Part shown: one piece after another, positions 1 to 64,000 of the stretch | Layout: each line of letters starts with the position of its first letter | Numbering within the stretch: the stretch's first letter is position 1 | From: Deltaproteobacteria bacterium | Lineage (GTDB): Bacteria > Desulfobacterota > Desulfobulbia > Desulfobulbales > SURF-16 | Assembly (NCBI GenBank): GCA_024277655.1 | Contig: JAJRUT010000077.1 | Location: 3,867-67,866, forward strand | DNA: 64,000 nucleotides | Direction of reading: 5' to 3' | The notes under the pieces: model-generated | What the model saw: the letters and a program-made list of their open reading frames with translations, nothing else | Databases searched by the model: none | What the model was told of the DNA's origin: nothing | Translations under genes and position numbers: made by a program

Positions 1-271
1 GGCCTGAGCTGTAACCGCTAACCACATCTGGCTGGCAATAATCCAGTGCCTCAAGTGCCATGGCAAGGCTAAGGTGAAATACACCGAGCTGGGCTGACTT
101 GTCCGAGTCGATGCTGGACTGCTGAAAATGACGGAGCGCTGGTGTTTCCGGCGAGGCGAATTTATCATAGGTGGCTGCGATGGATGTACTAAAAAAACCG
201 CTCAGGGGTGTTTCTGGTACTGCCCCCTGACCGGGGAAGAGAAAAGCTATGTTTGTATTGGTTTTGGCCAT
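1..271 (-). CDS. FabD-like acyltransferase (malonyl-CoA:ACP transacylase family), N-terminal 90 codons only; the gene runs off the window
   Basis: Not in the ORF track because it is truncated. Hand translation from ATG at 271: MAKTNTNIAFLFPGQGAV...LAMALEALDYCQPDVVSGYSSG. It has the FLFPGQG motif. The position of the FabD GHSxG nucleophile elbow reads GYSSG. Confidence 0.6.
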   Translation of the reverse strand, partial: MAKTNTNIAFLFPGQGAVPETPLSGFFSTSIAATYDKFASPETPALRHFQQSSIDSDKSAQLGVFHLSLAMALEALDYCQPDVVSGYSSG

Positions 272-385
272 GATATTTTAGATAAAGAGTAGTGCTAACA
301 ACGATGTATAGAAGCTAAAGGAGGTAAAGAAAATAGAGAATGATAATGACAGTATCTTCTGTTATATTTTTTCCCAGCGGTGTCC

Positions 386-564
386 GGATTTTTATGCCCC
401 TTTATTCCACTTGGACTCCACAGCCCTTGGTTTTTAAATATTTTTGTCTCCCATTTTTACCATGCGACTCCCATCGCAAAGACAGATAAAAATGGGAGAC
501 AAAAATATTAAGAAAATACTACGGGATGTACAGAATTACGATCCATAAAGGGGCATAAAAATCC
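386..564. repeat. Nested perfect inverted repeats in a 400-bp intergenic gap
   Basis: Outer arms GGATTTTTATGCCCCTTTAT (386-405) / ATAAAGGGGCATAAAAATCC (545-564). Inner arms AATATTTTTGTCTCCCATTTTTA (437-459) / TAAAAATGGGAGACAAAAATATT (487-509). No ORF inside. Confidence 0.85.
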
Positions 565-672
565 TCGGGCACGTTTCAAGCAGGACATCACTGATTCTTT
601 TATCCTATTTTTTCAGGCGAAGCGATAATGTCTAAGTCAGACAGGTTATAAGGGCGGGAAGAGTTATAACTC

Positions 673-2136
673 TCATCTTTGCCAGTATTCCTTTTTAAGT
701 ATGATTTCCGCCGGTACCTCTTGAAAATTATCCTGGATCCAGACCATGTTCCGGGCCTCGTAATAGGCGTAGCGCATAATTAGTTTATAGGCCATGCGGA
801 TAAACTGGTTGGTGGAAAAGAACATCTTCCAGAAGATTATTGGCCTGGTGTAGTATTTCCTAAGATATTTCTTTTGCAGGGCAAGGATCTCCTCCCCGTT
901 ATAGGCGTTGTTTTTAATCACCGGATTCATAAAATCGTACTTTGCAAAATCCCGCTCCTCGATGCGGTTTTCTTCCTCGCAATGTTTATAATAACGGGTG
1001 CCGGGCAGGGGTGTGGTGAGGGTCATCACCAGAAAATCGCCAAGTTCTGTGGCAAAATCAAAGATGGCGGCCAAGGTCTCCTCGGTGTCATCCACGTCAC
1101 CGAACATGACATTGGTCATCACCATGATACCGTGGGATTTAAGGATTTCCGCCGCCTCCCTGATCTGTTCAGCCGATTGATTCTTGGTGTAGTTTTTAAG
1201 GGCTGCAGGCGAAATGGACTCCACTCCAAGCATCACCTCGTAGAGGCCAAGTTTGCGAAATTCTTTTAGTAAATCCTTGTCGCGCAGGATGTCCTTAATC
1301 CGCGATTGAAACCAGAAATCACATTTTAGTCCTGAGTTGCCCAGAGATTCAAGAAAATCCTCGTTGCGTCTGCGGGTCTGGTTAAAGGAGTTTTCATTGA
1401 AGACAAAGAGGGATTTGCCGTATTTTGCCTGGAGCATCTCCATCTCTTTGACCACAAGATGTCCCGAGCGCCCGCGCCATTTGGCGTTCCATAGCTGTGA
1501 TTCCGAGCAGTAGGAGCAATGATCGCCACAACCGCGACTGGTGGAAATGCCGGTCATCCGGGTGCCCATCCCATGTAGATAATAGGTGGGGTTCATGATA
1601 TCCAGCAGGTGATAGCCCGGCATGGGCAGACTGTCGAGATCGGCAATCTGGGGTCTTGATTGGGTAAATTTTATTTCACCAGCCTTTTTATAGGCGATGC
1701 CTTTAATGGTGCAGTCGCTGTTCTTTTCAGGGAGATTGTTGAGTAACTCTGTAAAGGTAAGCTCTCCTTCGCCAAGGACGATAAAGTCAACCTCAGGGGC
1801 CTGAGCGAACATTACCTCATAGTTCAGGGTGAAATGACCACCGCCACCGATGATAATTGCGTCCGGTAAACAGCGGCGCACCTGGCGCACGGCGTGGATG
1901 GCGTCTTTGTGGAAGGTTGCGGCCTGGCAGGTCACGCCAACCACATCGTATTTTCCGGCCTTTAGTTTTTGCTCAAGATCAGACCAGGGCTGTTTAAGGG
2001 TGGTGGAATCCAACACCTCAACAGCAAAACCTTCCCGTTCAAGGTAGGCGCCAAGAGCCATAAGGCCGGGGGATGGCATCCACATTCTGAGGGCGGCAAA
2101 AATCTGGTGGGGTGGGTCAAGTAGGAGTATTTTCAC
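673..2136 (-). CDS. B12-binding domain radical SAM protein (class B rSAM), about 490-510 aa type
   Basis: CX3CX2C motif in RGCGDHCSYCSE. N-terminal Rossmann-like B12 region (VVGVTC...IIIGGGGH). Paralog of 40909-42447. The longest ORF reaches 2205, but a GTG at 2136 (VKILLLDPPH) matches the short N-termini of the paralogs and cuts the overlap with the upstream gene to 20 nt. Confidence 0.85.
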   Translation of the reverse strand: MKILLLDPPHQIFAALRMWMPSPGLMALGAYLEREGFAVEVLDSTTLKQPWSDLEQKLKAGKYDVVGVTCQAATFHKDAIHAVRQVRRCLPDAIIIGGGGHFTLNYEVMFAQAPEVDFIVLGEGELTFTELLNNLPEKNSDCTIKGIAYKKAGEIKFTQSRPQIADLDSLPMPGYHLLDIMNPTYYLHGMGTRMTGISTSRGCGDHCSYCSESQLWNAKWRGRSGHLVVKEMEMLQAKYGKSLFVFNENSFNQTRRRNEDFLESLGNSGLKCDFWFQSRIKDILRDKDLLKEFRKLGLYEVMLGVESISPAALKNYTKNQSAEQIREAAEILKSHGIMVMTNVMFGDVDDTEETLAAIFDFATELGDFLVMTLTTPLPGTRYYKHCEEENRIEERDFAKYDFMNPVIKNNAYNGEEILALQKKYLRKYYTRPIIFWKMFFSTNQFIRMAYKLIMRYAYYEARNMVWIQDNFQEVPAEIILKKEYWQR

Positions 2137-3028
2137 TGCTGTAGGTGCTCCAATAGTCAAAGAATTGATACCATTGATCAGGGTGTTTGCGGATATTCTT
2201 TTCAAACACCGAGGCCAGTTCCTGGGTCTTTTGGGCGATTAGTTCATCGTTACTGATGCCTGGTTGCCTGGTAACCATAATGGGTTTTTCCATCCAGGCC
2301 TGATATTTATTATCCGGACGCAGGGTTATAAACACCGGGATAATCGGCGCTCCGGTGGCCTGGGCCAGGACAAAGGCGCCGGATGGGAAGTAGACCTTGC
2401 GACCAAAAAAAACAACCTCACTCTTCTTGCCACCCACGAGCCTGTCACCGAGCATGGCGATCACCTGATTATCCCTTAGCAAACGGGCCATCTTTAAAAT
2501 CGTGCCGTGGTCATTTGGGTCAACATGGATGGTCTTGATGCCAAGTGAGCCCCGAACCTCATCCCGGTAGTCCTGCACCATATCTTCATCGTCTTTTAGG
2601 GTGAGGGCGTGGATCGGGCAACCGCGCAGGGCAAAGGTGACACCGCCAAGCTCCCAGTTGCCGAGGTGGGGGGTGATGAGAATTGCGCCATTGCCGTCTG
2701 CTAATGCCTTTTCTATGTACTCTGTGCCGATTTCACTCGCCACTGTTTCCTTATAATTTTCTTTGCTGAGATCATGGATCAGGACATAATCCCGCAGATA
2801 CAAGCCGTAGTTACGAAAGAGCTGAATCACCGTCTCTTTGACCTGGGGATCATCCTCGGCTAGTCCCATGACCTGGGCCGTATTGGTGTGCAGTACCCTC
2901 TGTTTTGAACCCCATAAATAGTAAAGACAGACACTTACCACCTTATTCTGTACAAGCTGCCACCAGCGCGGGGCCGTTTTGGCAAAGATATAGGTGAGGA
3001 GGAGGTATGGTTTTTTGGGGAAGAGCAT
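2117..3028 (-). CDS. Lysophospholipid / lipid A-type acyltransferase (LpxL/HtrB family)
   Basis: 303 aa. PHLGNWELGG matches the HX4(D/E) acyltransferase motif of the LpxL family. The size is typical. Confidence 0.7.
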   Translation of the reverse strand: MLFPKKPYLLLTYIFAKTAPRWWQLVQNKVVSVCLYYLWGSKQRVLHTNTAQVMGLAEDDPQVKETVIQLFRNYGLYLRDYVLIHDLSKENYKETVASEIGTEYIEKALADGNGAILITPHLGNWELGGVTFALRGCPIHALTLKDDEDMVQDYRDEVRGSLGIKTIHVDPNDHGTILKMARLLRDNQVIAMLGDRLVGGKKSEVVFFGRKVYFPSGAFVLAQATGAPIIPVFITLRPDNKYQAWMEKPIMVTRQPGISNDELIAQKTQELASVFEKNIRKHPDQWYQFFDYWSTYSSENTPT

Positions 3029-3118
3029 AAATTAGGCTTAAGGCTAAAGGTTGGAAGGGTTAAGGGGGTAGGGCTAAGGGTGCTACGTCATCTATCTGCT
3101 ACATTGGGCTGCGACCGC

Positions 3119-4597
3119 CTACTGAGCCTTTTTAGAAATCGTATTGGCGGCAAAACTGCCCGATAGTCCAGCCCCGACGATGCCGTGGGCGGGGCGGGTA
3201 TAATGGCCGATCCACAGCAGGTTTTTGAGCCTTGTCTGGGTAGGGGGCCTGCGGGGGCCGACCTGGTTCATGGCGGCATCAAGCCCGTACATGGCCCCTT
3301 CAATATTACCGGTGCGAAGGTGCAGGGTATGCGGGGTGGCGTATGTGTCTAAAACAACATTACTACCAAGGTTTAGGTCTGTTTTATCTAGAATGACCTT
3401 AAATACTTTTTGCTGAAGTCTTTTGATGTTTTCAGGGCTACCCTGGTCTTTGAATTTGTCAAGATGGGGGGCATGCACCAGAATTTTCAAACTGTGAAAA
3501 CCCTTGGGGGCCAGGCTTTGGTCGAGTAGGGATGGGGTGGTAATAACCAGATGCAGCCCCGCGTCCATATTGCCCTGTTCGATGGCCTGGCATTCCTGCT
3601 CAGGATTCTTGCCGGTGTGGAGCGAGACAAAATAGGGCCAGTCTTTGGGGAGGGCTGATTCTTTGATGCCGAGATAAAATAGCACGGCTGAGGGCGACAC
3701 GGTGTACTGATCCAGGTCAAACATTTTGGTGTAGAGTTTGGTGGAACCGGTCAGTAGCTCTTGGCCAATATATGGGTTCATGGCGCCAATATACCAGTCT
3801 GCCCGATGGGTATGCCCATCGCTTGTGACCACACCCTGCACCTGTTGCCCATCTGTTTTGATCTCCTGAATAGTACTGTTTTTAATGGTGATGCCACCGT
3901 TATCTGTAATGGCTTGGGTCAAAATGTCGGTGAGTTGTACCATACCACCCTTGGGGTAAAATACGCCATCCTTCAAGACCTTGGCCCAGAGTACGGCTAC
4001 AAAAATATAGGAGAGCTTTGAGGGGGGCAGGGTGCTTGGGAGAGCCGACAGGCCATGGTAAATCTCGTCGTTATCGCCGAAAAAATGGTGGAGGATCGCG
4101 CCGTGGGAGTGGCGGGCACATTTAAACAGGGTACGGTACAGGATGGGGAGTAGGAACTTTTTCCAGATGGGCGCCCGTTCAAAGGCCAGAAATTCCTGGC
4201 CTAACCGGGCGGTGAGTTTGGCGTATTCCTCCAGGGACACCGCATGTTGGGGGAACTCTTTTTTGAGGGTTTCAACGTAGGCCAGCGGGTTTTTATAATA
4301 GAGATTTAGTTCATAGGTCGGATAGATATTACGGATGGCGGGAATCTGGATAAAATCAAGTTTTTCTGCAAGGCCAATCTCCTGAAATATCTCGAAAAAC
4401 TCACTGCCAGGCAGGCAGGCCGCAAGGAACGAGCCGGTGGCATCAAAATAGAAGTCGTCACGCCTAAAGCCACTGACATAGCCCCCGGTTTTCTCCTGTT
4501 TTTCGAGGAGCGTCACCCGAAATCCCCGTTTGGCAAGGAGCGCCCCGGCAGAAAGTCCTGCCATGCCGCCCCCCATAATCAGTACCGATTCAGTCAT
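3119..4597 (-). CDS. FAD-dependent oxidoreductase, phytoene desaturase (CrtI)/amine oxidase-like
   Basis: N-terminal dinucleotide fold IMGGGMAGLSAGALLAKRGFRVTLLEKQEKTGG. About 490 aa. C-terminal GHYTRPAHGIVGA. Paralog of 39428-40903. Confidence 0.75.
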   Translation of the reverse strand: MTESVLIMGGGMAGLSAGALLAKRGFRVTLLEKQEKTGGYVSGFRRDDFYFDATGSFLAACLPGSEFFEIFQEIGLAEKLDFIQIPAIRNIYPTYELNLYYKNPLAYVETLKKEFPQHAVSLEEYAKLTARLGQEFLAFERAPIWKKFLLPILYRTLFKCARHSHGAILHHFFGDNDEIYHGLSALPSTLPPSKLSYIFVAVLWAKVLKDGVFYPKGGMVQLTDILTQAITDNGGITIKNSTIQEIKTDGQQVQGVVTSDGHTHRADWYIGAMNPYIGQELLTGSTKLYTKMFDLDQYTVSPSAVLFYLGIKESALPKDWPYFVSLHTGKNPEQECQAIEQGNMDAGLHLVITTPSLLDQSLAPKGFHSLKILVHAPHLDKFKDQGSPENIKRLQQKVFKVILDKTDLNLGSNVVLDTYATPHTLHLRTGNIEGAMYGLDAAMNQVGPRRPPTQTRLKNLLWIGHYTRPAHGIVGAGLSGSFAANTISKKAQ

Positions 4598-6995
4598 CCT
4601 GGTGTTCCCTTAGGGACAGGAGGGCGGGGAGGGATACGGCTGAAAAGAAGAAGCAGGAGGAGACGCCGATGATGGTGAGCATCCCCATATCAGCCAGGAC
4701 ATGATACTTAGCTAGTGCCAGTGAGCCAAAGCCGAGGCAGGTGGTGAGTGAGGTAAGGAGGATGGAGCGTCCGGTGGAGGTAATGGTTGTTTTGATGCAC
4801 CTGCTCTCCCGGTAGCGATCCATAATATGGATACCATCATCAAGACCAATACCGATTAAAATGGGCAGAATAATAAAGTTGATAAGGTTAAAACTGATCC
4901 CCAGCCAGCCCATAAGACCGGTGGTGACGATCACGCCAAGTATCATTGGTACAAGGGCAAGAAAAGAGGTTTTCAGACTTTTGAAAAAGACGAGAAGAAT
5001 GGTCACCACAATGACAAAGGCCAGACCAACCGTTTGCACCATATTACCTTTTGCTGTCTCCATAAGGGACGATAAGGCCATATCGAGGGTCACCACCATG
5101 ATGTCCTGATCCTGCCAGAGTTTTTGCAGACTAGCTATCACCTCTGGCGATCTGCCATTTACCCAGGTGATGCCTATAATCTTGCCGTTTTCTTCAATAA
5201 AGAAGCGTTGATGGAGTTTTGCACTGGAAAGGGTTGTGGAGGGAGTTCTAGCCCGATGGCTGATTAGTGTTGTTAATGATGGGAAGGACTCGGTCGTAAG
5301 CTTGTATTTAGCAAGGGCAGAGGCCAGATTTTTCTGGCCTGTCTCGCTGATCGTAAAGGCTGTGGGGGAGGTCACTGTGGTGAGGGAGGCAAAACTTGCG
5401 ATATTATCGCCAAGTCCTGCAAGATCCGCATCAATCCGGGCTGATTTTTGCCAGAACTCTTCCTTTGTCGAGGCCTCAAAGCTAACGAAGATACCGGTAA
5501 TACCCTTTGAAAAATGATTAAAAATAGCAGAGCGTACGGCAAGGGCCTCAAGGCCTTCCGGGTGGAGGGCCTCAAGTGATCGTTCAAAATGGATATTTTT
5601 TAGGCCAGGGGTGGCAAGAAGGAGGATGATTCCGGATAGGATAAGGAGTTTCTTTGGGTGCTGATCAACAAAATCTGCCAGTAATCCCGTGCCGAGGAGG
5701 GAAAAACCTTGGTGTTTCTTGCCGGGATTACGTCTGTCGAGCCAGTTTAGCCAGGCTGGCAGGGCCAGGAGGATGGCCAGCAGGGAGAAGAACAGGCCAA
5801 GGGCCACCAGCCAGCCAATCTGTTGGAGAACCGGGGTGCCGGTGAAGGTCAGGACGATAAAGGCGGTGAGACTGGTGAGTCCACCTGCAAAAACGGCAGA
5901 TCCGGTACGAAATATTGCCCGGTGGGTGGCCTCTTCAGCGCTTGCGCCAAGGGCGCGTTCGGAGCCGTAGCGATCATATACATGGATGGCAAAATCAACC
6001 CCAAGGCCAAGCACCACCGCTGAAAAGGCCACTGAGATAATATGTACCTGACCGAAAAGAACAGCCATCACCCCAAGGGCCAATTGCAACCCCACGGCAA
6101 GGGGCAGGATAATAAACACAAGCACTGAAAAACGTCTGTAGGCCAAGAGAAAGAGCAGGCTGATACCGAGTATGGAGCCGATCATACAGGTGATGATATC
6201 CCCCTTCATCACCTGTTCTTCCTGGGCGGCAATAACGTAGCCGCCGGTAATGCCGATTTTAAGATCGGCAAAGTCGTGGAAAACCGTGTGGCAGGCAACA
6301 ACAAGTTCCTTGGCGTGTTTCTGTGGGTTGTCGGACGTTGCCGGTGTGCCGATGACAATGATTGCCTCACCATCGGCCGCCATCATCTCCGGACGCGTGG
6401 CAAAGTCCATCGAGCCTTGCATGGATCTTAGTTTGGCAATGAGAAAACGGCGCAGATTAAGTGGGTCTTTGACCACCATCGCCGCAAGATCGCCACTTCC
6501 TGGGGTGGCAAGGAGCGCCAGTGAACGGCGGATCTCCCGGTCAAGATCCTTTGGGGAATTAAAAAAACGGGAAAGTTCGGCATGGTCTGCACCATTTAAA
6601 AATAGGCCAGGGTCAGCAAGGTACTTATCGAGCAGATGACTGAATTCCGCTGAACTTACCGCCTCGGCCTGGAGCATGGTGAGCCGTTTAAAGGCAGGCC
6701 CATCACCTGTTTGTATATGTTTAAGCCGGGTAATAAGCTCTGTGGTCTGGTTGATCAGCCCCTCTTCATCACCCCCTGCACCCTCCACCAGAATATACAC
6801 CTTCTCCTGCCCGTCTGAAGAGGTGACCGAGTGGGATAGGAGCTTAAAGGCGCGATTATCCTGGGGTAAAAGGCCAAGAATATTCTGCTCAAATTTTAAG
6901 AGACCGGTGATAAGTACAGCCAAAAGGAGAACTGCACAAAATCCGAGCAGAACACGTCCCGGATGCCGGGTAAGAAGTTTGGTGGCTTTATTCAT
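4590..6995 (-). CDS. MMPL/RND-superfamily membrane exporter
   Basis: 801 aa with two blocks of multiple hydrophobic helices separated by large soluble loops. This architecture matches the predicted exporters of aryl-polyene-type clusters. 8-nt overlap with the downstream gene. Confidence 0.65.
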   Translation of the reverse strand: MNKATKLLTRHPGRVLLGFCAVLLLAVLITGLLKFEQNILGLLPQDNRAFKLLSHSVTSSDGQEKVYILVEGAGGDEEGLINQTTELITRLKHIQTGDGPAFKRLTMLQAEAVSSAEFSHLLDKYLADPGLFLNGADHAELSRFFNSPKDLDREIRRSLALLATPGSGDLAAMVVKDPLNLRRFLIAKLRSMQGSMDFATRPEMMAADGEAIIVIGTPATSDNPQKHAKELVVACHTVFHDFADLKIGITGGYVIAAQEEQVMKGDIITCMIGSILGISLLFLLAYRRFSVLVFIILPLAVGLQLALGVMAVLFGQVHIISVAFSAVVLGLGVDFAIHVYDRYGSERALGASAEEATHRAIFRTGSAVFAGGLTSLTAFIVLTFTGTPVLQQIGWLVALGLFFSLLAILLALPAWLNWLDRRNPGKKHQGFSLLGTGLLADFVDQHPKKLLILSGIILLLATPGLKNIHFERSLEALHPEGLEALAVRSAIFNHFSKGITGIFVSFEASTKEEFWQKSARIDADLAGLGDNIASFASLTTVTSPTAFTISETGQKNLASALAKYKLTTESFPSLTTLISHRARTPSTTLSSAKLHQRFFIEENGKIIGITWVNGRSPEVIASLQKLWQDQDIMVVTLDMALSSLMETAKGNMVQTVGLAFVIVVTILLVFFKSLKTSFLALVPMILGVIVTTGLMGWLGISFNLINFIILPILIGIGLDDGIHIMDRYRESRCIKTTITSTGRSILLTSLTTCLGFGSLALAKYHVLADMGMLTIIGVSSCFFFSAVSLPALLSLREHQDD

Positions 6996-7112
6996 AGGTG
7001 GGATAAATTATTATGCCAACACGTTTGATGTGTTCGCGCAAAGCTGTTGAGGTGATGGTATTAAAATCAACAAGATCAAATGAGTCTGGTCTATTTGGCC
7101 AAGCCTTGTTGG

Positions 7113-8699
7113 TTAATAGGGCCTCTGGTAATTTTTAGGCTTTAATTTAAGTAATGTCGAGGCGACTTTGCACAGCAACCGCCCCTGCCAAGGTTTACCA
7201 TATTTTTTGGGATTCGGATGGAGAAAGCATAACCGTTTGCATTTGATCTTCTGCATCCGCTCCGCAAAATCCTCGTAGGGCCTGGACATATCCAGGGGTT
7301 TTTTGAAAAAATCGGTGAGATAATAGCCAAAGGAGGTGTAGGTGGAGTTGCCGTACTCGCCGTGGGCATGATAAAAATCGCTGAAGGTCTTGCGGTCGGT
7401 GACGATGCCGTAATGATCCGGGTCAATCTGCCAGGGGGCACCCGGTTCCATTTCGATGGAAAGCGTGCGCAGTCCGCGGATATGTTTAAAACGAGCCATC
7501 AGGGTTTTACGCAGTTTAAAGGTGTCCTCCATGATCTTTTCATTTTCACCAGGCAATCCATAGGTGAAGAAGATCTCGGTTGATATCCCCCGGGAGTCCA
7601 GCTTCTCCATGGTTTCAAGGAAACGTTTGGTGGTAAAACCCGGTCCCTTATGGCGCAGGCGCAACTCCTCATTACCCACCTCAGGCGACATGGCAATGAT
7701 GGAATCTTTACCAGGAAAGGTCTTTTGAAATTCGTCAATAAATTCATCTGTTGGCAAGCCGTTGGCCTCAAACATCCAGTTAACCTTGATACCCTCGGCC
7801 CGAATCTTCTGCCATAACTCGATAAAATATTCCTGGGTGACAGGTTCCGGGTCGGTGGCGGTGTGCATGGTCTTATAACCTGCAGCGATGCCATCCTTTA
7901 CCGTTTTGATAACGGCCTCGTGGGAGCGGTAGATAAACCCCACCCGTGTTGAGATATGCCGCTGCTGGGGGATATGGGAACCACCACACCAGGTACAGTT
8001 AAAGGGGCATCCCCGGCCAATGGCAACCGGCAGAAGGGGCGAGCGGATGGTAAATTGTTTGAAGTTCTGTTCCTTGCTGAACCCTTTGGCGTAGAAAAAC
8101 GGCAGACCAATATACTGGATATAGGTGTCCCGGTGCCTTAAGAGCTTAAAGTTTGTGTAATTTAACTCTGAGACCAGTTTTTCATCACCCACATAGGTAT
8201 GTTCATTAATTTTAACGCCGTTATCGCGATAGGTGAGATTTTGGACCGACTTTAGCGAGGTGCCATCTTTAAAGGCAGTTAACAACTCCAGGGTCGGGAT
8301 CTCACCATCGCCGCGGATGACCCCATCAATCATGGGGTATTGGTCAATGATCTGCTCATGGAAGAATGAGGCGGTGAAACCACCGAGAAAGATAAAAATA
8401 TCAGGGCGCAGTTCTTTAATTTTGCGCGCACATTCAATTACATCATAGGCTTGGTAATGCCAGTGTATCGGCATACCGATGGCCTTGATCTCAGTGTCTT
8501 TGAGGACTTCGTCGATCTTAAAAAGTCGATTCTCCACCCACTCCACCCCCACATGGATGATCTCCGTCTCAAACCCATGCTGCTTAATATAATCAGCAAT
8601 GGCAAACAACCCCTGGGGCATATAGTTGATCCAGATAAAATCGCCGATTGGTTTGTAGGAGTTATTGAATTTTGGGACGTGGAGGAAGAGGGTTTTCAT
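7113..8699 (-). CDS. B12-binding domain radical SAM protein (528 aa, distinct subtype)
   Basis: RGCPFNCTWCGG (CX3CX2C). N-terminal MKTLFLHVPKF...IFLGGFTASFF B12-like region. Confidence 0.8.
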   Translation of the reverse strand: MKTLFLHVPKFNNSYKPIGDFIWINYMPQGLFAIADYIKQHGFETEIIHVGVEWVENRLFKIDEVLKDTEIKAIGMPIHWHYQAYDVIECARKIKELRPDIFIFLGGFTASFFHEQIIDQYPMIDGVIRGDGEIPTLELLTAFKDGTSLKSVQNLTYRDNGVKINEHTYVGDEKLVSELNYTNFKLLRHRDTYIQYIGLPFFYAKGFSKEQNFKQFTIRSPLLPVAIGRGCPFNCTWCGGSHIPQQRHISTRVGFIYRSHEAVIKTVKDGIAAGYKTMHTATDPEPVTQEYFIELWQKIRAEGIKVNWMFEANGLPTDEFIDEFQKTFPGKDSIIAMSPEVGNEELRLRHKGPGFTTKRFLETMEKLDSRGISTEIFFTYGLPGENEKIMEDTFKLRKTLMARFKHIRGLRTLSIEMEPGAPWQIDPDHYGIVTDRKTFSDFYHAHGEYGNSTYTSFGYYLTDFFKKPLDMSRPYEDFAERMQKIKCKRLCFLHPNPKKYGKPWQGRLLCKVASTLLKLKPKNYQRPY

Positions 8700-8771
8700 G
8701 TGGTTAGTTTATGCCCGTAATGGAAGCAATGGTTGTGAAGGGTCCCAAGGCTATGATTTGTATTTATATTT

Positions 8772-8804
8772 TTGAACGTCCAACATCCAACATCGAACGT
8801 TCAA
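8772..8804. repeat. Heptamer-periodic GAACGTC/CAACATC element with palindromic ends
   Basis: TTGAACGT-CCAACATCCAACATCGA-ACGTTCAA. The 8-bp ends are complementary. Related arrays lie at 10901-10932 and 14005-14040. Confidence 0.7.
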
Positions 8805-8879
8805 TTTTGAATAATGATTTTTTGTCTTTTACAGACAAGCGAAGCGCTTCTTCTTCATTATTATTATTCAACGTTCTTT

Positions 8880-10049
8880 CTACTTTCCAAAAATATCGCC
8901 ATCGGTAATTACCTTGGCAAAGGCACTGAGTTTATCAGCCTGGGTCATGGCGATATCTTTGTGGTGGGTGCCGATTTTCTCGAAGAATTTCTGGCAATAT
9001 CCACAATCATCGCAGGATACCCGCCGACAATCATGGGTTTTAAAGAATTCCAGGAAACCAGCAAGTTTTTTATTGGGGATATCAATGGCGTCATGAAACG
9101 AAAAATCCATAATACCTGCCACCGCCTGTACCTGTTGCATATCCACCATGTCGGGTTTATTGAAGTAGGCCATATTGGGAGGCAGGTAAGAGCCTTTGTT
9201 GGGCAGGGTCAACAGGTCAATAAGGTTGCCATCAAAACTGCGCTCGGCATAGGCCTGCACTGCCATGGTCAGGGCATCGGAGGTCTTGAATCTCTCAACA
9301 ACCTTGAAGCGGCTGATGCCGATCTCCTCATAATGATGGAGATCCTCTGGGCGAATCCAGCGCGCTTTCATGATATTGACCGGATCGCTGAGCTTTTGGC
9401 CGGAACAGATGATATAGGGCAGTTGCAGGTAACAATAATTATTATGGGACTGGGTCTGGGAGGCATGCCCATCGTGGTTTACATGCTCAAACTGCTGGGC
9501 GCATTCCCACAAACAGCAGGGGTTGCCAATCACCTCGATGGGGATGTTCACCGATTTGTTGATTGCCTCAAGGGTCTGGAAGTCACGGTTAAGCATCTCA
9601 TCTATAATGAGTTCATCCACCCCCATATCTTCATACTGTTTGGCCCTGGTTACGGTGTTGATCCGGCTGACCGATGAAACCTTGACGTAAAAATGGGGGT
9701 AATGTTCCTTGACCAGACGGATGAGGTAGGGAATGGCGATGGTCAGTGCGTCCACCTTGATCTCGGTGAGCCAGTCGAGGAGTTCGCGGATCTGTCCGTA
9801 CCCCTCCTTGGTGTACTGGGTGTTATCGAGGCACAGGGTATTTAGGAGATATGAGAATTTGATTCCCACCGCATGACAGTCAGCCACATGGGTGGCGATA
9901 TCCTCACGATTTACCTGGGGCAGAAGGAACGAGGGTCTGCAGCCGCCAATGACATCATCTGGAAGTTTACCGTACACATGGCTAACGGGATATTTACTTA
10001 GGGCTTCAGGGAGTTTTGGATCCCAGTTTGTTGATACGCGGATTTCCAT
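8880..10049 (-). CDS. Peptidase U32 family-like protein (UbiU/RlhA-type fold suspected)
   Basis: 389 aa. The pattern AVGIKFSYLLNT...VDALTIAIPYLIRLV...VKVSS...IEVIGNPCCLWEC resembles the U32 TIM-barrel core and its Cys region. There is an extra C-terminal CDDCGYC. Motif-level call only. Confidence 0.4.
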   Translation of the reverse strand: MEIRVSTNWDPKLPEALSKYPVSHVYGKLPDDVIGGCRPSFLLPQVNREDIATHVADCHAVGIKFSYLLNTLCLDNTQYTKEGYGQIRELLDWLTEIKVDALTIAIPYLIRLVKEHYPHFYVKVSSVSRINTVTRAKQYEDMGVDELIIDEMLNRDFQTLEAINKSVNIPIEVIGNPCCLWECAQQFEHVNHDGHASQTQSHNNYCYLQLPYIICSGQKLSDPVNIMKARWIRPEDLHHYEEIGISRFKVVERFKTSDALTMAVQAYAERSFDGNLIDLLTLPNKGSYLPPNMAYFNKPDMVDMQQVQAVAGIMDFSFHDAIDIPNKKLAGFLEFFKTHDCRRVSCDDCGYCQKFFEKIGTHHKDIAMTQADKLSAFAKVITDGDIFGK

Positions 10050-10084
10050 ATTTTTTCTTATGTTTTGTTTTTATCTATTTGTAA

Positions 10085-10816
10085 TCAGACGGTAAATCCG
10101 CCATCTATGTGTATCTGCTTGCCCTGCACGGAGGGTATCTTGCCGGCGGCAATAACAAGAGCTAAGGCGGCAATCTCGTCCGGCTCAACAAGCATTCCTG
10201 AGGGGATTACCTCGCGGATCTGTTGTTCCACTGCTTCCTTCGGTGCCCCCACCAATTCGGATATTTCAGCAATTCCCCGGTCAAGCATATCTCCCTGCAC
10301 GGGGCCGGGATTAAGGCTTACAGCCAGAACATTTTTATCGCCAAATTCAGCCGCAATGGAACGGGTAATACTGTCAATGCCGGCCTTTGACGCTGAGTAG
10401 GCTGTGGCCAGAGGAATGGTCTTTGTGGAGAGGGCTGAAGAAATATTGATGATGGTCAGTTGTTCTTGATAGTGGCGCAAGGCCTCACGACAGACCAGAA
10501 AGCATCCTGTGGTATTGGTGTGTAAAAGTTCATTAAAGTCAGATATTTCAAGGGCGGTAAAGGGCTTTAGGTGGCTGAAGATACCAGCACAATTAATGAT
10601 AACATCCGGAAAGGCGGGAAGATTAGTGAAGGCATCTGCAACCGCATCTTCGTTTGTGGTATCAACAATGTGCAACTTGAAATTTGTATTAATATCATTA
10701 ATATCCCAAAGGGTAACGGTTGCTCCTGCGTCTTTTGCCTGACTGGCAATGACTTGGCCAATTCCACCAGCGCCGCCTGTAATAAGGATATGTTTGTTTT
10801 TTAGTTGCTTGCTCAT
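10085..10816 (-). CDS. SDR-family oxidoreductase (3-oxoacyl-ACP reductase-like)
   Basis: TGGAGGIG cofactor motif, NCAG, and catalytic YSASK (YxxxK). Confidence 0.8.
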   Translation of the reverse strand: MSKQLKNKHILITGGAGGIGQVIASQAKDAGATVTLWDINDINTNFKLHIVDTTNEDAVADAFTNLPAFPDVIINCAGIFSHLKPFTALEISDFNELLHTNTTGCFLVCREALRHYQEQLTIINISSALSTKTIPLATAYSASKAGIDSITRSIAAEFGDKNVLAVSLNPGPVQGDMLDRGIAEISELVGAPKEAVEQQIREVIPSGMLVEPDEIAALALVIAAGKIPSVQGKQIHIDGGFTV

Positions 10817-10835
10817 AATCTTACTATTGGTTCCA

Positions 10836-10900
10836 ATTTTTTGGGGGTATCTGTCTGCCGAAATTATTATGAAAATTGATATTGTAAAGGTTTAGCCACA
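10836..10900. repeat. Approximately 64-bp intergenic repeat element, copy 1 (copy 2 at 29823-29885)
   Basis: ATTTTTTGGGGGTATCTGTCTGCCGAAATTATTATGAAAATTGATATTGTAAAGGTTTAGCCACA. By eye it differs from copy 2 by 4 mismatches and 2 single-base indels. It lies 20-85 nt upstream of the SDR start on the minus strand. Confidence 0.85.
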
Positions 10901-10932
10901 TTAACGTTGAACGTTGGAAGTTGAACGTTCAG
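10901..10932. repeat. Heptamer-periodic array (minus strand reads GAACGTT CAACTTC CAACGTT CAACGTT)
   Basis: Read directly from the sequence. It abuts the 64-bp element and lies just 3' of the LuxC-like gene. Confidence 0.7.
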
Positions 10933-10939
10933 TATTTCT

Positions 10940-12327
10940 TCATCTCTCCATTTCCATATCAAGCCAGCGTACCATCTCGGAAAAACTGGAGATGCCATCA
11001 TGTTTCCAACGCATGGATGGTCGATGCATAAGCCCCGGTCTGGTGATACGTGATGCGCCGAGCCGTCCCAACTGTTCGGCTAATGCATACCTCGTTTGCT
11101 CATCCGTTTCAATGCCAACGTTTTGCAGTACCGAGCCAAAGGGGGCCAGGATGGGGAGAACGTCGTCCAGGGAGTCCACGGGGCAGACCTTAATAAACCG
11201 GGTGGGCAGCACTGAAGTAAAGGCGGGATCAGGGTCAATGATGATGGTGGCCGGCCCTTTTTCAAAGAGTTCATAGCCCTCCTGCTGACTGGCTTTAAAG
11301 CGGGCAAGGTTACGCTCCATACCCAGAGACGCGCCGGTGTCCACACTCATTATTGATGGGGGCAGGCTGGTTTCCAGTTCCAGTAGCGCCTCTTCAAGCA
11401 GGTGGCAAAAGGCGGAAAGGGAAAGGGTGCTGCCCCGTTCTACATAGGCGATCTGCGGGGCAATGCAGGCCCGCTGGTCAAAGACGGCGATGTCCATGGC
11501 AACACGGCTCGCCAGATCCTTTGCCATACTTTCATCAGCGAGAGAATCTTTGCTAACAAGAAGTACGCCGATTTTATGGCCATGTTCAATGATCTTCTTC
11601 TGACCGCCGATGCGTTTACGTAAGGTATGAATTGTCTCCTCTCCGCCGTAGAGCATGACGGTTTCACACGGCCCAAACATGGCATCCTCCAGAGGGATAT
11701 TGCCGCCCTGGAAGTGGCAGAGCGCCACACACTCACCAAGTTTGGCTCAATCCGGGTAACTGATTTAATCCAGGCCGGGCCAAAGAGGGGCTCATCACTG
11801 GCAAGTTTGGCGATGAGCGGGGCTTTTACCATAAGGGAGCGCACCATGGGCAGATAACTTAACCCTGGAACATTGGCGGTGAGAATTCCCGCCACCATAT
11901 TTGGCCCGAAACAGCGGGTTTTATCACCAAGCTGTTTATTAAAGACAAAGCCGTCCAGGGCTTTATGATCGCCCAGATCACGATCCATGGCGGCAAGGAT
12001 GTCATCGGTACTGGAGTTGCCCTGTTCAACCGAGATGGAGTGACTGACCACCTCTTGTGACAGCCCCGTAAGATTGGCAATCCCCTGGCAGAGTGTCGAT
12101 TTTATCTCGCTATCGGTCTGCCAGAAGTCAGCCACCCTGCCAAAGATTTCGGCCAGATCATCGGTACTGAATTGGCGGAGGATCTCCCGACCTTGCTGGA
12201 GTGTATCGGTGGCGTGTTTGACGTCGGAAGCCGTGAGCCGTGGCAGGATAATGGTGGTGTCAGCAACAACCCGTTTATACGTCTCCCCTGTAAAGCCTGG
12301 GATGTGAAAGCCGGTAAAAATTGCCAT
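10940..12327 (-). pseudogene. LuxC-like acyl-CoA (acyl-protein) reductase, interrupted by a 1-nt frameshift near 11741-11750
   Basis: Two overlapping ORFs (11440-12327 and 10940-11728) together give about 460 aa, the LuxC size. The sensible sequence ends at ...AWIKSVTRIEPNL in one frame and resumes at (K)LGECVALCHFQGGNIPLE in the other. The junction sits at a short A/T run (TTT at 11741-11743). Confidence 0.7.
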
Positions 12328-13376
12328 TAGCGCATCTCCTCAAGGGACAGGGAACAGCCACGGGGTGCCGAACCTGAAGCACGGCCAAGGAGTTCAAAAC
12401 CGTCCTCGTGGCGGATGGCAAGATCATCGGTGAGGATGACAAACGGCTTACTGATATTGGCCAGATCGTATAAAACGGCGACGCCCTGCTCTCCGACACC
12501 TACGTTGTGTAGGGTGAGGGGATGACAGACCCTAACCCTGGTCCAGTGGGGAGGTTGCTTGGGCCCGCCTGCCTGGGAATAAAACTGTGAGCCTAGTTCG
12601 GTCAGGCCGTACAGGTTGAAGCAGAGCTTTTCGGGGACGTTAAAAAAACGACTGGTCAGTTCCACAAAATCAGCCCGGTTCAGCTCCCTGCTCCTCCCCT
12701 TAAAGCCTCCGGCATCAAGGAGGCGACTTCCTTCCGGTAAGGGCATGGTCTGGATGTTTTCGGAGATAGCATCTATAAAATTAACAAAACCAAAACTGCC
12801 GCCAATAATGGTGATCGGCACATTCTCGGCAATGGCCCTCTTGATATAGGCACCGGCCTCCTTGACCAACAATTGTCCCTGTTGGACTGCAAAGAGAGGG
12901 GGCTCAACCCCCCACCGTTGGCCAATGCGGTTCATCCCGTAGGCCATAATGATATTCGGTGCCTCATCTGGGGAGGGAACCAGCATCAGAAAACGGGTTT
13001 TTCGCTCATCGGCACAGAGCTGGTTGTGGCAATTTTGGAGGATGGAGGTTTCCATCACGTGAAGATCAATATCATCAAAGCAGGATGTTCCCCGCCCCTT
13101 GCCACTGGTGCCAATGGTCTGAAAGGTTATTTTAGCCTGCTCTCCGGCGAAAAAACAGGTTTCTTTAAAGACGTTGAGACCAATGGGGGGGATGGCGGTG
13201 ATGTCCGGCAGGTTTTCAGGGGTTACACTAAGACCATCGTAATAGAGGCGAGCCTGGGCAATATGCTGATACTGGAAGGCGAATAGTTCACGGGCCAGCG
13301 GGTCAAAATTATTCGTGTTTTCATTCCGGATGAAATCGCCTATGCGCCGGGCGATCTGTTCTTTGGCCTGAATCAT
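12327..13376 (-). CDS. LuxE-like acyl-protein synthetase (adenylate-forming)
   Basis: About 350 aa from MIQAKEQIARRIG. TSGKGRG phosphate-loop-like motif. C-terminal ...GRASGSAPRGCSL. The ATG at 13376 lies 2 nt after the upstream stop. Its stop overlaps the LuxC start (TAATG). Confidence 0.6.
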   Translation of the reverse strand: MIQAKEQIARRIGDFIRNENTNNFDPLARELFAFQYQHIAQARLYYDGLSVTPENLPDITAIPPIGLNVFKETCFFAGEQAKITFQTIGTSGKGRGTSCFDDIDLHVMETSILQNCHNQLCADERKTRFLMLVPSPDEAPNIIMAYGMNRIGQRWGVEPPLFAVQQGQLLVKEAGAYIKRAIAENVPITIIGGSFGFVNFIDAISENIQTMPLPEGSRLLDAGGFKGRSRELNRADFVELTSRFFNVPEKLCFNLYGLTELGSQFYSQAGGPKQPPHWTRVRVCHPLTLHNVGVGEQGVAVLYDLANISKPFVILTDDLAIRHEDGFELLGRASGSAPRGCSLSLEEMR

Positions 13377-13378
13377 TG

Positions 13379-13813
13379 TCACATTTCCACCGGTTCGACC
13401 AGACCAATGGTAAAGCGGCCCTTGCCTAGTTCCTGTTGCTCCACCATAATATTTCCTGAGGCCAGAATAAGACTGCCCCATATTTTGATGATGGACACAT
13501 GGGCCGCAATGATATCCCCAGGTTTAGCCCGGCCTGGGCAATCCAGGTCAAACCCCGCCAGATAGCCCTGACCAAGATTGTCAGGATTTGGGGCATCTGC
13601 CGCACAGATCATGGCACAGGTCTGGGCCATGATCTCAATAAAAAAAGAACCGGGCAGGGTCATGTCACTGCCGGTGAGCCACGTCTCATTGGCTGTGACC
13701 AATTTATATCCTACGCCGGATTTTCCAGGGATAATATCCATGACCTTATCAATAAAGAGAAAGGGGGCACGGTGGGGGAGGATTTTTTTAATATCGGCGA
13801 TTGATAAGTTCAT
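13379..13813 (-). CDS. FabZ/FabA-like beta-hydroxyacyl-ACP dehydratase (hotdog fold)
   Basis: 144 aa. ILPHRAPFLFIDKV matches the FabZ LPHRxPFLLVD motif. Confidence 0.8.
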   Translation of the reverse strand: MNLSIADIKKILPHRAPFLFIDKVMDIIPGKSGVGYKLVTANETWLTGSDMTLPGSFFIEIMAQTCAMICAADAPNPDNLGQGYLAGFDLDCPGRAKPGDIIAAHVSIIKIWGSLILASGNIMVEQQELGKGRFTIGLVEPVEM

Positions 13814-14004
13814 ATTTTATTTAGTGGAATACAAGGAATTAAAGAAGGTAGCGGCAGATAAAGAATGACGATTGGCACCATTTATTGTTTCTGTGTAGGG
13901 GTAAAACCTTCGCCTTTCGGAGTATCGTCCCTCACTTACCGGGCGGATAACAGCGAAGAGGTGTCTATTTTGCTAGCAGTCGTCGCGTTGCTACTGTTTT
14001 CTTT

Positions 14005-14040
14005 GAACGTCCAACATCGAACTTCCAACGTCCAACGCTG
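14005..14040. repeat. Heptamer-periodic array GAACGTC CAACATC GAACTTC CAACGTC CAACGCT
   Basis: Read directly from the sequence, inside the 454-bp gap between the FabZ-like and rSAM genes. Confidence 0.7.
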
Positions 14041-14267
14041 AATATGGAACTTTACTTTATCAAAACAGACAGTCGTCGCGTTTCCATATCGGAGTCTCAC
14101 AGGTTCGCTTACCTCGATGTTAATTTGTTTGTTGTACTGTTAATAAAACCAGCCTGTGCCGGTGAGGGACTTCTCGAAGTCTCGTTGCCCTCGCTGGTCG
14201 GTCCGCATTTTAACCCACCTGCTTGAGCGGGTGGTAGTTGAGTTTCTTTATCTTCCGCTTTTCTTCT

Positions 14268-15602
14268 CTAGATTTGTCCACACGGCAATCCGGCTGATAC
14301 CGATTTAAACCGTCTATATGCCTTACGGATCGCCGGCACATGACCAAAATTCATCGGCATAAAGATGATGTTTGATCGGCGTTTTAGCGAGGATAACCTA
14401 AATAACCGGCGTATGGTGGAGGACATGGAGTAGAACCCCTTATTGACCTGCCAGAATCCTTCCTGGAGTTCTTTGACGCTCATTCCCTTGGGTTGGTAGA
14501 CCACGGTGGCCATATCGTAGAGCGACCAGTCTGTGGTGAGGATTCGGCCCTCTTTTTCAAGCCGGTCATGGATACGGGTGCCGGGGAATGGGGTTAAGAC
14601 TGGTAAGAATGCGCCGTCAACCGCGGTCTTGTTTGCAAAGTTTAAATACTGGTCAAACACGGCGGGAGTATCGTGATCGTAGCCGAAGACAAAGGAACCA
14701 TAGACGCCGATGCCCTTGGCGTGGATACGCTTAATTGCCTCTTCGTAGAACTCCACTGCATTTTGTTTCTTACCCATAATCTCGATGTTTTTGGAGTTCA
14801 GGCTCTCAAAACCGATAAAAATACCGTGGCAGCCGGCCTCCGCCATTTTTTGCAGAAGTGCGTCATTTTTGGCAATGGGCAGCGGCGCCTGACAGACCCA
14901 GCGCAACCGCTGGTTTTTTAACTCCGAGAGCAGGGCGTCCGTGTGTTTGTTATGGGCAATGAAATTATCATCCACAAAGAAGATATAGCCCGGTTGCCGG
15001 GCCAGACTCTGAACTTCCGCGATAACCCGCTCCACCGGACGGGGCCGATATGTCCCGCCAAAAAAGGTGGTAACGGTGCAAAACTCACATTTATATGGGC
15101 AACCCCTGGTGGTTTGGATCATGTTTTCAAAAAAGTATTTCTTGGTGGGGTATAAACTGCGATTGGCGGTGGGGATAATCGCCATATCGGTATATGCCGA
15201 CTGGCGATAGGTGGCTTTAAGACAATTTTCCTCGACATCGGCCAAAATGGTCGGCCAGATTTCATCCGCCTCGCCGATAATGACGGAATCTACATGGGCG
15301 GCGGCCTCAGCCGCCATATTCGATACATGGATTCCCCCCATCACAACCTTGATGCCCCGCTTACGAAAGCCATCGGCAATCTCATAACCACGGGGAGCAA
15401 GGGGGGTCATGGCGGTAATACAAACCAGATCAGGGCTGATGGAGGGATCAAAATCCTGGATCGACTCATCAATATATGTAATCTTATGGCGGTCAGGGGT
15501 CATGCCCGCAAGGGTGGCTAAGGCCAGGGGCGGGAATTTGAAGAAGAGGACATCCCAAAAACTGCCCTTGGGCCAGCCGGGAACGATAAAAAGAATATGC
15601 AT
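14268..15602 (-). CDS. B12-binding domain radical SAM protein (about 450-aa TTRGCP subtype)
   Basis: TTRGCPYKCEFCTV. N-terminal LVCITAMT...VVMGGIHVS B12-like region. GFESL block. Paralog of 29947, 33977 and 43025. Confidence 0.85.
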   Translation of the reverse strand: MHILFIVPGWPKGSFWDVLFFKFPPLALATLAGMTPDRHKITYIDESIQDFDPSISPDLVCITAMTPLAPRGYEIADGFRKRGIKVVMGGIHVSNMAAEAAAHVDSVIIGEADEIWPTILADVEENCLKATYRQSAYTDMAIIPTANRSLYPTKKYFFENMIQTTRGCPYKCEFCTVTTFFGGTYRPRPVERVIAEVQSLARQPGYIFFVDDNFIAHNKHTDALLSELKNQRLRWVCQAPLPIAKNDALLQKMAEAGCHGIFIGFESLNSKNIEIMGKKQNAVEFYEEAIKRIHAKGIGVYGSFVFGYDHDTPAVFDQYLNFANKTAVDGAFLPVLTPFPGTRIHDRLEKEGRILTTDWSLYDMATVVYQPKGMSVKELQEGFWQVNKGFYSMSSTIRRLFRLSSLKRRSNIIFMPMNFGHVPAIRKAYRRFKSVSAGLPCGQI

Positions 15603-15882
15603 ATAGTTTAGATAATACCTGAAATTTAAGGGACATAATTGCTACGAAAATAATTGTTATACCCTTTTTCATGGCCTGTAAATCTCTATTTATGGCGATA
15701 TCGGTAAAAAAACGGGCAATTGTCTCGATAGGAGAATATAAACGTGTAAAATAAGGGGTTTTTTAGTTGAAGTTGGCAAATCTGAGCAAAAACTCTTTAC
15801 CATAAAACGTCTATCCAATATATTGACTAGATTGGGGTTTGGCGTCAATTTCATGTTCATGTTTTATTTCAGGAGAGATTAA

Positions 15883-16545
15883 ATGAAGAATATTCTGTAT
15901 GTACTCGTTGTGGTAACAGCATTTTTCGCCCTGAACGGTTGTGGTGGCTCCAGGTCAGGCTCCACCGTTGCCCTGGCCCCGGATCAGGTGTCGAAACTAG
16001 CCGATTTCCCGGCCAATGGTTTTGATCACAAGGTTTACCGGGCCGGAATGTCCAAGGTGGCCACCAACACCCTGTACTGGCAAGATCCCAAGGCTCGTTT
16101 GGGTGATTATCACTCGGTAAAAATTGAAGGCCCAACCGATAAATACCTACCCATCAATGCCAGTTTTGTTCATAAGCCCTACGTCACCGCATTTGGTAAG
16201 GCGTTTAATACTAACCTTGATCTGAAACAGAGTTCAGGCGCAAAGAGTCTCAGGCTGGTTGTGGCGGTGGTTGAATGCAATCCCGGTAGTCGCGCTGCCC
16301 GCTACTGGGTTGGCATGGGAGCCGGTAGGGCGGCTGCTACGGTTGTGGTTGAGGTGTATGAACCTGGTAAGTCCACTCCTTCCCTTAAAATTTATGCCCG
16401 TGACACAGGGTCTGCCGGTATGTTTGGTGGAGATTCCATGTCTATGATGAACCATATCTACGAAACCATGGCAATCCGCGTCACCACCGTCCTTGAGGGA
16501 CGGATTGATGTGGCTAAGATCGGCCGCAAGGGTAAGAATATTTAA
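15883..16545 (+). CDS. Putative lipoprotein, unknown function
   Basis: Signal peptide ending in the lipobox-like FFALNGC. AGGAGAG Shine-Dalgarno just upstream of the ATG. First gene of the plus-strand operon. Confidence 0.55.
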   Translation: MKNILYVLVVVTAFFALNGCGGSRSGSTVALAPDQVSKLADFPANGFDHKVYRAGMSKVATNTLYWQDPKARLGDYHSVKIEGPTDKYLPINASFVHKPYVTAFGKAFNTNLDLKQSSGAKSLRLVVAVVECNPGSRAARYWVGMGAGRAAATVVVEVYEPGKSTPSLKIYARDTGSAGMFGGDSMSMMNHIYETMAIRVTTVLEGRIDVAKIGRKGKNI

Positions 16546-16605
16546 GGTGAGAAGTGAGGACCTGTTTTTCGTGTCGTAATAATAACCCATTGCTCAAGGT
16601 ATTAC

Positions 16606-16869
16606 ATGTCTGACCAAGTACTTGTTGATGAATTAAAGCAGCTCGTTGTAACCGCTCTGCGGATTGAAGATTTTGATCCGCAGGAAATTAAAGATGAAGA
16701 ACCTCTGTTTGGTGATGAAGGACTCGGCCTTGACTCGGTGGATGCCCTGGAACTTGTTGTTCATATTGAACAGCAATACGGGATTCAGATTGAGGATGAG
16801 GAGGTGGGGCGCAAGGCCTTTGCCTCGATCAATGCTCTGGCTGAGTTTATTGCTGAGAAAAAAGGCTAA
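16606..16869 (+). CDS. Acyl carrier protein
   Basis: 87 aa and acidic. Phosphopantetheine attachment motif GLDSVDALEL. Confidence 0.85.
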   Translation: MSDQVLVDELKQLVVTALRIEDFDPQEIKDEEPLFGDEGLGLDSVDALELVVHIEQQYGIQIEDEEVGRKAFASINALAEFIAEKKG

Positions 16870-17000
16870 ATTGCCAGGGTGACGGCTAGAGGGTGAAGGG
16901 TGAAGATGCCTGTTGGCATTATATCTTTCATCCTTTTTTTATCTGTGCAACCTTGTTGCTCCGGTTGCTGTTTTGTAGCACTCGGTCAGGTGGAATTCCC

Positions 17001-17450
17001 ATGCATATTTTTGAGACAGAGGTGAAGGTACGTTTTAACGAGGTGGATCAGTGGGGTATTGTCTATTATGCCAACTATCTCACCTATGTTGAGGTTGCCC
17101 GGGCCGAGTTGTTTGAAAAGGTTGGCCTGTTGCCAACGTTGCTGTCCAGGACGGGGTTTACCGCGCCCATTGTTAGCCTGCAAGCCAATTTCCGCTCATC
17201 GGCTGTATTTAACGATACTCTCGTCGTTAAGCTGCATCTCATTCCCCAGATCACCGCAAAGCTTGTCTTCGGTTTTACAATTTTAAGTAAAGACACGGGT
17301 CAGGTGGTGATGGATGGCGAGTCAACCCAGGTTTTGTTAAATGAGAAGGGGTTTATGGTGTTTGTTTTAAACGCTGAGCTTGCAGGTAAAATAAAGGATC
17401 TTCACGATTTTTTCGGGCTTGAAATGTTGGAAAAGCAATCATCTATATGA
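17001..17450 (+). CDS. 4HBT/YbgC-type acyl-CoA/ACP thioesterase (hotdog)
   Basis: From the internal ATG at 17001: MHIFETEVKVRFNEVDQWGIVYYANY, a typical 4HBT N-terminus. The ORF track starts upstream at a GTG (16893). Confidence 0.7.
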   Translation: MHIFETEVKVRFNEVDQWGIVYYANYLTYVEVARAELFEKVGLLPTLLSRTGFTAPIVSLQANFRSSAVFNDTLVVKLHLIPQITAKLVFGFTILSKDTGQVVMDGESTQVLLNEKGFMVFVLNAELAGKIKDLHDFFGLEMLEKQSSI

Positions 17451-18241
17451 AAACCTGTATTCTCCTCCCAGCCTATAATGTCGCCTCCACCCTGGCTGAA
17501 CTAATCGAAGAGCTGTTATGCTATGATCACGCCATACTTGTTATCAATGACGGTTCGTTGGACGGGACACAGGCGGTTGCCGAGAACTACGTTGGTGAGC
17601 GGCTAACGCTTTTGAATCACGCTAAAAATTATGGTAAGGGCAGAGCGCTGCGTACCGGGTTTGCCTGTGCTATGGAGCAGGGGTTTGAGATGGTGGTGGC
17701 TATGGATTCTGATCTCCAGCATGCCTCGTCTGACCTGCCGGGGTTATTGGAAATATTTCAGGCCCATAATCTTGATCTTCTGATTGGTGACCGGATGCAC
17801 GACCAAGTCGATATGCCGATGATGCGGCGGTTGGGTAACTGGTTTTCGAGTTGGGGGACGGGGAACTTTTGCCATCAGCATATCTTTGATGCCCAATGTG
17901 GTTTTCGACTTTTTCGGCTGGATACGTGCAAAAAAATGCTCGGTGAGTTAAAGCTAGACCGCTACGTTTCTGAAAGCGAAATGCTGGTGCGGGCGTCCAT
18001 GAATTGTCTGCGGATCGGTTTTTCCCCCATCACTGTCATTTACCCCGAAGATCTGGAGCATAAATCGTTTTATCGGCCGTGGGTTGATACCTACCGGATT
18101 GTTTATTATTTCACTGGCGAGTTGTTGCGGCGTGTTTTTACCCTGCGTGGTCGTCAAGAGTTACGAGAATTAAATCAATATGTCAAAAGTTGTCGTGACT
18201 GGCCTCGGTATTATCTGCTGTCTGGGGAAAAACGTTCATAA
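17447..18241 (+). CDS. Family 2 glycosyltransferase
   Basis: ILLPAYNVASTL...VINDGSLDGT...MDSDLQH (DxD-like), typical of the GT2 N-terminal domain. 4-nt overlap with the thioesterase gene. Confidence 0.75.
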   Translation: MKTCILLPAYNVASTLAELIEELLCYDHAILVINDGSLDGTQAVAENYVGERLTLLNHAKNYGKGRALRTGFACAMEQGFEMVVAMDSDLQHASSDLPGLLEIFQAHNLDLLIGDRMHDQVDMPMMRRLGNWFSSWGTGNFCHQHIFDAQCGFRLFRLDTCKKMLGELKLDRYVSESEMLVRASMNCLRIGFSPITVIYPEDLEHKSFYRPWVDTYRIVYYFTGELLRRVFTLRGRQELRELNQYVKSCRDWPRYYLLSGEKRS

Positions 18242-19394
18242 CGTCTGGCCCCGTTTGTTGACCGGGGAAACCCGTTTTCAGCCCATCTCTTTGCCCGGTT
18301 TTGACACCTTTGTAAATCGTATAGGCGGTGAGGTTGATTCCGCCGATCTTGCAGATGCTAATCCTGCCCTTTCCCGTCACGCACAACTGGCCCATATTGC
18401 TGCTGCCGAGGCTGTTTCTGATAGTGGACTTCTTGCTGATAATTATTATACCCCTGATGATATCGGTGTCTTTGCCGGTGTTGGCGCGGCGGGGATGCTT
18501 GAGGCTGAGGACTGGCTTGCCAACCGTGATGGTACGGGGCGTCATTTTCCATCGGTAAGACTGCACGGTTATCCTGCCTCATCCCTTGCAGACTCACTCT
18601 GTGCTGAATATGGGTTGGCCGGATCAAAACTTTCGGTGGCCACCGCCTGTTCGTCCAGTTTGACAGCGCTTGGCCTCGGATTTGATCATATTCGCCATGG
18701 CCGGGTGAAGGCGGCAGTTGTCCTTGGTGGCGAGGGGCTCAGTCGCTTGACCTACGGTGGTTTTCATGCCCTGCGCTCCATTGCCCCGCAAAAATGCCAA
18801 CCCTTTGATCAAAATCGTCTGGGTATCTTTCTGGGCGAGGGTGGAGGATGTCTTATTCTTGAGGAGTATGACGCGGCGGTGGCGCGTGGGGCGAAAATTT
18901 ACTGCGAGGTGAGCGGTTGGGGACTTAGTTCCGACGGCTATCATATGACTGCGCCGGAACCGGATGGCAAGGGGGCGGTACAGGCTATGGAGATAGCGTT
19001 GCACCAATCCGGTCTTATTCCTGCCGATATCGGCTATATCAACCTGCACGGCACCGGCACCATCCATAACGATCTGGCCGAGACAAACGGCGTCAAGGCT
19101 GTGTTTAAGGAGCATGCCCGGAAGATTTTACTATCTTCAACAAAAGCCATGACGGGCCATTGTCTGGGGGCGGCAGGAGCCATTGAATCTGTATTTACGG
19201 TGCTGGCACTTCACCACGAGTATTGCCCGCAAACGGCATCTTTGTACACGCCTGATCCGGCCTGTGACCTGAATTATCTACCCCGCGCCTCACAGCCCTG
19301 CCAGGGTGTGCGCCACATGATGAATAACGTTCTGGCCTTTGGTGGCAATAATGTTGCCGTGGTGTTTTCCAGGATGGGGGGGCTTCATGGCTGA
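18180..19394 (+). CDS. Beta-ketoacyl-ACP synthase (KS, FabF-like)
   Basis: MSKVVVTGLG. Active-site ATACSSS. HGTGT and GHCLGAAG His motifs. Confidence 0.9.
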   Translation: MSKVVVTGLGIICCLGKNVHNVWPRLLTGETRFQPISLPGFDTFVNRIGGEVDSADLADANPALSRHAQLAHIAAAEAVSDSGLLADNYYTPDDIGVFAGVGAAGMLEAEDWLANRDGTGRHFPSVRLHGYPASSLADSLCAEYGLAGSKLSVATACSSSLTALGLGFDHIRHGRVKAAVVLGGEGLSRLTYGGFHALRSIAPQKCQPFDQNRLGIFLGEGGGCLILEEYDAAVARGAKIYCEVSGWGLSSDGYHMTAPEPDGKGAVQAMEIALHQSGLIPADIGYINLHGTGTIHNDLAETNGVKAVFKEHARKILLSSTKAMTGHCLGAAGAIESVFTVLALHHEYCPQTASLYTPDPACDLNYLPRASQPCQGVRHMMNNVLAFGGNNVAVVFSRMGGLHG

Positions 19395-20556
19395 TTCGGT
19401 GTATATCTCCGGGGTGTCCTGTCTGAGTTCCTGCGGTCTGACAACGGTGGATCTGCTGAACGCTATGCAGGGTTTGCCCCAGTGGCCTGGGACAATTCAG
19501 GTTGGCAGGGGCAAACACGATGTCAGCTACGGTGCGCTTTGTGATTTCAGCAAACCCCTGGCCCGCTTTGTTAAACCACTCAAGCGTCGAAAGCTCAGTC
19601 GGTTGTCGCGCCTGGCGGTGACTGCTGCCGGACTTGCCCTGGAGGATGCCGGTCTGGCGAAACCGGATCCTGACTGTGGTGTCGTTTTAGGCACGGCTTT
19701 TGGCTCGACATCCCAGTCGGAACTCTTTTATCTGGATATGCTTAAAGTCGGCGCAGTGAAGGGGAATCCCGGTCTGTTTCCAGAGACGGTGCCAAACAGT
19801 CCTGCCGGGCAGGTGTCGCTTGCCTTTGGGATGCGTGGCCCCAGCACCACGATCTGTCAGCAATCCCTCTCCTCTGAACTTGGTTTAATGACCGCCTTTG
19901 ATCTTATTGCCGATGGTAAGGCGCAGCAGGTGATGGTGATCGGGGTGGAGGAGATGAGTGGTGGTTTGCTCTCCGGTTTATGGAGTTGTGGAGGTCTGCA
20001 GGATGCAGGTTGTGGCGTCAGTCGGCCCCTGAGAAAACGCATGGTTGTTGGTGAGGCGGTGGTGGCAATGCTTCTTGAGTCTTCAGCGGCTTTAGCCCGG
20101 CGTAAGAAGGCAGCTCTGGCTAAGCTTATCTCTGTGCATGCCGCGGGTTCGGCGCGGTGGCCGGCAGCGTATACCGATATTGCCAGATCTGTGCAGCGGG
20201 TGGCTACTTTAACCAAGGTAAATGGTGTTGATTGTGTGATTCCCTCAGGCTCGTTTATTCAGGATGTTGATCAGCAGCATTTAAATACCCTGTTGCAGTT
20301 TTTAGCCAAAGAGACGCCCATGCTGGTTCCTGAATATCATACCGGTGCCCTCTTTGGGGCTGGATTGATTAAACAGGCACTTGGGGTTGCCCTTTTGAAT
20401 CTAGACAACTTTATGGCAAGAGGGGTGGGGTCCTGGGTCGATATGCACTATGATTCCCTGTACCAAGAAAGATTTTCTAAAATATCAAATGTTTACACTT
20501 CAGCCATTACAGCCGGTGGTGGTTGTGCCGGCACAGTCTTACAGCGGATTTCTTAA
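19387..20556 (+). CDS. KS-like partner subunit (chain-length-factor-like)
   Basis: Thiolase-fold-like (TTICQQSLSS aligns with the KS Cys region), but the HGTGT and GHxxGAAG His motifs are not recognisable. RRKLSRLSRL motif is shared with the second half of 37293-39425. The ATG at 19387 overlaps the KS stop (ATGGCTGA). Confidence 0.65.
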   Translation: MADSVYISGVSCLSSCGLTTVDLLNAMQGLPQWPGTIQVGRGKHDVSYGALCDFSKPLARFVKPLKRRKLSRLSRLAVTAAGLALEDAGLAKPDPDCGVVLGTAFGSTSQSELFYLDMLKVGAVKGNPGLFPETVPNSPAGQVSLAFGMRGPSTTICQQSLSSELGLMTAFDLIADGKAQQVMVIGVEEMSGGLLSGLWSCGGLQDAGCGVSRPLRKRMVVGEAVVAMLLESSAALARRKKAALAKLISVHAAGSARWPAAYTDIARSVQRVATLTKVNGVDCVIPSGSFIQDVDQQHLNTLLQFLAKETPMLVPEYHTGALFGAGLIKQALGVALLNLDNFMARGVGSWVDMHYDSLYQERFSKISNVYTSAITAGGGCAGTVLQRIS

Positions 20557-21918
20557 ATGCGGGTATTGCTTGTATCGTTAAATAATGAGCTTTTACCCGA
20601 ACCGGCCTTTCCCCTAGGGCTGGCCATTATTGCCGGTTCCCTTGCCGGAACGGGTCATGGGTATAAGCTTGTTGATCTCTGTTTCACCCCTCCTGAACGT
20701 CTCTTTGCCATGGCACAAGAGTATAATCCTGATGTTATCGGCCTTTCCCTCAGAAATGTCGATAATGTCGCCTATCCAGATACATTGACCTACATTCCCT
20801 ATTACCAGGAGGTTGTTGCCGGGTTGCGGAAAAGTACAACATGTCCCATTATCCTTGGAGGGCCAGGTTACTCCCTGTTTCCCAAGGAACTTCTGGAGGT
20901 GCTTGACTGTGAGTACGGGGTTAGGGGTAGTGGTGAAAAGCTGTTTCCGGAGTTGCTTTGCGCCATCCATGCTCATGATAAGCCACCTGATTCTCAGGGT
21001 ATTTATAGTCTGATTGATGGGGTGGGACGTTGTGGCACGGTAAAATCTGAGGTCATCCAGTCTCGACCAGATCATAGCCAGTTTGATATCCCGGCCTATA
21101 ATCAGGCGGGCGGGATGGTTAATGTGCAGACCAAACGGGGCTGCGCCTTTACCTGTATTTATTGTTCATACCCCGTTCTTGAAGGCAGGGTTCCTGTCAC
21201 CAGACCGATCCCGGAAGTGGTTGATGAATTACGGTTGCACGCGGAGCAGGGGGTGGAGGAGGTCTACTTTGTTGACTCCCTCTTTAATCATCCGGTTGCC
21301 TATGCCAAAGATCTCTGTCGCGCCCTGATTGCCGCAAATCTCCCTTTGAAGTGGACCTGTTACGCCGCGCCCTATCTCTTTGATCAGGAAATTGCTGATC
21401 TTTTCGCTGCAAGTGGTTGCCTTGGCGTTGAATTTGGTACTGATTGTCTGTCGGAACCCATGCTTAAAAGTATGGGCAAGGTGTTTTCTGTAAAAGACGT
21501 GCAGGATGCCAGTGACCATTGCCGTAAAGCTGGTCTTGCCTTTTGCCATGCTCTGCTTCTTGGTGGGCCTGGGGAAACATGGGATACGGTTCAGGAAACG
21601 GTGGATAATGCCACAGCAACGGAGCCAACCGCAGTTATTTTTATGACAGGCTTGAGGATTATTCCCAATACAAAACTCTATGATATTAGTCTCAATGAAG
21701 GTGTTGTTACTCCTGAAACAAATATGCTTGAACCCCAGTTTTATCTCTCCAAGGCCTTGACCGATCTGACTCAAAATGTAAATAAGTTGTCACGTATTCA
21801 CAAGACCTGGATTTTTCCCGGTCATTCCATCAGATGCTCTGTGCATCTTGCAGATTATTTACGTAAACGAGGCGCACGCGGACCATTATGGTTACACATG
21901 GCAAAGAAAAACCTGTAA
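20557..21918 (+). CDS. B12-binding domain radical SAM protein (453 aa, distinct subtype)
   Basis: TKRGCAFTCIYCSY. N-terminal MRVLLVSLN...VIGLSLRN...ILGGPGYS. Confidence 0.8.
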   Translation: MRVLLVSLNNELLPEPAFPLGLAIIAGSLAGTGHGYKLVDLCFTPPERLFAMAQEYNPDVIGLSLRNVDNVAYPDTLTYIPYYQEVVAGLRKSTTCPIILGGPGYSLFPKELLEVLDCEYGVRGSGEKLFPELLCAIHAHDKPPDSQGIYSLIDGVGRCGTVKSEVIQSRPDHSQFDIPAYNQAGGMVNVQTKRGCAFTCIYCSYPVLEGRVPVTRPIPEVVDELRLHAEQGVEEVYFVDSLFNHPVAYAKDLCRALIAANLPLKWTCYAAPYLFDQEIADLFAASGCLGVEFGTDCLSEPMLKSMGKVFSVKDVQDASDHCRKAGLAFCHALLLGGPGETWDTVQETVDNATATEPTAVIFMTGLRIIPNTKLYDISLNEGVVTPETNMLEPQFYLSKALTDLTQNVNKLSRIHKTWIFPGHSIRCSVHLADYLRKRGARGPLWLHMAKKNL

Positions 21919-22757
21919 CATGTCCGGTTTGTGGTGCAGCTCGGCCACCATTTTTCTACATGGAAAATGGCTACGACTATTATAAATGTGAGGCGTGTTC
22001 CCTGCTCTTTCTCTATCCCGTGCCAACTCAGGAGAATTTGCATGACCATTATCAGGAGTATCTGCCGGTGGACCCCAAGCTTGTTGATGCTTGGGGGTAT
22101 GAGATGGAACCGGTTATTGCCAGTTCCGTTCATTTTTTAGCCAGTCAATGTGCAGTTCCGGGCAGGCTTCTTGACATTGGCTGCGGTTATGGATTTTTCC
22201 TTGAGGCTATGCAGGTTTGCGGTTGGGAGGTGGAGGGTATTGAGTTGTCAAAACCTGCTGCTGATATTGCTAGATCTAAAAAATGTGGACTGATTCATGC
22301 CCGCGCCGTTGAAGAGATGCACGATATGGCCCCCTTTGATGTGATCACCATGTTCTATGTTATCGAGCATGTCGCCGATCCGCTGGCGATCCTAAAAGCT
22401 GTACGCAGGCTGCTTAAGCCAAACGGTATCTTGGTGCTCCGTTACCCAAATACCAGTCCCCTGTTGGCCTTTTCCCGGACTCTTGGCCGCAAACTTGCCC
22501 TGATGCAGGCACCATCTCATCTTTATGACTACGCTGGTGACTCCATGCAGCGGATTATGGTGGAGGCTGGATATGGTTCCATTCAGACCACCATTGATGC
22601 CAACACCCGTTCCCCTCATCCTGTGAAACGTTTTATCTCCTGCAAGATGGGTAAGGTGCCCGTGTGGCTTGCCCGCCTTTCAAAGAATAGACTCCTGTTT
22701 CCAGGTTATAGTAGGGTGACCTATGGCGCGGTGCAAGAGGGCCGTTTCAGGCTGTAG
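21888..22757 (+). CDS. Class I SAM-dependent methyltransferase with N-terminal zinc ribbon
   Basis: CPVCG...CEAC, then motif I LLDIGCGYGFF. Confidence 0.75.
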   Translation: MVTHGKEKPVTCPVCGAARPPFFYMENGYDYYKCEACSLLFLYPVPTQENLHDHYQEYLPVDPKLVDAWGYEMEPVIASSVHFLASQCAVPGRLLDIGCGYGFFLEAMQVCGWEVEGIELSKPAADIARSKKCGLIHARAVEEMHDMAPFDVITMFYVIEHVADPLAILKAVRRLLKPNGILVLRYPNTSPLLAFSRTLGRKLALMQAPSHLYDYAGDSMQRIMVEAGYGSIQTTIDANTRSPHPVKRFISCKMGKVPVWLARLSKNRLLFPGYSRVTYGAVQEGRFRL

Positions 22758-22999
22758 ACCACGCACACTGACCGTAGTTTCTCTCCGCTTATTCTCTCTA
22801 GAGCTGTTTCTTGTCGTTGATCTGTCCCCGCATATATCCCACCCGGTACTTAATTAAATTATCTTACTCGTTTAAGTTGTCGTTCCACCGGTGTTGTCGC
22901 GTTCTTTGCGGTTTTCTGGTTAGCAATGGGCCTTTGCAAAGAAGGCTCTTTTTTGGCATTTTCCGGTGGAATGCTGTCCACTCGACAGCCAATATTTTA

Positions 23000-23054
23000 T
23001 TGACAATTTTGTGTAGAAATGAGATACTGCGGAGCTAGTACCACAGCGTGATAT
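23000..23054 (+). promoter_or_regulatory. Sigma70-type promoter plus conserved downstream motif
   Basis: TTGACA (23000-23005), 17-nt spacer, GATACT (23023-23028), followed by GTACCACAGCGTGATAT (23038-23054). The whole block resembles 25098-25176. Confidence 0.45.
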
Positions 23055-23279
23055 CTCTTGGCTTGGGTGTTCCTGGTGTTTAACAGAGGTGATCTTTGTA
23101 AATCCAGAGAAAACCAGATGCGGGAAAGGGGGAGAGTGCCTAGGCGTATTACAAGCTTGTCGGGACTTTATGGGTCAGGAAAACAGAGTGAAACTGGTTG
23201 GCTGAGAGAAAATAGTGATGCCTGGTCTGGGTCAGTATCTTTATTCTAACTTTTAATCAGGGTAACCCAGGGAATATAT

Positions 23280-25025
23280 ATGACAGATGGTTCACTTGAA
23301 CAACGTGTTGATATTTTAGAACAGGAAGTCCATGCCATACACGGCCACCTTGACACCCTGGTCAAGCAACTGCAGACCACGCAACCCCCGCAACGGTCAA
23401 ACAATAATAAAAAAGAAACTGCCAGCACGCCGGTTATCAGCTCAGACCAGCTCTGGTCATGGGTGGGAAAATCGTCCATTTTGCCACGGATTGCAACCAT
23501 ATGCTTTATTATGGTCTTTGCCCTCATTCTCCGGACATTAACGGATAATAATATAATAGGTTTACAGCTGGGTTCCTTTGTTGGAATAGGCTACGCCGCT
23601 ATTCTTGTTGGTTGGGGGGCAAAACTCCTGGCGCAACAGAGCAGGCTTGCCACCGTGTTTTTGGTCTGTGGCCTGCTACTCATGTATAGCGTTACCCTCG
23701 AGTCCTATGTTCGGTTTGTTTCTATTTCCGCGCAATCAGTTTACCTCATCCTGTTTATCCTTTTGCTCGTAACGTGTTTTGTTGGTATTCGTTTTAAACA
23801 TGCCAGCCTGAATGCTGTGTCCATCTTCAGTGCCTGTCTTGTGGCATCTGTCATAGATTTTCCGACCCCTTGTTTTGTCTCCTTGATCTACCTGCTCCTT
23901 GTGGGAAATGTTTTGGCCTTTATGTCGGCCAAAAAACTTGGGCGAGGTGAATTTAGTCGTCTTGCTATCTTTCTTTTGACTATATCTGTCTGGGTTCTGT
24001 GGACCTGTAGGCTACAGGTAGCTCTGAGCAAGGGGCTGGAAAACTCCCTGTATTTATCCGCGCCCTGGTTTTTCCCCAGCATATTCCTGTTTATGGCCAT
24101 TTTTATGGCCATGTCGGCCTATATGGCCTGGAAGAGGCAGTCCTCTGTCTTTGACCTGATTCTGCCAACCTTCAATGTTCTGTGGGGCTATTTGCTGGCA
24201 CTTGCTGTGGTCAAGGATGCTGGCTATCCTCAGGTTCTGCTTGGTTGTGCTGGCCTTCTTTTTGCGCTCATCCACCTTGTTTTTGCAACATACCTGTTCA
24301 GGCAGAACGAGAAGATGGCAAGTGTCAGTTTTACCGTGGCCGGACTTATTGTTTTTATGCTGGCATCACCTCTGGCCCTAGGCAATATCCTGCCAGCCCT
24401 GCTACTCTGGTCTATCCTGGCCTTTGTTTTGGGAAGATTTGCTCAGTCAGTACAAGCCGGTAATTTTAGGGTCTTGTCTTACCTTCTACAGGTGTCAGCC
24501 TGTTTGACGGGTTTAATCTCTGGGGATTTTCTGCCCTCTGCATCCCAACCTTTTTTGACGCTTACCGTAACCGGTATTATTGCCGGACTGAGTGGTTGGC
24601 AATTTCTATGGTGCAGGAGAAAACAGGGATCTGATGTCGTTGAACTCCAAGAAGGGAGGCAAGGGGGAGATCGCAGTGCTGTACTTTTACTGGCAACCAG
24701 TCTGATATCCGGCTTCTTCACCTTGCATCTCCTGGCCTTTCAAATCGTTGGCATCTTTTCGGCCGATCCGGTCAACACCTTGAAGGGAGTACAGTCAGTT
24801 ATTATTAACACAGGGGCCATATTCCTGCTCTTTATGGCAATGCCAAGCAGAAATAAAGAGATCCTCTGGATTGCTGTGGTTGTTATCATTATTGGTGCCT
24901 TTAAGGTGTTTGGTTATGATCTGTTTAAGACAAGCGGTATACCCCTTGTGCTCAGTGTTCTCTCCTTTGGAGCAGTGGCTGCGGTTGGCTCAGTACTTCT
25001 GAGCCGCTGGTCGCGAACCGGTTGA
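23280..25025 (+). CDS. Polytopic membrane protein, DUF2339-like
   Basis: 581 aa. N-terminal coiled-coil LEQRVDILEQEVHAIHGHLDTLVKQLQ, then a low-complexity linker and more than 12 hydrophobic helices. Confidence 0.5.
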   Translation: MTDGSLEQRVDILEQEVHAIHGHLDTLVKQLQTTQPPQRSNNNKKETASTPVISSDQLWSWVGKSSILPRIATICFIMVFALILRTLTDNNIIGLQLGSFVGIGYAAILVGWGAKLLAQQSRLATVFLVCGLLLMYSVTLESYVRFVSISAQSVYLILFILLLVTCFVGIRFKHASLNAVSIFSACLVASVIDFPTPCFVSLIYLLLVGNVLAFMSAKKLGRGEFSRLAIFLLTISVWVLWTCRLQVALSKGLENSLYLSAPWFFPSIFLFMAIFMAMSAYMAWKRQSSVFDLILPTFNVLWGYLLALAVVKDAGYPQVLLGCAGLLFALIHLVFATYLFRQNEKMASVSFTVAGLIVFMLASPLALGNILPALLLWSILAFVLGRFAQSVQAGNFRVLSYLLQVSACLTGLISGDFLPSASQPFLTLTVTGIIAGLSGWQFLWCRRKQGSDVVELQEGRQGGDRSAVLLLATSLISGFFTLHLLAFQIVGIFSADPVNTLKGVQSVIINTGAIFLLFMAMPSRNKEILWIAVVVIIIGAFKVFGYDLFKTSGIPLVLSVLSFGAVAAVGSVLLSRWSRTG

Positions 25026-25109
25026 TACCCTACCCATGGAGAGGTTTTGGGAATAGTTACTAAGGTATTTAAAACTCTCACGTTTTTGTTCTTTTTGCCA
25101 ATATTCTGT

Positions 25110-25138
25110 TTGACAGTTATAGCAAAAATGTGTAGATA
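25110..25138 (+). promoter_or_regulatory. Sigma70-type promoter of the cytochrome/FeS/NrfD operon
   Basis: TTGACA (25110-25115), 17-nt spacer, TAGATA (25133-25138), preceded by GCCAATATT as at 22988. Confidence 0.4.
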
Positions 25139-25155
25139 CTCCAGTGCTAAACCAC

Positions 25156-25212
25156 GGGAGTGCCACAGTGTGGTATATGTGTCTATGCTAGGGGAGTGCT
25201 ACAATGTGGTAT
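25156..25212 (+). promoter_or_regulatory. Two 21-bp direct repeats containing a pseudo-palindrome (candidate operator)
   Basis: GGGAGTGCCACAGTGTGGTAT (25156-25176) and GGGAGTGCTACAATGTGGTAT (25192-25212), 36 bp apart. The core TGCCACA-G-TGTGGTA is an imperfect palindrome. Confidence 0.5.
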
Positions 25213-25348
25213 GTAAAATTTAGACATCTTTTTAGGTGGTATATCCGTACGATATGAGACCTCGAAAGGAACGATAAGTTTTGCACATGTACGATTTCAA
25301 CGTATACACTCATTATTTTATGCAATATGCAAAACAAGGAGTACATTT

Positions 25349-25819
25349 ATGAAAAATCATGTATTGCGGCCTATTATGGTTGCGATCGCAGCAGTAGCTC
25401 TGTTGTTGACGGCAAGAAGTATTTATGTGCCAGATGACTTTGGAGTTCATGGGAAAAACTTCACCTTTGGCTTTTATCGGGAGAGTAATGTCGATGAATG
25501 GAAGGCTATGCCAGCAAAGTACAAAGGGAAGCAGTATTGTGCAGAGTGCCATGATGAGCAGTATGACAGCATTACAGCCTCTAAGCATAAAATCATCCAA
25601 TGCGAAAATTGTCACGGTCCAGCTCTTAATCATCCTGACGAGCCTGAGGCTCTGACAATTGACAGAAGTCGTGGCCTTTGTCTCAGGTGTCACGCAGATC
25701 TACCATACCCGAATACTCTTCGGGCTGAACTTCCAGGTATCGACCCGGTTGAACATAATGCGGGTTCCGAATGCAGTGAATGTCATAACCCACATAAGCC
25801 ATCTCTGGAGGACATGTAA
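25349..25819 (+). CDS. Membrane-anchored tetraheme cytochrome c
   Basis: Four CXXCH motifs (CAECH, CENCH, CLRCH, CSECH) and an N-terminal hydrophobic helix. Confidence 0.85.
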   Translation: MKNHVLRPIMVAIAAVALLLTARSIYVPDDFGVHGKNFTFGFYRESNVDEWKAMPAKYKGKQYCAECHDEQYDSITASKHKIIQCENCHGPALNHPDEPEALTIDRSRGLCLRCHADLPYPNTLRAELPGIDPVEHNAGSECSECHNPHKPSLEDM

Positions 25820-25821
25820 TC

Positions 25822-26607
25822 ATGACTATTTCACGTAGAAACCTGCTCAAGAAAACCCTTGTTGGCACAGCAGTTGCAGCTCTTCCTGCTTTGCCACTTG
25901 GTGCCATTAAATTCCTCTCGCCTGCCGAGGCAAAGGCGGCTGTGAGCGAATCCAAGACCCGTTATGCCTTCTTGGTTGATACAAACAAATGTGTTGGCTG
26001 TGGTTTTTGTGTCAAGGCCTGTAAAAAGGAAAATGACGTTCCCTATGATTCACCGGTAACCAGGACCTGGGTTGAACGATACCTTATCACCAAAGATGGC
26101 AAATCCCATATCGATTCCCCTAAGGGGGCTCGTGATGGTTTCACCTCCCAGCTTCAGGAAAATCAACACGAAACGGTTGATCCTAAAGAGATTGATAAGG
26201 CATTCTTTGTTCCTAAGCTTTGCAACCAGTGTGAAAGCCCGGCATGTGTGCAGGTTTGCCCCGTTGGGGCAACATATCAAACCAATGATGGTGTTGTTCT
26301 CATTGACAGAACATGGTGTATCGGCTGTGGTTATTGCATTATGGCCTGTCCTTATGGTGTGCGTTATTTTCACCCTAAGTATAAGGTCGCCGATAAATGT
26401 ACCTTCTGTTATCACCGCCTTGCCAAAGGCTTGAAAACAGCATGTGTTGATGCCTGTTCTTTCGGAGCACGTCAGGTCTGTGATCTGAAAAATCCTGAAG
26501 ATCCCGCCACAAAAATTATTTTGACTGAACGAGTAGCTGTCCTAAAAGACGAGTATGGCACAAAGCCCCACGTCTTTTATCTCGGACTCGATAGGAATGT
26601 GAGGTAA
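25822..26607 (+). CDS. Tat-exported 4Fe-4S ferredoxin-type subunit (NrfC/PsrB/DsrO family)
   Basis: Twin-arginine signal SRRNLLK. Multiple CxxCxxCxxxC(P) clusters (CVGCGFCVKAC, CNQCESPACVQVCP, CIGCGYCIMACP). Confidence 0.85.
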   Translation: MTISRRNLLKKTLVGTAVAALPALPLGAIKFLSPAEAKAAVSESKTRYAFLVDTNKCVGCGFCVKACKKENDVPYDSPVTRTWVERYLITKDGKSHIDSPKGARDGFTSQLQENQHETVDPKEIDKAFFVPKLCNQCESPACVQVCPVGATYQTNDGVVLIDRTWCIGCGYCIMACPYGVRYFHPKYKVADKCTFCYHRLAKGLKTACVDACSFGARQVCDLKNPEDPATKIILTERVAVLKDEYGTKPHVFYLGLDRNVR

Positions 26608-26610
26608 GCA

Positions 26611-27858
26611 ATGAATGAACAATTAATAACCCACGGTGCTGATTGGACAATCAAACACCTTTTTGTCTATCCAAATGAGTTTATTTACTGGGGGCTCACC
26701 ATTGTGATGTACCCCTACATGACGGGACTCGTTGCTGGAGCCTTTGTTTTGTCATCGCTCTATCATGTTTTTGGTCAAGACGATCTCAAGGATTTGGCAA
26801 AGTTTGCCCTTGTTTTTTCCCTGGCACTCCTGCCGGTTGCCATGATGCCGCTTATGCTGCATCTCCAGCAACCGTTTCGGGGTATACATGTCATGTTTAC
26901 GCCGCATTTCACCTCAGCCATTGCCGCGTTCGGTATTGTCTTTTCGACCTACGCCATGATTGTTCTCAGTGAAATCTGGTTTGTGTACAGAAAATACTTT
27001 GTTGAGCAGGTACATGCTTTAAAGGACAGCGACAGCCGTGTTCTGCGAATGAAACGTCTGGTGTATGTGGTTTTGTCCCTTGGTGCCTTTGACCTTAGTG
27101 ACGAGGCTATCGCCAAGGATAAAAAAGCCGTTACCATCCTTGCTGCAATTGGTATTCCTGTGGCCTGTTTTCTCCACGGCTATGCCGGGTTTATCTTTGG
27201 CTCGGTCAAGGCTAACGCCCTGTGGATGTCGCCACTTATGCCGGTCATTTTTATCATGTCCGCCATTGTCTCGGGTATTGCCCTGTGTATGTTGACCTAT
27301 ATCATCATCATGGAATGGAAGAAATTCTCCACTACCCTGGCCCGTGGCCGCGGGGATGACAGTGTCAAGATTATTGCCGGTGTCGAACTTGATGTTATCA
27401 AGAAGGCCACCCGTTATCTTATTGGCTTTCTTATTGCTGCCATTACCCTGGAGCTTCTTGATCTCATCTTCCGTGGCTACACCGCGATGAAATCATGGGA
27501 TATCCTTAGAGAGGTTATGTACAAGGAAGACTTCTTTAAGATTTTCATCCTGCAATACGGTTTTGGTAACCTGTTGCCATTCCTGATGCTGATGATCCCA
27601 GGGGCCAAGATTAAACGTACGGCAATTGCCCTGGCACTCATCCTCTTCGGTGTATTTATGATGCGTTGGAATGTTGTTATTGGTGGTCAGGCGTTCTCTT
27701 TATCCTTTGCCGGATTCATGGATTACGACGTGCCATTTATTCCCCATCATCTAGAGTTGTACAAGGAAGGTATTTTGGGTGCTCTTACCGTAGCAGCTAC
27801 GCCTTTCTGTCTCTTTTATATCATTAACAAGTTTGTTCCATCACTCAAACGAAGTTAA
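26611..27858 (+). CDS. NrfD/PsrC/DsrP-family integral membrane quinone-interacting subunit
   Basis: 415 aa with about 10 hydrophobic helices. It follows the FeS subunit directly, which is the typical NrfCD gene order. Confidence 0.7.
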   Translation: MNEQLITHGADWTIKHLFVYPNEFIYWGLTIVMYPYMTGLVAGAFVLSSLYHVFGQDDLKDLAKFALVFSLALLPVAMMPLMLHLQQPFRGIHVMFTPHFTSAIAAFGIVFSTYAMIVLSEIWFVYRKYFVEQVHALKDSDSRVLRMKRLVYVVLSLGAFDLSDEAIAKDKKAVTILAAIGIPVACFLHGYAGFIFGSVKANALWMSPLMPVIFIMSAIVSGIALCMLTYIIIMEWKKFSTTLARGRGDDSVKIIAGVELDVIKKATRYLIGFLIAAITLELLDLIFRGYTAMKSWDILREVMYKEDFFKIFILQYGFGNLLPFLMLMIPGAKIKRTAIALALILFGVFMMRWNVVIGGQAFSLSFAGFMDYDVPFIPHHLELYKEGILGALTVAATPFCLFYIINKFVPSLKRS

Positions 27859-27910
27859 TTTTATATACTTTGGCTTGCGATAGCGGAAACGGAGCCAAAG
27901 TCTCTCCCTG

Positions 27911-27946
27911 GGCCCCACAGGATTTATCCTGTGGGGCCTTTTTTTT
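27911..27946 (+). terminator. Rho-independent terminator
   Basis: GGCCCCACAGGA-TTT-ATCCTGTGGGGCC followed by TTTTTTTT, 50 nt after the NrfD stop. Confidence 0.85.
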
Positions 27947-28429
27947 ATCTAAATGACTCAAAAGTGCCTTGGGTTACGACCTGTCTAAAATGGCTAAGAT
28001 GTGATTACGAAGAGGTTAGGGCGGGTAAAAATATTGCTTGTTCCGGTTTAGTTTAGGGGGTTTGCGTGGTTTTTATAAACAACATGTGGGGCTTGGTGTG
28101 GGGGAACAGAAGAGGTTTAGTCCTCTCTATCTTTCTGGGGTAGATTGTCATGGGGTGAGAGTAGGTGACTATCTCTCACTGGGGAAGTTATACAGGCGAT
28201 GCTGGCTGGTTTTACAGCGGTATCTTGGACCAGTAGTACCGTGTAAAGTTTAAACATTCGTGGTGACAAAAAGAGATATAACGGTGCGAAAAATCAAGTA
28301 TTACATTGCACTGGGAGTCTGTCGGATTTAGAGAATCGTAGCAACTTCTAATATCTGCTTAAACTGTACTTTGCTTTAGGGGCAGGTACTGAGACGATTT
28401 CCCTGCTTGTCTTTGCTTGCTTCTGGTGC

Positions 28430-28870
28430 CTAAGGTTTATGGTTATTGCTCAGCCATTTTTCAAGGAGGAGGTACGCCTGTTTGTATTGGCTCTCCGCCT
28501 CCTCCATCTGCTGTTGTGATTCATAGAATTCAGCTAGGGCGTAATGCAATTCATAGCTGTCTGGGTGATCGCCAAGAAGAATTTTAATGTCGTTTATGGC
28601 CTCTTCGGCTAGACCTTTTTTGAATTTGACCTGGGCCAGGCAGGTTTTAGCCTTGACGGTCTCAGGTTTGCCAGACAGACCCTTGATGAGTTCCTCTTCG
28701 GCCTCTTGCAGTTGGTTTTTTTCAAGGTAAAGGCAACCAAGCTCAATCCGCGCCTGGCACAGCTTGGGGTTATAAGCCAGGGCTTGCTGGAGTTCGTCAA
28801 TGGCCGTATCGGTCTGGCCGCGCTGAAGTAAAACAAGGGCAAAGTTGAAACGACGGTTACCGGCAAGCTC
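28430..28870 (-). other. TPR-repeat coding region with no start codon, in frame with the upstream redoxin ORF across one TAA
   Basis: Hand translation: ELAGNRRFNFALVLLQRGQTDTAIDELQQALAYNPKLCQARIELGCLYLEKNQLQEAEEELIKGL...ALAEFYESQQQMEEAESQYKQAYLLLEKWLSNNHKP*. These are TPR-like 34-aa repeats. It starts immediately after the TAA at 28871-28873. Confidence 0.65.
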
Positions 28871-29491
28871 TTAGGCTGTTTTTTCTTGCATTTTGGGGTG
28901 AAGCTCAGCCTCAATCTGCTCCATAGTCTTTTCACCCAGCATGATCTCAACGGCCCCTCGAAGTCGGTGAACCATGTCACGGCTGTATCCCATACCAGCA
29001 ACAACATTCCCGTCTTTATCCACCAGGAGTATTGCTGGCATAACATATACCCCCAATGCTCCATAGGCCATTTGCTCATGGTCATGGAAAACTGGAAAGC
29101 TGTTGCCCGATTGTTGTTTAACTTCGGCAATTATATCCGGGTTACTCCCATGAATATCCACAGAGAAGGGATAAACCTCCCTGTCCTTAAAAAATATAGA
29201 GAGGCTTTCTATTTCTCTAAGGGTGGCGATGGAGTGTTCCTTCATTGTATTTGTATCAACGCTTGTCCCCCAAAATATAGCCACAAAGGGCTTGCCCTTT
29301 AAGGCTGAGAAGCTCAGGTCTGGTTGGTTCTGGGTATAGCCAATCAAGCTAACATCCGGGACAGGGTCCCCTATGGCAAGTTCTCTGAATGGAAATGAAT
29401 AGGCAACAGCACTGGTACTACAATAGAAAATAACAGCAAAGATGGCAAAAAAACGGCTAGGGGAATTATTTTTCGAAATCAATTTATGCAC
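28871..29491 (-). CDS. Secreted thioredoxin-fold (TlpA/redoxin-like) protein lacking the CXXC motif
   Basis: Signal-like N-terminus. KGKPFVAIFWGTSVDT replaces the usual FWATWCxPC. ...PVFHD...YGALGVYVMPAILLVDKDGNVV is typical of TlpA-like proteins. Confidence 0.6.
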   Translation of the reverse strand: MHKLISKNNSPSRFFAIFAVIFYCSTSAVAYSFPFRELAIGDPVPDVSLIGYTQNQPDLSFSALKGKPFVAIFWGTSVDTNTMKEHSIATLREIESLSIFFKDREVYPFSVDIHGSNPDIIAEVKQQSGNSFPVFHDHEQMAYGALGVYVMPAILLVDKDGNVVAGMGYSRDMVHRLRGAVEIMLGEKTMEQIEAELHPKMQEKTA

Positions 29492-29523
29492 CTTTCCACC
29501 CCTGTTTAAGCTAACGTGAGAGG

Positions 29524-29559
29524 CATGGATTAGGCCTCAGACATAATGCCTAATCCATG
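29524..29559. other. Perfect 12-bp stem hairpin
   Basis: CATGGATTAGGC-(12 nt)-GCCTAATCCATG, 33 nt upstream of the redoxin start on the minus strand. Confidence 0.7.
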
Positions 29560-29600
29560 TATGGGGGAGTGGGCAGAAAGTATGGGCGGGGTAGTAAGTT

Positions 29601-29688
29601 AGAATTCAGGATTCAGGATTCAGGAGCCAGAATTTAAGTAGAATGGCTGGGAAATATGTTGTAGCGAATTCTGAATTCAAAGAATACT
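29601..29688. repeat. Approximately 85-bp repeat element copy A (GATTCAG heptamers plus conserved core)
   Basis: Shares the blocks TCAGGATTCAG, AGCCAGAATT, AGTAGAATGGC, AAATATGTTGT and GAATT..TGAAT, in the same order and orientation, with 31412-31497. Confidence 0.75.
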
Positions 29689-29822
29689 TCCATATACCAT
29701 AAGGACAGATGGCAGAAAATACAAAAGACGGCCTATTTTCTCATCTATGGCGAAAAAAATAAAAAAGGGGGGATCCACTTAGCGCAAGTGGCAGATTCCT
29801 GTAAATTTAACGTTTTATGTCT

Positions 29823-29885
29823 ATTTTTTGGGGTATCTAGCTGCCGAAATTGTCATGAAAATTGATATTGTAAGGTTTAGCCACA
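29823..29885. repeat. Approximately 64-bp intergenic repeat element, copy 2
   Basis: ATTTTTTGGGGTATCTAGCTGCCGAAATTGTCATGAAAATTGATATTGTAAGGTTTAGCCACA (see 10836-10900). It runs into a hairpin GCCACAG..AAAACAC / GTGTTTT CTGTGGC (29879-29930). Confidence 0.85.
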
Positions 29886-29946
29886 GAATCCACGGAAAAC
29901 ACAGGATGTTTTGGCCGTGTTTTCTGTGGCTAAAATAAAAAAAGAG

Positions 29947-31350
29947 CTAGGTTTTAGGCGTTGGCCACACCTTTTCGGAGGCAATAATCTTTGTGCATTT
30001 GCGAAATCCAAGATTAACCGGCAGAAAGAAAAATGGGCGAATTCGCGGTTTCCTTAAAATTCGCTGCCAGATCCCTTTAAGTGAGTAGACCCGTTTCCAT
30101 ACATGGCGCATCCCCTGATGTAGCTCCCTTGCTGTCATCTTTTGGGGGATAAAGGTCACGGTGCCATGTTCATAATCCCCCCAGTCTTTACTGGTAATTC
30201 TGTTCTCGCGCTCCATCTGGTGAAATAGCGCAGTACCCGGCAGGGGGGTCATGATTAGGGTGAAGGCGGTTTCCAATTGGTTTTCCAGGATAAAATCGGC
30301 AAGTTCAGCAAAGACCTCGGGGGTATCCTCATCAAAACCCACGATAAACGTGCCCATCACACCAATATCCCGGTCGTGCAACGCCTTGATACACTCGGCG
30401 TACTGGTCGACCTTATTGGGGATTTTGCCCATATTGTTGATATTGGCCTGGTTGAGGGACTCAAAGCCGATATTCATACTCATGCACCCCGATTCTGCCA
30501 TTAGATCAAGAAGTTCCGGGTCACGTATCAGGTTGAAACTGGCATGCCCGTACCACCTGATATCACATTCCTTTAACACTTGAAGTACGGCTCGGGCGTG
30601 GGCTGGCTCAGAGATAAAATTTGAATCCATTACGTAGAGTAATCGGTGTTCTATGAAGTAGGGGATGTCCTTGTGCCAATGCTTGGCAAGCCAAAGTTTC
30701 CATTTGGCCTGGGGGGGACGGGGGCCGAAGAGGTCCAGTAGCTCTTTTTTTATGGCTTCAGGCGGTCTGGTGCGAAATTTTGACCCGAAAAAATCTTTCA
30801 CCGCGCAAAATTTACAGCCAACCGGGCAGCCCCTGGTGGTCTCAATAATTTCCCCCGGATGATAAAATTTTTGCTTAAATAAATCACGCCGAATAGGGGG
30901 CAGAGTGGCTAGGTCAACCGGGGTGCCAGCGTAGGTTGTTTGTAATTTTCCTGCTGTGAAATCGTTAAGGATTTGCGCCCAGACTGATTCTCCTTCATGG
31001 AGGATGATAGCGTCGGCATGGCGCAGGCCTTCCTCCGGCAGGGCGGTGACGTGCATCCCGCCCAAAATTGTTGTGACCCCGCGTTTTAGCAGGGCATCAC
31101 TAATTTTATAGGCCGAGGGCATATGGTGGGTTTGGCCGACAATAAGGGCCAGATCGCACGGCTCATCATGGGGGACCTCTTCAAAGGTGCAATCCACCAG
31201 GCGAACCGTAAATGTTTCCGGGGTGATGGCGGCAATCATCGGCAGACTTATGGCTGGATATCCCAGGAGGGGAAGTTTGATTCCGAAGGCCCTGTTGCGT
31301 TCCGGGGATTCCATGGCTGGGGCGATAAGAAAGATTGTTGGCTTTGGCAT
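29947..31350 (-). CDS. B12-binding domain radical SAM protein (about 460-aa TTRGCP subtype)
   Basis: TTRGCPVGCKFCAV. LALIVGQT...ILGGMHVT B12-like region. GFESL. Confidence 0.85.
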   Translation of the reverse strand: MPKPTIFLIAPAMESPERNRAFGIKLPLLGYPAISLPMIAAITPETFTVRLVDCTFEEVPHDEPCDLALIVGQTHHMPSAYKISDALLKRGVTTILGGMHVTALPEEGLRHADAIILHEGESVWAQILNDFTAGKLQTTYAGTPVDLATLPPIRRDLFKQKFYHPGEIIETTRGCPVGCKFCAVKDFFGSKFRTRPPEAIKKELLDLFGPRPPQAKWKLWLAKHWHKDIPYFIEHRLLYVMDSNFISEPAHARAVLQVLKECDIRWYGHASFNLIRDPELLDLMAESGCMSMNIGFESLNQANINNMGKIPNKVDQYAECIKALHDRDIGVMGTFIVGFDEDTPEVFAELADFILENQLETAFTLIMTPLPGTALFHQMERENRITSKDWGDYEHGTVTFIPQKMTARELHQGMRHVWKRVYSLKGIWQRILRKPRIRPFFFLPVNLGFRKCTKIIASEKVWPTPKT

Positions 31351-31411
31351 TTTTGAGTGGGGGCAAAGGATTAAGGAGAAGGAGTCGGCGCTTTTTTGTT
31401 GCCTTTATTTT

Positions 31412-31497
31412 GAAGTCAGGATTCAGAAGCCAGAATTCAGTAGAATGGCAAAAAAATATGTTGTGCTGAATTATGAATACTGAATTCAGCACAGCAC
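31412..31497. repeat. Approximately 85-bp repeat element copy B, includes a terminator-like hairpin
   Basis: Same blocks as copy A. On the minus strand GTGCTGAATT(C)-loop-AATTCAGCAC is followed by AACATATTTTTTT, directly 3' of the TIM-like gene. Confidence 0.75.
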
Positions 31498-31537
31498 TTC
31501 AGCCGAGATGATAATAGGTCGGGTGGTATTCGTCACT

Positions 31538-32221
31538 TTAGAGTTTGCAAATTTCGGCAAATTCTTCAGGATCTAAACAGGACGAACCGACCATAAGCCC
31601 GGATATCCCCGCAAGTTTAAGATAGTCAGCCTTGTTTTCTCTCCTGATTGAGCCGCCGTATAAAATCGGGATGCCGGGCGCCATCTTTTTAATGGTCAGG
31701 ATATTCTCCTGTTGCTCTTCCGGCAGTTGGGGAATCTCAAGATTAACTGCGGCAACAGGGGTATAGCCGATAAGTAATTCTTGGTCCAAGGCCTCTGGGT
31801 CAAGTGCTGCAAGTTGAGTTCTAGCGTAGGGCATGTCGAGGCAGAGGATGGGGGTGATTCCGGCACTCTGTGCTTCAGCCACCTTCCGGGCTATATCGGT
31901 ATGGCTTTCGTGAAAATATGTACGCCGCTCTGAATGGCCGACCAGGGCGTACCGGACAAGACCTGCCAACATATCTGCAGCTACAGCCCCGGTGTAAGAA
32001 CCGGTTGGAAAGGGGGAAATGTCTTGCACTGCCAAGGAGATGCCGGTCACAGCTGTTTTGGTCAAAATATGTTTGAGTGTGGCAAGGTAAGGCGTTGGTG
32101 GGGCAATGATGATATTTAGATCTTGATTCGGTTTATAATGGTGTAAAAATGTTTGAAGCCAGTGGCTTGCCTCAGACATTGTTTTGGTGGATTTCCAATT
32201 GGCAAGAATAGTAGTGGTCAT
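31538..32221 (-). CDS. Triosephosphate isomerase-like protein, degenerate active site
   Basis: ANWK (Lys), GSYTGAVAADML, VGHSERRTYFHES (His) and ILYGGSI are conserved. However, the AYEPVWAIGTG block reads GYTPVAAVNLE, so the catalytic Glu is Thr and the lid loop is not conserved. Confidence 0.7.
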   Translation of the reverse strand: MTTTILANWKSTKTMSEASHWLQTFLHHYKPNQDLNIIIAPPTPYLATLKHILTKTAVTGISLAVQDISPFPTGSYTGAVAADMLAGLVRYALVGHSERRTYFHESHTDIARKVAEAQSAGITPILCLDMPYARTQLAALDPEALDQELLIGYTPVAAVNLEIPQLPEEQQENILTIKKMAPGIPILYGGSIRRENKADYLKLAGISGLMVGSSCLDPEEFAEICKL

Positions 32222-32366
32222 GAGTGTTTCCTTAAGGTTTACAAGGTGAAAAAATGAATGGAAAAGATGGGTAATAGTTGTTATAATTCTCCCTTTACCG
32301 CGATTCTGTTGGTATCACTGAATAGATATCTTGAAAACTGTAGTTTTACTAACTTTAAGGACGAAA

Positions 32367-33650
32367 ATGCTAAATATGAAATTACCCGGAGGGCTGATTA
32401 GCACTGTGCTTAGCTTGGCCTCTAACCTATCGGATAAAAATTTACTGCGCATCATCAATTCCTTGGGAAAATTAACCTCTATTGAATGGCAGGATAAAGG
32501 AGTTCGCGCCCTCAGGCGAATGATTGAAGAGAAACATTCCGGTATTGAAGCCACCAAGCGGGCCATAAAGAACATGAACCCGAAGGTGCGGGCCCAGATG
32601 GTGAACAACTTTCTGCTTGGCGGTATCTTACTTGGCTATAAAAAACGTTACGCCTTTTGGGAGGCCAACGGTGTGGCTCCTCCTGGAAACTTGATGATCT
32701 CCACCACCACCAAATGTAATCTCCGCTGTTATGGGTGTTATGCTGGAACCCACCAGATTGCCGATGAGCTGACCCGCGAAGAGGTGGAGATGCTTGTTGA
32801 AGAAGCGGGCAAGGCTGGGACAAATATTATTACCATGCTTGGTGGTGAGCCTCTTACCATGCCGTGGATGCTTGATGTTGTGGAAAAATATCCTGATGTC
32901 GGGTTCCAGATTTTCACCAACTCTCTCCTTCTTGATGATGAGAAAATTGCCCGTCTTGCTAAAACTGGTAATGCCATAATTGCAATTGGGGTTGACGGCC
33001 CCAAAGAACTCACTGATGATCGTAAGGGCGAGGGGGCATTTGACGGGGCGCTGGCCAATATGCGTAAACTTCGTGATGCCGGTGTCTTGGTGGGTTATTC
33101 CACCATGGTCAGTCGGAAAAACTTTGATCATATCTATGCCGATCCGTTTATTGATACCATGATTGAGGCCGGGGCTTCTTTTGGTTGGTGTGCCGTTGCT
33201 ATTCCGCAGGGTAAGGCATGTCGTGAGTTACAGCTCATCCCAACCCCTGAGCAAAAGGCGAGAATTCCGGAAATGGTGCGGAAGGTTAGGGAGCGAAAGC
33301 CCATTACGATCATTGACTTTTACTCCGACGCCAATGTCACCGAAGGGTGTGGGGCTGGGCGTGTTACCCTGCATGTTAATAACACCGGTGATGTTGAGCC
33401 CTGTGTCTTCTTTCCATTTACGGTTGATAATATTCGCGACAAACCTTTCCATGAGATATTGAAATCTGATTTTCTCAGAGATATCCGCAAGGTCCATAAG
33501 GATTATCCAGGCCAGCTGCAAACCTGTATGATGGTGTCTCAGCCCCAGGCGGCGCTGAAGGTTATTACTGACTGCAGGGCTAAAGAGACATCTGATGGTA
33601 CCTTGGAGCAGCTTGCCAATTTAGCTGAAGTAGCTGAAGCTGCTAATTAG
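32367..33650 (+). CDS. Radical SAM protein with SPASM/twitch-like C-terminal Cys region
   Basis: TKCNLRCYGCYAG (CX3CX2C). C-terminal GCGAGRVTLHVNNTGDVEPC matches the CxAG...GDVxPC SPASM signature. The ATG at 32367 has AAGGA 6 nt upstream; the ORF track starts at TTG 32331. Confidence 0.75.
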   Translation: MLNMKLPGGLISTVLSLASNLSDKNLLRIINSLGKLTSIEWQDKGVRALRRMIEEKHSGIEATKRAIKNMNPKVRAQMVNNFLLGGILLGYKKRYAFWEANGVAPPGNLMISTTTKCNLRCYGCYAGTHQIADELTREEVEMLVEEAGKAGTNIITMLGGEPLTMPWMLDVVEKYPDVGFQIFTNSLLLDDEKIARLAKTGNAIIAIGVDGPKELTDDRKGEGAFDGALANMRKLRDAGVLVGYSTMVSRKNFDHIYADPFIDTMIEAGASFGWCAVAIPQGKACRELQLIPTPEQKARIPEMVRKVRERKPITIIDFYSDANVTEGCGAGRVTLHVNNTGDVEPCVFFPFTVDNIRDKPFHEILKSDFLRDIRKVHKDYPGQLQTCMMVSQPQAALKVITDCRAKETSDGTLEQLANLAEVAEAAN

Positions 33651-33728
33651 TGGTAGCTGTTGTTAATTGTACATGATTACCACCGATCGTCAGCCTCGTA
33701 AAATTTCAGTGTAAAAAATGTTTTTTTT

Positions 33729-33807
33729 CAACCGCAAAGACGCAAAGAGCGCAAAGTGTCTGTGGTAAAACTAAAAAAACTGTGCGCTCTTTGCGGTTGG
33801 TTTTTTT
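33729..33807 (+). terminator. Terminator-like hairpin with flanking T runs
   Basis: CGCAAAGAGCGCA (33741-33753) pairs with TGCGCTCTTTGCG (33783-33795), then GTTGG-TTTTTTT. A T8 run precedes it, so it may work in both directions. The loop is long (29 nt). Confidence 0.6.
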
Positions 33808-33976
33808 GTGTTACGTGTCTTGTGGTTTCTCAATTTGAAAATATCAGTTGGGTGGTAATCAGATAATTGTAAGCATGGATAAGATCAGACTGTTTTTTAC
33901 CATGCAGGTACGACTGTCACGAAGTTTGCGTTTTCACAGGTCGTTTTCGGGGTAGAAAATATTTTTTTGGTTTTAG

Positions 33977-35347
33977 ATGTGTATTTGCAAGAGTAGTAAG
34001 CAGACAAAAAAGGTTCTCCTTATCTTTCCGCGCACCCAGGGAAGTCAGGTCTTTAACGATGCTGGCTTCCCCTTTCCGCTTTTGGGCCTAACCCAACTTG
34101 CGGCTGCTTTTCCTGAGCGCTATAAATTTACCCTTATCGATGAGAGTGTGCGGCCGGTGTCAGGGGCTGAGGACGCTGATCTTGTCTGCATCACCACCAT
34201 GACGGCCACGGCAAATCGGGCCTATGAACTTGGCGATTTGTATCTGCAGCGCGGCCTGACTGTGATTATTGGTGGCGCCCATGCCACGGTTCTGCCTGAT
34301 GAAGCCGCGCAACACGCAACGAGCGTTGTGATTGGCGAGGCTGAAAATGTTATTTCTGAGCTCGTTGACGATCTTGAAGCGGGCACCCTTAAGCCAAGAT
34401 ACAAGGCCAGTGAATATACGTCTCTTTCTACATTGTCTCCTCCCAGGGTTGATCTTTTAAGTTGGCGCCATCGTCTGTTCCTGGCATCATTGCAAACCAC
34501 ACGCGGTTGTCCGAATCATTGTGATTTTTGTTCCGTCCCCCAGGTGTTTGGTCGTAGGCTGCGCCAGAAATCCATCGAAACCATCAAACGTGAGTTGCAA
34601 ACTGCTAAAAAGTACCGCTCCAGGTATATGTTTGTGGTGGATGATAACTTTACCGCCAATCGTGCCAGTGCCCGTGAGCTTATGGCGGTGTTTAAATTCT
34701 ACGGTATGCCGTGGATGGGCTTTTCCACCCTGGCAACCGCTGAAGACCCACTATTTTTGCGAGAGCTTCGTGATTCAGGCTGTATTTCTCTTTTTATTGG
34801 CTTTGAATCCCTTCTGCAGCCGGGAGCCTTTGTTAAAAACAAAAAATATGCTGATCCTGCTGCCGTTGCCGGGGCTGTAAAAACTATTCATGCTGCGGGT
34901 ATTGGTATTCAGGGCTCGTTTATCTTTGGTTTCGATCACGATACGGTTGCGGTGTTTGCTTCAGTTGTGCAGTTTATTCAGGAAAATGAGATTGAGGTGC
35001 TTAATATGAACATCCTCACCCCATTTCCCGGCACCAAACTCTATGACCGTTTTGAGGCCGAGGGGCGTCTTATTCACCACGACTGGTCACAATATGATAT
35101 GAACCATGTGGTGTTTACCCCCACCGGTATTACGGCAGAAGAATTGATGCAAGGCTATCTCTGGACGATTAAATATTTGGCCTCACCCACTATTATTTTA
35201 AAACGGTTATCATGGCGCAGGCCCCATTACACCTATTTTCTAACCGCCAATTTCGCTATGCACAGGGCTCACACCAGGATGGCAAACAGTCGCTGGAATA
35301 AAGAGGTGCAAACGCAGATTGAAGCTAAAGGGGGATGTTTGATTTGA
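33977..35347 (+). CDS. B12-binding domain radical SAM protein (about 456-aa TTRGCP subtype)
   Basis: TTRGCPNHCDFCSV. LVCITTMT...IIGGAHAT. GFESL. Confidence 0.85.
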   Translation: MCICKSSKQTKKVLLIFPRTQGSQVFNDAGFPFPLLGLTQLAAAFPERYKFTLIDESVRPVSGAEDADLVCITTMTATANRAYELGDLYLQRGLTVIIGGAHATVLPDEAAQHATSVVIGEAENVISELVDDLEAGTLKPRYKASEYTSLSTLSPPRVDLLSWRHRLFLASLQTTRGCPNHCDFCSVPQVFGRRLRQKSIETIKRELQTAKKYRSRYMFVVDDNFTANRASARELMAVFKFYGMPWMGFSTLATAEDPLFLRELRDSGCISLFIGFESLLQPGAFVKNKKYADPAAVAGAVKTIHAAGIGIQGSFIFGFDHDTVAVFASVVQFIQENEIEVLNMNILTPFPGTKLYDRFEAEGRLIHHDWSQYDMNHVVFTPTGITAEELMQGYLWTIKYLASPTIILKRLSWRRPHYTYFLTANFAMHRAHTRMANSRWNKEVQTQIEAKGGCLI

Positions 35348-35811
35348 TTGCGGATATTGGCATTGTTTTTACCTCCTATTTAGGACTTGGGCGAACCGGG
35401 GCGATTATCTCCTCCTTTTACCTGCAGCAGAATATCGGGCTTACCCTTGTACTTTCTCTGATACTTGATTTTGGGCAGATTCCGGTTTATGGGTTTCTCC
35501 TTGAATCCACCGCCAAACATACCAGTTTTGGGCGCAAGATGGACGTCTGGATGGCGAGAAAACGTCTTTTATGGGATAAACGTCTGGATGGCGACGGGTT
35601 CTGGGTGAAAATGGCAAAGATACAGCCCGTTGCCATTATTCTGGTGGCCATGATCCCGGTGCGGGGCTGTGGGATTATCTCGGCCTGCGTTCTTTGTTAT
35701 ATGCTTGGTGTCGGCAGGATATATTGTACTGTTTTGGTGATGACTGGCTCGCTTTTGGGCGCTGGTCTGACTTTAGCCATTTTATATCAACCCGTTATGA
35801 TGCTTAGTTAG
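35335..35811 (+). CDS. Small integral membrane protein, unknown function
   Basis: 158 aa with 4-5 hydrophobic segments. 13-nt overlap with the upstream rSAM gene. Confidence 0.45.
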   Translation: MFDLIADIGIVFTSYLGLGRTGAIISSFYLQQNIGLTLVLSLILDFGQIPVYGFLLESTAKHTSFGRKMDVWMARKRLLWDKRLDGDGFWVKMAKIQPVAIILVAMIPVRGCGIISACVLCYMLGVGRIYCTVLVMTGSLLGAGLTLAILYQPVMMLS

Positions 35812-35854
35812 GGAAGGTCTGAGTCTTCCCGCCCCCTTCCCCCTTGAAAAAAAA

Positions 35855-36535
35855 ATGATAAGACCACGAATCCCGGAAACCTGTGAAGTAGAGACCGATA
35901 CCATCGGCGTGTTTTCCCGTGTTGCGGGTTGGACGGGCTATGGTGCGGCATGGCGGGTGCGGGGGATTATGGCTGAGCCTTTTTATGATGGAGAGCTGAT
36001 TGTTGATGTGGGAACCGGGCCTGGTACCATTCCCCTGCATCTGCAAAAGATGTTTCCAGGTGCTAGCTTCCATGGTCTTGATCTTGGTATGCCCATGCTT
36101 GCCAAGGCAAGGCATCACTCCCGGCAAATGGCAGTGAATTTGCCTATGATCTGCGCTGATGGTACATCATTGCCCTTTAAGGATAGTTCCCTTGATTCTA
36201 TTATCTCCTTTTTCTGTTTGCACCATATTAATGATCCCGGTCTTTTTCTAAAGGAGATTGATCGGGTTCTTAAAGATGATGGTAAACTGCTTATTCTTGA
36301 TTTTAAACGGGATATCCCCGCCATTTTAGATCGGTTGATGGATCTGTTTTGGAGACTTGGTTTTATTTTTAGTTCCGGCAAAAATGGTCTTAAAGAATCA
36401 ATCGATTCTGCCTGGGCCAAGGCGGAGATTGACGAGGCCATCAAGGCCTATAACTTATCGCGTTTTTTGGTTCATGAGACCCGCACCGAGCTACTGGTAA
36501 CTGCGGGACTAAAGAAGTTTCATGGAGATTTATAG
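35855..36535 (+). CDS. Class I SAM-dependent methyltransferase
   Basis: Motif I VDVGTGPGTIPL. Post-I LDLG. ...LLILDF. Confidence 0.7.
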   Translation: MIRPRIPETCEVETDTIGVFSRVAGWTGYGAAWRVRGIMAEPFYDGELIVDVGTGPGTIPLHLQKMFPGASFHGLDLGMPMLAKARHHSRQMAVNLPMICADGTSLPFKDSSLDSIISFFCLHHINDPGLFLKEIDRVLKDDGKLLILDFKRDIPAILDRLMDLFWRLGFIFSSGKNGLKESIDSAWAKAEIDEAIKAYNLSRFLVHETRTELLVTAGLKKFHGDL

Positions 36536-37186
36536 ATGAAATATTTTATGTCATGGGTTCTTGCCTTGCTCGTGTTGTCCCAGGCTCCTGTTGTTCTGGC
36601 AGCTGAACGGCAAATTGACGGGGCTGAGGCGGAGGCGCTTCTTTTGCGGATTAAAGAGAGTCAGGTCACGATTACGACCATCATTGGTTCTTTCAGTGAA
36701 GAGCGGATGATCAAAACCATGCCGGTGCCGTTAATCTTCACAGGTAAGGTTTATGCGAGACCACCTGAGTTTTTATTTCTCTCCTACGAGGAGCCTATCC
36801 AGCATATTATGAAGGTCACCGGTGATACGGTGCTGTTTTATGTTGTCGACTCGGCCACCGCCGATCAGATTAATTTGCAAAATGTGGCTGAGGGTGGGGC
36901 ACCGCCAAATCTCTTTGGTTGGGATCCCAGCGATTTTAAGGGTAAAATCCTTGAAACGGCCACTGGGTATATGCTGTATAATCCAGAGGTTAAGGCCGGG
37001 GGGCGGGAAATACGGATTACCCTGGATAAAGAAACCCTGATGGTTCAGGCCCTTATCATGCAAGAGCCGGGTGGGGATGTAACCAAGATTATAATGAAAG
37101 ATTTACAGGTGAATGGTGAAATTCCGGATGCCATTTTAAACTATACCCTGCCGGATGGAGTAAATATCAATAAGATGGGCCAGTAA
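36536..37186 (+). CDS. LolA-like periplasmic lipid/lipoprotein carrier
   Basis: Signal peptide ...VVLAAE. About 190-aa mature size. The GKVYARPPEFLFLSYEEPIQHIMKVTGDTVLFYV pattern resembles the LolA family. The start abuts the upstream stop (TAGATG). Confidence 0.5.
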   Translation: MKYFMSWVLALLVLSQAPVVLAAERQIDGAEAEALLLRIKESQVTITTIIGSFSEERMIKTMPVPLIFTGKVYARPPEFLFLSYEEPIQHIMKVTGDTVLFYVVDSATADQINLQNVAEGGAPPNLFGWDPSDFKGKILETATGYMLYNPEVKAGGREIRITLDKETLMVQALIMQEPGGDVTKIIMKDLQVNGEIPDAILNYTLPDGVNINKMGQ

Positions 37187-37197
37187 CCACCCTGCCC

Positions 37198-37257
37198 GGA
37201 AGTGCGACTTCCGTTGCGCCGTGACTCAGAGTTCTGCGTGACTGAAGTCGCACTTCC
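37198..37257. other. 14-bp perfect-stem hairpin between the LolA-like and KS genes
   Basis: GGAAGTGCGACTTC (37198-37211) / GAAGTCGCACTTCC (37244-37257) with a 32-nt loop. Each arm is itself a mini-palindrome (GAAGT-GCG-ACTTC). Confidence 0.75.
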
Positions 37258-37292
37258 AGAAAAAATCATCAGCCGTTAATTATGGAATCAGT

Positions 37293-39425
37293 ATGACTGA
37301 GTCGTATAAAATAGCCATTACAGGTATGGGTATCATTACTCCGGCAGGGTGCGGAGTTGCCCCCTTTGCCAAAGCTCTTTTTGCCGGAGACCATCAATTT
37401 TCCCCAATCCGGGGTTTTGCTGCCAATCTCCACCGTACCCAAGTTGGCGCTGAAATTACCCGTTGCGACTATTCTGCCAATCGTCTTGATATGTCTACTT
37501 TGGCAAGGACAGATCTCTTCGCTCTTGAGGCTGCCAGTCAGGCCTTGACTGATGCCGGTCTTCTCGATGCTGACAGGTTATGTCTTGCCCCGCATATGGG
37601 AGTTGTCTGTGGCACGGCGGGTGGTGCTATTTCTGGTCTTGAAACCTTTTTTTCTAATAGGTTTCACGGCAGGTCATGTGAGGCAAAATCACTGTTAAAC
37701 TCATTTTGCCTGTCGGCTCTTGCCACTAATATTGCCAGGGAGTTTCAGATTGAAGGCCCCAGAACCACCCTTGCCACCGTTTGTTCTTCAAGTGGCCTGG
37801 CGTTGGCTAGGGGTTTTGAGATGCTCCTAACCGATAAGACGGTGGATCATGTTCTGGTGGTCGCCGCCGAGAGTCTGTCGGAGGTAACCCATGGCGGGTT
37901 TAACGCCCTGCGCTCCGTTGCCCCTGAACTATGCCAACCCTTTGATGTGAACAGAAAGGGCTTGATCCTTGGTGAGGCAGGGTGTGCGTTGGTCTTAAGC
38001 CGTGTTGGCCCATCTAAATATGGTTATCTGGCAGGCTATGGACTCACCACCGATCTTTATCATTTTACCGCCCCTGATCCGCAGGGTGGAGCCATTGCCA
38101 CTGCCATCAGCAAGGGGTTATCCCATGCGGGAATTACGGCTTTAGATGTTGATTATATTAATTGCCATGGTACAGCGACGCCAAAGAATGATGCGGCTGA
38201 AGCCAGGGGCATAGGTGCTGTGTTTAAAGACCGGCGTATTCCGGTTTCTTCGACAAAATCCATGTTTGGTCATACCCTTGGGGCGGCAAGTTTGCTTGAA
38301 GCCATTGCCACACTCCTCGGTATGGCAAAGGAGTTGCTACCTCCTTCCGCGAATCTTGATACCCCTGATGATTTTGAGTTGGATGTTGTTACCAGGGCAA
38401 GACCATGTAAGATAAAAGCGGCCCTATCTAACTCCTTTGCCTTTGGCGGTTCCGATATCTCCCTCGTCTTGACCACGGATCATTCACCAAGGCATAGCTT
38501 TCGGGAGCCAATAACAGAGGCGGTGATCACCGGTATTGGTGTTGTCTCGCCGCTCGGGATTGGCTGTGATACTTTTAAGACCAATGTTGCAGGTGGGGAG
38601 TCTGGTCTGCAGTCCATGGCTCTGTTTGGTTCTGAGTTTACGATGCCGGGTGGTTTGGTTGATATGACCGAGGTGCGGAGCCATATCCCCTTGAAGCGCC
38701 GACGCAGGTTGAATCGCCTTGGCAGTTTTCTCAGCGTTGCCGTGGCTGAGGCCTTAAGTCAGGCGGGTCTTGTTGATGATGTCTCAGGTCTGGCCATGGT
38801 ATATGGGTCGGCCTTTGGTTGTTCGTCCAATGTTCATCAGTTTTACTCGAAAATACTAGAGGGTGGGGCTGCCACCGCTTCCCCCCAGGAATTTATGTTT
38901 TCCGTAACCAATGCCCCGGTTGCCCTTGTGGCCCAGCACCTGCAAATTCCCGGTGAGGTGTGGGTGCTGGTGCAAGATGAGGTCTCCTTTGAGGCAGCTC
39001 TCCATTATGGTGCCATGCTCATTGAAACCGGTAAGGAACAACGGGTGATTGTCGCTGCCGCCGATGAGCTTAGTGACTCAATCCTGGCCATTCATCAGGG
39101 CCTTGGCTTTTTTGCTGGAGATTATGTGCTGGGTGAGGGGTGTGTGGCTCTGGTTCTTGAAAATAGGTATATGGCAGTTGGGCGGCAAGCGCAAATTATA
39201 GGGAAAATCAAACTATGCGAAATGAGTCAGGATCCAAGCTGTGGGCCGGTTGATTTTAGTATGCATGGCCTGGTAGGCAATGACTTTCATTCCCGTATCG
39301 GTCAGTCCGGTGTGGTGGGTGGTTTAACCCTTGTGGCCGATATCCTTGCTGGCAACCACAATGACATTAAGGTCGTCACTCGTAGTCGTGGCGGTATCAA
39401 TGCTACAACCATGGTGTCACGGTAG
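37293..39425 (+). CDS. Fused beta-ketoacyl synthase + KS-like (CLF-like) didomain protein
   Basis: 710 aa. The N-terminal half has ATVCSSS, CHGTATPKND and GHTLGAAS. The C-terminal half (from about aa 410, AVITGIGVVSPLG) is thiolase-like with RRRRLNRLGS but lacks the His motifs. Confidence 0.8.
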   Translation: MTESYKIAITGMGIITPAGCGVAPFAKALFAGDHQFSPIRGFAANLHRTQVGAEITRCDYSANRLDMSTLARTDLFALEAASQALTDAGLLDADRLCLAPHMGVVCGTAGGAISGLETFFSNRFHGRSCEAKSLLNSFCLSALATNIAREFQIEGPRTTLATVCSSSGLALARGFEMLLTDKTVDHVLVVAAESLSEVTHGGFNALRSVAPELCQPFDVNRKGLILGEAGCALVLSRVGPSKYGYLAGYGLTTDLYHFTAPDPQGGAIATAISKGLSHAGITALDVDYINCHGTATPKNDAAEARGIGAVFKDRRIPVSSTKSMFGHTLGAASLLEAIATLLGMAKELLPPSANLDTPDDFELDVVTRARPCKIKAALSNSFAFGGSDISLVLTTDHSPRHSFREPITEAVITGIGVVSPLGIGCDTFKTNVAGGESGLQSMALFGSEFTMPGGLVDMTEVRSHIPLKRRRRLNRLGSFLSVAVAEALSQAGLVDDVSGLAMVYGSAFGCSSNVHQFYSKILEGGAATASPQEFMFSVTNAPVALVAQHLQIPGEVWVLVQDEVSFEAALHYGAMLIETGKEQRVIVAAADELSDSILAIHQGLGFFAGDYVLGEGCVALVLENRYMAVGRQAQIIGKIKLCEMSQDPSCGPVDFSMHGLVGNDFHSRIGQSGVVGGLTLVADILAGNHNDIKVVTRSRGGINATTMVSR

Positions 39426-39427
39426 TT

Positions 39428-40903
39428 ATGGCTGATTTTGACGCTGTTGTTATCGGTTCAGGCCTTGGCGGACTTACCACTGCCGCATTGCTTGTAAAGC
39501 AGGGGCTAAAGGTATGTCTGCTCGAAAAGAATAACAGGCTTGGCGGTTATGCGGTTAATTACACGGCTCGTGGTCATCGCTTTGATGTGGCGACCCAGGC
39601 CCTTGGGGGGTGTGGTGAGGGCGGGATTGTCTCGGCCCTTCTTAGAGACCTTGGTCTTTATAATAAGCTTACCTTTCTTCCCTGTGAACCGGCGCGAATC
39701 TATCATTTCCCCGACTCACCAGCCCCCTTTATTCAGCATGGGTTCCTCAAGGAGCAACGGAACCTGCTATGTTCACTCTACCCCGATCAGCGGCTGGCGA
39801 TAGAAACCTGTTTTGAGGTTTTTACCACGCTCTTTGCTGAGTTGCAGGACATTGCTGTGGCTGATACCAGCCCGTTGTTTGGTTTTAGTAAAAAATACCC
39901 GGCCCTTGCCCGCTATGGACGGCTGACGGTTAAGGAATTTTTTGACTCGTTACACCTCCCTGAGAAATTACAGATAAGAATTGGTGCCAGGTCTGGTTAT
40001 TGTATGCTCCCCCTGTCTGATTTGTCACTGGTGGCTTTTGCCTGTACTGAAATGAGTTACGGGGGCGGGGCATGGATGGTGCGGGGTGGCGTGGGGCAAC
40101 TGGTTACGGTGCTTGGCGATTATCTTCGTGAAGACAGGGTTGAGATTTACAGGAAAAGCAGGGTGGAGAGACTTTTATTTGCCGGTGACAAGGTTGTTGG
40201 CGTAGAGACACGGCAGGGCAAAAAAATCACCGGCAAAGCGGTTGTCATGGCTGTGGATGGCTCGGGAATTTTGGCGCAATCAGAGGAACCCTGTGCGCCA
40301 CTTCTGGCAAAATATAAAAAAATGGCATGCACTGGTTCCTATCTTGTCAGTTATTACCAGGTTCCGCTGGATTGTGTCGAGAATATGCAGGCCAATATTG
40401 AAGTCAGGCTTCCCAGGCAAATCATTGCCGAGACAACAAAAATAGATGTATATTACCTCCTTATTCCGTCCTTGGTTGATAAGGATTCAGCACCGGAGGG
40501 TAAGCATTCATTTTGTGTTTCAGTGCCCCTTCGGGCGGGTGTTATGCCGGATCATCATGAGCGTCTTGCCATTCGCATGCGCCTTGAGCAACTGGTGGTG
40601 GAGTTATATCCCCGGTTGGCAGGTAAGTTAAGTTTTTTGTTTACACTTGGGCCAGATCACTTTAAGTCCATGACAGGTAACAGTAATGGCGCGGCCTACG
40701 GTTTCTCTCAGACCGTTAGTCAATCCGGGATCTACCGTTTAGGCAATAATCCCAGGATTGCTGGACTTTATCTGGCCGGACACTGGACCATGCCCGGTGG
40801 TGGGATTGCCGGGGTGATGACCTCTGGGAAATTATGCGCGCGAGCTGTGATTAATGATGTTTGTCACCTTGAAAAGTTAACCTCTAAAAGCATGCCATCC
40901 TAA
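39428..40903 (+). CDS. FAD-dependent oxidoreductase, phytoene desaturase (CrtI)/amine oxidase-like
   Basis: VVIGSGLGGLTTAALLVKQGLKVCLLEKNNRLGG. C-terminal LAGHWTMPGGGIAGV. Paralog of 3119-4597. Confidence 0.75.
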   Translation: MADFDAVVIGSGLGGLTTAALLVKQGLKVCLLEKNNRLGGYAVNYTARGHRFDVATQALGGCGEGGIVSALLRDLGLYNKLTFLPCEPARIYHFPDSPAPFIQHGFLKEQRNLLCSLYPDQRLAIETCFEVFTTLFAELQDIAVADTSPLFGFSKKYPALARYGRLTVKEFFDSLHLPEKLQIRIGARSGYCMLPLSDLSLVAFACTEMSYGGGAWMVRGGVGQLVTVLGDYLREDRVEIYRKSRVERLLFAGDKVVGVETRQGKKITGKAVVMAVDGSGILAQSEEPCAPLLAKYKKMACTGSYLVSYYQVPLDCVENMQANIEVRLPRQIIAETTKIDVYYLLIPSLVDKDSAPEGKHSFCVSVPLRAGVMPDHHERLAIRMRLEQLVVELYPRLAGKLSFLFTLGPDHFKSMTGNSNGAAYGFSQTVSQSGIYRLGNNPRIAGLYLAGHWTMPGGGIAGVMTSGKLCARAVINDVCHLEKLTSKSMPS

Positions 40904-40908
40904 CAATT

Positions 40909-42447
40909 ATGACAAAATCAAAAACAAAATTTCTTCTGGTTGATCCCCCCCATCGTATCTGGGATATCTTAAAGGCGTGGATTCCGTCCCCCGGTTGTCT
41001 GCAACTTGCCGCCTATTTAGAGGATTATTTCAGCATAGATTTCATGGACTGCACCCTTAATAAAAGTCCATGGCATGATCTTGAAAAGAAACTTCGCGCT
41101 GATCGGCCTGATGTTGTGGGTATTTCCATTGGTTGTACCTATTTTACCTATGATGGTTATAACGCCGCTTCACTAGTGCGTGATATCCTGCCTGATGCCG
41201 TGATTATTGTTGGTGGGGCGCATCCTACCCTAAATGCTGATGAGTGTTTTGCTGATTGTCCTGAGATTGACTTTATCTGCATGGGGGAGGGGGAGTACAC
41301 CACCCGGGAGTTTCTTGAGAATTTTGCTAAGGGCAACCCTGACTACTCGCATATCAAGGGTCTTGCCTACAAAGATGAACAGGGCAATCTTGTTATTAAC
41401 GAAAAACGGCCCCTAATTGAAGATCTTGACTCCCTGCCCATCCCGGCCTACCACCTGGTTGATATGGAACATCCTTATATTGGTCTGCCCTCTGAGGGTA
41501 AGCGGGCGTTCTTGGTGAACTTTGCCAGGGGCTGCGGTTTCCGCTGTAAATTTTGTTCAGAATCTGTTTTTTGGGAGCGGAAATGGCGGGGGCGTTGTCC
41601 TGAGCTGATTGGTGATGAGCTTGAACTCTTGAAAAAGACCTATAATCGCGACACCTTCTATGTCGGGGATAACATCTTTAACTTTACCCGTGAACGCTCC
41701 AAAGGGTTTATCAGCGAGATGAAGAAGCGCGACTTAAAGCAGAATTTCTGGTTGCAGTCCCGGGCCGATATTGTCGTGCGGGATGCTGATCTTATGGCCG
41801 GCTTTAAGGAGGCAGGGGTTTATCAGTTTATGATTGGCGTGGAGTACTCTAGTCAGGAGGTTCTAAATACCCTGGATAAGGATATCTCCATGCAGACGGT
41901 TGAAAAGGCCATGCAGATCCTCCAGAAGCATCAGTTTATGATTATGGCAACACTCATGATTGGTCACTGGGACGAGACAGATGAGGATCGCCAGAAGCTG
42001 TTTGATTTTTGTACCAAATATGTCAATCATTTTGGCCTCAATGTCGTGACACCACTGCCTGGGACGGAGTTTCACACCGAGATGAAGGCCCTGGGGCGGG
42101 TGGAAAACGTTGATTACCGTAAATTCGATTATATTCAGGCCATCATGCCCACAAAGGAGATTGATGATCTTGATAAAATCACCGAACTGCACCTTGGCAT
42201 GATCCGCAAATTCTATTGGCGACCCATTGAGCTGTGGCGCACGTTCTTTTCAAAGAATAAAATCCTCCGCCATCACCACCGCTACTTTATGAAGTACGGT
42301 TTTGAAGTGGCCCAGCACGAGATTTTTGGCAAACCACTCTGGGTGCAGGAAAACTTCCAGACCTTTGAATCCTTCCTGCGTGAGCGCGGAGTGCCTATTA
42401 ATGGTAGTTTTGCCGGGTATGAGCCGGATGAGAGTGTGGAAATTTAA
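40909..42447 (+). CDS. B12-binding domain radical SAM protein (512 aa; paralog of 673-2136)
   Basis: ARGCGFRCKFCSE. FLLVDPPHRIW...SPG...VVGISIG...IVGGAHPT. Its C-terminal region aligns with that of 673-2136. Confidence 0.85.
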   Translation: MTKSKTKFLLVDPPHRIWDILKAWIPSPGCLQLAAYLEDYFSIDFMDCTLNKSPWHDLEKKLRADRPDVVGISIGCTYFTYDGYNAASLVRDILPDAVIIVGGAHPTLNADECFADCPEIDFICMGEGEYTTREFLENFAKGNPDYSHIKGLAYKDEQGNLVINEKRPLIEDLDSLPIPAYHLVDMEHPYIGLPSEGKRAFLVNFARGCGFRCKFCSESVFWERKWRGRCPELIGDELELLKKTYNRDTFYVGDNIFNFTRERSKGFISEMKKRDLKQNFWLQSRADIVVRDADLMAGFKEAGVYQFMIGVEYSSQEVLNTLDKDISMQTVEKAMQILQKHQFMIMATLMIGHWDETDEDRQKLFDFCTKYVNHFGLNVVTPLPGTEFHTEMKALGRVENVDYRKFDYIQAIMPTKEIDDLDKITELHLGMIRKFYWRPIELWRTFFSKNKILRHHHRYFMKYGFEVAQHEIFGKPLWVQENFQTFESFLRERGVPINGSFAGYEPDESVEI

Positions 42448-42472
42448 GGGGAACAGGGCGCGACTGCGGCGT

Positions 42473-42853
42473 TTATGCCCTTGATTCACATAACTGCCCA
42501 TACACCCGCTTCCACTCTTGCACGGCAATGAGTGTCTGGCCCCGGCGGAGAAAAACCCTTAGCTCGCAGGCCACCATGGCGGGTTGCCCTTTATCATTAT
42601 GGTAATCCACCTGGATCACGTAAAAGATGGATGAGTAGGTCTTCTTTTGAAAGGCGCGAAGGTTTGTAATCTGTGCCAGGGGGATGTTGAGGTTGATGGC
42701 GGCTGTCTTTTTAGTTGCCGGGATTTTGAGGGCAAATCCTGCCGGTGACAGGGTGGCTTTACCTAGTTGTTGGCGTTCGGGTAAACCAAGGGTCGAGGCG
42801 TGGAAAATTATTTTTGCGCAGATTGTGTTTTCAGGTTTTGAGAATAGGCCCAT
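42473..42853 (-). CDS. Hypothetical protein (126 aa)
   Basis: Clean ORF with no motif I recognise. Divergent from the rSAM gene at 43025. Confidence 0.35.
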   Translation of the reverse strand: MGLFSKPENTICAKIIFHASTLGLPERQQLGKATLSPAGFALKIPATKKTAAINLNIPLAQITNLRAFQKKTYSSIFYVIQVDYHNDKGQPAMVACELRVFLRRGQTLIAVQEWKRVYGQLCESRA

Positions 42854-42880
42854 ATTTAACCTTTTAGTTTATAAAAAAGC

Positions 42881-43007
42881 AGTAGTGTCCGGTTTAACTC
42901 TTGCGCCGGATAAATATAGTGTTTGCCTGCGCTTATGAAAGACGCTTCAATAAACACTATATTCATCCGGCGTTTATGCTCTCGCAATTTTCTAACCGGA
43001 CACTACT
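42881..43007. repeat. Nested inverted repeat (127 nt) in a divergent intergenic region
   Basis: Outer arms AGTAGTGTCCGGTT (42881-42894) / AACCGGACACTACT (42994-43007). Inner arms GCCGGATAAATATAGTGTTT (42904-42923) / AAACACTATATTCATCCGGC (42952-42971; one mismatch). Flanked by A runs. Confidence 0.8.
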
Positions 43008-43024
43008 GATAAAAAAAGTAAAAA

Positions 43025-44413
43025 ATGCAAAGAAACAAAAAGAAAATACTCTTTATTTCACCAGCCAGAAACAGGGGGCCGGATGAAGACTTCATCTTCA
43101 AACTCAGCTTTCTTAATCTCCCCTATCTTGCCGGGGTTACACCGGATCATTATGACGTTGAGATTATAGACGAAGAACGCAATGTTATCAACTTTGATGA
43201 TGATGTCTGGCTTGTGGCGTTAACGGCTCAAACCCCGATTGCCCCTAGAGCCTATGAGGTTGCGGGTGAATTTCGCAGGCGGGGGGTGACGGTTATTATG
43301 GGCGGGGTGCATGCCTCGACCTTGCCAGATGAGGCGCTTTGCCATGTGGATTCGGTTATTATTGGTGAGGGTGAATTTGTCTGGCGCCAGATTCTTGATG
43401 ACCTGGAGGCCGACAGTCTGCAAGAACGTTACTCCAGCGGCACCACCCATTCCCTGGCTGGTCTGGACTGGCCCCGGCGTGATCTGTTGAATCCAAAACA
43501 TTACATTCCTCTGACCCTGATGGAGACCACACGGGGTTGTCCCCATCACTGTGATTTCTGTGGGGTGTCCAAGTTCTTTGGTCATAAATATCGTAAACGC
43601 CCCCTGTCTGAGGTGAAGGCGGAACTTGAATCATTGTTTGGTGGTGGCTTTCGCCATGCTTTCTCCCGTTTTCTGGCCAAAATGGGGCTGGATATGCCCT
43701 ATTTTATCGAACGCCGGCTTATTTATTTCATTGATTCAAATTTTGCCGCCGATAAAAAATATGCCGTCAGCATCATGGAGGAGCTTAAAAAACTCGATGT
43801 GAAATGGTGGTGTCACGCCACGGTGGATATTGCCAGTGATCCCGATTTTCTTACGAAGATGAATGAATCAGGGTGCTTGGCGGTTAATGTCGGTTTTGAA
43901 TCTCTGTCGCCAGAAAATTTAAAATCCATGCATAAATCCTATGCCGCAAAGCACGATTATCCCAAGGCTATAAAGGCCTTTCACGATCATAATATCGGTG
44001 TGATGGGCACCTTTGTGGTGGGGTTTGATGGGGAGGACGCGTCAATCTTTCGCCGGGTCTTTGATTTTTCCATTGATAATCAGCTTGACTGGTCACTTAC
44101 CTTTATCAGAACCCCGTATCCCGGTACCACTATGTATAACAAGATGGAGGAGGAGGGGCGGATTACGGTGCGGGACTGGGAGAAGTATGACACCCTCCAC
44201 TGTGTGTTTGAGCCTGAGGGTATGTCGGTACTGGAGCTTGAAGATGGCTTGAAATCGTTATGGAAATACACCTTTTCCATGAGTTCAATCTATCGCCGGA
44301 TCATTAAGGGGCCACGGGTACATCCGTTGTTTTATCTAGGGATGAATATGCAGTTCTTGCAGATGGTCAGGAAGTGGCGGGTCAAGTATGATCCCTTCGT
44401 GGACAAAGGGTGA
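43025..44413 (+). CDS. B12-binding domain radical SAM protein (about 462-aa TTRGCP subtype)
   Basis: TTRGCPHHCDFCGV. LVALTAQT...IMGGVHAS. GFESL. Confidence 0.85.
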   Translation: MQRNKKKILFISPARNRGPDEDFIFKLSFLNLPYLAGVTPDHYDVEIIDEERNVINFDDDVWLVALTAQTPIAPRAYEVAGEFRRRGVTVIMGGVHASTLPDEALCHVDSVIIGEGEFVWRQILDDLEADSLQERYSSGTTHSLAGLDWPRRDLLNPKHYIPLTLMETTRGCPHHCDFCGVSKFFGHKYRKRPLSEVKAELESLFGGGFRHAFSRFLAKMGLDMPYFIERRLIYFIDSNFAADKKYAVSIMEELKKLDVKWWCHATVDIASDPDFLTKMNESGCLAVNVGFESLSPENLKSMHKSYAAKHDYPKAIKAFHDHNIGVMGTFVVGFDGEDASIFRRVFDFSIDNQLDWSLTFIRTPYPGTTMYNKMEEEGRITVRDWEKYDTLHCVFEPEGMSVLELEDGLKSLWKYTFSMSSIYRRIIKGPRVHPLFYLGMNMQFLQMVRKWRVKYDPFVDKG

Positions 44414-45578
44414 TGGCCCGTTGTTCAAGTAGAGCTGTAATCTGGGCGTAGATATTCTTATGCGTTTTCTTTAACTTGCCAATGGCAGTTCTGCCGTCAA
44501 GCTGAGGCCAGAGGGCAGGATCAGCCCCTGGCGGCCAGTGATCCAAAAGATGTACCGGGATATCCTCGTCCTGTAATTGGTAGTCGTCTGTGGTGTCAGC
44601 CCCTACCGAGTCATCACCGTAGTAGGCAAAGAGCGGTGCGGGGCTGCCATATTTAAACTCGTGGGCGTATCTGTAGGCCGAAAGACCGGCCTTTGTTCCT
44701 TCACCCAGGGCAACCACCGCCGAAAATGGTGGGCCGCCACAATCCCCGGCAATATATAACCCCTGATGATTCTGTTCTTGCAGATAACCGTTGGCTCTAG
44801 CCACTAGCCCTTGTGGCAGGGCGGGACGCTTGAGTTCCAGTGAGTTAAATTCAATGACGATACGGTCGGTTTCCAGACTGACAACTCCCTTCTCAGTTTG
44901 GATGTTTACCCTCATTTCTTTCGCATTTCTGTCAATATGATCCAGCGTTCCCCATATAGTATTTTCGTTACTTTGCTGTGTTTTTCCGTCAATAAGCAGG
45001 GTCGCCCCTGGGTTAATTTCAAGAATCATTTCTCTTAGTTGCAGGAGATGCACACCGCCAAGGATCAGCGGTTTTTTACTTGCGCTAAGCTCTTTTTTTA
45101 AGATGGCCCCGATATTGGCCCGGTTACCAAATGTTGCCGTGACGCCCTTTTGCCAGAACGAATGTATATTTCGTAAATCCAGCATTCCACAGGCCATAAT
45201 GACACTGATACTGCTAATGGTTGTGCCATCGGCAAGGGTTGTTATGAAGAGGGATTCTTTTTTGGCAACGGAGACAACCGTCTGGGTGATAATGGGGGCA
45301 GGGTAGGTTGCAAGATCCTTTTTGAGGCGTGCAACCAGTTCTCCGGCCGGAAATGCCAGGGATGGGCCGGTGAGAATAGAGTTACCAAGTTTTGCCAGCC
45401 CCCCCAAAGGGCCTGAGTTGACCAGAACCACCGAGAGTGGAATTGGATTCATGGTTTTCAGCCAGCGCAGTCGGGTTAAGGCCGCAAGACCAGCCGGGCC
45501 ACCGCCAACCACTAATACATCCACATCCCATGGTTGGCTCCCTGACCAGGGAAAAGTGTTTGTTGTGGGTTTAGCCAT
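44382..45578 (-). CDS. FAD/NAD(P)-binding oxidoreductase (thioredoxin-reductase-like fold) with C-terminal extension
   Basis: VLVVGGGPAGLAAL dinucleotide motif, later GLYIAGDCGG. No CxxC redox pair noticed. Confidence 0.55.
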   Translation of the reverse strand: MAKPTTNTFPWSGSQPWDVDVLVVGGGPAGLAALTRLRWLKTMNPIPLSVVLVNSGPLGGLAKLGNSILTGPSLAFPAGELVARLKKDLATYPAPIITQTVVSVAKKESLFITTLADGTTISSISVIMACGMLDLRNIHSFWQKGVTATFGNRANIGAILKKELSASKKPLILGGVHLLQLREMILEINPGATLLIDGKTQQSNENTIWGTLDHIDRNAKEMRVNIQTEKGVVSLETDRIVIEFNSLELKRPALPQGLVARANGYLQEQNHQGLYIAGDCGGPPFSAVVALGEGTKAGLSAYRYAHEFKYGSPAPLFAYYGDDSVGADTTDDYQLQDEDIPVHLLDHWPPGADPALWPQLDGRTAIGKLKKTHKNIYAQITALLEQRAITLCPRRDHT

Positions 45579-46068
45579 GGTGGTTAACCTGAAACAGGTT
45601 GTCGATGGAGTTTAATAAACCACCCTGACTGATGATTTTCCGGGCGAAGGGGGAGGGCGGGGCAAGTTCAATATGCTGGCCCTCTTGAGCGCTTATTGTC
45701 TGGTTCTCTTCGTCATAGATAATGGTAACCTTTGAGCCTTCTTGCCAGGGTATTCGGGAGGTAATGGTGGCGATGGGGATACCGAGATTTACCATATTTC
45801 GGTAAAAAATACGGGCAAAGGAGAGGGCGCAGACAAGTTTTATTTTGCGATCGGCAAAGACCCTGGCCGTGACCTCCCTGGATGAACCACAGCCAAGATT
45901 ATGGCCCGCTATGATCACGGAACCTGGCTCAATGGTCTTGGCCCACTCAGGGTTATAACCATGCAGCAGACCCTGTTTACGGATATTTTTATCTAGGCTA
46001 AAGAAATTTGGCGGATGGATGAGATCGGTGGAAATATTCTCTCCCACCACGTAGGCAAAACGGTTCAT
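45571..46068 (-). CDS. Aconitase-family small subunit (LeuD / homoaconitase small subunit-like)
   Basis: 165 aa. GHNLGCGSSRE matches the LeuD G-x-NFGCGSSRE motif. Confidence 0.8.
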   Translation of the reverse strand: MNRFAYVVGENISTDLIHPPNFFSLDKNIRKQGLLHGYNPEWAKTIEPGSVIIAGHNLGCGSSREVTARVFADRKIKLVCALSFARIFYRNMVNLGIPIATITSRIPWQEGSKVTIIYDEENQTISAQEGQHIELAPPSPFARKIISQGGLLNSIDNLFQVNHHG

Positions 46069-47300
46069 GGGGCAAACTCCCTGGGGTCGGTGATATACCC
46101 TGTTATAGCACTTGCCGCAGTAACAAGGGCCGAGGCCAGATAGGTGTCACCGGGGCCGGTGCGCCCAGGGAAATTGCGATTTGAGGTGGCGATCATATTC
46201 TGGCCTGAACCAATGATGCCCTTATCAATCCCGCCACATGGCCCACAGGATGGGGCATCGACAATGCCTCCGGCCTTGATGATCTCGCTGATATAGCCAG
46301 CTTCAAGGGCGTCAAGATACACTTTTTTAGAGGCTGGAATAACCACAAGGCGTACATTGGTTGCCACCTTTTTGCCTTTGATTATGGCAACCGTATCGGC
46401 AATATCCTCAAGCCGCCCGCCGGTACAGGAGCCGACAAAGGCTTGGTGGATGGGGATGTGTTTAAGATCTTTGGCAGGTTCCACACACCAAGGGGCGGGG
46501 GGGATGGCAACAAGCGGTTCGCTGGGTATCTGGATGGTTTCCCTGGCATCATAGTGTGCGTTGTGATCGGCAAGGATGGCTGGTGTTTTAACTCCTTTGG
46601 CCTGTAAAAAGGTTGCCGTGATTTCATCGTGAACAATGGTGAAAAATGCTGCTCCCATCTCAGCCCCCATACAGGCCAGGGAAAAGCGTGAGTCCATACT
46701 GAGTTTGGTTGTGGTTGCATCAACACATTCAAAGGCGTAATCAGCATAGGTTGTGGTGCCAAGGGTGTGGAGGATTTGCAGGGCGATGTCTTTGCCCCTG
46801 ATAGTGGTCGTCTGATTTCCCTGGAGTTTAAGCTTGAGGATCTTTGGTGGCGCAAGCCAGGTGAATCCTGTGACCATGGAAAAAAGAATGTCGGTGGAGC
46901 CAAGTCCACAGGCAAGATTGCCCAAGGCTCCGGCCATAATGGTGTGGGAGTCAGCACCAATAATAAATTGTCCGCAACCCACCAGCGGATCCTCCACCAT
47001 TATCTGGTGGCAGATGCCGGTGAAGGGTGAACGGCGGATCCCGGCAAGTTCAAGGGTGAAATCCAGATACTGTTGCAATATTTCAGCTCGTTCGGCAGTG
47101 GCAGGGGGGACAAAATGATCAGCGGCAGCAAGGATACGCTCAGGGTGGGCAAGGGGTTTGCCAAGTTTCCTGAATGGTTCAATAAGAAGCGCACCTGTGG
47201 CATCGTGAAGGAGTAAGTGGTCGTAGGATATAAGCAGGTGGTCGCCATCCTGCCTTAGGGTGTGGCGCGCAAGGATTTTACTTGTCAGAGACTGCGCCAT
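46065..47300 (-). CDS. Aconitase-family large subunit (LeuC / homoaconitase large subunit-like)
   Basis: 411 aa. GADSHT, GSCTGG and CGPCGG Fe-S ligand motifs. Confidence 0.8.
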   Translation of the reverse strand: MAQSLTSKILARHTLRQDGDHLLISYDHLLLHDATGALLIEPFRKLGKPLAHPERILAAADHFVPPATAERAEILQQYLDFTLELAGIRRSPFTGICHQIMVEDPLVGCGQFIIGADSHTIMAGALGNLACGLGSTDILFSMVTGFTWLAPPKILKLKLQGNQTTTIRGKDIALQILHTLGTTTYADYAFECVDATTTKLSMDSRFSLACMGAEMGAAFFTIVHDEITATFLQAKGVKTPAILADHNAHYDARETIQIPSEPLVAIPPAPWCVEPAKDLKHIPIHQAFVGSCTGGRLEDIADTVAIIKGKKVATNVRLVVIPASKKVYLDALEAGYISEIIKAGGIVDAPSCGPCGGIDKGIIGSGQNMIATSNRNFPGRTGPGDTYLASALVTAASAITGYITDPREFAP

Positions 47301-48493
47301 CAGGAGACTCCTTCCACCATTGACATAAACAGATCATCGGAGAGGCCTGCATGTGACTTGTAAAAAGAGCGACATTTGACAATGAAATCTCTAAGGTCTG
47401 TGCCCTTGTGTTTTTCCTGGAAGCCTTTTATTTGGGTGAGAAGCCGCTCTTTTTGCTCCCCGGTTAAGCAGATCTTCTTTTGGTCAAGGAGAAATTCGAG
47501 GTACTCCATCCCCGTATGTTTGCCCAGGGCAAAGGTGCGGGACTGACCGACCTGTTCCGGGGCAAATGGCTCGTAGCTCCCCTTCTGGCGCAGAAGGGCG
47601 CGGGCGTGGAGCCCTGATTCACACTTAAAGGTGTTTGAGCCGGAGACAGGTTTAATCGGCGGAACAATCATGCCGGAAATCTCTTCAACCAGGTGGCATA
47701 TCTCTACAAGTTTATCGGTGTTTATGTCGATGTTCAGGCCAAGGAGGTTCTTTATGCCAATGCTGACCTCTTCAATGGAGGCGTTGCCGGCTCTCTCGCC
47801 GATGGAATTTATGGTTCCTGAAAAATAGACGGCACCGGCCTCGATGGCGGCCAGTGAATTTGCGGTGGCAAGGCCGTAGTCATCGTGACAGTGGATACCA
47901 AATTTTATTTTCGGAAAGGCTTTTACCAGTTGTGCTACTTTTTGCTGCATTCCCCAAGGGGTGAGGGCACCAACACTTTCGGCAATGATAAACGAATCAA
48001 CACCGAGAGCCTGAAGTTTTTCGATGGTGTCTTCCTCTGCACCACTTCCGGCCCGTCCGGCATCTTCAAGGACAACCATTACCTTAAGATTGATGCTAAA
48101 GGCATGGGTTACAGCATCGACAATAATGGTTTGGAACTCGGCAAATGATACGGAGCGGATAAGCCCACTTAATATTCGTGAGATGGGAAAGAAGAGAAAG
48201 ATACCAACTGCACCAAGCTCCTTGGCCTGACTTATCTCATGGTTGTCCGGACGCACTGTGGCAAAGATTTCAGCCTTAAGTCCGGCCCCGGCAACAGCCC
48301 TGAAGGAATCTTGTTCCTCCTTTGAAACAATGGGGAATCCCGCATCAAGAATAGTGACACCGGCCTTGCTTAAGGCTGTGGCGATGCGAAGTTTGTCATC
48401 TTTTGTGAAGTAAACTCCGGCTGCCTGTTCACCATCACGCAGGGTTGAGTCGATGGTTATAATGGTGTGCGGTCTGTTTTTTTTGCCGGTCAT
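47300..48493 (-). CDS. Homocitrate / 2-isopropylmalate / citramalate synthase family enzyme
   Basis: From the ATG at 48493: ...IDSTLRDGEQ, and HCHDDYGLATANSLAAIEAG (DRE-TIM metallolyase motifs). About 400 aa with no LeuA-type regulatory domain. Confidence 0.8.
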   Translation of the reverse strand: MTGKKNRPHTIITIDSTLRDGEQAAGVYFTKDDKLRIATALSKAGVTILDAGFPIVSKEEQDSFRAVAGAGLKAEIFATVRPDNHEISQAKELGAVGIFLFFPISRILSGLIRSVSFAEFQTIIVDAVTHAFSINLKVMVVLEDAGRAGSGAEEDTIEKLQALGVDSFIIAESVGALTPWGMQQKVAQLVKAFPKIKFGIHCHDDYGLATANSLAAIEAGAVYFSGTINSIGERAGNASIEEVSIGIKNLLGLNIDINTDKLVEICHLVEEISGMIVPPIKPVSGSNTFKCESGLHARALLRQKGSYEPFAPEQVGQSRTFALGKHTGMEYLEFLLDQKKICLTGEQKERLLTQIKGFQEKHKGTDLRDFIVKCRSFYKSHAGLSDDLFMSMVEGVS

Positions 48494-48608
48494 GTGAAAG
48501 ATAAAATTGAGAGTAACTCTTATAAAATAAGAGGGTGCCATGGTGCATGGAAGTTGTTAATAATAGCTCAGTAATAGCTAATTTGAAAGGTAAAAAAAAG
48601 GTGGGTGT

Positions 48609-49409
48609 ATGTTGAAAAATAAGTCAGTGCCATGGGGCAGATTGAAACCTGTTTTAGCCTATGTGCTTATGCTGTTTCTGATTTACGGGTGTGCAGCAAA
48701 ACCCCTTGATCTTTCCCTTGTCCCGACAGAGGGTATGCAGGTTAAGGTCAGTCAAAAACGAGCGCAGGGTAGCGTTGGAGTGGTGCCATTTGTGGACGCA
48801 AGACCCGTTCGCCATGGTAGTGATAATGCCAAGTGGAGGGGGCTTATCCCCGGCATGTTGTGGATTGAGATAAGTTCTGATATTCCTGAGACCTATACGG
48901 CGTTTTCCCATTATGAGTCAAAGCCCCTTGAGCGGGCAAGCTCCAGGGCCGCAGTTGATATTCTTAAACGTTCAGGTCTGTTTGCCGAGGTAATTGATCT
49001 GCAAAAACAGCCCTTGGCCAGCCCGCAATACCGCTTAACTGGCGTGGTGTATAAAACCATGGTCAATGAGACGGGCTATTACTATGGCTCTTCTATCTAT
49101 GCCTGGCTGCTCAGGGTTATCGGCTTGCCCTATGTCTCCTTTGAGGTGGAGTATCATATCGGTCTCTCATTGGCGGAGGCAGATTCCGGTAATATTCTAT
49201 GGCAGACAAAGATTAAGGGAGCGCGTGAGGATAAGTTTTATTCGGTATATAGTGTCAGTAATGGGCGTGATGGCAAACATGTTATTGCCTGGAATATGGC
49301 CGATATCTTTGCCGAGGAGTTTAGTCTGCATGTTGCTGAGTTGCAGGCTGTTTTAGCTGAAAAAGGGTCGGCGTATGATTCTAATGGGCTTAAACTTTTT
49401 GTCAGATAA
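48609..49409 (+). CDS. Putative lipoprotein, unknown function
   Basis: Signal peptide with the lipobox-like LIYGC. Confidence 0.45.
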   Translation: MLKNKSVPWGRLKPVLAYVLMLFLIYGCAAKPLDLSLVPTEGMQVKVSQKRAQGSVGVVPFVDARPVRHGSDNAKWRGLIPGMLWIEISSDIPETYTAFSHYESKPLERASSRAAVDILKRSGLFAEVIDLQKQPLASPQYRLTGVVYKTMVNETGYYYGSSIYAWLLRVIGLPYVSFEVEYHIGLSLAEADSGNILWQTKIKGAREDKFYSVYSVSNGRDGKHVIAWNMADIFAEEFSLHVAELQAVLAEKGSAYDSNGLKLFVR

Positions 49410-49596
49410 GGTCTGGGGAATTGTCAGTAATGTATGGCTGTTCAAGGCTTGTTTTTTTCGTTTTACATGGATGGACAGCGTTTCTCTCTTTATCCTGCTC
49501 ATCCTGTCCTGAATCCTGAATCCGAATAATATTCAAGTCCAATAAGAGCAAAAAAACGACGTTAATCTATCAATAGAATGCAAGTGGGAAGGTGGA

Positions 49597-50322
49597 ATGC
49601 AAGCAAAGAAAATAGTTTTAGTCACCGGAGCAAGCCGAGGGATTGGCGCGGCTATCGTCAAACGAATAAGCCTAGAGTATGAGGTTTGGCTAAATTACCG
49701 ATCTGATCATGATTCGGCCAGAAATATTCATGCAGATATTGAAACCCAGGGCGGGGTGTGTAAACTACTGCCCTTTGATGTTGCCGATGAACAGAAGGTG
49801 AATGGGGCAATCAAACCACTCCTTAAGGATAATAAGGTGTATGGCCTTGTCCATAACGCTGGTATCACTAGGGACACCCTGGTTGCTACCATGACCAGAG
49901 TTCAGTGGGATGAGGTCATGGGGGTGCATCTAACCGCCTATTTTCATCTGACTAGGGTTTTAGCGCGAAATATGCTCTTTGCTAGGGAGGGCAGGGTGAT
50001 TGCTATCTCATCGGTGTCGGGTGAAACAGGGCAATCCGGTCAGGTGAATTATTCGGCAGCTAAGGCAGGACTCATCGGTGCCTCAATGGCCTATGCCCGC
50101 GAGGTTGCCCGGAGAAATGTTCTGGTTAATGTCGTGTCGCCGGGGCTTATTGACACGGAAATGACTGAGGGGCTTTCCAAAGATGCCATGCTTCCGGCTA
50201 TTCCCCTGGGGCGGTATGGAACCTGTGATGAGGTTTCAGGGCTAGTGAATTTTCTGCTGGGACCGGAGGCTTCTTACATTACAGGCCAGGTACTAAGCGT
50301 CAATGGTGGTTTGTATATGTGA
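49597..50322 (+). CDS. fabG: 3-oxoacyl-ACP reductase (FabG-like SDR)
   Basis: VLVTGASRGIGAAI, NAGITRD, YSAAKAG. Confidence 0.8.
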   Translation: MQAKKIVLVTGASRGIGAAIVKRISLEYEVWLNYRSDHDSARNIHADIETQGGVCKLLPFDVADEQKVNGAIKPLLKDNKVYGLVHNAGITRDTLVATMTRVQWDEVMGVHLTAYFHLTRVLARNMLFAREGRVIAISSVSGETGQSGQVNYSAAKAGLIGASMAYAREVARRNVLVNVVSPGLIDTEMTEGLSKDAMLPAIPLGRYGTCDEVSGLVNFLLGPEASYITGQVLSVNGGLYM

Positions 50323-50343
50323 CCTGGTTTAAAGAAGGGGTAG

Positions 50344-52986
50344 TTATTTGGTTGCCAGGGCAATTATCTCTTCGTACAGTTCCTTTGCGCCGTCAAAATC
50401 ATCATTTTCCAGCCTTTCCTGGAGTTGAAAGGTCTCGTTGTCGGCAATCTCAAGGAGGTGGGGTTTCAGGATGTAAAAGAGGTGCTTGGCCTCAGGGATT
50501 CCACCGGTGATATATTGGCGCAGCTGGGTAACGCGTTTTTCCTGACCCGCAAGTGGTTTTTTGCTAGAGGGCTTTGTTGGCTGTAATTGTCCCGCAAGCT
50601 CTGGGATGTTCTCTGCCAGGGAAGTTTGTATCTTGATCATCTTTTCTTCCAGCACGCCGAAGTACTTATGGGTATCTTTGCCGTTTTTGCGTAACTCCTT
50701 GTCAAGGCTTATAGCAACCTGGACAAGTTCCAGAGCACCTATGTTTCCTGCGACACCTTTCAGGGTATGGACGAGCCGTGCTGCTTCCTGTGGTTGCTCC
50801 TCTTTTAGATGGCGCCCTATCAAGGGGATGATTTGGCTGTAGTCACTGGCAAATTGGATCAGGAGTGACCGGTACAACCCTGTGTTCCCTGCCAAGCGGC
50901 GCATTGCTGTTTCCTGGTCAATGCCGCTGATTTCTGCTGGAAGTTCTGCGTTGACCATGCTTGGCTTGAGATGATCGCAGGAAAAATCGTGTTGTTTGTC
51001 TTCTGGCATGAATTTTAGAAGCATTGCCAGAACATCACTCGGCTCCAGAGGTTTGGTCAGGTGGTCGGTCATTCCAGCCGCAATACTTTTTTCCTTATCC
51101 CCCGTCATGGCAAATGCCGTCATGGCAATGATTGGCAGGTCAATCTTTTGACCTTTAATCTGTTGCTGTCTCTCCCATAGCCGTATTTCTTTAGTTGCCG
51201 CAAGTCCATCCAGGACAGGCATTTGGATATCCATGAGAACAAGGTCAAAATGTTGCTCCTGGACAAGGGTAACAGCCTGCTGTCCATCATCTGCTGTGGT
51301 GACAATAATATCCCAGGATTCCAGGAATTCCCTGGCAATTTGCTGATTGATGGAGTTGTCCTCCACCACTAGTATTTGTCTGCCGGCAAGTTTTGCTCTT
51401 AATTCTTTGTTTGCATCAAGCTTGTTGTCGAGCTGATTGGGAACGATGGTCGTTGCGAGCGCTTTAAGGATGGCATCCTTCAGGGATTGGCTTGTGACAG
51501 GTTTTAAGAGAAAGCCGTCAACCTCAAGATTCCTGAATTCTTCCTGTTTCGTTGCCTCTTCGTAAGCGGTGACGAGGATCATGGCTGGAAGGGTGGGGAT
51601 ATCGAGTGAGGTCTGAATAGTTTTAATGCACTCTATGCCACTTTTGCCCGGTAGTTGCCAATCAAAGATTACTAGGTCAAATGCTGATTCTTGCACCAGC
51701 AGAAGGGCCTCCTCACCGGAGGATGCGGTGGTTACTTCAAAAGAAAAGGATTTGAGGATAATGGTAAAGATTTTTTGGACGGTGATATTGTCATCAACAA
51801 CCAGAACCTTTGAGCCCTGAAGCTGATCCGGGATATGGTGGGCGCAGGCTATGGAGGAGGATGATCTGGACAGGACAATTTCAAAATAGAATGTCGAGCC
51901 CTGACCAAGTGCGGAGTTGACTTCAATCTTACCATCCATAAGGCCAACGAGTAGCCTGCTGATGGTGAGTCCGAGTCCGGTGCCGCCGTATTTACTGGTG
52001 GTGCCATTCTCGGCCTGGCTGAATGCCTCAAATACCTTTTCCTGCTGTTCCTCGGTTAAACCGATACCGGTATCCATGATAGAAAAACGGATGGTGACCT
52101 GTTTGGCATTTTTATCAACGAGTTCAGCCCCCACGATAATTTCGCCCATCGGGGTGAATTTTAAAGCGTTGGTTACAAGGTTTAGTAGAACCTGGCTCAG
52201 TCTTAATGGGTCACCGATAAGATTTGTTGGGATCTCGGGGTGGATTGAGGTGATAATTTCAACATTGGGATTGTATTCCTTGGTGATGGCAATATCATTA
52301 ACATTTTTAAAGACATCCTTAAGGTTAAAATCGCTAAGTTCCAGTTCAAACTTACCAGCCTCTATCTTTGAAAGATCCAGAATGTCATTGATGATAGCAA
52401 GCATATTATGGGATGCTACATTGATCTTTGTCAGGTAGTCATCCTGTTTTGAATTTAGAGAGGTGCTTTGTAATAAATGGGCCAGGCCAATAATACCATT
52501 TAGGGGTGTGCGGATTTCATGGCTCATGGAGGCGAGAAAACGACTCTTGAGACGGTTGGCATTTTCTGCCTGTTCACTGGCCTTCTGAATCTCGATCTGA
52601 TTCATCTGTTGAACAATCTGTTGTTCGCGACTCCTTTTTTCGAAGGCGTTGTGGAGGATAGTAATAAGATCGGACTTATCATAATCCTCGCTAAAAATAT
52701 GATACACATGGCCCTTATTCACTGCCTGGATGAGAATCTCCGGGAAGTCTTTTGCACAGATGATAATCCGGAAGGTGCCCTTGTGAGTCAGGCGAATTTC
52801 GGCATAAAAATCCAGCAGGGTTTCATCATCGTCACGTTGAAAGCCAACAACAGCCCCCACAGCGTGGTTGCTGAGTATTTTCCGTGCCTGGTCAGGTGTT
52901 TCTGCCGTATATATGGTGTAATCACCGAGTCCCTGTTGAAAATCCCGGGTTGCCTTCTGATCGTGGTCGAGATAGAGAATGGTCAT
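50344..52986 (-). CDS. Hybrid sensor histidine kinase / response regulator with Hpt domain
   Basis: From [10 protein letters not shown] (ATG at 52986): REC-like N-terminus, H-box [11 protein letters not shown]2 box [10 protein letters not shown], two receiver domains ([28 protein letters not shown]), and Hpt [12 protein letters not shown]. No transmembrane segment noticed. Confidence 0.85.
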
Positions 52987-53255
52987 AGGTGGCGTGGACA
53001 GTTGTGATATCGTGAAAAAAAACAATAATTTATGATAATGGGGTTGAGGCTTATTATATGGATAGTTTTCTGGTGGAGTCAACCTGTTTTTGTTGAATTT
53101 ATAAGGTTTAAGACGTGGAGGGGCGAATGCGGAGATGTAATGATGTTAAGCTATTTGTCAGAGGGATAGATCTTTGTAGGTGTTATGGTGCAACGCCAAA
53201 AGTTAGGGTAATTGTTATGCTACCCCCCACTGTCTCTCTATGGGTTTACGGGCCC

Positions 53256-53456
53256 TTAGTCTTCCGGGGTAAACCCGATCTTTAAAATGGCATTTTTAAT
53301 GACACTCGTGTCGACATCCGCTGTGGTTTTATATTGAACAAGGCCGGAGGCGAGATCCACCGAGATATCACAGACTCGGTCTATTTCTTCCAGGGCCTTT
53401 GTTACGGATGCCACGCAATGTCCACAGCTCATGCCACTTACTTTAATGGTTTTCAT
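53256..53456 (-). CDS. copZ: Copper chaperone, heavy-metal-associated domain
   Basis: MKTIKVSGMSCGHCV (GMxCxxC), 66 aa from the ATG at 53456. Confidence 0.8.
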   Translation of the reverse strand: MKTIKVSGMSCGHCVASVTKALEEIDRVCDISVDLASGLVQYKTTADVDTSVIKNAILKIGFTPED

Positions 53457-53594
53457 CCTAGTCCTCTTGCTGGTTGGGGGTTTATAAGGGGTGGTAGCCA
53501 CTCATATTTATTATTAAGCTCATTTGTAATTAGGTATAGAACAACTGAAACGGTATTGATACCTGTTTTAAGAAAAAAACGGAACCTAGGAAAA

Positions 53595-56084
53595 ATGATG
53601 ATTCAAAATATTTCTGCCGCTCTTACCGGTATGCACTGCGCCTCCTGTTCAACCCGAATTGAAAAGGTCGTCTCGGAACTTGTTGGGGTTGAGTCTTGCG
53701 GGGTGAATTTGGCCGCAGAGACAGTCAGCCTGCGTTTTGATTCCGCGCTTATTACTGTTCAGGTGATTAGTGATGTTATTGCCGGTCTCGGTTTTGGTCT
53801 TGTTCTAGCAAATAAAAATTCGGAAAAACAGGTACATCTGACAATTAAGGGCATGCATTGCGCCTCCTGTTCAACCCGGATTGAGAAGGTAGTTGGTCAG
53901 CTTGACGGGGTGGTAAGTTGTGCGGTTAATCTGGCCAGTGAGGATTGTCACCTCATTATTATGCCGACAAAAATTAGGGTGCGCACCATCCTTGAGGTGA
54001 TAAGAGGTCTGGGGTTTGAAGCGACTCCCGTGCGGGATGGCGAGAATGCGGTGCTTAAAAAGCAGGAGGAGGTACGTTTACGTCTGCAGGCCATGCGGAG
54101 GAGGCTGTTGCCCTCATTTGGCCTGGCTCTAATGGTGATGTTCTTTTCCATGGGTGAAATGGTTTTTACCTATCCAGCGGCAATAAGCTCTAGTCATGCT
54201 CCCTTTGTCTTTGCCTTTATCCAGTTTTGTCTTACTCTGCCTGTTCTTTTTCTGGGGCGGCATTTCTATATCATTGGTATTCCCGCTCTGCTCCGGCGTG
54301 TTCCAAATATGGATTCACTTATTGCCCTTGGGACTGGCGCGGCCTTTGTCTATTCCACCTGGAATCTTGTTGAGATTGGCCTTGGTATTGATGCCCTTAA
54401 ACGGGCCCACGATCTCTACTTTGAATCGGCGGCTATGCTTATTGCTCTGGTGTCGGTGGGCAAATATCTGGAGGCTAGGTCAAAGGCTAATGCCTCCAGT
54501 GCGATTAGGCAAATGATGAAACTCACCCCCGATACCGCCACGTTGATTCAGGATGGGCGACAGGTGGCGGTGTTGGTGGATGATATCATGGTGGGGGATA
54601 AGTTGTATGTAAAGCCCGGGGCGCGAATTCCGGTGGATAGTGTCATTGTTGGTGGCAGATCCACAATTGATGAGTCAATGCTCACCGGTGAAAGTCTGCC
54701 GGTCAAGAGGGGAGAGGGTGAAGATGTGTATGGTGGAACCCTGAACAGGAATGGGGTGCTTACGGTCAGGGCGGTTCATGTCGGTCAGGAAACCATGCTG
54801 TCGCGCATCATAAAGATGGTGCAGGATGCCCAGGGTTCCAAGGCCCCCATTGCCAATATGGCTGATCGCATCAGTTTATACTTTGTGCCGGTGGTGATGG
54901 TTATTGCCCTGATCTCAGGTCTCTCCTGGTTTTTTATTGGTGGTATGGATTTTAGTTTCAGTCTACGAATGTTTATTGCGGTTCTGGTTATCGCCTGCCC
55001 TTGTGCCATGGGGCTTGCCACTCCAACATCTATTATGGTGGGTACTGGCCGGGGGGCGCAGCTTGGGGTTCTTGTCAAAAATGGTGAGGCTCTGGAGATG
55101 GCCGGCAAAATTGATGTGGTGGTTTTTGATAAAACCGGAACCTTAACCCACGGTAGACCAACAGTTACCGATATGTTTCTCTTTTCTGGTGGGTATACAG
55201 AGCGTGAATTGCTGCATTTGATCGCCTGTGCTGAATCCGGTTCCGAGCATCCCCTGGCTGAGGCCATTGTTAATCATGGCAAAGAACTTGGTCTAGAGGT
55301 CACCCCTCCCACAGAGTTTGTAGCTCTTCCCGGCCGGGGAATTAAAGCTGTTGTTGCTGGCAAAGAGGTTCTGATTGGCAATCACGCCTGTATGCTGGAG
55401 CATGATGTGGCAGATCTTGACGGAATGATTGCAAAGCAGGCTCTGGTTCTGTCCGAACAGGGCAAGACGGCCCTGTATCTAGCGGTTGATTGCAGTTTTC
55501 AGGCGGTTATTGGTGTGGCTGATTCAATGAAAGATGAGGCCCCCCCGGTTGTCCGGCTACTTACAGATATGGGGGTAGAGGTGGTGATGCTCACTGGTGA
55601 CAATGAAAAAACGGCGCGGGCTGTTGCCTATCAGGTTGGGATTAAAAAGGTGATTTCCGAGGTTATGCCAACTGATAAGGCCGAGGAAATCCTGAAATTA
55701 CAGCAAAATAACAGACGGATTGCCATGGTGGGTGATGGCATAAATGATGCCCCGGCCCTTGCCCAGGCTGATGTTGGTATTGGTATGGGCACAGGCATTG
55801 ATATTGCGATTGAATCAGCCGATATTGTCCTTATGACAGGTCACCTTTTGGGCGTTGTCACGGCCCTGTCTCTCAGTCGGGCCACCATGGTAAATATCAA
55901 ACAAAATCTGTTCTGGGCCTTTGCCTATAATGTGATTGGTATTCCTGTTGCGGCGGGTGTGTTGTACATTTTTGGCGGACCAACCTTAAACCCGATGCTT
56001 GGTGGGGCGGCCATGGCCCTGTCGTCGGTGTCAGTGGTGACGAATGCCCTGCGCCTGCGATTGTTTAAGCCACCCTTACTGTAG
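53595..56084 (+). CDS. copA: Copper-translocating P1B-type ATPase with two N-terminal HMA domains
   Basis: Two GMHCASCS motifs, TGES, the CPC motif (ACPCAMGLATP), DKTGTLT and GDGINDAP. The ATG at 53595 is preferred over the ORF-track start, which overlaps copZ in antisense. Confidence 0.9.
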   Translation: MMIQNISAALTGMHCASCSTRIEKVVSELVGVESCGVNLAAETVSLRFDSALITVQVISDVIAGLGFGLVLANKNSEKQVHLTIKGMHCASCSTRIEKVVGQLDGVVSCAVNLASEDCHLIIMPTKIRVRTILEVIRGLGFEATPVRDGENAVLKKQEEVRLRLQAMRRRLLPSFGLALMVMFFSMGEMVFTYPAAISSSHAPFVFAFIQFCLTLPVLFLGRHFYIIGIPALLRRVPNMDSLIALGTGAAFVYSTWNLVEIGLGIDALKRAHDLYFESAAMLIALVSVGKYLEARSKANASSAIRQMMKLTPDTATLIQDGRQVAVLVDDIMVGDKLYVKPGARIPVDSVIVGGRSTIDESMLTGESLPVKRGEGEDVYGGTLNRNGVLTVRAVHVGQETMLSRIIKMVQDAQGSKAPIANMADRISLYFVPVVMVIALISGLSWFFIGGMDFSFSLRMFIAVLVIACPCAMGLATPTSIMVGTGRGAQLGVLVKNGEALEMAGKIDVVVFDKTGTLTHGRPTVTDMFLFSGGYTERELLHLIACAESGSEHPLAEAIVNHGKELGLEVTPPTEFVALPGRGIKAVVAGKEVLIGNHACMLEHDVADLDGMIAKQALVLSEQGKTALYLAVDCSFQAVIGVADSMKDEAPPVVRLLTDMGVEVVMLTGDNEKTARAVAYQVGIKKVISEVMPTDKAEEILKLQQNNRRIAMVGDGINDAPALAQADVGIGMGTGIDIAIESADIVLMTGHLLGVVTALSLSRATMVNIKQNLFWAFAYNVIGIPVAAGVLYIFGGPTLNPMLGGAAMALSSVSVVTNALRLRLFKPPLL

Positions 56085-56101
56085 CGACCTGGACTCAAGG
56101 G

Positions 56102-56491
56102 TCAGGTGTGGGGTATATTTTCGAGAACTCGTTTTAATTGTTCGGACTTTAGGGGGGAGATGAACCTAACCCCTAGGCTAAATGGGGTGAGGTGGGCGGA
56201 GAGACTGCGGTTAAACCAATCAGGTTTTGCCGGGAGGGTAATCTCTTTGCCACCTGGGCAGTATAAAATGATGTGGAGCAGGAGTTCTCTTGATTCCATG
56301 GCAGTATAGGCCAAGTGAACACGACCATCGAGTATCTCGGGCAGGGACAACCCGGCTCCCTTCATGGAAATATCAATGAGGTTGCCAGTTAAAATGGCTG
56401 ATTTTTGCGCGCCGTATTCACCCTCCGCCAGGAAAATACCGATCTTGCCAGTGCATGGGTGACGCTTGTTTTGTCGCCGTTCAAGTAGCAT
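56102..56491 (-). CDS. PilZ domain protein
   Basis: RRQNKR (RxxxR) and DISMKGAG (DxSxxG). Confidence 0.7.
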   Translation of the reverse strand: MLLERRQNKRHPCTGKIGIFLAEGEYGAQKSAILTGNLIDISMKGAGLSLPEILDGRVHLAYTAMESRELLLHIILYCPGGKEITLPAKPDWFNRSLSAHLTPFSLGVRFISPLKSEQLKRVLENIPHT

Positions 56492-57420
56492 TAAGTCCTT
56501 ATCCGTAACTGTTTGTGGATGGCTTGTTTAATTAGTGGAGCCACCGAGTATATATCAAATAATAAGTCAGATTTGCGATTTGGATAGGTGTTCGTGCCTA
56601 TTATCTTGGTGATGCCGCTTTTTATAAAGCGTTCCTGGCTGTCCCCGGACATTACAAGGTGGGTGGCCATGACGATGGTGTCTGTTGCCCCTGCGTCCTT
56701 GCAGCGTTCGGCGGTTTGGATAATGGAGCCGCCTGTACGAATCATATCATCACAGATAATAACGGTTTTGCCTGAGACCACCGAGGCCACCTGGCCCACC
56801 ATGGTTTTATCTTTGGCAAACCGGTCTTTGTCGGCAGCCGTATGGGCTACGCCAAGTTTACCGGCAAGGCGTGCCACCCATTTTGATCTGCCATAGTCCG
56901 GCGAAACCAGAACAAAGTTTTCTAGATTTAATGAGTTGATTTTGCTGATAATCAACTCATCTGTTTGGATGTGCAGGGTGTGGATATTGCCGCAATGGGC
57001 ATTGAGAACGGCTTCTGAATGGAGGTCGATAAAGGCGGTGAAATGTGGCCTGGCCCTGAATATTTGCCTAGTCCTGGTTATTCCCTTGGGGACTTCAAAG
57101 ATGCCGGGTTTTGCCTGTTCCATGGTTGAGTAGCCGAGATACGGGACAATCACATTGACGGTGTGGGCCATGTAATGATGACAACCATCGATTATGTCAA
57201 TTAGCTCCAGTAACGAGTTGTCGGTCGGGGTGGAGGCGATGATGACCACATCGCGGCCGCCGATATCGGTCGGGAAGGCGTGATAAATTTCGCCATCGGA
57301 GAACTCCTGACGCTGCATTGGTGTGGATTTGCACTGGAGCAGGTCTGCCGTTTCCTTGGCCAGGTCTGCCGATTCCAGGTTGGAGAGAATAATAAGGTCT
57401 TTTATGGATGCTTGTTTCAT
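56491..57420 (-). CDS. prs: Ribose-phosphate pyrophosphokinase
   Basis: 309 aa. VSPDYG. PRPP-binding loop VIICDDMIRTGGSI. Confidence 0.85.
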   Translation of the reverse strand: MKQASIKDLIILSNLESADLAKETADLLQCKSTPMQRQEFSDGEIYHAFPTDIGGRDVVIIASTPTDNSLLELIDIIDGCHHYMAHTVNVIVPYLGYSTMEQAKPGIFEVPKGITRTRQIFRARPHFTAFIDLHSEAVLNAHCGNIHTLHIQTDELIISKINSLNLENFVLVSPDYGRSKWVARLAGKLGVAHTAADKDRFAKDKTMVGQVASVVSGKTVIICDDMIRTGGSIIQTAERCKDAGATDTIVMATHLVMSGDSQERFIKSGITKIIGTNTYPNRKSDLLFDIYSVAPLIKQAIHKQLRIRT

Positions 57421-57614
57421 AAGAGGCTACCAAATCGTGCTTTAGGGCCTGTAAAAAAGATATCAGCTATCTTATTTCCCTACAGACCCTTTACTGGTCG
57501 GAAATAATAAATAATTTTGTGACCTTAATCGAACCACGCCCCTCCCGACCAGAGAAAAAATACAAATCAGTTAAAAATGTGGTCTGGATAGCACCTGATA
57601 TTTGACCTGGGTTA

Positions 57615-58517
57615 TTACAGATGGATATCCTCACCACTCACCAATCTGACAAGTTCTTTGTAGTCCTCACTTCCCTTTGAATTTGGCGCAAATTCAAAGA
57701 TTGTCTGGCCGTAGGCCGGAGCTTCACAGAGCTTGATATTGTATCTGATGGGTTGACTGATGTGGTCGCCGTACAGTTCCTGCAGTTTATGCAAGATGGT
57801 TGCGCTGTTGCGCACCCTTTTGTCGTGAAAGGTGGGAATAATGTATTTTAGACCAAGTTTTTTGTTGTATTTCTGGATTGCTGAGAAGGATTTGAGAAAT
57901 TCCACCAGTCCCTGCAGGGTCATGACCTCCAGAGAAACAGGGACGATAATCTCGGTGACAAAAAACAGGACGTTGACAATGATGGGATCCCAACCGGGGG
58001 AGGTGTCAAAGATAATGTAGTCAAACTGGTCAGCAATGGGGTCAAGCTTTTCGGTGAGGGTATGTTCGCCGCCAAAGTCCTTGCGCTGAATAAGCCGTTT
58101 TACTCCGGCAAGTGATTTTCCACCCCCAAGAAGCCAGAGGTTTTCCCTGGCCTGGAAATACGCCTCTTCAGGGGGTAGTTCGCCGGTGATAAGTTCGGTA
58201 AGCCCCGCCTTCGGTTGTACGCCAAGCATAAAGGCCGACTGGCCCTGGGTGTCGGTATCTATAAGGAGAACCCTTTTTCCGGCAAGAGCCAGGCCGTGGG
58301 CCAGGTGTACGGCTGTGGTGGTTTTTCCGACTCCCCCCTTACTGAGGGTTACTCCAAGTTTTCGTACTTTTTTCTTTTCGGGGATGATCTTTGGCGAGCT
58401 TTCGGTGAAGGGGAAGAGCTTTTTGCAGTATTTACAGCGAACTAGGGTGATATTTGGTGGAATACGGGTCTTGTCAATCGTATGTGTTTTCTGGCAGTGG
58501 GCGCAGTGTAGGATCAT
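57615..58517 (-). CDS. ParA/MinD-family ATPase with N-terminal zinc ribbon
   Basis: CAHCQ...CKYCK (MJ0042-type finger), then the deviant Walker A SKGGVGKTTTAVHLA. Confidence 0.8.
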   Translation of the reverse strand: MILHCAHCQKTHTIDKTRIPPNITLVRCKYCKKLFPFTESSPKIIPEKKKVRKLGVTLSKGGVGKTTTAVHLAHGLALAGKRVLLIDTDTQGQSAFMLGVQPKAGLTELITGELPPEEAYFQARENLWLLGGGKSLAGVKRLIQRKDFGGEHTLTEKLDPIADQFDYIIFDTSPGWDPIIVNVLFFVTEIIVPVSLEVMTLQGLVEFLKSFSAIQKYNKKLGLKYIIPTFHDKRVRNSATILHKLQELYGDHISQPIRYNIKLCEAPAYGQTIFEFAPNSKGSEDYKELVRLVSGEDIHL

Positions 58518-58537
58518 TGGTTCTGGAAACCTGTGGC

Positions 58538-58933
58538 CTAAAAATCTGGCATAAAGGAAAATAAACTGGCTCTATGGTCATCCATAAAACGTTTGAGAAG
58601 TTCTTTTGTCTGGTGATCCATCTCAATGAGTTCAATGCCACAGAGACAGCCCACATCCTCTGCTGAGATGTGGGCGACACAACCCTTGACCTTGCAGGAT
58701 ACGGTGTCAATGGTCAGGACAATGTCAGTAACATTGTCTCCTGTGACAAAGGTGTTGATGTTATCAAGGTAGATGCCAACGCCACCTGCGGCAATATTAA
58801 CAATCTCATAGCTGGTGTCAGCAATAGTGATACTGATCTTACTCGTTTCATCAATTGGTATTCTGAAAAATTTACGACCGCCATTGCTATTGTTGTCTGT
58901 CATCTGAGTTTCCTTTGGGGGTGGAATAATCAT
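58538..58933 (-). CDS. PilZ domain protein
   Basis: RKFFR (RxxxR) and NIAAGGVG (a variant of D/NxSxxG). The stop is 20 nt from the ParA-like start. Confidence 0.6.
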   Translation of the reverse strand: MIIPPPKETQMTDNNSNGGRKFFRIPIDETSKISITIADTSYEIVNIAAGGVGIYLDNINTFVTGDNVTDIVLTIDTVSCKVKGCVAHISAEDVGCLCGIELIEMDHQTKELLKRFMDDHRASLFSFMPDF

Positions 58934-59072
58934 TGTACCGGTCTATTTTAAGGGGGAATATTTGCTTGACAAGGAAGGGCGACCTGTGTTTGTAACGTCA
59001 GTATATCATAGATGTAAGTAGTGGATCAAAAAGAAAAAATCAGGCTTTGCTGGGTGTAAAGGGGGGATATAA

Positions 59073-59294
59073 ATGAAGGTGACAATTACCTACTGTACAA
59101 GGTGAAATTATTTACCGAGGGCTTCCGGTCTGGAGGCTGAACTTGTGACAGCGTTTAAAGCGGATGTCGAGTTGCTTGCTGGCTCTGATGGTATTTATGA
59201 TGTGGTGGTGGACGATGTTCTGATTTTCTCCAAGAAAAAAGAGAGGCGTTTCCCCGAAGATGGTGAGGTTGCCAAGTTGATCGAGGCGTTGTAG
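59073..59294 (+). CDS. SelW/Rdx-family selenoprotein (in-frame TGA = Sec at codon 11)
   Basis: Not in the ORF track. Hand translation: MKVTITYCTR-U-NYLPRASGLEAELVTAFKADVELLAGSDGIYDVVVDDVLIFSKKKERRFPEDGEVAKLIEAL*. CxxU redox motif at TGA 59103-59105. G-rich Shine-Dalgarno (GGGGGG) upstream of the ATG. The frame stays open for 62 codons after the TGA. Confidence 0.75.
59121..59137 (+). promoter_or_regulatory. Candidate bacterial SECIS apical hairpin
   Basis: GCUUCC-GGUCU-GGAGGC (6 bp including one G:U). The stem begins 16 nt after the UGA and the loop is G-containing. Confidence 0.4.
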
Positions 59295-59297
59295 GGC

Positions 59298-59416
59298 CTG
59301 ACTCCTGAATCCTAACTCCTAACTCCTGAATTCTGACTCCTGAATCCTGACTCCTGAATTCTGACTCCTGAATCCTGACTCCTGAATCCTGACTTCTAAC
59401 CCCTAACTCCTACTCC
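59298..59416 (+). repeat. Tandem array of 17 heptamers (CTGACTC/CTGAATC/CTAACTC variants)
   Basis: Units counted directly: CTGACTC CTGAATC CTAACTC CTAACTC CTGAATT CTGACTC CTGAATC CTGACTC CTGAATT CTGACTC CTGAATC CTGACTC CTGAATC CTGACTT CTAACCC CTAACTC CTACTCC. The array fills the whole gap between the convergent selW-like and yggS genes. Confidence 0.9.
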
Positions 59417-60096
59417 CGATTACCAAAGATTGCCGTGCCAACCCGGATCATGGTGGCGCCTTCGGCAATGGCGACTCGGTAATCCGCTGACATGCCCATT
59501 GATAATTCCAATGGTTTGTCTTGGGCCAGCAGGCCGTCCTGTTTAAGGCTCATACCTAATTCCCTGAGGGCTGTAAAATAGGGGCGACTCTCTTCAGGGT
59601 CGTGACCGTAGGGTGGAATGGTCATCAGGCCGCAGATCTCAAGGGCTGGCAGGGGCTGGATGGCCTTCAGTAGTTCCACGGCCTGTTCCGGTAGAATCCC
59701 GGATTTTTGAGGTTCCAGCCCGACGTTTACCTGGATTAGAATCTTTTGGACCTTGCCAAGGTTTGTGGCGTGTTTGGCGATGGTCTTGGCGATTTTCAGC
59801 CGATCCACGGTATGGATTAAGTCAAAATAGGTGACGGCAAGTTTGGCCTTGTTGGATTGCAAGGGGCCAATGAAATGGAAAATGCCACGATCCTCGGAGA
59901 GATCCTTGATCTTCTCCACCGCCTCCTGCATAAAATTTTCGCCAAAATCGACCTGGCCGCAGTCCAGGGCCTGCCTTATCGTTGCAACCGGTTTTCGTTT
60001 GGAGACGGCGATCAGCTTAATGGGGGTGTGGCGGTCAAACTCTTTGGCCGCAGTCTTAATATCCTGTTTTATCCGGGCAATATTGTCAGCAATCAT
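59410..60096 (-). CDS. yggS: YggS-family pyridoxal-phosphate homeostasis protein
   Basis: 228 aa. VSKRKP (PLP Lys), HFIGPLQSNK, and a C-terminal IRVGTAIFG. Confidence 0.8.
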   Translation of the reverse strand: MIADNIARIKQDIKTAAKEFDRHTPIKLIAVSKRKPVATIRQALDCGQVDFGENFMQEAVEKIKDLSEDRGIFHFIGPLQSNKAKLAVTYFDLIHTVDRLKIAKTIAKHATNLGKVQKILIQVNVGLEPQKSGILPEQAVELLKAIQPLPALEICGLMTIPPYGHDPEESRPYFTALRELGMSLKQDGLLAQDKPLELSMGMSADYRVAIAEGATMIRVGTAIFGNRE

Positions 60097-60938
60097 AATT
60101 TTATCTGTAAGAGGTTCTGAACGTTTTGGCTGGTGATTTCTGCCAGTTTTTCAAGGCTTATATTATGGAGCATGGCGACCTTCTCGGCGGTGTAGAGCAG
60201 GTAGGCCGGTTCGTTGCGTTTGCCCCGGTATGGCTCCGGGGCCAGAAAAGGCCCATCGGTCTCAAGCAGTAAGCGATTTAAGGGAACTGAGGCCGTTGCC
60301 TCCTGCAGGTCCAGGGCCTTTTTAAAGGTCACAACTCCAGGGATTGAGAGGTGAAAACCCAGGTCAAGAAATTTACGGGCCACGGTTTTATCGCCGGAAA
60401 AACAGTGGATAATACCCCCGGCCGGGAAGGGGCCCTGGGCCTTGAGAATGGTGATGATTTCCGCGTGGGCTTCACGGTCATGAATAATGATGGGCAGATT
60501 AAGCTCTTTGGCGCATTGAAGCTGGATGGTAAAGGCTTTGATCTGGTCAGCAATCGGGGCATAATCCTTATAGCGGTTAATGCCGATTTCGCCAAAGGCA
60601 ACTACCTTGGGGTGCTTGCTAAGCTCGCGTAACTGAGCCATGGTGCTGGCGTTACATGTCGGGGCATAATGGGGGTGAATGCCCACTGTTGCATAGACAT
60701 TTTGGTGCTGTGAACAGAGTCCAACAGCTTCTTTGGAACTAGCAAGATCAATGCCGATGGTAATAATGGTGCCAACCCCGGCGGATTTTGCCCGGCTGAT
60801 TACGTCGTCCACGTCATCGGTGTACCTGTCCATGTCGAGATGACAGTGGGTGTCGACAAACCCACAGGCTGATTGGAGGAGGGGCAGAGGTTTTCTTTTT
60901 TTCTTTTTAGACATTGTGTTTTGTCGGTGGAATTGCAA
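60093..60938 (-). CDS. TatD-family metal-dependent hydrolase
   Basis: VDTHCHL motif and FGEIG. The ORF-track start is TTG; the ATG at 60914 (MSKKKKRK) is the more likely start. Confidence 0.8.
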   Translation of the reverse strand: MQFHRQNTMSKKKKRKPLPLLQSACGFVDTHCHLDMDRYTDDVDDVISRAKSAGVGTIITIGIDLASSKEAVGLCSQHQNVYATVGIHPHYAPTCNASTMAQLRELSKHPKVVAFGEIGINRYKDYAPIADQIKAFTIQLQCAKELNLPIIIHDREAHAEIITILKAQGPFPAGGIIHCFSGDKTVARKFLDLGFHLSIPGVVTFKKALDLQEATASVPLNRLLLETDGPFLAPEPYRGKRNEPAYLLYTAEKVAMLHNISLEKLAEITSQNVQNLLQIKL

Positions 60939-61100
60939 AGAGTTGGATTTTAGATGTGAGGAGTAAAAGCCAAGCGTGTAGAGTCAAGGTTAAACAACGG
61001 CTGCGCGGTGTAAATTAATTGACAAAGCGCATAAGGACAACTACTTTGTGACCCATATTTTAAATGTTTAATTTTATCTCTTTGATGTTTCTTTATAGAT

Positions 61101-61643
61101 ATGCGTAAAGTTACAAATGCAAAGGTTCAGGTTGCCATGAAACCAGTACAACAGGCCATTTATAACCGGAGATCACGGCGGGAGTTTACCGCTGACCCTG
61201 TTGACAAATCCATCATTGAGGCAATTCTCAAGGCGGGGATCTGGGCGCCATCCGGCCTGAATAACCAGCCGTGGCGGTTTGTGGTTATTACTGATGCCTC
61301 CACTATCAAACAGCTTTCGGAAACGACCCATTACACCCATATTGTCGCTGGTGCGCCGGTACTTATTGGCGTTTACCTTGATGCGGATTCAATGTACGAT
61401 GCGGTCAAGGATTATCAGGCCATTGGTGCCTGTATTCAAAATATGCTGCTTGCCATTGAAGAATGTGGCCTTGGCGGGGTGTGGCTAGGTCAGATCTTGA
61501 AAAATAGGGATGACGTAAATCGCATCCTCGGGGTGGAGAGCCGCTACGAACTGATGGCTGTCCTGGCCCTGGGGCATCCCGCCAAAACGGATCAGCAATC
61601 GAACCGCAAACCACTGGCAGATTTTATCCTGAAAACTATTTAA
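61101..61643 (+). CDS. Nitroreductase-family protein
   Basis: RRSRREFT, PSGLNNQPWRF. Confidence 0.75.
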   Translation: MRKVTNAKVQVAMKPVQQAIYNRRSRREFTADPVDKSIIEAILKAGIWAPSGLNNQPWRFVVITDASTIKQLSETTHYTHIVAGAPVLIGVYLDADSMYDAVKDYQAIGACIQNMLLAIEECGLGGVWLGQILKNRDDVNRILGVESRYELMAVLALGHPAKTDQQSNRKPLADFILKTI

Positions 61644-61702
61644 CCTTACTTCCCACAAGAAAGGCTAAATCTCATTAATATTATGGAAATACGGAGATTA
61701 TT

Positions 61703-62155
61703 ATGAACGGTTTCAATTTAAAGCAACTCCTTGTCCTTATTGCGGTCTCTTTTACCCTTTCAGGGTGCTTGGGGATGGAATCAAGTACTGAAATCAATGG
61801 GGCTGATAATGCTCAGGCCCAGGTTGAGCAGGCCCAGCCTTTTTATCACTCTTCATACTCCAAACTGTTGTTGCCCGATGGCCTCACCATGGATAAGAGG
61901 GAGTCCAGTTTTGTTAAAACGGATTCGTTCACCGGTGGTAATATCCGCTTTGTCGGTAAACTGGAACTCGACTCTCTTGGTCAGTTTTTTTCCAACACAA
62001 TGCCTAAAAATGGCTGGAAGAACGTGTATGCCAGCCAGGGGGCCGAGATTCTGCAGGCCTATACCCGTGAAGGGGCCACCTGTATCATAAAAATCACCGA
62101 GACGAGTTTTAAGACCAACGTTGATATCTACGTGGCTGATGTTGCAGCTAAGTAA
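61703..62155 (+). CDS. Putative lipoprotein, unknown function
   Basis: Signal peptide with the lipobox TLSGC. Confidence 0.5.
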   Translation: MNGFNLKQLLVLIAVSFTLSGCLGMESSTEINGADNAQAQVEQAQPFYHSSYSKLLLPDGLTMDKRESSFVKTDSFTGGNIRFVGKLELDSLGQFFSNTMPKNGWKNVYASQGAEILQAYTREGATCIIKITETSFKTNVDIYVADVAAK

Positions 62156-62173
62156 GACCGGATTTTTGAACTG

Positions 62174-63382
62174 ATGCCATCACCATTACGTGGAAAAAAA
62201 ATACTCCTTGGAGTGTGCGGTTCTATTGCTGCCTATAAGGGTTGTGAGTTTGTCCGCAATTTACGCAAACTTGGGGCTGAGGTTACGGTTGTTCTTACCT
62301 CTGGTGGGGAGCGGTTTGTTACAAGTCTCACCTTTGCAGCGTTGTCGGCAAATAAGGTGTATGGCGGGATGTTTGCCAGTGATGAGAGTCATAAGATTCC
62401 CCATATCAGCCTTTCCCGTGACCATGACCTAATCCTCATTGCTCCGCTTACGGCGCAGACCATCAGTCGTCTTGCCCAGGGTCAGGCCGATGATCTTCTC
62501 TGCTCGGTGGTGCTTGCCGCTAAAATCCCGGTTGTTTTATGCCCGGCGATGAATTCCAACATGTTCACCCATCCTGCCACCCAAAACAATCTGCAAACCC
62601 TGAAAGGCTATGGGTACAGGGTTGTTGAACCGGATTCAGGCAAGATGGCCTGTGATGAGGAAGGGCCGGGCCGTCTAGCTGAGTGGGATGATATCCGTAT
62701 GCAGCTTGAATCTCTCTTTGTAAAGCAGGATTTGGCGGGGAAAAAGGTGCTGGTTACAGCAGGGCCCACCGAGGAGCCCCTTGATCCGGTGCGTTTTTTG
62801 TCGAATAATTCCTCTGGCAGGATGGGGTACGCCCTGGCGAGGGGCGCAGTTCTGCGGGGGGCCGAGGTGACGCTTATCAGTGGGCCGACCAGTCTTCCCC
62901 AACCGGCGGTGCATTGTTTTGAGGCCGTCCGCACCGCTGACGAGATGCAGGGCCAGGTGCATAATTATTTTGCTGCCACCGATATTTTAATTATGGTGGC
63001 AGCCGTTTCCGATTTTAGACCCGCCCACTGCGCGGATCAGAAAATCAAAAAACAGACGGGTGCTGTTCACTTGGAGTTAAGTGGCAACGCTGACATCCTT
63101 CTTTCCTTAACGGGTGAGCGGGATAAACAGTTTATGGTGGGGTTTGCGGCTGAGAGTGAAAAACACATAGAGTCGGGGCTTGATAAATTAAAGCGGAAAG
63201 AACTAAATATGATTGTTGTCAATGATATTGCAAGTACAGAAACAGGTTTTAAGTCCGAGACCAACGTGGTGACCATTCTCCATGATTCTGGGGAAACGGT
63301 TGAGGTAGGGCTTGGAACCAAAGATGAGATCAGTATGACTATTCTGGCTGAGGTTGCGGCGCGTCTTGGTGGCAATTCATGA
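62174..63382 (+). CDS. coaBC: Bifunctional phosphopantothenoylcysteine decarboxylase / phosphopantothenate-cysteine ligase
   Basis: 402 aa. KILLGVCGSIAAYK flavoprotein N-terminus, PAMNSNM, and C-terminal ligase half (VTAGPTEEPLDPVRFLSNNSSG). Confidence 0.85.
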   Translation: MPSPLRGKKILLGVCGSIAAYKGCEFVRNLRKLGAEVTVVLTSGGERFVTSLTFAALSANKVYGGMFASDESHKIPHISLSRDHDLILIAPLTAQTISRLAQGQADDLLCSVVLAAKIPVVLCPAMNSNMFTHPATQNNLQTLKGYGYRVVEPDSGKMACDEEGPGRLAEWDDIRMQLESLFVKQDLAGKKVLVTAGPTEEPLDPVRFLSNNSSGRMGYALARGAVLRGAEVTLISGPTSLPQPAVHCFEAVRTADEMQGQVHNYFAATDILIMVAAVSDFRPAHCADQKIKKQTGAVHLELSGNADILLSLTGERDKQFMVGFAAESEKHIESGLDKLKRKELNMIVVNDIASTETGFKSETNVVTILHDSGETVEVGLGTKDEISMTILAEVAARLGGNS

Positions 63383-64000
63383 TTAGCCGGCGGGATTTTC
63401 TTAAAAGAACAGCAGGCACAGCCCTTTTTGTCGGTGGTGCTTGTGGGACTATTGCTCCTTCTGCCAAGGCTTACACCCTGCGGAGCAAACCAAAACTGGT
63501 TTCCCAAATAGCTACGATCTGTGAGATGTGTAAGGCCAATTGTCCCATGGTTGCCTCCCTGTATAAGGATGGTACCATTCGTCTGGCCGGTAACAGGAAC
63601 AATCCCATTCATGGCCCGGCCTTATGTAGTCGCGGTCTTGCTGCCACCAGACTCCTCAACCATCCCGACCGGCTTAAATTCCCCATGCGCCGGGTAGGTG
63701 GTCGGGGCCAGGGTAGATGGCAGCGAATTTCCTGGGATGATGCCGTGCAGGAGATTGGTCGTAATATTCGTAAAACCTTTGCCACAAGGGGGGGCGATGG
63801 TCTGGCTCTTTTTGCCGGTGGCCGTTCTGCTCGCCATATAAAATCGTTTTTTACAAATCTTGGTTGCTCTAATATCTCTGACAGTTCCGCCGACCGTTCC
63901 CGTTTTATTCGCGCCCTCGGCTATGGCACCACCTTTGGTACCGTCCCCGATCCGGCTCTGGTTAATCTTGAAGGGAGCAGGTGTGTGGTTTTGCTCGGTA
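63379..64000 (+). CDS. Tat-exported molybdopterin oxidoreductase catalytic subunit (PsrA/PhsA-like), 5' part only
   Basis: Not in the ORF track (no stop within the window). Hand translation: MISRRDFLKRTAG... (twin-arginine signal), then the CEMCKANC...CSRG 4Fe-4S motif (CX2CX3C...C). ATGA overlap with the coaBC stop. Confidence 0.7.
   Translation, partial: MISRRDFLKRTAGTALFVGGACGTIAPSAKAYTLRSKPKLVSQIATICEMCKANCPMVASLYKDGTIRLAGNRNNPIHGPALCSRGLAATRLLNHPDRLKFPMRRVGGRGQGRWQRISWDDAVQEIGRNIRKTFATRGGDGLALFAGGRSARHIKSFFTNLGCSNISDSSADRSRFIRALGYGTTFGTVPDPALVNLEGSRCVVLLG

Follow-up and report, generated by a model that had tools for sequence, protein, structure and literature searches.

The ~50-kb gene locus described here, carried by a Desulfobulbales-type, sulfate-reducer-type anaerobe, is in our view likely to be a dedicated multi-operon system making a specialised ACP-bound acyl or polyene lipid, separate from the cell's own fatty acid synthesis (FAS). 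It is a member of the "ladderane-like/aryl-polyene-like" FAS II plus radical SAM (rSAM) family, whose first described loci were those of Desulfotalea and Geobacter. Pfam scans of the window (the whole 64,000-nucleotide stretch analysed) returned a domain content complete for such a pathway (Table 1) and recovered all genes named in the initial annotation, displaced by ~100 nt at most and including its eight B12-type rSAM enzymes and one SPASM rSAM. The genes overlap or abut in operons that form two divergent arms, beginning at 15602 and 15883; terminators follow 27858 and 22757, the latter a terminator-like site (22928-22948) 3' of MT1. The left end lies outside the window, as the locus continues past position 1; the 305-aa ortholog of the truncated FabD-like acyltransferase in a relative (L041) matches Acyl_transf_1, and downstream of it lie an ATP-grasp gene and two small ORFs.

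Table 1. Features of the locus, with positions in the window and the matches or motifs that define them.
Feature	Position	Strand	Evidence
FabD-like acyltransferase, N-terminal 90 aa	1..271	(-)	Translation FLFPGQG...GYSSG; truncated by left window edge
rSAM1, BchE-like B12-binding radical SAM	673..2205	(-)	Pfam B12-binding + Radical_SAM; motif CGDHCSYC
LpxL/HtrB-type lipid acyltransferase	2117..3028	(-)	Lip_A_acyltrans 8e-33
PDH1, CrtI/phytoene-desaturase-like flavoenzyme	3119..4597	(-)	Amino_oxidase + NAD_binding_8
MMPL/HpnN-like RND lipid exporter (predicted)	4590..6995	(-)	MMPL 1e-35
rSAM2, TIGR04190-like B12-binding radical SAM	7113..8699	(-)	Pfam/NCBIfam
U32-family protein	8880..10049	(-)	Peptidase_U32 6e-12; weak TrhP match
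SDR1, short-chain dehydrogenase, candidate ketoreductase	10085..10816	(-)	adh_short_C2 9e-37
LuxC-type acyl-CoA/ACP reductase	10940..12327	(-)	Pfam LuxC profile positions 3-143 + 153-401 in two overlapping ORFs
LuxE-type acyl-protein synthetase (adenylating enzyme)	12327..13481	(-)	LuxE 6e-14; NF052244 58 bits, cut-off 550
FabZ-like (FabA/Z) hotdog protein	13379..13813	(-)	FabA-like domain
rSAM3, DUF4070-group B12-binding radical SAM	14268..15602	(-)	Pfam/NCBIfam
DUF4410 lipoprotein, first gene of plus-strand operon	15883..16545	(+)	DUF4410; lipobox ALNGC
ACP, dedicated	16606..16869	(+)	Passes NF006617 (75 bits, cut-off 70)
4HBT/YbgC-type thioesterase	16893..17450	(+)	4HBT_2; homologs 144-147 aa; true start probably 17001
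GT2 glycosyltransferase, polyprenyl-phosphate-sugar-synthase-like	17447..18241	(+)	Glycos_transf_2 2e-23
KS1 ketosynthase	18180..19394	(+)	Pfam; complete triad C157, H290, H327
CLF1, chain-length-factor-like KS homolog	19339..20556	(+)	Pfam; without catalytic triad; true start probably 19387
rSAM4, "lipid biosynthesis B12-binding/radical SAM protein" type	20557..21918	(+)	Pfam B12-binding + Radical_SAM
MT1, SAM-dependent methyltransferase	21888..22757	(+)	Methyltransf_23 1e-27; weak CMAS, UbiG matches
Lineage-specific insertion: respiratory genes + one extra rSAM (rSAM5)	23280-31350		Not seen in relatives
Non-rSAM part of insertion	23280..29491		Pfam scans
rSAM5, DUF4070-group B12-binding radical SAM, lineage-specific extra paralog	29947..31350	(-)	Pfam
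TIM-barrel, divergent triosephosphate isomerase paralog	31538..32221	(-)	TIM Pfam match; without catalytic Glu
SPASM-domain radical SAM protein	32331..33650	(+)	Radical_SAM + SPASM
rSAM6, DUF4070-group B12-binding radical SAM	33977..35347	(+)	Pfam/NCBIfam
Sm_multidrug_ex small membrane protein	35335..35811	(+)	Pfam; equivalent position in L001, L002, L017, L086
MT2, UbiE/BioC-like SAM methyltransferase	35855..36535	(+)	Pfam/NCBIfam
LolA-like periplasmic carrier (predicted)	36536..37186	(+)	LolA 1.5e-6
Fused KS-CLF	37293..39425	(+)	Pfam; N-terminal half triad C164, H292, H327; C-terminal half none
PDH2, CrtI/carotenoid-isomerase-like flavoenzyme	39428..40903	(+)	Pfam/NCBIfam
rSAM7, BchE-like B12-binding radical SAM	40909..42447	(+)	Pfam/NCBIfam
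Conserved 126-aa protein	42473..42853	(-)	No match in Pfam or NCBIfam; equivalent position in L001, L005, L006, L017, L086
rSAM8, DUF4070-group B12-binding radical SAM	43025..44413	(+)	Pfam; B12 match just under Pfam cut-off
Four-gene block: Pyr_redox-type flavoprotein, aconitase-family small + large subunits, HMGL-like (homocitrate/isopropylmalate synthase family)	44382..48541	(-)	
Lipoprotein, no family match (Pfam, NCBIfam)	48609..49409	(+)	Lipobox LIYGC; kept in L005, L006
SDR2, FabG/FlxB-like ketoreductase	49597..50322	(+)	KR domain

As judged from sequence, the locus is not the housekeeping FAS, because its KS, ACP, FabZ and FabG proteins all fall short of the NCBIfam equivalog thresholds. 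On the fabF model KS1 reached 346 bits and the fused KS-CLF 318 bits (cut-off 494), the ACP failed the AcpP model (38 bits, cut-off 70), the FabZ-like protein scored 73 bits on the FabZ equivalog (cut-off 113), SDR1 was under the cut-off on FabG models and SDR2 obtained 259 bits on FabG (cut-off 273). A housekeeping identity of the KS, ACP and DH genes had been set beforehand as a refutation of the initial annotation, whose reading the scores favour. The Cys-His-His triad is complete in both KS units and missing in both CLF units, and at the residue level each KS/CLF pair combines an active KS-like unit with an inactive one; the closest PDB matches were 9s5h_B for KS1 (38% identity) and 9s5h_C for CLF1 (54 bits). 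The dehydratase and the LuxC reductase proposed initially are both present, but the former lacks the catalytic His ("HFP" residues deleted relative to PfFabZ, others and amxFabZ) and the latter is frameshifted here by a 1-nt deletion near 11735, as seen in the alignment with intact orthologs of two relatives (L041 and L033). Because of this missing His, and because no enoyl reductase was found in the locus, the reductive cycle cannot be deduced from the genes.

All of the rSAM proteins (9/9) carry the CxxxCxxC motif, eight of them combining B12-binding with Radical_SAM domains and one Radical_SAM with SPASM. The rSAM equivalog scores were all far under cut-off, among them rSAM1 on TIGR02026 BchE (246 bits, cut-off 481) and the SPASM protein on the AhbD and NirJ models, and the closest solved structures match weakly (AprD4 65 bits, TokK 46 bits). 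In the cross-locus identity comparison, conservation within the locus is highest for the radical enzymes, led by rSAM7 (79-94% identity where KS-CLF is 50-72%), with rSAM1 at 78% and rSAM2 at 81-83% in L041 and L033, and rSAM8 at 69-87% in relatives. No ortholog of rSAM5 was found in any relative locus compared, and this gene is bracketed by ~75-nt direct repeats (29604-29676 and 31407-31478). As to the other tailoring genes, PDH1 scored 141 bits on crtI_fam (cut-off 238), and the U32 protein, in which C179, C183 and C215 are invariant among 20 homologs alongside a C341-x4-C-x2-C-x2-C352 motif, is a candidate O2-independent hydroxylase.

These genes cluster, although their order varies, in at least ten genomes from Desulfobulbales, Desulfobacterales, Desulfovibrionales, Geobacterales and Nitrospirota, and the grouping is therefore more than chance. 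Conserved co-localisation was found in L001, L002 and L007 (the last two Desulfobulbaceae), L005, L006, L041 and L033, in L017 of the Desulfobacterales, in the Nitrospirae MAGs L030 and L031, and in L029 and L035. Cultured Oceanidesulfovibrio indonesiensis (Desulfovibrionales) has a DUF4410-like lipoprotein gene (a 40% ortholog, upstream of ACP) and ACP through rSAM8, then LuxE, LuxC and SDR1, and Geomobilimonas (Geobacterales) carries a compact form of the set that includes three rSAMs. The rSAM genes of relatives lie with KS, MMPL and LolA, which agrees with the synteny anticipated in the initial annotation. The locus may have been merged from modules that yield more than one product, because parts of the set occur alone: KS-CLF, PDH and rSAM in Desulfobacterium, and U32 with an rSAM7-like gene in ~17 MAGs. 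Gene comparison shows the whole set kept as a unit across orders, and a single dedicated lipid pathway is the reading we prefer.

The locus is split because of the lineage-specific insertion, whose non-rSAM part encodes a DUF2339-like membrane protein, a tetrahaem cytochrome c, a 4Fe-4S protein, NrfD and a TlpA/ResA-like protein and includes a 0.9-kb ORF-free stretch. This part is absent at that position in L001, L002, L006 and L086, and its genes are probably outside the pathway. Whether the four-gene block is a member of the cluster is uncertain: it adjoins the cluster in L005 and L006, Pyr_redox and Aconitase_C adjoin it in O. indonesiensis, and the block is not present after rSAM8 in L001. 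The TIM-barrel paralog has GY[T/G]P in place of AYEPVW in the window and in L001, and is under cut-off on all TIM equivalogs.

The KS/CLF/ACP core and the LpxL-type acyltransferase, GT2, 4HBT, LolA-like and MMPL genes resemble aryl-polyene/flexirubin loci, in line with the composition described initially. Flexirubin LolA2 (54 bits, cut-off 125) and FlxB (263 bits, cut-off 340) were the top models for the LolA-like protein and SDR2, both under cut-off, as were the LpxL/HtrB-type acyltransferase on all lipid A and PIM acyltransferase equivalogs, GT2 on PpgS and AglJ, and the MMPL protein on HAE3 (214 bits) and HpnN (201 bits). No aryl-forming enzyme was found in the locus.

The parallel to anammox ladderane loci holds in part. 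rSAM4, whose relatives are named "lipid biosynthesis B12-binding/radical SAM protein", matches TIGR04072 rSAM_ladder_B12 from end to end and falls just short of its threshold (337.9 bits, cut-off 360). The fused KS-CLF, CrtI-like PDH and B12-rSAM genes follow the gene order of anammox cluster I, the fused KS-CLF being collinear with FabF2 (36%) plus FabFmut (25%). However, identity is only 25-37% (27% between PDH2 and the cluster I PDH), no nearer than ordinary FabF, and amxFabZ keeps the catalytic His. The gene combination had already been reported: Rattray et al. 2009 (PMC2649909) noted, alongside the anammox "ladderane" genes, loci of this kind in D. psychrophila (Desulfotalea), Geobacter and Pelobacter, and D. 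psychrophila produced no ladderanes (PMC2649909). antiSMASH tags such clusters "ladderane", and "ladderane"-type BGC calls are routine in Desulfobacterota (bioRxiv 10.1101/2022.12.20.521206).

Except for the active/inactive KS pairing, which is visible in the residues themselves, we infer the pathway steps from family membership. The FabD-like acyltransferase would load malonate onto the locus's own ACP, and the LuxE-type adenylating enzyme would supply or re-activate a carboxylic acid. Two condensing systems, KS1/CLF1 and the fused KS-CLF, would then build the chain, on which an SDR ketoreductase would act. Tailoring without oxygen would involve the eight cobalamin-type rSAMs (four subfamilies), the SPASM rSAM, the U32 Fe-S protein as candidate hydroxylase, the two SAM methyltransferases, and the two CrtI-like flavoenzymes for desaturation, saturation or isomerisation. 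Release may be achieved by the 4HBT thioesterase or the LuxC reductase, attachment to a membrane anchor by the LpxL-type acyltransferase and GT2, and export to the outer membrane by the MMPL pump, the LolA-like carrier and lipoproteins. The roles in methylation, cyclisation and hydroxylation extrapolate from distantly related proteins, and the methylated, cyclised or cross-linked character first proposed for the product is purely conjectural. The product is probably an acyl or polyene lipid tailored by radical chemistry and anchored in the outer membrane, and the window locus is an unusually rSAM-rich member of an already reported cluster family.

The window was parsed into approximately 46 long ORFs, and scanning them against Pfam and NCBIfam recovered all genes named in the initial annotation. 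The GC content of the window is about 0.45-0.54, and the genes frequently overlap or abut each other; CLF1, for instance, stops at 20556, one position ahead of the rSAM4 start at 20557. Coordinates are collected in the table below, in which rSAM1 to rSAM8 are the B12-binding radical SAM proteins, SPASM-rSAM is the ninth radical SAM enzyme, and PDH1 and PDH2 are CrtI-like flavoenzymes. Rfam and tRNA scans of the window gave no matches, cobalamin riboswitches included. The hybrid histidine kinase of the right flank, which adjoins SDR2, is conserved in the homologous locus L006 and partly in L005.

Features of the window and their positions
Feature	Position	Strand	Content
Minus-strand arm	1-15602	-	from the 5' end: rSAM3, 455-nt gap, FabZ-like, LuxE, LuxC, SDR1, U32, rSAM2, MMPL, PDH1, LpxL-type acyltransferase, rSAM1, FabD-like acyltransferase (AT; gene extends past window edge)
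PDH1	3119-4597	-	CrtI-like
U32 protein	8880-10049	-	
SDR1	10085-10816	-	
LuxC	10940-12327	-	two overlapping ORFs
LuxE	12327-13481	-	
FabZ-like protein	13379-13813	-	
Divergent arm	15883-22757	+	DUF4410 lipoprotein, ACP, 4HBT thioesterase, GT2, KS1, CLF1, rSAM4, MT1
KS1 and CLF1	18180-20556	+	separate pair
MT1	21888-22757	+	methyltransferase
Insertion	23280-31350		DUF2339-like membrane protein, tetrahaem cytochrome c (4 CXXCH), 4Fe-4S protein, NrfD, TlpA/ResA-like protein, rSAM5
Respiratory-type module	23280-29491		
ORF-free stretch	27850-28900		
Terminator	27910-27939		
Direct repeats	29604-29676; 31407-31478		bracket rSAM5
Ahead of second block		-	rSAM5, TIM-like gene
TIM-like gene	31538-32221	-	triosephosphate-isomerase paralog
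Second plus-strand block	to 44413	+	SPASM-rSAM, rSAM6, small membrane protein, MT2, LolA-like, fused KS-CLF, PDH2, rSAM7, 126-aa ORF (-), rSAM8
SPASM-rSAM	32331-33650	+	
MT2	35855-36535	+	methyltransferase
Fused KS-CLF	37293-39425	+	
PDH2	39428-40903	+	CrtI-like
rSAM7	40909-42447	+	
126-aa ORF	42473-42853	-	
Aconitase/HMGL block	44382-48541	-	Pyr_redox flavoprotein, aconitase-family small and large subunits, HMGL-like synthase
Right end	to 50322		after HMGL-like: lipoprotein, FabG/FlxB-like SDR2
SDR2	49597-50322		
Right flank	50344-63382		unrelated genes: hybrid histidine kinase, CopA-type P-type ATPase (two HMA domains), zinc-ribbon/ParA-like ATPase flanked by two PilZ proteins, PRPP-synthetase-like gene, YggS, TatD, CoaBC

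The proposed co-localisation of the radical SAM genes with the KS, MMPL and LolA genes is kept in relatives from the Desulfobulbales, Desulfobacterales and Desulfovibrionales, with the gene order rearranged. That the content is conserved while the order is rearranged across these orders argues strongly for one functional cluster. The locus is real and conserved, and it is an unusually rSAM-rich representative of a family known from comparative genomics. By name, the closest loci belong to Desulfobulbaceae, Desulfurivibrionaceae or Thermodesulfobacteriota. In a Desulfobulbaceae MAG (L002/L007) the genes from the thioesterase through rSAM7 are contiguous, and a Desulfobacterales MAG (L017) carries the same genes in a different order. 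The left arm from LuxC to rSAM1 is syntenic in the loci L041 and L033; past rSAM1, the locus in L041 extends over the AT, an ATP-grasp gene and two small ORFs and then gives way to unrelated genes, so that approximately 3 kb of the locus are missing from the window. In the cultured Oceanidesulfovibrio indonesiensis (GCA_007625075, contig QMIE01000002, about 40.6-69.6 kb), genes for a lipoprotein, ACP, thioesterase, GT2, KS, CLF, rSAM4, MT1, SPASM-rSAM, rSAM6, a membrane protein and MT2 are followed by LolA, KS-CLF, PDH, rSAM7, a hypothetical protein and rSAM8, then by LuxE, LuxC and SDR1, and lastly by Pyr_redox and Aconitase_C genes on the minus strand. Homologs of the fused KS-CLF were found in Desulfobulbaceae, Thermodesulfobacteriota, Desulfobacterium, Dissulfurirhabdus and Oceanidesulfovibrio, and none of them came from anammox bacteria. 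The Geobacterales isolate Geomobilimonas luticola (L085) has a compact version with three rSAMs, which is syntenic with the window and has 12 gene types in common with it; more variants occur in Nitrospirae and unclassified MAGs.

Several independent pathways with separate products could also lie side by side, namely an APE-like core, a KS-CLF/PDH/rSAM module and a LuxE/LuxC/U32/rSAM module. The KS-CLF/PDH/rSAM trio stands alone in Desulfobacterium TRIP AH-1, a U32 gene and an rSAM7-like gene occur by themselves among unrelated genes, the core of Geomobilimonas is devoid of the fused KS-CLF and PDH, and unrelated genes interrupt the locus in the window. However, the modules are reunited in Desulfobulbales, Desulfobacterales and Desulfovibrionales despite their differing order, and for its two KS systems the window yielded a single ACP and a single AT. 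We consider separate pathways conceivable, though unlikely, and retain the reading of a single cluster.

One of the interruptions can be traced by comparison with the closest relative (L001), where the order is CLF1, rSAM4, MT1, TIM-like gene (-), SPASM-rSAM and onwards to rSAM8, followed by unrelated genes. Since MT1 directly precedes the TIM-like gene in L001, the segment from 23280 to 31350 represents an insertion. Its respiratory-type module lies inside the cluster only in the lineage of the window. The respiratory genes were considered as an electron supply for the rSAMs, an idea rejected because they are absent from all relatives. After NrfD, a strong terminator is followed by 0.9 kb without ORFs or Rfam matches and then by the TlpA/ResA-like gene, and when the ORF-free stretch was scanned permissively against Rfam, nothing but the terminator hairpin matched. 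No ortholog of rSAM5 was present in any fetched locus, and the direct repeats on both sides of this gene (approximately 75 nt) are 79-84% identical; a recent duplication or insertion of rSAM5 is suggested.

Aryl-polyene (APE) clusters contain a KS with a CLF-like partner, an ACP, a KR and a hotdog protein without an ER, accompanied by a 4HBT thioesterase, an LPLAT/LpxL-type acyltransferase, a GT2, a LolA-like protein, an MMPL protein and a methyltransferase. These and the flexirubin clusters (ApeA-R, Flx/Dar) were reportedly described by Cimermancic 2014, Schoner 2016 and Grammbitter 2019. The window has all of this in common with them, from the KS with its CLF-like partner, the dedicated ACP, the KR, the hotdog protein and the lack of an ER to the 4HBT thioesterase, LpxL-type acyltransferase, GT2, LolA-like protein, MMPL exporter and methyltransferase. 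The locus might thus be a bona fide APE/flexirubin-type pigment cluster with anaerobic decoration of an aryl head and a polyene tail, in which the U32 protein would hydroxylate, UbiG/UbiE-like enzymes would methylate and the B12-rSAMs would C-methylate; such a pigment would be a sub-case of the explanation favoured here. The best NCBIfam matches of the LolA-like protein and SDR2 are indeed flexirubin LolA2 (LolA2_flexi) and flexirubin FlxB, MT1 and MT2 weakly match UbiG and UbiE models, and U32 is the family of UbiU/V. However, both flexirubin matches are far from the cut-offs (54 versus 125 bits and 263 versus 340 bits), and the scanned window ORFs revealed no aryl-starter enzyme, be it a chorismate lyase, a TAL/HAL or another aryl-forming enzyme, the sole adenylating enzyme found in the window being of the LuxE type. 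In a PDB comparison, both KS were closer to FabF (264 bits) than to 6qsp (163 bits), which we take to be the structure of the APE ketosynthase ApeO. Moreover, nine rSAMs, the U32 protein, the CrtI-like enzymes and LuxC/E are additions unlike anything in the APE/flexirubin set, and we know of no APE cluster described so far with rSAMs. An APE pigment is therefore improbable in our view. Of the aryl-polyene-like scaffold seen in the initial annotation, the composition of the anchoring/export genes and of KS/CLF, ACP and KR fits, but the aryl-forming enzyme and matches above the flexirubin cut-offs are absent: the locus is APE-like in its logistics and not a demonstrated member of the APE clusters.

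Cluster I of anammox bacteria (Kuste3603-3608) comprises amxACP, amxFabZ, amxFabF2, amxFabFmut, a PDH and a B12-rSAM, with FabF2 and FabFmut forming a KS/CLF-like heterodimer (PMC10139942; bioRxiv 10.64898/2026.05.19.726425). Among solved structures, PDB 9s5h matches KS1, the fused KS and CLF1 best. Its identity as the anammox heterodimer was confirmed by a Val in place of Cys163 in chain C, the residue listed for Kuste3606 in Rattray's table (PMC2649909). Our anammox reference was the 9-kb metagenome contig Ga0209619_10005301 (L087; GC 0.40), which is 91% identical to 9s5h chain B and encodes a short ORF in the ACP position, FabZ, FabF2, FabFmut and PDH before it ends ahead of the rSAM. The parallel to ladderane clusters drawn from the sequence at first holds for the gene order. 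Positions 37293-42447 reproduce that of cluster I (active KS, inactive KS, PDH-like enzyme, B12-rSAM), with both KS being fused here, and the fused KS-CLF and PDH2 are collinear with L087 5080-9013. A relatedness closer than that to FabF, in contrast, was not seen. Identities to L087 amount to 36% (KS), 25% (CLF half) and 27% (PDH) for the collinear part, 37% for KS1 and 28% for the FabZ-like protein, and the window ACP had no match in L087 at E<0.05. Dozens of ordinary FabF proteins whose genes adjoin FabG (L098-L166) match KS1 at 33-39% identity, and the anammox resemblance is therefore architectural, not orthologous; KS1 and KS-CLF were rejected as amxFabF2 orthologs, being equally distant from ordinary FabF. 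Ordinary FabF genes share 41-47% identity with the amxFabF2 of L087, which is less similar to the window KS.

The FabZ-like protein was called a dehydratase in the initial annotation; the protein is present, but the "HFP" holding the catalytic His is deleted, as it is in the Geomobilimonas counterpart (L085 14556-14969). The anammox amxFabZ (L087 4625-5077) retains GHFP with the catalytic His. True ladderane lipids with concatenated cyclobutanes, made by anammox chemistry, would agree with the collinear order, with 9s5h as the best PDB match and with the closeness of rSAM4 to TIGR04072, but are very improbable given the low identities, an ACP that is not amxACP-like, the His-less FabZ-like protein and a host that is not an anammox bacterium. 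Desulfotalea-type evidence points the same way, since D. psychrophila carries such loci and has no ladderanes (PMC2649909), and ladderanes are reported from anammox bacteria only. The window locus very probably does not serve ladderane synthesis, and it is not a canonical APE cluster.

The possibility that the KS, ACP and DH genes are the housekeeping FAS set had been named as a counter-test to the cluster, and here the window proteins stayed below all FAS equivalog cut-offs. The fabF model is the top NCBIfam model for KS1 and for the KS half of the fused protein, at 346 and 318 bits versus a cut-off of 494. The FabZ-like protein reached 73 bits versus 113 for FabZ, the ACP 38 bits versus 70 for AcpP (NF006617 was passed), and both SDRs remained under the FabG cut-offs, although SDR2 is nearly FabG-like. 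The Cys-His-His triad is complete in KS1 and in the N-terminal half of the fused KS-CLF and absent from CLF1 and the C-terminal half, so both KS have inactive partners. FabH, FabI, AcpP, an enoyl reductase and the fab operon order were not found in the window locus. Considering in addition the translational coupling of rSAM genes to KS/CLF genes and the set kept complete across orders, housekeeping FAS genes adjoined by unrelated radical SAM genes through chance are hardly credible. An analogy to cispentacin (Amc) was treated as a lead only, the weak AmcF, AmcB and AmcE matches all lying below those of FabF, ACP and FabZ. A RiPP-type locus with B12 and SPASM radical SAM enzymes acting on a peptide, for which B12-rSAM C-methyltransferases and SPASM maturases would be typical and which several RiPP rSAM models (ApyD, rSAM_ocin_1) match weakly, is very improbable. 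These matches are far under cut-off, and the ORFs of at least 100 aa included neither a precursor-peptide family nor a set of peptidase and transporter. Leader-peptide families did not match the conserved 126-aa ORF either, and the rSAM genes are interleaved and coupled with ACP, KS, CLF and lipid-export genes.

CxxxCxxC is present in all nine rSAMs of the locus, and the eight B12-rSAMs are old paralogs from four subfamilies. rSAM1 and rSAM7 are BchE-like (BchE is the best model for both; 40% mutual identity), rSAM2 is TIGR04190-like, rSAM4 is of the TIGR04072 type, and rSAM3, rSAM5, rSAM6 and rSAM8 form a DUF4070 group with 34-42% mutual identity. rSAM4 scored 337.9 bits against TIGR04072 "rSAM_ladder_B12" (cut-off 360), with model positions 1-440 of 443 aligned, and NCBI gives the name of this family ("lipid biosynthesis B12-binding/radical SAM protein") to its homologs P0250 (57%) and P0357 (43%). 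All eight weakly match HpnJ or HpnR. They have the B12-binding and radical SAM architecture in common with BchE, HpnP/HpnR and GrsA/B (review PMC13459092), to which they can be likened as enzymes functionalising C-H bonds independently of O2, and differ from BchE/Hpn-type enzymes in scores of approximately half the equivalog cut-off or less. The nearest solved rSAM structures are too distant to be informative. For ketoacyl lipids, rSAM chemistry is proposed only (ladderanes), or known for Jaw5 (2026 review, PMC13459092). The radical enzymes are the best-conserved genes of the locus: rSAM7 keeps 79-94% identity in genomes where KS-CLF reaches 50-72% and PDH2 38-66%, and the values for the U32 protein and rSAM2 are 81-83% against 56% for MMPL. 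The stand-alone pair of U32 and rSAM7-like genes (46-47% and 56-59% identity) was observed in approximately 17 Syntrophaceae/"Deltaproteobacteria" MAGs (L009-L027), and L024 has the row U32, rSAM2-like, U32, rSAM7-like, methyltransferase.

Several further genes are peculiar. LuxC, listed as a gene at first, is present but not intact: alignment with the intact orthologs of L041, L033 and O. indonesiensis located a 1-nt deletion near 11735, and the split is either a pseudogene or an assembly error. The TIM-like protein and its counterpart in L001 (3215-3907), the only other cluster in which this paralog is found, keep Asn, Lys and His and miss every TIM cut-off. Both have GY[T/G]P in place of AYEPVW, the triosephosphate isomerase motif with the catalytic Glu, which is therefore absent. 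The U32 protein has invariant Cys clusters; UbiU/V, TrhP and RlhA act in hydroxylation. The 126-aa ORF has no family match. Five relatives have it in the same place, separating rSAM7 from rSAM8 (32-78% identity), and a homolog with 30% identity follows the rSAM of the stand-alone trio in Desulfobacterium. The aconitase/HMGL block, whose HMGL-like protein is of the homocitrate/isopropylmalate synthase family, is without a LeuB-type dehydrogenase. It also adjoins the cluster in L005 and L006, as does its Pyr_redox and Aconitase_C part in O. indonesiensis (L086 21091-22310), and does not follow rSAM8 in L001. The recurrence hints that the block belongs to the cluster despite the case of L001, and it could supply a 2-oxoacid-derived starter.

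A "striking synteny" of Kuenenia clusters with loci of D. psychrophila (DP1853-1860 and DP2405-2406), Geobacter and Pelobacter was described previously, and ladderanes were not found in D. psychrophila (Rattray et al. 2009, PMC2649909). Compared by their published description, those loci and ours share hosts among anaerobic "deltaproteobacteria", divergent FabF paralogs of which some are inactive, rSAMs of the B12 type and others, flavoenzymes resembling amine oxidase/phytoene desaturase, an enzyme akin to acyl-CoA ligases, a GT, an oxidoreductase and a membrane protein of the MMPL-like type, so that one window locus matches the 2009 list of gene classes in full. In comparison with them, gene content is richer in the window and in its relatives as far as O. 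indonesiensis, with nine rSAMs, a fused KS-CLF, U32, LuxC, the TIM-like protein and perhaps a block for 2-oxoacid elongation. In Desulfobacterota, clusters of this kind receive the antiSMASH label "ladderane" (bioRxiv 10.1101/2022.12.20.521206), and a Cariaco Basin study that reported antiSMASH "ladderane" BGCs in Desulfobacterota and other phyla left their function open. In the literature searched, no paper assigning a product to the cluster family was found, nor any on TIGR04072, on ladderane in Geobacter or on aryl polyene in Desulfovibrio.

Direct evidence for the window locus covers its gene content, the pairing of active with inactive KS and its conservation, and only these three; beyond them, we infer a working model. 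The AT would load the dedicated ACP, LuxE may activate a carboxylate, and the two KS/CLF systems would elongate the chain with a KR and no ER. PDH-like flavoenzymes might alter the unsaturation, and the B12-rSAMs, SPASM-rSAM and U32 protein would contribute O2-independent C-H chemistry, with methylation, BchE-like oxidation/cyclisation and hydroxylation as candidates. The chain would be released by the thioesterase or LuxC, anchored by the LpxL-type acyltransferase and GT2, and exported via MMPL, the LolA-like protein and lipoproteins. This model has its weak points in that the hotdog protein has no catalytic His, LuxC is broken and the locus is modular.

As a more speculative and rather doubtful extension, the core of KS-CLF, CrtI-like enzyme, rSAM7 and rSAM8 might perform a novel radical C-C- or ring-forming reaction on an ACP-bound polyunsaturated chain in cultivable sulfate reducers, yielding a new class of cyclised and/or polymethylated outer-membrane lipids. 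If true, this would offer a genetically tractable model for the KS/CLF-PDH-rSAM chemistry of anammox bacteria, which have no genetic system and whose rSAM resisted heterologous expression (PMC10139942). Our results weaken the claim that only ladderane producers have the KS/CLF-PDH-rSAM architecture, and antiSMASH "ladderane" calls in Desulfobacterota should not be equated with ladderane synthesis. With up to nine rSAMs around a KS/CLF/ACP core, the family is widespread in anaerobic Desulfobacterota. The value of the locus lies in the cultured carriers identified here: since a near-complete locus is present in O. indonesiensis and a compact one in Geomobilimonas luticola, the chemistry is directly testable.

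Follow-up and report, generated by a model that had tools for sequence, protein, structure and literature searches.

Seven of eight B12-binding radical SAM genes in a Desulfobulbales locus lie in conserved modules of a putative ladderane-type lipid cluster

Eight genes for class-B (B12-binding) radical SAM enzymes lie within 44 kb of a 64,000-nucleotide stretch of Desulfobulbales DNA (hereafter the window), which raises the question of whether so many related enzymes act together on one product. All eight open reading frames listed by an earlier sequence-only reading proved to be where it had placed them, encoding proteins, named here by their first coordinate, of 510 (673), 528 (7113), 444 (14268), 453 (20557), 467 (29947), 456 (33977), 512 (40909) and 462 aa (43025), each with a single CxxxCxxC motif. 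Pfam searches matched Radical_SAM (PF04055) and B12-binding (PF02310) domains in 8/8 proteins, with the B12-binding score of 43025 (29.0) slightly below the gathering score of 32.1; the N-terminal domain of this protein aligned with those of its paralogues, GGxH motif included. The proposed grouping by size and motif was borne out by a motif check and pairwise BLASTP, which gave 34-42% identity within group 1 (14268, 29947, 33977 and 43025), 40% within group 2 (673 and 40909), and 21-27% between the two groups and between either group and 20557, while 7113 was hardly alignable with group 1. The group-2 motifs (LL(L/V)DPPH, SPG and RGCGxxCx(Y/F)CSE) and those of the singletons 7113 and 20557 were as described, and (I/V)xGGxH(A/V)(S/T) and GFESL were present in 4/4 group-1 proteins; the group-1 Fe-S pattern held overall but not in its fixed initial E, which is replaced by Q in 14268 and 33977, the correct form being (E/Q)TTRGCPxxCxFCxV. 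Group 1 further divides into two pairs, a ~25-aa insertion after the Fe-S motif being common to 29947 and 43025.

The group-1 proteins had been regarded as four near-equivalent copies, possibly of recent expansion, a description at odds with their 34-42% identity and with the finding that each has its own orthologues. Orthologues in other Thermodesulfobacteriota shared 59-88% identity with their own copy and 32-47% (mostly 33-44%) with the other three paralogues, so the duplications are ancient and each copy has specialised. In NCBIfam searches, all eight enzymes scored below the cut-offs of the characterised families, so that all reaction assignments below are made by analogy, and placement in characterised non-lipid families, named beforehand as counter-evidence, was not found. 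The best match of group 2 was BchE (246 bits for 673 and 236 bits for 40909, cut-off 481) and that of 7113 was TIGR04190, the Ta0216 family (185 bits, cut-off 500), with no relative of 7113 returned by a sequence search of the PDB; 20557 scored 337.9 bits (cut-off 360) with TIGR04072, "lipid biosynthesis B12-binding/radical SAM protein", and its closest solved structure was TsrM (160 bits). Two positions beyond the third cluster Cys, the residue was invariant in three families (Tyr, Gly and Glu, 120/120 each) and mostly Val in the fourth (106/150), a family-specific pattern consistent with different active sites. Judged by sequence, the seven enzymes linked to the cluster described below belong to four deeply separated families.

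These seven genes lie in what, from its gene content, reads as a "ladderane-type" cluster broken in the window into module A (0.7-15.6 kb, minus strand), module B (15.9-22.8 kb, plus strand) and module C (32.3-44.4 kb, plus strand). Module A begins with 14268 (14268-15602; B12-binding, radical SAM and DUF4070 domains), whose orthologues hold the same position in loci L038 (88% identity), L083 (81%) and L081 of the cultured Dissulfurirhabdus thermomarina (72%). It continues with a FabZ/ApeP-like 3-hydroxyacyl-ACP dehydratase (13379-13813; 144 aa), a LuxE-type acyl-protein synthetase (12327-13376; PF04443; start inferred from 351-aa homologues), a LuxC-type acyl reductase (10940-12327; PF05893 on two overlapping ORFs) and a short-chain dehydrogenase/ketoreductase (10085-10816; PF13561, PF00106). 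The dehydratase fell below the 150-aa minimum of the ORF list and was recovered by tblastn, with 50% identity to the ApeP-like gene (PF22817) of L083, a confirmed ORF and FabZ-model scores of 66-73 bits. The LuxC gene is frameshifted near 11737-11740, tblastn with the L083 LuxC changing frame at residue 199; this and the splitting of the modules could mean that the pathway has lost part of its function in this organism, unless the frameshift stems from misassembly. A U32-family gene (8880-10049; PF01136), 70-83% identical in L081 and L083, stands invariably directly upstream of the 7113-type enzyme (7113-8699; PF02310, PF04055; distantly Ta0216-like), whose orthologues fill the matching operon slot in D. 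thermomarina (66%) and L083 (82%). These are followed by an MMPL/RND-type membrane transporter (4590-6995; PF03176 and a sterol-sensing domain), kept in L081 and L083, and by copy a of a CrtI/phytoene-desaturase-family FAD oxidoreductase (3119-4597; PF01593; crtI_fam 141 bits, cut-off 238). An LpxL-type acyltransferase of the lipid A biosynthesis family (2117-3028; PF03279) adjoins the group-2 enzyme 673 (673-2205; PF02310, PF04055), as it does in L003, L081 and L083, and 673 closes the conserved operon, as its orthologues do in L081 (67%) and L083 (79%). The true start of 673 probably lies downstream of the TTG, at a GTG (2136) that would give 487 aa, in keeping with homologues of 480-484 aa. 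Module A recurs gene for gene in L083 and D. thermomarina, with three B12 radical SAM genes per operon; relative to D. thermomarina, the radical SAM and U32 proteins are the best conserved (66-72% identity), the others reaching 40-55%.

Module B opens with a DUF4410 protein (15883-16545; PF14366) kept in L001, L038, L083 and L086, followed by an 87-aa acyl carrier protein (ACP) with an LGLDSVDALEL motif (16606-16869; PF00550), a 4HBT-type thioesterase (16893-17450; PF13279, PF03061) and a family-2 glycosyltransferase (17447-18241; PF00535). The next gene encodes a ketosynthase (KS) predicted to be active from its Cys-His-His triad in comparison with E. coli FabF (18180-19394; PF00109, PF02801), and beside it stands a chain-length-factor-like (CLF) inactive ketosynthase with the N-terminal KS domain only, its catalytic Cys and two His residues being absent (19339-20556). 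The TIGR04072-type enzyme 20557 (20557-21918) comes after KS/CLF in many genomes, and the Methyltransf_23 SAM-dependent methyltransferase behind it (21888-22757) also follows the TIGR04072-type gene in L085/L086.

Module C begins with a ninth radical SAM gene, of the SPASM type and without a B12 domain (32331-33650; PF04055, PF13186), which is kept with the cluster in L003, L019, L040, L056, L076 and L085. The group-1 gene 33977 (33977-35347; PF02310, PF04055) has orthologues in the same position in L043 (81%), L056 (77%) and L001/L003/L085 (51-54%), and is followed by a small membrane protein of the Sm_multidrug_ex family (35335-35811; PF06695; kept in L003, L043, L056 and L085), a Methyltransf_11 SAM-dependent methyltransferase (35855-36535) and a LolA-like lipid or lipoprotein carrier (36536-37186; PF03548), whose top NCBIfam match was flexirubin LolA2 (54 bits, cut-off 125). 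A 710-aa fused ketosynthase/chain-length factor (37293-39425) has two KS-type halves, the Cys-His-His triad being present in the N-terminal half and absent from the C-terminal one. CrtI copy b (39428-40903; domain and NCBIfam matches) directly precedes the group-2 enzyme 40909 (40909-42447; PF02310, PF04055), an order shared with L085, where the latter is 78% identical. The last gene, 43025 (43025-44413), has orthologues (59-67%) adjoining the counterpart of CrtI copy b or of 40909 in L001, L002, L003 and L085. Its next-closest homologues (52-54% identity) lie in Syntrophia-type MAGs ahead of a hemA/hemC/hemD operon, immediately preceding CcsB-like/HemA/HemC/HemD genes in 8/8 such loci; a place in the group-1 family is not in itself evidence of a lipid substrate.

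The remaining group-1 gene, 29947 (29947-31350, minus strand; PF02310, PF04055), weakens the earlier emphasis on this many B12 enzymes in one locus. Its orthologues (61-79% identity) have solely unrelated housekeeping genes as neighbours, and it sits in a 9.5-kb stretch missing from a relative's contiguous cluster; no 29947-type gene was found in the contiguous cluster of L085/L086 or at the TIM-SPASM junction of L056. By this comparison, the stretch between modules B and C is a lineage-specific insertion in which 29947, though of the same large family, sits by chance, no conserved context tying it to the lipid genes.

The other seven B12 enzymes and the SPASM enzyme occur elsewhere in gene modules of conserved content, partnered across lineages by KS/CLF, ACP, CrtI-like, methyltransferase, LuxE/LuxC and export genes. 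The window derives from an uncultured, sulfate-reducer-type member of the Desulfobulbales, its closest relatives being Desulfurivibrionaceae and Desulfobulbaceae MAGs (77-88% amino-acid identity). In the Logan metagenome contig SRR24079432_4826, modules B and C and the LuxE/LuxC/SDR genes form one co-directional array, its right-hand flank identical in kind to that of the window. A triad of group-2-like, group-1-like and TIGR04072-like genes adjoins SDR and KS genes in L040 and L076, group-1/TIGR04072-type adjacency extends to Planctomycetia, Omnitrophota, Nitrospirota and Kiritimatiellae MAGs and a Sumerlaeota MAG (L039). In the window, both CrtI-like genes are succeeded by a BchE-like radical SAM gene, directly or with one acyltransferase gene in between. 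Seven of the genes keep their synteny with this set of lipid genes elsewhere; the density of eight in 44 kb is not due to chance. The cluster is large and widely conserved, includes seven old, distinct B12 enzymes, and is a new member, in Desulfobulbales, of a known cluster type.

We therefore favour, with a probability of roughly 0.6 and by analogy with described systems, a ladderane-type FASII/polyketide-like cluster in which a KS/CLF-built chain is tailored by CrtI-like and radical SAM enzymes and exported as a lipid. On the ACP, the KS/CLF systems would assemble an acyl or polyenoyl chain of set length, whose unactivated carbons the CrtI-like and radical SAM enzymes could modify without oxygen. 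A different reaction, or a different site of action, would fall to each radical SAM family and, within group 1, to each of its three cluster-linked members, candidates being C-methylation, desaturation, and ring or C-C bond formation as in other lipid-modifying B12 radical SAM enzymes. LuxE/LuxC, an acyl-activation and reduction pair, would reduce the acid; attachment of the product to an anchor would be the task of the acyltransferase and glycosyltransferase, and its transport to the outer membrane that of the LolA-like and MMPL proteins. B12 radical SAM enzymes are described in lipid cyclisation, methylation and desaturation (PMC13459092; bioRxiv 10.1101/2025.10.20.683597). The same gene combination was described in 2009 in Kuenenia and Desulfotalea as a "ladderane-type" FASII cluster (PMC2649909), a likeness to the window that rests on those published descriptions, and the export genes resemble those of aryl-polyene systems. 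Kuenenia Cluster I comprises ACP, FabZ, KS, an inactive KS as CLF, a phytoene-dehydrogenase-like protein and a B12 radical SAM enzyme (bioRxiv 10.64898/2026.05.19.726425), and "ladderane" BGC calls extend to Desulfobacterota and further phyla outside the anammox group (bioRxiv 10.1101/2022.12.20.521206). Because the enzymes fall into several clearly different class-B families and most of them sit within a single lipid-type pathway, the most economical reading gives them separate position- or reaction-specific roles on one shared product; to this extent the earlier proposal is supported, except for 29947, outside the conserved lipid context. The scaffold may nevertheless not be a single one: with its two KS/CLF systems and two pairs of CrtI and group-2 genes, the cluster could make two related products.

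The same duplicated KS/CLF systems and CrtI-group-2 pairs would also fit modules A, B and C being independent pathways for different lipids, gathered in an envelope-lipid gene neighbourhood, as would the variable arrangement of modules between genomes and the D. thermomarina module A, which has neither B nor C within 10 kb. We consider this unlikely, though deserving of attention, since the modules stay linked despite rearrangement (the LuxE/LuxC/SDR genes, part of module A in the window, come after module C in L085), L086 has B and C contiguous and in one direction, in L003 at most 21 kb separate A-type from C-type genes, and the whole region has one ACP, one LuxE/LuxC, one dehydratase and one ketoreductase set. 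Synthesis of true ladderane (concatenated cyclobutane) lipids, which has been suggested for the homologous anammox clusters, seems barely credible here, and the product is probably not a ladderane. To our knowledge, ladderanes are restricted to anammox Planctomycetota, whereas the cluster type occurs across many non-anammox phyla. The gene content does fit the proposed Cluster I (bioRxiv 10.64898/2026.05.19.726425), 20557 scores 338 bits with the TIGR04072 "ladder" family, and antiSMASH-like tools label such clusters "ladderane" (bioRxiv 10.1101/2022.12.20.521206); however, ladderanes were not detected in Desulfotalea psychrophila, which has syntenic clusters (PMC2649909), and the link between anammox clusters and ladderanes is still without experimental support (PMC13459092).

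It is also highly improbable that the radical SAM enzymes act on a tetrapyrrole or a peptide (RiPP) instead of a lipid. SPASM and B12 radical SAM enzymes are typical of RiPP maturation, and the top NCBIfam matches (BchE for group 2 and AhbD/NirJ for the SPASM enzyme) and the 43025 homologues beside heme genes point towards porphyrins; yet the scores were far under the cut-offs (236-246 versus 481 bits, and ~100 versus 500 bits for the SPASM enzyme), and neither tetrapyrrole nor precursor-peptide genes were seen within the cluster. The partners kept across phyla are instead KS/CLF, ACP, dehydratase, CrtI-like and lipid export genes.

All eight genes that a sequence-only reading had listed as class B radical SAM (rSAM) paralogs were recovered in the window, having 673, 7113, 14268, 20557, 29947, 33977, 40909 and 43025 as lower coordinates and encoding proteins of 510, 528, 444, 453, 467, 456, 512 and 462 aa, respectively; each enzyme is named here by its lower coordinate. 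A Pfam scan placed the Radical_SAM core (PF04055) in all eight proteins. For the N-terminal B12-binding Rossmann domain (PF02310), seven exceeded the gathering score, and the remaining one (43025-44413) scored 29.0 against 32.1 but aligned with its paralogues through the domain. Exactly one CxxxCxxC cluster motif was present per protein, and by domain content and motif the eight are assigned to the class B (cobalamin-binding) radical SAM enzymes. The proposed grouping by size and motif was upheld by pairwise BLASTP, with 34-42% identity inside group 1 (14268, 29947, 33977 and 43025), 40% inside group 2 (673 and 40909), and 21-27% between groups and to the singleton 20557, while the other singleton, 7113, was barely alignable with group 1. 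The motifs quoted for these groups were also present, with the correction that group 1 reads (E/Q)TTRGCPxxCxFCxV, as 14268 and 33977 carry Gln. Group 1 subdivides further, 29947 and 43025 having in common an insertion of ~25 residues after the cluster motif. A ninth radical-SAM gene, at 32331-33650, encodes a SPASM-type enzyme without a B12 domain.

Annotation of the window ORFs by Pfam and NCBIfam scans plus targeted searches delineated three gene modules. Module A runs on the minus strand from 15.6 to 0.7 kb and comprises 14268, a FabZ/ApeP-like dehydratase (13379-13813, minus strand; absent from the 150-aa ORF list and found by targeted search), LuxE, LuxC, a short-chain dehydrogenase (SDR), a U32-family protein, 7113, an MMPL transporter, a CrtI-like flavoenzyme, an LpxL-type acyltransferase and 673. 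Module B (15.9-22.8 kb, plus strand) encodes a DUF4410 protein, an 87-aa ACP, a thioesterase, a family-2 glycosyltransferase, an active ketosynthase (KS), a chain-length factor (CLF; a ketosynthase-like protein without the Cys-His-His triad), the TIGR04072-type enzyme 20557 and a SAM methyltransferase. Module C (32.3-44.4 kb, plus strand) holds the SPASM enzyme, 33977, a small membrane protein, a SAM methyltransferase, a LolA-like protein whose top match was flexirubin LolA2, a fused KS/CLF, a second CrtI-like flavoenzyme, 40909 and 43025. The interval between modules B and C (22758-32330) contains a DUF2339-like membrane protein, a cytochrome c/4Fe-4S/NrfD-type complex, a redoxin, 29947 and a triosephosphate isomerase (TIM). 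A strong terminator (27910-27939) follows the NrfD-type gene that ends the cytochrome complex; this one apart, promoter and terminator scans of ~27.8-45.7 kb gave nothing better than shuffled sequence. The Rfam scan detected no cobalamin riboswitch and no other RNA, and tRNA genes were likewise not found. Two long stretches lack both a convincing ORF and an Rfam match, namely 13814-14267 (~450 bp, between 14268 and the dehydratase gene) and 42448-43024 (~580 bp, upstream of 43025). The LuxC-type acyl reductase gene (10940-12327, minus strand) is split into two overlapping ORFs at 11737-11740, and tblastn with an intact LuxC homologue showed the reading frame switching at residue 199, so the gene is either a real pseudogene or the site of an assembly error.

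We then compared these modules with loci in other genomes. The closest named relatives were Desulfobulbaceae MAGs and a Desulfurivibrionaceae MAG, the latter syntenic and sharing 88% and 81% of amino acids in two of the enzymes; on this basis the source is placed among uncultured Desulfobulbales. Module A is kept gene for gene in a metagenome contig (L083) and in the cultured Dissulfurirhabdus thermomarina (L081), in both of which three B12 radical-SAM genes, in D. thermomarina of the group-1, 7113 and BchE-like types, lie within a single co-directional operon. Against D. thermomarina, the radical-SAM and U32 proteins of module A showed 66-72% identity and the other proteins 40-55%; on this comparison no cluster proteins are better conserved than the radical-SAM enzymes. 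Modules B and C together with LuxE, LuxC and the SDR form one uninterrupted co-directional array on Logan contig SRR24079432_4826, where the right-hand flank is the same as that of the window and no counterpart of window 22.8-32.3 kb was found within the array. The 9.5-kb stretch 22758-32330 is absent from the otherwise collinear cluster in L085/L086, and hence appears to have been inserted between the two modules in a lineage-specific manner. Genes of the A and C types occur within 21 kb in a further locus (L003), two others (L040 and L076) hold contiguous group-2-like, group-1-like and TIGR04072-like genes followed by SDR and KS genes, and group-1-type and TIGR04072-type genes adjoin in MAGs assigned to Planctomycetia, Omnitrophota, Nitrospirota, Kiritimatiellae and, in one case (L039), Sumerlaeota. 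The SPASM enzyme also travels with the cluster in other genomes. This conservation of modules and arrays, as read from gene neighbourhoods, identifies seven of the eight B12 enzymes as conserved members of one gene set.

Several side observations concern the same loci. The U32-family gene (8880-10049, minus strand) always lies directly upstream of the 7113-type gene (L081 8820-10004; L083 8652-9824), and its product, at 70-83% identity in these two loci, matches the radical-SAM proteins in conservation. Some U32 proteins are hydroxylases that work without oxygen, and this member may therefore hydroxylate the lipid. In D. thermomarina, the MMPL and CrtI-like genes of module A are separated by three additional genes (L081 14045-17029), encoding two DUF2229 proteins and a BcrAD/BadFG-type ATPase, which resemble a 2-hydroxyacyl-CoA-dehydratase-like activator system and have no counterpart in the window. 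The window TIM (31538-32221, minus strand) is short (227 aa), and a TIM with 63% identity in a Desulfobulbaceae MAG (L056 1189-1869) likewise adjoins a SPASM radical-SAM gene; the window copy is either a housekeeping enzyme or a cluster-associated one.

The exception among the eight is 29947. Its orthologues (61-79% identity, six loci) had no neighbours in common, being flanked by housekeeping genes (Der GTPase, aminotransferase, HisHF, DAHP synthase), and the gene is absent from the TIM-SPASM junction of the Desulfobulbaceae relative; on these two grounds we treated 29947 as a bystander. The sequence-only reading had taken so many enzymes in one locus to suggest iterative or position-specific chemistry on one scaffold; a single pathway for all eight is rejected here, 29947 having no conserved neighbours and being missing from the contiguous array. 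The same reading had offered regiospecialisation or recent expansion as the origin of the four group-1 copies. Orthologue identities were 88%, 72% and 56-58% for 14268, 81%, 77% and 47-51% for 33977, 79% and 61-70% for 29947, and 66%, 64%, 59% and 52-54% for 43025, whereas the same orthologues matched the other three window paralogues at only 32-47% (mostly 33-44%). Orthologues being closer than the window paralogues, the group-1 duplications are old and the copies specialised; recent expansion is excluded, each copy having its own orthologues and the paralogues being only 34-42% identical. What survives of that interpretation is thus several specialised enzymes in one lipid system, with an expansion that was not recent and a membership that falls short of all eight. 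A caveat attaches to 43025. Its orthologues (59-67%, four relatives) adjoin the second CrtI-like gene or the 40909-type gene, and its next-closest homologues (52-54%) lie in Syntrophia-type MAGs immediately upstream of a CcsB-like/HemA/HemC/HemD operon. This heme-operon context means that family membership alone does not define the substrate. The heme-linked homologues (L004-L012 and L017, e.g. L008 10007-16045) come from Syntrophaceae and Syntrophorhabdus MAGs; a CcsB-like gene follows in 8 of 8 loci examined, with a gap of 12 bp in L008, a position that links a B12 radical-SAM enzyme to tetrapyrrole genes at the level of gene order.

None of the eight proteins reached the curated NCBIfam cut-off of any model. 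The nearest approach was that of 20557 to TIGR04072 ('lipid biosynthesis B12-binding/radical SAM protein', 'rSAM_ladder_B12'), an equivalog model that it matched over its full length with 337.9 bits against a cut-off of 360 bits. NCBI assigns the TIGR04072 name to homologues of 20557 (P0010, 57%; P0117 from Geomobilimonas, 43%), and the corresponding neighbourhood of KS and lipid genes is present, with 20557 in the window, and its counterpart in L086, immediately following KS/CLF and TIGR04072-type genes adjoining SDR and KS genes in L019, L022, L040, L046 and L076. For group 2, the BchE model gave 245.9 bits (673) and 236.1 bits (40909) against an equivalog cut-off of 481 bits. A BchE cyclase identity was rejected for this group on scores so far under the cut-off. 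Neither the window nor the orthologous loci contain bch/chl genes, the partners being instead CrtI-like, LpxL-like and KS genes. Homologues of 40909-42447 (P0152, P0448, P0463 and others) carry the JGI label 'anaerobic magnesium-protoporphyrin IX monomethyl ester cyclase', which, given a BchE score only half of the cut-off and the lipid-related gene context, is probably a propagated misannotation. Singleton 7113 matched the Ta0216 family of Thermoplasma (TIGR04190) weakly (185 bits vs a cut-off of 500), and for the group-1 proteins BchE, HpnJ and other models gave only weak matches that did not exceed ~100 bits. The best HpnR and HpnJ scores were 142 bits (40909) and 135 bits (673) against cut-offs of 650 and 578, with group-1 proteins at 48-101 bits on these two models. 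DUF4070 scored above its cut-off in 14268, 29947 and 33977 but not in 43025, so that three of the four group-1 proteins have the three-domain layout (B12-binding, rSAM, DUF4070) of HpnP, a likeness that does not establish function. The layout is found in HpnP and in many uncharacterised 'HpnP-like' clades (PMC10697835); plasmid matches to 14268 bore generic 'radical SAM protein' names, with no annotated HpnP among them. A profile of the four group-1 proteins matched 7,720 protein clusters (clustered at 50% identity) with E <= 1e-30, which makes group 1 part of a very large, diverse family.

Among solved structures, the nearest to 20557 was TsrM (PDB 6WTE/6WTF), with 160 bits over both domains, and the nearest to group 1 was the glutamine C-methyltransferase QCMT (9CCB, identified as such via PMC12931638), with only 62 bits. 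Group 2 had AprD4, QCMT and TokK as its closest structures (46-65 bits), and a PDB sequence search with 7113 returned no match. On the TsrM equivalog model 20557 reached 165 bits vs a cut-off of 500. TsrM carries an unusual polar residue between cobalamin and cluster, Glu236, two positions after the third cluster cysteine (PMC12931638). We read the corresponding residue, with equivalence to Glu236 set by motif register and not by structure, in homologue samples (the best 120 of 40909, the best 120 of 20557, 120 of 7113 and 150 for group 1), and found Tyr in 120/120 (20557), Gly in 120/120 (7113), Glu in 120/120 (40909) and mostly Val in group 1 (106/150). The Tyr of 20557 thus departs from the Glu of TsrM, and group 2 has a TsrM-like Glu at that position but is otherwise not TsrM-like. 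Such a family-specific residue after the third cluster cysteine hints at differing active sites.

By gene content, the window set is that described in 2009 for the 'ladderane-type' FASII clusters of Kuenenia stuttgartiensis and, with striking synteny, Desulfotalea psychrophila, in which no ladderanes were detected (Rattray et al., PMC2649909). The 2009 set comprised FabF paralogues, SAM radical enzymes, phytoene-dehydrogenase-like enzymes, a phenylacetyl-CoA-ligase/F390-synthetase-like protein, an MMPL-like membrane protein and a glycosyltransferase (PMC2649909). Shared with the window are ACP, a FabZ-type dehydratase, an active KS, an inactive KS as chain-length factor, phytoene-dehydrogenase-like flavoenzymes, B12-binding radical-SAM enzymes, SAM methyltransferases, a LuxE/'phenylacetyl-CoA-ligase'-like protein, an MMPL-type membrane protein and a glycosyltransferase, and Desulfotalea belongs to the same order as the window source. 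The window differs in being richer in cluster-linked radical-SAM genes (seven B12 and one SPASM, compared to four SAM radical enzymes reported in Kuenenia), in having one KS/CLF pair fused into a single protein, and in adding the U32-family protein and a Ta0216-like rSAM enzyme. All six gene types of anammox Cluster I (KustE3603-3608; bioRxiv 10.64898/2026.05.19.726425) were found in the window (ACP, FabZ-type dehydratase, active KS, inactive KS, phytoene-dehydrogenase-like enzyme, B12 rSAM), and no anammox-named proteins occurred among the best 120 homologues of 40909 or the best 120 of 20557. Cluster calls of the 'ladderane' type are routine in Desulfobacterota, Omnitrophota, Planctomycetota and other phyla (bioRxiv 10.1101/2022.12.20.521206), and the radical-SAM enzymes of ladderane-type clusters are uncharacterised (PMC13459092).

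Three other lipid systems offered partial likenesses. With aryl polyene/flexirubin type II PKS clusters the window has in common a KS/CLF pair, ACP, ApeP-like dehydratase, ketoreductase, thioesterase, LpxL-type acyltransferase, glycosyltransferase, LolA-like protein and MMPL exporter, every member of the gene set sought for such clusters (KS/CLF, ApeP-like, LolA-like, MMPL, acyltransferase, glycosyltransferase, thioesterase) being present; the match of the ApeP-like dehydratase to PF22817 was seen in orthologues of the window gene. Aromatic-starter genes (ammonia lyase, 4-hydroxybenzoate formation) were absent among the Pfam matches of the window ORFs, and we know of no aryl polyene clusters with arrays of B12 radical-SAM and CrtI-like enzymes. 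Hopanoid HpnP, HpnR and HpnJ are class B rSAM enzymes acting on lipid, and hopanoid clusters also hold the CrtI-like HpnE and the MMPL-type HpnN; neither squalene-hopene cyclase nor squalene synthase was found in the window. The archaeal GDGT enzymes (the GrsA/GrsB ring synthases, the Gmm/Cgm methylases and the Ted desaturase) are likened by description, the sole sequence pointer being the weak TIGR04190 match of 7113. Their substrates are isoprenoid tetraethers, unlike the acyl-ACP or fatty-acid-derived lipid on which the window enzymes probably act. Across such systems, homologous B12 rSAM enzymes catalyse different oxygen-independent reactions on inert lipid chains, with documented cases of ring formation at different positions (GrsA/GrsB), methylation (HpnP, HpnR, Gmm, Cgm), ring contraction (HpnJ) and desaturation (Ted) (PMC13459092; bioRxiv 10.1101/2025.10.20.683597).

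In the working we propose, the KS/CLF systems with ACP, dehydratase and ketoreductase would build an ACP-bound chain of defined length, the CrtI-like and radical-SAM enzymes would modify its unactivated carbons without oxygen, LuxE/LuxC would reduce the carboxylate, the acyltransferase and glycosyltransferase would join the chain to an anchor, and the LolA-like and MMPL proteins would export the product. It is possible, at a probability of roughly 0.15 and hence on balance unlikely, that this cluster type, widespread in anaerobic phyla, makes an undescribed class of heavily tailored, outer-membrane-directed lipids and that at least some of the four B12 rSAM families perform reactions new to fatty-acyl substrates (e.g. 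closing rings or desaturating acyl-ACP without oxygen). In that case, ladderane synthesis in anammox bacteria would be a specialised branch of a far wider lipid chemistry that forms carbocycles. The locus itself is a further member of an already described cluster type. Ladderane assembly in anammox bacteria is a long-standing question in which radical-SAM enzymes are the prime suspects, none of them characterised, and look-alike clusters occur in sulfate reducers, Planctomycetia, Nitrospirota, Omnitrophota and other phyla. Here the enzymes prove to be at least four old, separately conserved families travelling together, and the three-rSAM operon of cultured D. thermomarina, along with Desulfotalea psychrophila, provides tractable hosts for lipidomics and genetics. 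For annotation, the BchE-like family should not be called chlorophyll cyclase, and the very large group-1 family should not be assumed to consist entirely of lipid enzymes. The locus overturns nothing; its use lies in a sharper list of candidates and in cultured organisms where the question can be tested.

Two further observations were made during the analysis. GC skew was positive in every 4-kb bin of window 1-64000 (0.02-0.14), regardless of gene orientation, which places the whole window on one replication arm. On the Citrobacter portucalensis plasmid NZ_CP134684.1 (hit H2), five separate places matched a group-1 enzyme with up to 40% identity, marking what appears from these matches to be an unexpected plasmid array of B12 radical-SAM genes.

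Follow-up and report, generated by a model that had tools for sequence, protein, structure and literature searches.

Gene content of the window

The window, 64,000 nt from a Desulfobulbales-like MAG (contig JAJRUT010000077.1), carries a lipid gene cluster that spans about positions 673-45578 and is interrupted by unrelated genes. The full aryl-polyene-like type II FAS/PKS gene set is found there, comprising ACP, KS/CLF pairs, a FabA-like dehydratase (DH), SDR reductases (KR), a 4HBT thioesterase, GT2, an LpxL-type (LPLAT) acyltransferase, a LolA-like protein and an MMPL exporter. Window ORFs and their Pfam matches indicate that the cluster also encodes two CrtI-like flavoenzymes, a U32 protein and methyltransferases, and within about 45 kb there are eight B12-domain radical SAM enzymes (rSAMs) from at least four subfamilies plus one SPASM rSAM. 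The genes considered here are listed by position:

673..2136, minus strand: rSAM_B, BchE-like B12-binding-domain radical SAM enzyme, 487 aa from GTG (PF02310, PF04055)
2117..3028, minus strand: LpxL/LPLAT-type acyltransferase between CrtI_B and rSAM_B (PF03279 Lip_A_acyltrans, E 8e-33)
3119..4597, minus strand: CrtI_B, CrtI-family FAD oxidoreductase, 492 aa (PF01593, PF13450)
4590..6995, minus strand: MMPL/RND-type exporter, 5' of CrtI_B with an 8-nt overlap (PF03176; HAE3/HpnN-like below cut-off)
7113..8699, minus strand: rSAM_7113, a third B12-rSAM subfamily (TIGR04190-like), in the CrtI_B gene string
8880..10049, minus strand: U32-family protein at the head of the B-side gene string (PF01136)
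16606..22757, plus strand: core aryl-polyene-like operon of ACP, 4HBT thioesterase, GT2, KS, CLF (active-site Gln), rSAM_20557 and methyltransferase
35855..37186, plus strand: SAM methyltransferase (MT) and LolA-like protein, 5' of KS-CLF (syntenic in L002-L004, L023, L082, L091 and L092)
37293..39425, plus strand: KS-CLF, a fused ketosynthase and degenerate, truncated CLF-like domain, directly 5' of CrtI_A (Pfam ketoacyl-synt N, C and Ketoacyl-synt_2)
39428..40903, plus strand: CrtI_A, CrtI-family FAD oxidoreductase, 491 aa (PF01593, 93 bits; PF13450)
40909..42447, plus strand: rSAM_A, BchE-like B12-binding-domain radical SAM enzyme, 512 aa (PF02310, PF04055)
42473..42853, minus strand: small conserved protein, 126 aa, inverted in the window (no Pfam match)
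43025..44413, plus strand: rSAM_43025, B12-rSAM of the kuste3608/kuste2803 subfamily (PF04055, PF02310)
44382..45578, minus strand: Pyr_redox_2-type flavoprotein at the end of the A-side locus (48-50% identity in L001, L003 and L085)

The first-pass annotation had described a two-gene module, a CrtI-like gene followed by an rSAM gene, that occurs twice. Its four open reading frames lie where it had placed them and begin with the N-termini it quoted, and the LpxL-like gene it saw inserted in the second pair is indeed a PF03279 acyltransferase. For rSAM_B, the GTG at 2136, preceded by GGAG, fits the N-termini of homologues better than the TTG at 2205 that starts the longest ORF; starting here, rSAM_B shares 20 nt with the end of the LpxL-like gene, including its stop. 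On the A side the gap is 2 nt from KS-CLF to CrtI_A and 5 nt from CrtI_A to rSAM_A, and rSAM_43025 is split from CrtI_A by rSAM_A and the small inverted gene. KS-CLF keeps Cys/His/His in its N-terminal domain, while Glu replaces Cys in the C-terminal domain. ACP (16606) and the FabA-like gene (13379) both lie away from 37293-44413, an interval with no adjoining ACP or FabZ gene.

CrtI_A and CrtI_B resemble CrtI, CrtD and CrtISO in their fold, their N-terminal FAD dinucleotide-binding motif and their full-length HMM alignment, but unlike the CrtI carotenoid desaturases they score below family cut-offs and lack a carotenoid gene context. In both, PF01593 (Amino_oxidase) and PF13450 exceed their Pfam thresholds. 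TIGR02734 crtI_fam gave 128.9 bits for CrtI_A and 141.5 bits for CrtI_B (cut-off 238.1), and TIGR02730 carot_isom gave 109 bits for CrtI_A, also below cut-off. The AF2 model of CrtI_A (pLDDT 88) had 4REP (TM 0.78) and 4DGK CrtI as its best PDB folds. Both BchE-like enzymes have class B rSAM architecture, with a B12-binding domain (PF02310, 61.9 bits for rSAM_A and 67.5 for rSAM_B; cut-off 32.1) and an rSAM core with CxxxCxxC (PF04055, 52.1 and 50.6 bits; cut-off 29.5); C209, C213 and C216 of rSAM_A are invariant in our alignment (A1). BchE likewise joins a B12-binding domain to a radical SAM core and aligns with both almost end to end. TIGR02026 BchE was the best NCBIfam model, at 236.1 bits for rSAM_A and 245.9 bits for rSAM_B, below its cut-off of 481.35, and TIGR04072 rSAM_ladder_B12 gave 77.8 and 102.4 bits, below a cut-off of 360. 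Since the BchE score is half of the cut-off, chlorophyll genes are absent from the window and the relatives are Desulfobulbales-like, the substrate of rSAM_A and rSAM_B must differ from that of BchE. The best folds for the AF2 model of rSAM_A (pLDDT 88) were AprD4, MgmA, OxsB, CysS, TsrM and TokK, with AprD4 at the top; AprD4 carries a B12-like domain yet is not known to use cobalamin, so use of this cofactor by rSAM_A and rSAM_B cannot be assumed.

An isoprenoid substrate (carotenoid, hopanoid or tetrapyrrole-like), with CrtI-type desaturation, HpnR/HpnJ/BchE-type radical chemistry and an HpnN-like exporter, would fit the names of the best family models (crtI_fam, carot_isom, BchE, HpnR, HpnJ and HpnN-like), the closeness of the CrtI_A fold to carotenoid desaturases and one stand-alone homolog that adjoins hemC. 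We nevertheless regard this as very improbable. Every family-model score falls below its curated cut-off, translational linkage ties the genes to KS-CLF, LpxL and MMPL in FAS/PKS operons, and the 64-kb window, in which we looked for phytoene, squalene and hopene synthases, prenyltransferases, and crtB/crtE-type and bch genes, contains none for carotenoids, hopanoids or chlorophyll; an aryl-starter enzyme (ammonia lyase) was not seen in the window either. In addition kuste3336 and kuste3607, the CrtI-like proteins of Kuenenia, failed to replace CrtI in vivo (PMC4790861).

Conservation of the CrtI-rSAM neighbourhood

Orthologs of CrtI_A in Thermodesulfobacteriota are 42-76% identical to it, and 18 external loci had enough downstream sequence for a census. 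In all 18 the next gene is a co-oriented B12-rSAM, and KS-CLF is kept upstream in every locus that reaches that far. The subfamily of the next gene varies. In 10-11 of the 18 it is of the rSAM_43025 type, 63-67% identical to the window copy (L080, L081, L086, L087, L089-L093 and L095), in the order KSCLF-CrtI_A-rSAM_43025-type(-small protein) with no rSAM_A between. Only the lineage of the window (L001-L004, L082, L085) and L023 have the 512-aa type directly after CrtI_A, and there the order is MT-LolA-KSCLF-CrtI_A-rSAM_A-small-rSAM_43025(-PyrRedox). Homologs of the small protein (24-78% identity) adjoin rSAM_43025-type genes in L001-L003, L023, L080-L082, L085-L087, L091, L092 and L095. L080 and L081 are minimal units with no other rSAM nearby, and rSAM_A was not found in the available sequence of L080, L081 and L091; in L086, L087 and L089 it is convergent and downstream. 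Across these loci KS-CLF, CrtI_A, the rSAM_43025-type gene and the small protein make up the deep core of the A side, and rSAM_A appears to have entered later, between CrtI_A and rSAM_43025, in the window's lineage.

On the B side, orthologs of CrtI_B are 48-80% identical (for example in Dissulfurirhabdus thermomarina and Oceanidesulfovibrio indonesiensis). The triad of CrtI_B, LpxL and rSAM_B is found in seven loci, the window and six others with the LpxL gene in the same position (L064, L067, L073, L078, L118 and L121), and holds down to 48% CrtI_B identity; its carriers, as annotated, are MAGs of Desulfobulbaceae, Desulfurivibrionaceae and Desulfobacteraceae and the cultured D. thermomarina. 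CrtI_B and rSAM_B are always split by LpxL in loci carrying the B pair. MMPL also lies 5' of CrtI_B in L067, L078, L084, L118 and L121, with rSAM_7113 orthologs (66-83% identity) upstream of MMPL in L078, L118 and L121, and in L084 an rSAM_7113 homolog (43% identity) lies directly 3' of the CrtI_B-like gene. The position of the triad downstream of rSAM_7113 and MMPL suggests that it may act at the acyl-transfer and export stage.

We also surveyed the rSAM_A/B family, taking 64 genes from species-representative genomes. For 19 of them a CrtI-like gene of the same orientation lies at most 2.6 kb upstream, against a chance expectation below one, a rough figure that assumes few CrtI-like genes per genome and is drawn from phylogenetically non-independent loci. 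This supports the first-pass annotation. About half of the relatives of rSAM_A in this set come after a U32 gene and lack a CrtI neighbour (31 of the 64 have U32 before them), and 15 have neither U32 nor CrtI there; the contexts examined are non-lipid. U32 genes of 46-48% identity stand before rSAM_A-type genes at about 31-48 loci without lipid genes. Because the nearest relatives of rSAM_A beyond its own lineage (54-62% identity) also sit in non-lipid contexts, with U32 by shikimate genes or with hemC/housekeeping genes, the family is not lipid-specific. A CrtI-like gene lies one to two genes upstream in all early-branching members (Nitrospirota L058-L061; L052, L054, L063 and L077) and throughout the B clade, and for this reason the CrtI-rSAM association may be ancestral.

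With about a quarter of the cluster genes being B12-rSAMs, the adjacency could merely reflect operon shuffling, with the neighbours serving different steps or substrates. The crowding of rSAMs described above and the varied position and orientation of rSAM_A between loci are what such shuffling would give, as is the varied subfamily next to CrtI (A/B, 43025, 14268 and 7113 types); genes of the rSAM_14268 and rSAM_7113 types flank CrtI-like genes in other phyla too. Against this, a co-oriented B12-rSAM stands immediately 3' of CrtI_A in all 18 external loci, even in the minimal L080 and L081, and the B triad persists across several families at 48% CrtI_B identity, so that an absence of any specific coupling seems quite unlikely. 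The conserved couple proposed by the first-pass annotation therefore stands in part: a B12-rSAM regularly follows CrtI_A and the B triad is stable, but the A-side partner often belongs to another subfamily.

Paralogy and likely function of the two sets

Both members of the two sets are paralogous, as first proposed by eye. Over their full length CrtI_A and CrtI_B share 24% identity (122/518; 90.5 bits, E 1e-23), and rSAM_A and rSAM_B are 40% identical over 482 residues (E 3e-135). Domain content is the same within each pair. Among the eight B12-rSAMs of the window, rSAM_A and rSAM_B score highest against each other (389 bits versus at most 110 bits to the others). At the DNA level A and B resemble each other only in a handful of short stretches within the rSAM genes (at best 77% over 56 nt), indicating that the duplication is ancient and not a recent repeat. 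The A and B sets are thus ancient paralogs with similarity far beyond chance.

A dedicated unit of a CrtI-like enzyme and an approximately 500-aa B12-rSAM, desaturating and then methylating or cyclising, could have been duplicated en bloc to act at two positions or in two rounds. Such a history agrees with the joint paralogy and the mutual best match of the rSAMs, and with the possibly ancestral CrtI upstream of early rSAM branches and the B clade. The lower identity of the CrtI pair also agrees, since CrtI has the faster clock: orthologs are 52-66% identical for CrtI versus 88-94% for rSAM. However, kuste3336 and kuste3607 of Kuenenia (21-29%) are as close to CrtI_A and CrtI_B as these two are to each other, 46 of the 64 rSAM_A/B-family members have no CrtI upstream, and no CrtI-rSAM fusion protein was found among the 360 homologs listed. 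The other-subfamily rSAM in more than half of the CrtI_A loci and the constant LpxL gene within the B pair speak against it as well. NJ trees of CrtI and rSAM, built at 20-30% identity, have no clear branching order at depth and favour neither joint nor separate duplication of the two genes. We consider the en-bloc unit unlikely, if less so than the absence of coupling; the A and B sets do not appear to record the copying of one simple two-gene cassette, and the idea of a self-contained pair acting twice is not upheld. Nor is the desaturate-then-methylate sequence directly supported: besides the failed replacement of CrtI by the Kuenenia enzymes, the nearest rSAM model, BchE, matched below its cut-off, is non-methylating. 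All known non-methylating Cbl-rSAMs carry out ring formation or rearrangement (PMC13598231).

The explanation we favor, with a probability of roughly 0.6, is that both gene pairs are part of one large lipid-tailoring cluster built on an aryl-polyene-like FAS/PKS scaffold. The CrtI-like enzymes would be FAD-dependent dehydrogenases, isomerases or saturases working on an ACP- or lipid-bound acyl or polyene chain, and rSAM_A and rSAM_B would carry out radical C-H chemistry on that same chain under anoxic conditions. This chemistry might be BchE-like (oxidative ring closure, rearrangement or an oxygenation-type reaction), or else the C-methylation typical of most B12-rSAMs.

Comparison with known systems

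Aryl polyene (APE) clusters contain ACP, KS and CLF with active-site Gln, a FabA-like dehydratase, an SDR ketoreductase, a 4HBT thioesterase and GT2, together with an LPLAT/LpxL-type acyltransferase, a LolA-like protein, an MMPL exporter and a methyltransferase. The window has that whole set of genes. APE clusters are not known to have B12 radical SAM, CrtI-like or U32 genes.

In Kuenenia, the genes of the putative ladderane cluster, kuste3603-3608, encode amxACP, amxFabZ, FabF, a non-canonical FabF, a phytoene-dehydrogenase-like protein and a B12 radical SAM enzyme (PMC4790861). The A side parallels anammox kuste3605-3608 in the order of active KS, degenerate KS, CrtI-like and B12-rSAM, the roles in both being putative, but its kuste3608-subfamily member comes only after rSAM_A and the small gene. 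The order kuste3605/3606-3607-3608 is exact in L080 and L081, at identities (21-35%) too low to establish orthology. CrtI_A and CrtI_B are likewise too distant from kuste3336 and kuste3607 to be called orthologs. kuste3608 and kuste2803 group with the 43025/14268 subfamily (33-35% identity; 33% between rSAM_43025 and kuste3608) and not with rSAM_A/B (21-25%). Unlike in Kuenenia, the gene after CrtI_A here is BchE-like, and no amxACP or amxFabZ adjoins the A-side module. Elsewhere in the cluster, rSAM_20557 scores just below the TIGR04072 rSAM_ladder_B12 cut-off (337.9 bits versus 360) and is 38% identical to kuste3342, and the SPASM rSAM at 32331 is 27% identical to kuste3343. Kuenenia genes expressed in E. 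coli gave no new lipid, and in that host most of their protein products were insoluble (PMC4790861, PMC10139942).

A more speculative extension, which we hold to be improbable, is that the CrtI-like enzymes and flanking rSAMs (A/B and 43025 type) perform O2-independent desaturation followed by ring closure or rearrangement of acyl chains, and that the KS-CLF-CrtI-rSAM-small-protein operon of L080 and L081 is ancestral to anammox ladderane synthesis. If true, unusual cyclic or polyunsaturated membrane lipids would be expected in Desulfobulbales, Nitrospirota and other anaerobes, and ladderane biosynthesis could be studied in a cultivable and genetically simpler system. The closest relatives of the window are MAGs resembling Desulfobulbales, an order not known to make ladderanes.

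Desulfotalea psychrophila, of this same order, has FASII-type clusters (DP1853, DP1855, DP1860, DP2405 and DP2406) syntenic with Kuenenia (Rattray et al. 2009, PMC2649909), and by their published description these likewise hold several phytoene-dehydrogenase-like and SAM radical genes (PMC2649909). The same kind of cluster appears in earlier literature, which did not assign its product (PMC2649909, PMC10139942, PMC13459092, PMC9902471). Judged by its genes, the cluster in the window is an uncharacterised 'ladderane-type' lipid cluster of the kind already known from D. psychrophila and Kuenenia.

Two gene pairs in an aryl-polyene-like lipid cluster

Pfam and NCBIfam scans of the window outlined a multi-operon lipid cluster that spans ~673 to 45578 and is broken up by a cytochrome c3/FeS/NrfD module and a few housekeeping genes. 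The scaffold of this cluster is aryl-polyene-like and further includes KS, FabA-like dehydratase, SDR, LuxE, LuxC, LpxL-like, LolA-like, MMPL and methyltransferase genes. Added to it are eight B12-domain radical SAM (rSAM) genes (673, 7113, 14268, 20557, 29947, 33977, 40909 and 43025), one SPASM rSAM (32331), a U32 protein (8880) and two CrtI-like genes. The same scans found no carotenoid, hopanoid or chlorophyll genes in the window, and with all HMM scores below cut-off a role in these pathways is rejected. The features discussed here are as follows, the remaining B12-rSAMs being named by their start coordinate.

Features of the window
3119-4597, minus strand: CrtI_B, CrtI-like flavoenzyme of 492 aa (PF01593 and PF13450)
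between CrtI_B and rSAM_B: LpxL/LPLAT-type acyltransferase (PF03279)
2136 (preferred start) to 673 (end), minus strand: rSAM_B, B12-rSAM (PF02310 and PF04055)
16606-16869: ACP of the aryl-polyene-like scaffold, with 4HBT thioesterase and GT2
19339-20556: stand-alone CLF-like protein with Gln at the catalytic Cys position, like type II PKS chain-length factors
37293-39425: fused KS and degenerate CLF-like domain, N-terminal KS intact (Cys/His/His)
39428-40903, plus strand: CrtI_A, CrtI-like flavoenzyme of 491 aa (PF01593 and PF13450)
40909-42447, plus strand: rSAM_A, B12-rSAM of 512 aa (PF02310 and PF04055)
42473-42853, minus strand: small protein with no Pfam match, adjoining rSAM_43025-type genes across loci

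In the fused KS protein the C-terminal domain is truncated and Glu replaces the catalytic Cys. The LuxC-like acyl-CoA reductase (10940-12327, minus strand) is present as two overlapping ORFs, of which 11440-12327 covers Pfam LuxC profile positions 3-143 and 10940-11728 covers 153-401; the split is a frameshift and thus reflects a pseudogene or an assembly error. At 25349-27858 and 31538-32221 the lipid sub-clusters are interrupted by the membrane redox module (cytochrome c3, 4Fe-4S, NrfD) and by a gene for triosephosphate isomerase. The latter adjoins the SPASM rSAM in homologous locus L082 too, its position being kept. An Rfam scan of the whole window revealed no RNA elements, cobalamin riboswitch included, and the search of 35-46 kb for promoters and terminators gave a signal no higher than the shuffle background.

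The first-pass annotation had proposed that the CrtI-like and B12-rSAM genes form a duplicated two-gene functional unit acting twice. All four genes are present in the ORF lists, with a PF03279 acyltransferase inserted in the second pair as described, and the paralogy of both members is borne out: CrtI_A and CrtI_B share 24% identity in a full-length alignment (E 1e-23), rSAM_A and rSAM_B share 40% across 482 residues (E 3e-135), and the Pfam domains are identical within each pair. The two rSAMs are reciprocal best matches among the eight B12-rSAMs of the window (389 bits vs at most 110 to the others). On the A side the genes are tightly packed, with gaps of 2 nt from the ketosynthase gene to CrtI_A and 5 nt from CrtI_A to rSAM_A. 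The preferred start of rSAM_B at 2136, a GTG after GGAG that gives a 20-nt overlap with the LpxL stop, is favoured by homologue N-termini over the longest-ORF TTG at 2205.

At the DNA level the A and B regions share no more than short, weak matching patches; the duplication is therefore old, and a recent one is rejected. Among syntenic orthologs rSAM_A is 88-94% identical where CrtI_A is 52-66%; the rSAMs thus evolve far more slowly than the flavoenzymes, and the gap between 40% and 24% is compatible with co-duplication. CrtI_A and CrtI_B are no more similar to each other than either is to the Kuenenia stuttgartiensis paralogs, and rSAM_A is closer to U32-linked, Nitrospirota and L052-type genes than to rSAM_B. 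Neighbour-joining trees of both protein families gave clear shallow clades but no resolved deep nodes, and for this reason were not used to decide on joint duplication. No CrtI-rSAM fusion protein occurs among the 360 homologs listed. We treat A and B as ancient paralog sets with differing neighbourhood histories.

Neighbourhoods of the rSAM_A/B family and of CrtI_B

With alignment A1 of the A/B subfamily we searched the GTDB species, each represented by a single genome. Of the 401 relatives recovered, the best 79 loci were retained, and gene order was determined by tblastn and blastp with window proteins. The closest rSAM_A relatives (88-94% identity) come from Desulfurivibrionaceae and Desulfobulbaceae MAGs, and the best named homologs of the window generally from Desulfobulbaceae, Desulfurivibrionaceae and other Thermodesulfobacteriota MAGs. 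Upstream sequence of 2.6 kb or more was available for 64 family genes. Of these, 19 are preceded within that distance by a CrtI-like gene on the same strand, 31 immediately follow a U32 gene, and 15 show neither. If each genome is taken to hold only a few CrtI-like genes, a rough estimate of the CrtI adjacencies expected by chance is below one. Adjacency to a CrtI-like gene is therefore strongly enriched, yet it is not obligatory.

The CrtI-linked cases take several forms. In the window lineage (loci L001-L004) synteny is full (MT-LolA-KSCLF-CrtI_A-rSAM_A-small-rSAM_43025-PyrRedox), and L023 is a further CrtI-linked case. The B clade has CrtI_B-LpxL-rSAM_B (L064, L067, L073, L078), Nitrospirota have KS-KS-CrtI-4HBT-rSAM-rSAM-rSAM-rSAM-CrtI, and an unclassified group has 4HBT-CrtI(-CrtI)-rSAM. 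Family genes that follow U32 or stand alone share 54-62% identity with rSAM_A, above the value for rSAM_B, and lie in non-lipid surroundings: shikimate (L043), signalling (L046) or hemC/amidase/ValRS genes (L021). The family thus extends beyond lipid clusters. An rSAM_14268-type gene lies directly 5' of a CrtI-like gene in Nitrospirota and other lineages (L058-L061, L066, L096, L106, L107, L109, L114, L119), and CrtI/B12-rSAM adjacency thus covers at least four rSAM subfamilies.

The U32 gene followed by a BchE-like B12-rSAM forms a two-gene unit in about 31-48 Thermodesulfobacteriota genomes without lipid genes, among them Syntrophaceae and Syntrophorhabdus (L009-L062; for example L043 8634-11503, downstream of which chorismate synthase and EPSP synthase are encoded on the other strand). 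Their U32 proteins are 46-48% identical to that of the window (8880-10049), which, unlike these units with their BchE-like rSAM, precedes rSAM_7113. Downstream of the unit in L037, L041, L022, L038, L055 and L029, the other strand carries a distant CrtI-like gene (513-570 aa where measured, in four of them); the encoded proteins make up a separate clade, and L037 and L041 have an additional weak rSAM_A-like gene near the CrtI-like one. U32 proteins are members of an oxygen-independent hydroxylase family, and their recurrence is a hint that the same pathways may include anaerobic oxygenation.

The triad CrtI_B-LpxL-rSAM_B follows rSAM_7113 and MMPL and persists at CrtI_B identities as low as 48%, the lowest value being found in the cultured Dissulfurirhabdus thermomarina (L118) and in L121. 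Both of these have two DUF2229 genes and one BcrAD_BadFG gene between MMPL and CrtI_B (L118 4024-7008, L121 3985-7000). Such an ATPase set also lies near the CrtI_B homolog of L083 (15221-18235) and is missing from the window; it looks like an activator of 2-hydroxyacyl-CoA dehydratase or benzoyl-CoA reductase. The triad is not present in L083, L119 and L120. L084 has a CrtI homolog at 36-38% identity together with MMPL and an rSAM_7113-type gene, and a CrtI_B homolog of 49% identity occurs in the cultured Oceanidesulfovibrio indonesiensis.

The conserved partner of CrtI_A

CrtI_A loci were collected by homolog search, contig look-ups and a metagenome scan with a second alignment (A2), and were counted as orthologous from 42% identity upwards. 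In all 18 external ones that extend far enough downstream, the next gene is a co-oriented B12-rSAM, mostly of a subfamily other than that of rSAM_A: in ten loci (L080, L081, L086, L087, L089, L090, L091, L092, L093, L095) and the fragment L098 it is 63-67% identical to rSAM_43025, and a homolog of the small protein 42473-42853 usually comes after it. The window order with rSAM_A interposed occurs only in L001-L004, L023, L082 and L085, the small protein gene being inverted relative to the CrtI_A module in the window lineage. An rSAM_A-type gene lies convergent and further downstream in L086, L087 and L089, and none was seen in the sequence covered of L080 and L081.

Flanked by unrelated genes, L080 (Desulfobacterium sp. 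TRIP AH-1, 5624-11579) and L081 (5196-11774) carry a compact unit of an 800-aa KS-CLF fusion, a CrtI_A-type protein, a 452-aa rSAM_43025-type protein, a 115-aa homolog of the small protein and a ~110-aa protein. This four- or five-gene operon may be the system in its minimal form. Because CrtI_A-linked loci mostly carry an rSAM_43025-type gene next, the deep core consists of KS-CLF, CrtI_A, the rSAM_43025-type gene and the small protein, without rSAM_A. Overall, the reading as a duplicated functional couple is supported in part: CrtI-like and B12-rSAM genes are genuinely associated, but a discrete duplicated cassette is not supported.

Proposed chemistry and relation to ladderane-type clusters

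The AF2 model of rSAM_A (pLDDT 88) matches AprD4, MgmA, OxsB, CysS, TsrM and TokK, which confirms the predicted B12-domain rSAM fold; these matches do not discriminate chemistry. AprD4 is not known to contain cobalamin, so cobalamin use by rSAM_A is putative. The CrtI_A model (pLDDT 88) best matches the carotenoid desaturases 4REP (TM 0.78) and 4DGK, in agreement with sequence matches to the PDB. The CrtI and rSAM genes are co-oriented and closely spaced within FAS/PKS operons, and B12-domain rSAMs consistently flank CrtI-type genes. The CrtI-like flavoenzymes may dehydrogenate, isomerise or saturate an ACP- or lipid-bound chain, on which rSAM_A and rSAM_B would perform radical C-H functionalisation. 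Wedged between exporter and acyltransferase, the B set probably acts at chain transfer to the lipid anchor. The top NCBIfam match of both rSAMs is TIGR02026 (BchE; 236 bits for rSAM_A and 246 for rSAM_B, cut-off 481). While BchE is the nearest curated family, most B12-rSAMs are methylases, and oxidative or cyclising chemistry and methylation are thus both candidates. Known non-methylating Cbl-rSAMs are all ring-forming or rearranging (PMC13598231).

Rattray et al. 2009 described Kuenenia FASII genes with several SAM-radical enzymes and the phytoene-dehydrogenase-like Kuste3336 and Kuste3607, with two or three such dehydrogenase-like proteins in these clusters and a strikingly syntenic arrangement in Desulfotalea psychrophila (DP1860, DP2405, DP2406; PMC2649909). 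The putative ladderane operon kuste3603-3608 encodes ACP, FabZ, FabF, non-canonical FabF, a phytoene desaturase-like protein and a SAM radical enzyme; replacing crtI by kuste3336 or kuste3607 did not restore lycopene synthesis, and E. coli with Kuenenia genes gave no new lipid (PMC4790861). Reviews to 2026 list a phytoene-dehydrogenase-like enzyme and B12 radical SAM enzymes within FAS clusters as candidate ladderane genes, which resisted expression, come from organisms without a genetic system and are still unproven in function (PMC10139942, PMC13459092). AntiSMASH 'ladderane' clusters occur in Desulfobacterota and other phyla, their product not being known (PMC9902471). We found no post-2010 literature linking Desulfotalea to these clusters, and a 2025 anammox evolution paper does not treat the lipid genes.

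We compared the window with partial Kuenenia proteins (first ~400 residues, S6 Table of PMC4790861). Over these sequences kuste3608 and kuste2803 are 33-35% identical to rSAM_14268, rSAM_43025, rSAM_33977 and rSAM_29947 but just 21-25% identical to rSAM_A and rSAM_B, which places the latter in a BchE-like subfamily of their own. Similarly, kuste3342 shares 38% with rSAM_20557 (338 bits on TIGR04072 'rSAM_ladder_B12', cut-off 360), kuste3343 matches the SPASM rSAM, and kuste3336 and kuste3607 share 21-29% with CrtI_A and CrtI_B. The deep core equals kuste3605/3606-3607-3608 in architecture, and the conserved rSAM partner of CrtI_A is of the kuste3608-like subfamily, not the eye-catching BchE-like one.

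These comparisons narrow the targets for tests to the kuste3608-like partner, the isolated minimal units and the cultured triad carrier. The value of the finding lies in such minimal units and cultured carriers, which make lipidomics, knock-out and heterologous tests of an old question feasible outside anammox bacteria. The window system is of a kind already known, with its function not characterised, and largely repeats the synteny published in 2009. How ladderanes are made has long been unsolved, and the window repeats the gene logic of the candidate clusters in a relative of sulfate reducers.
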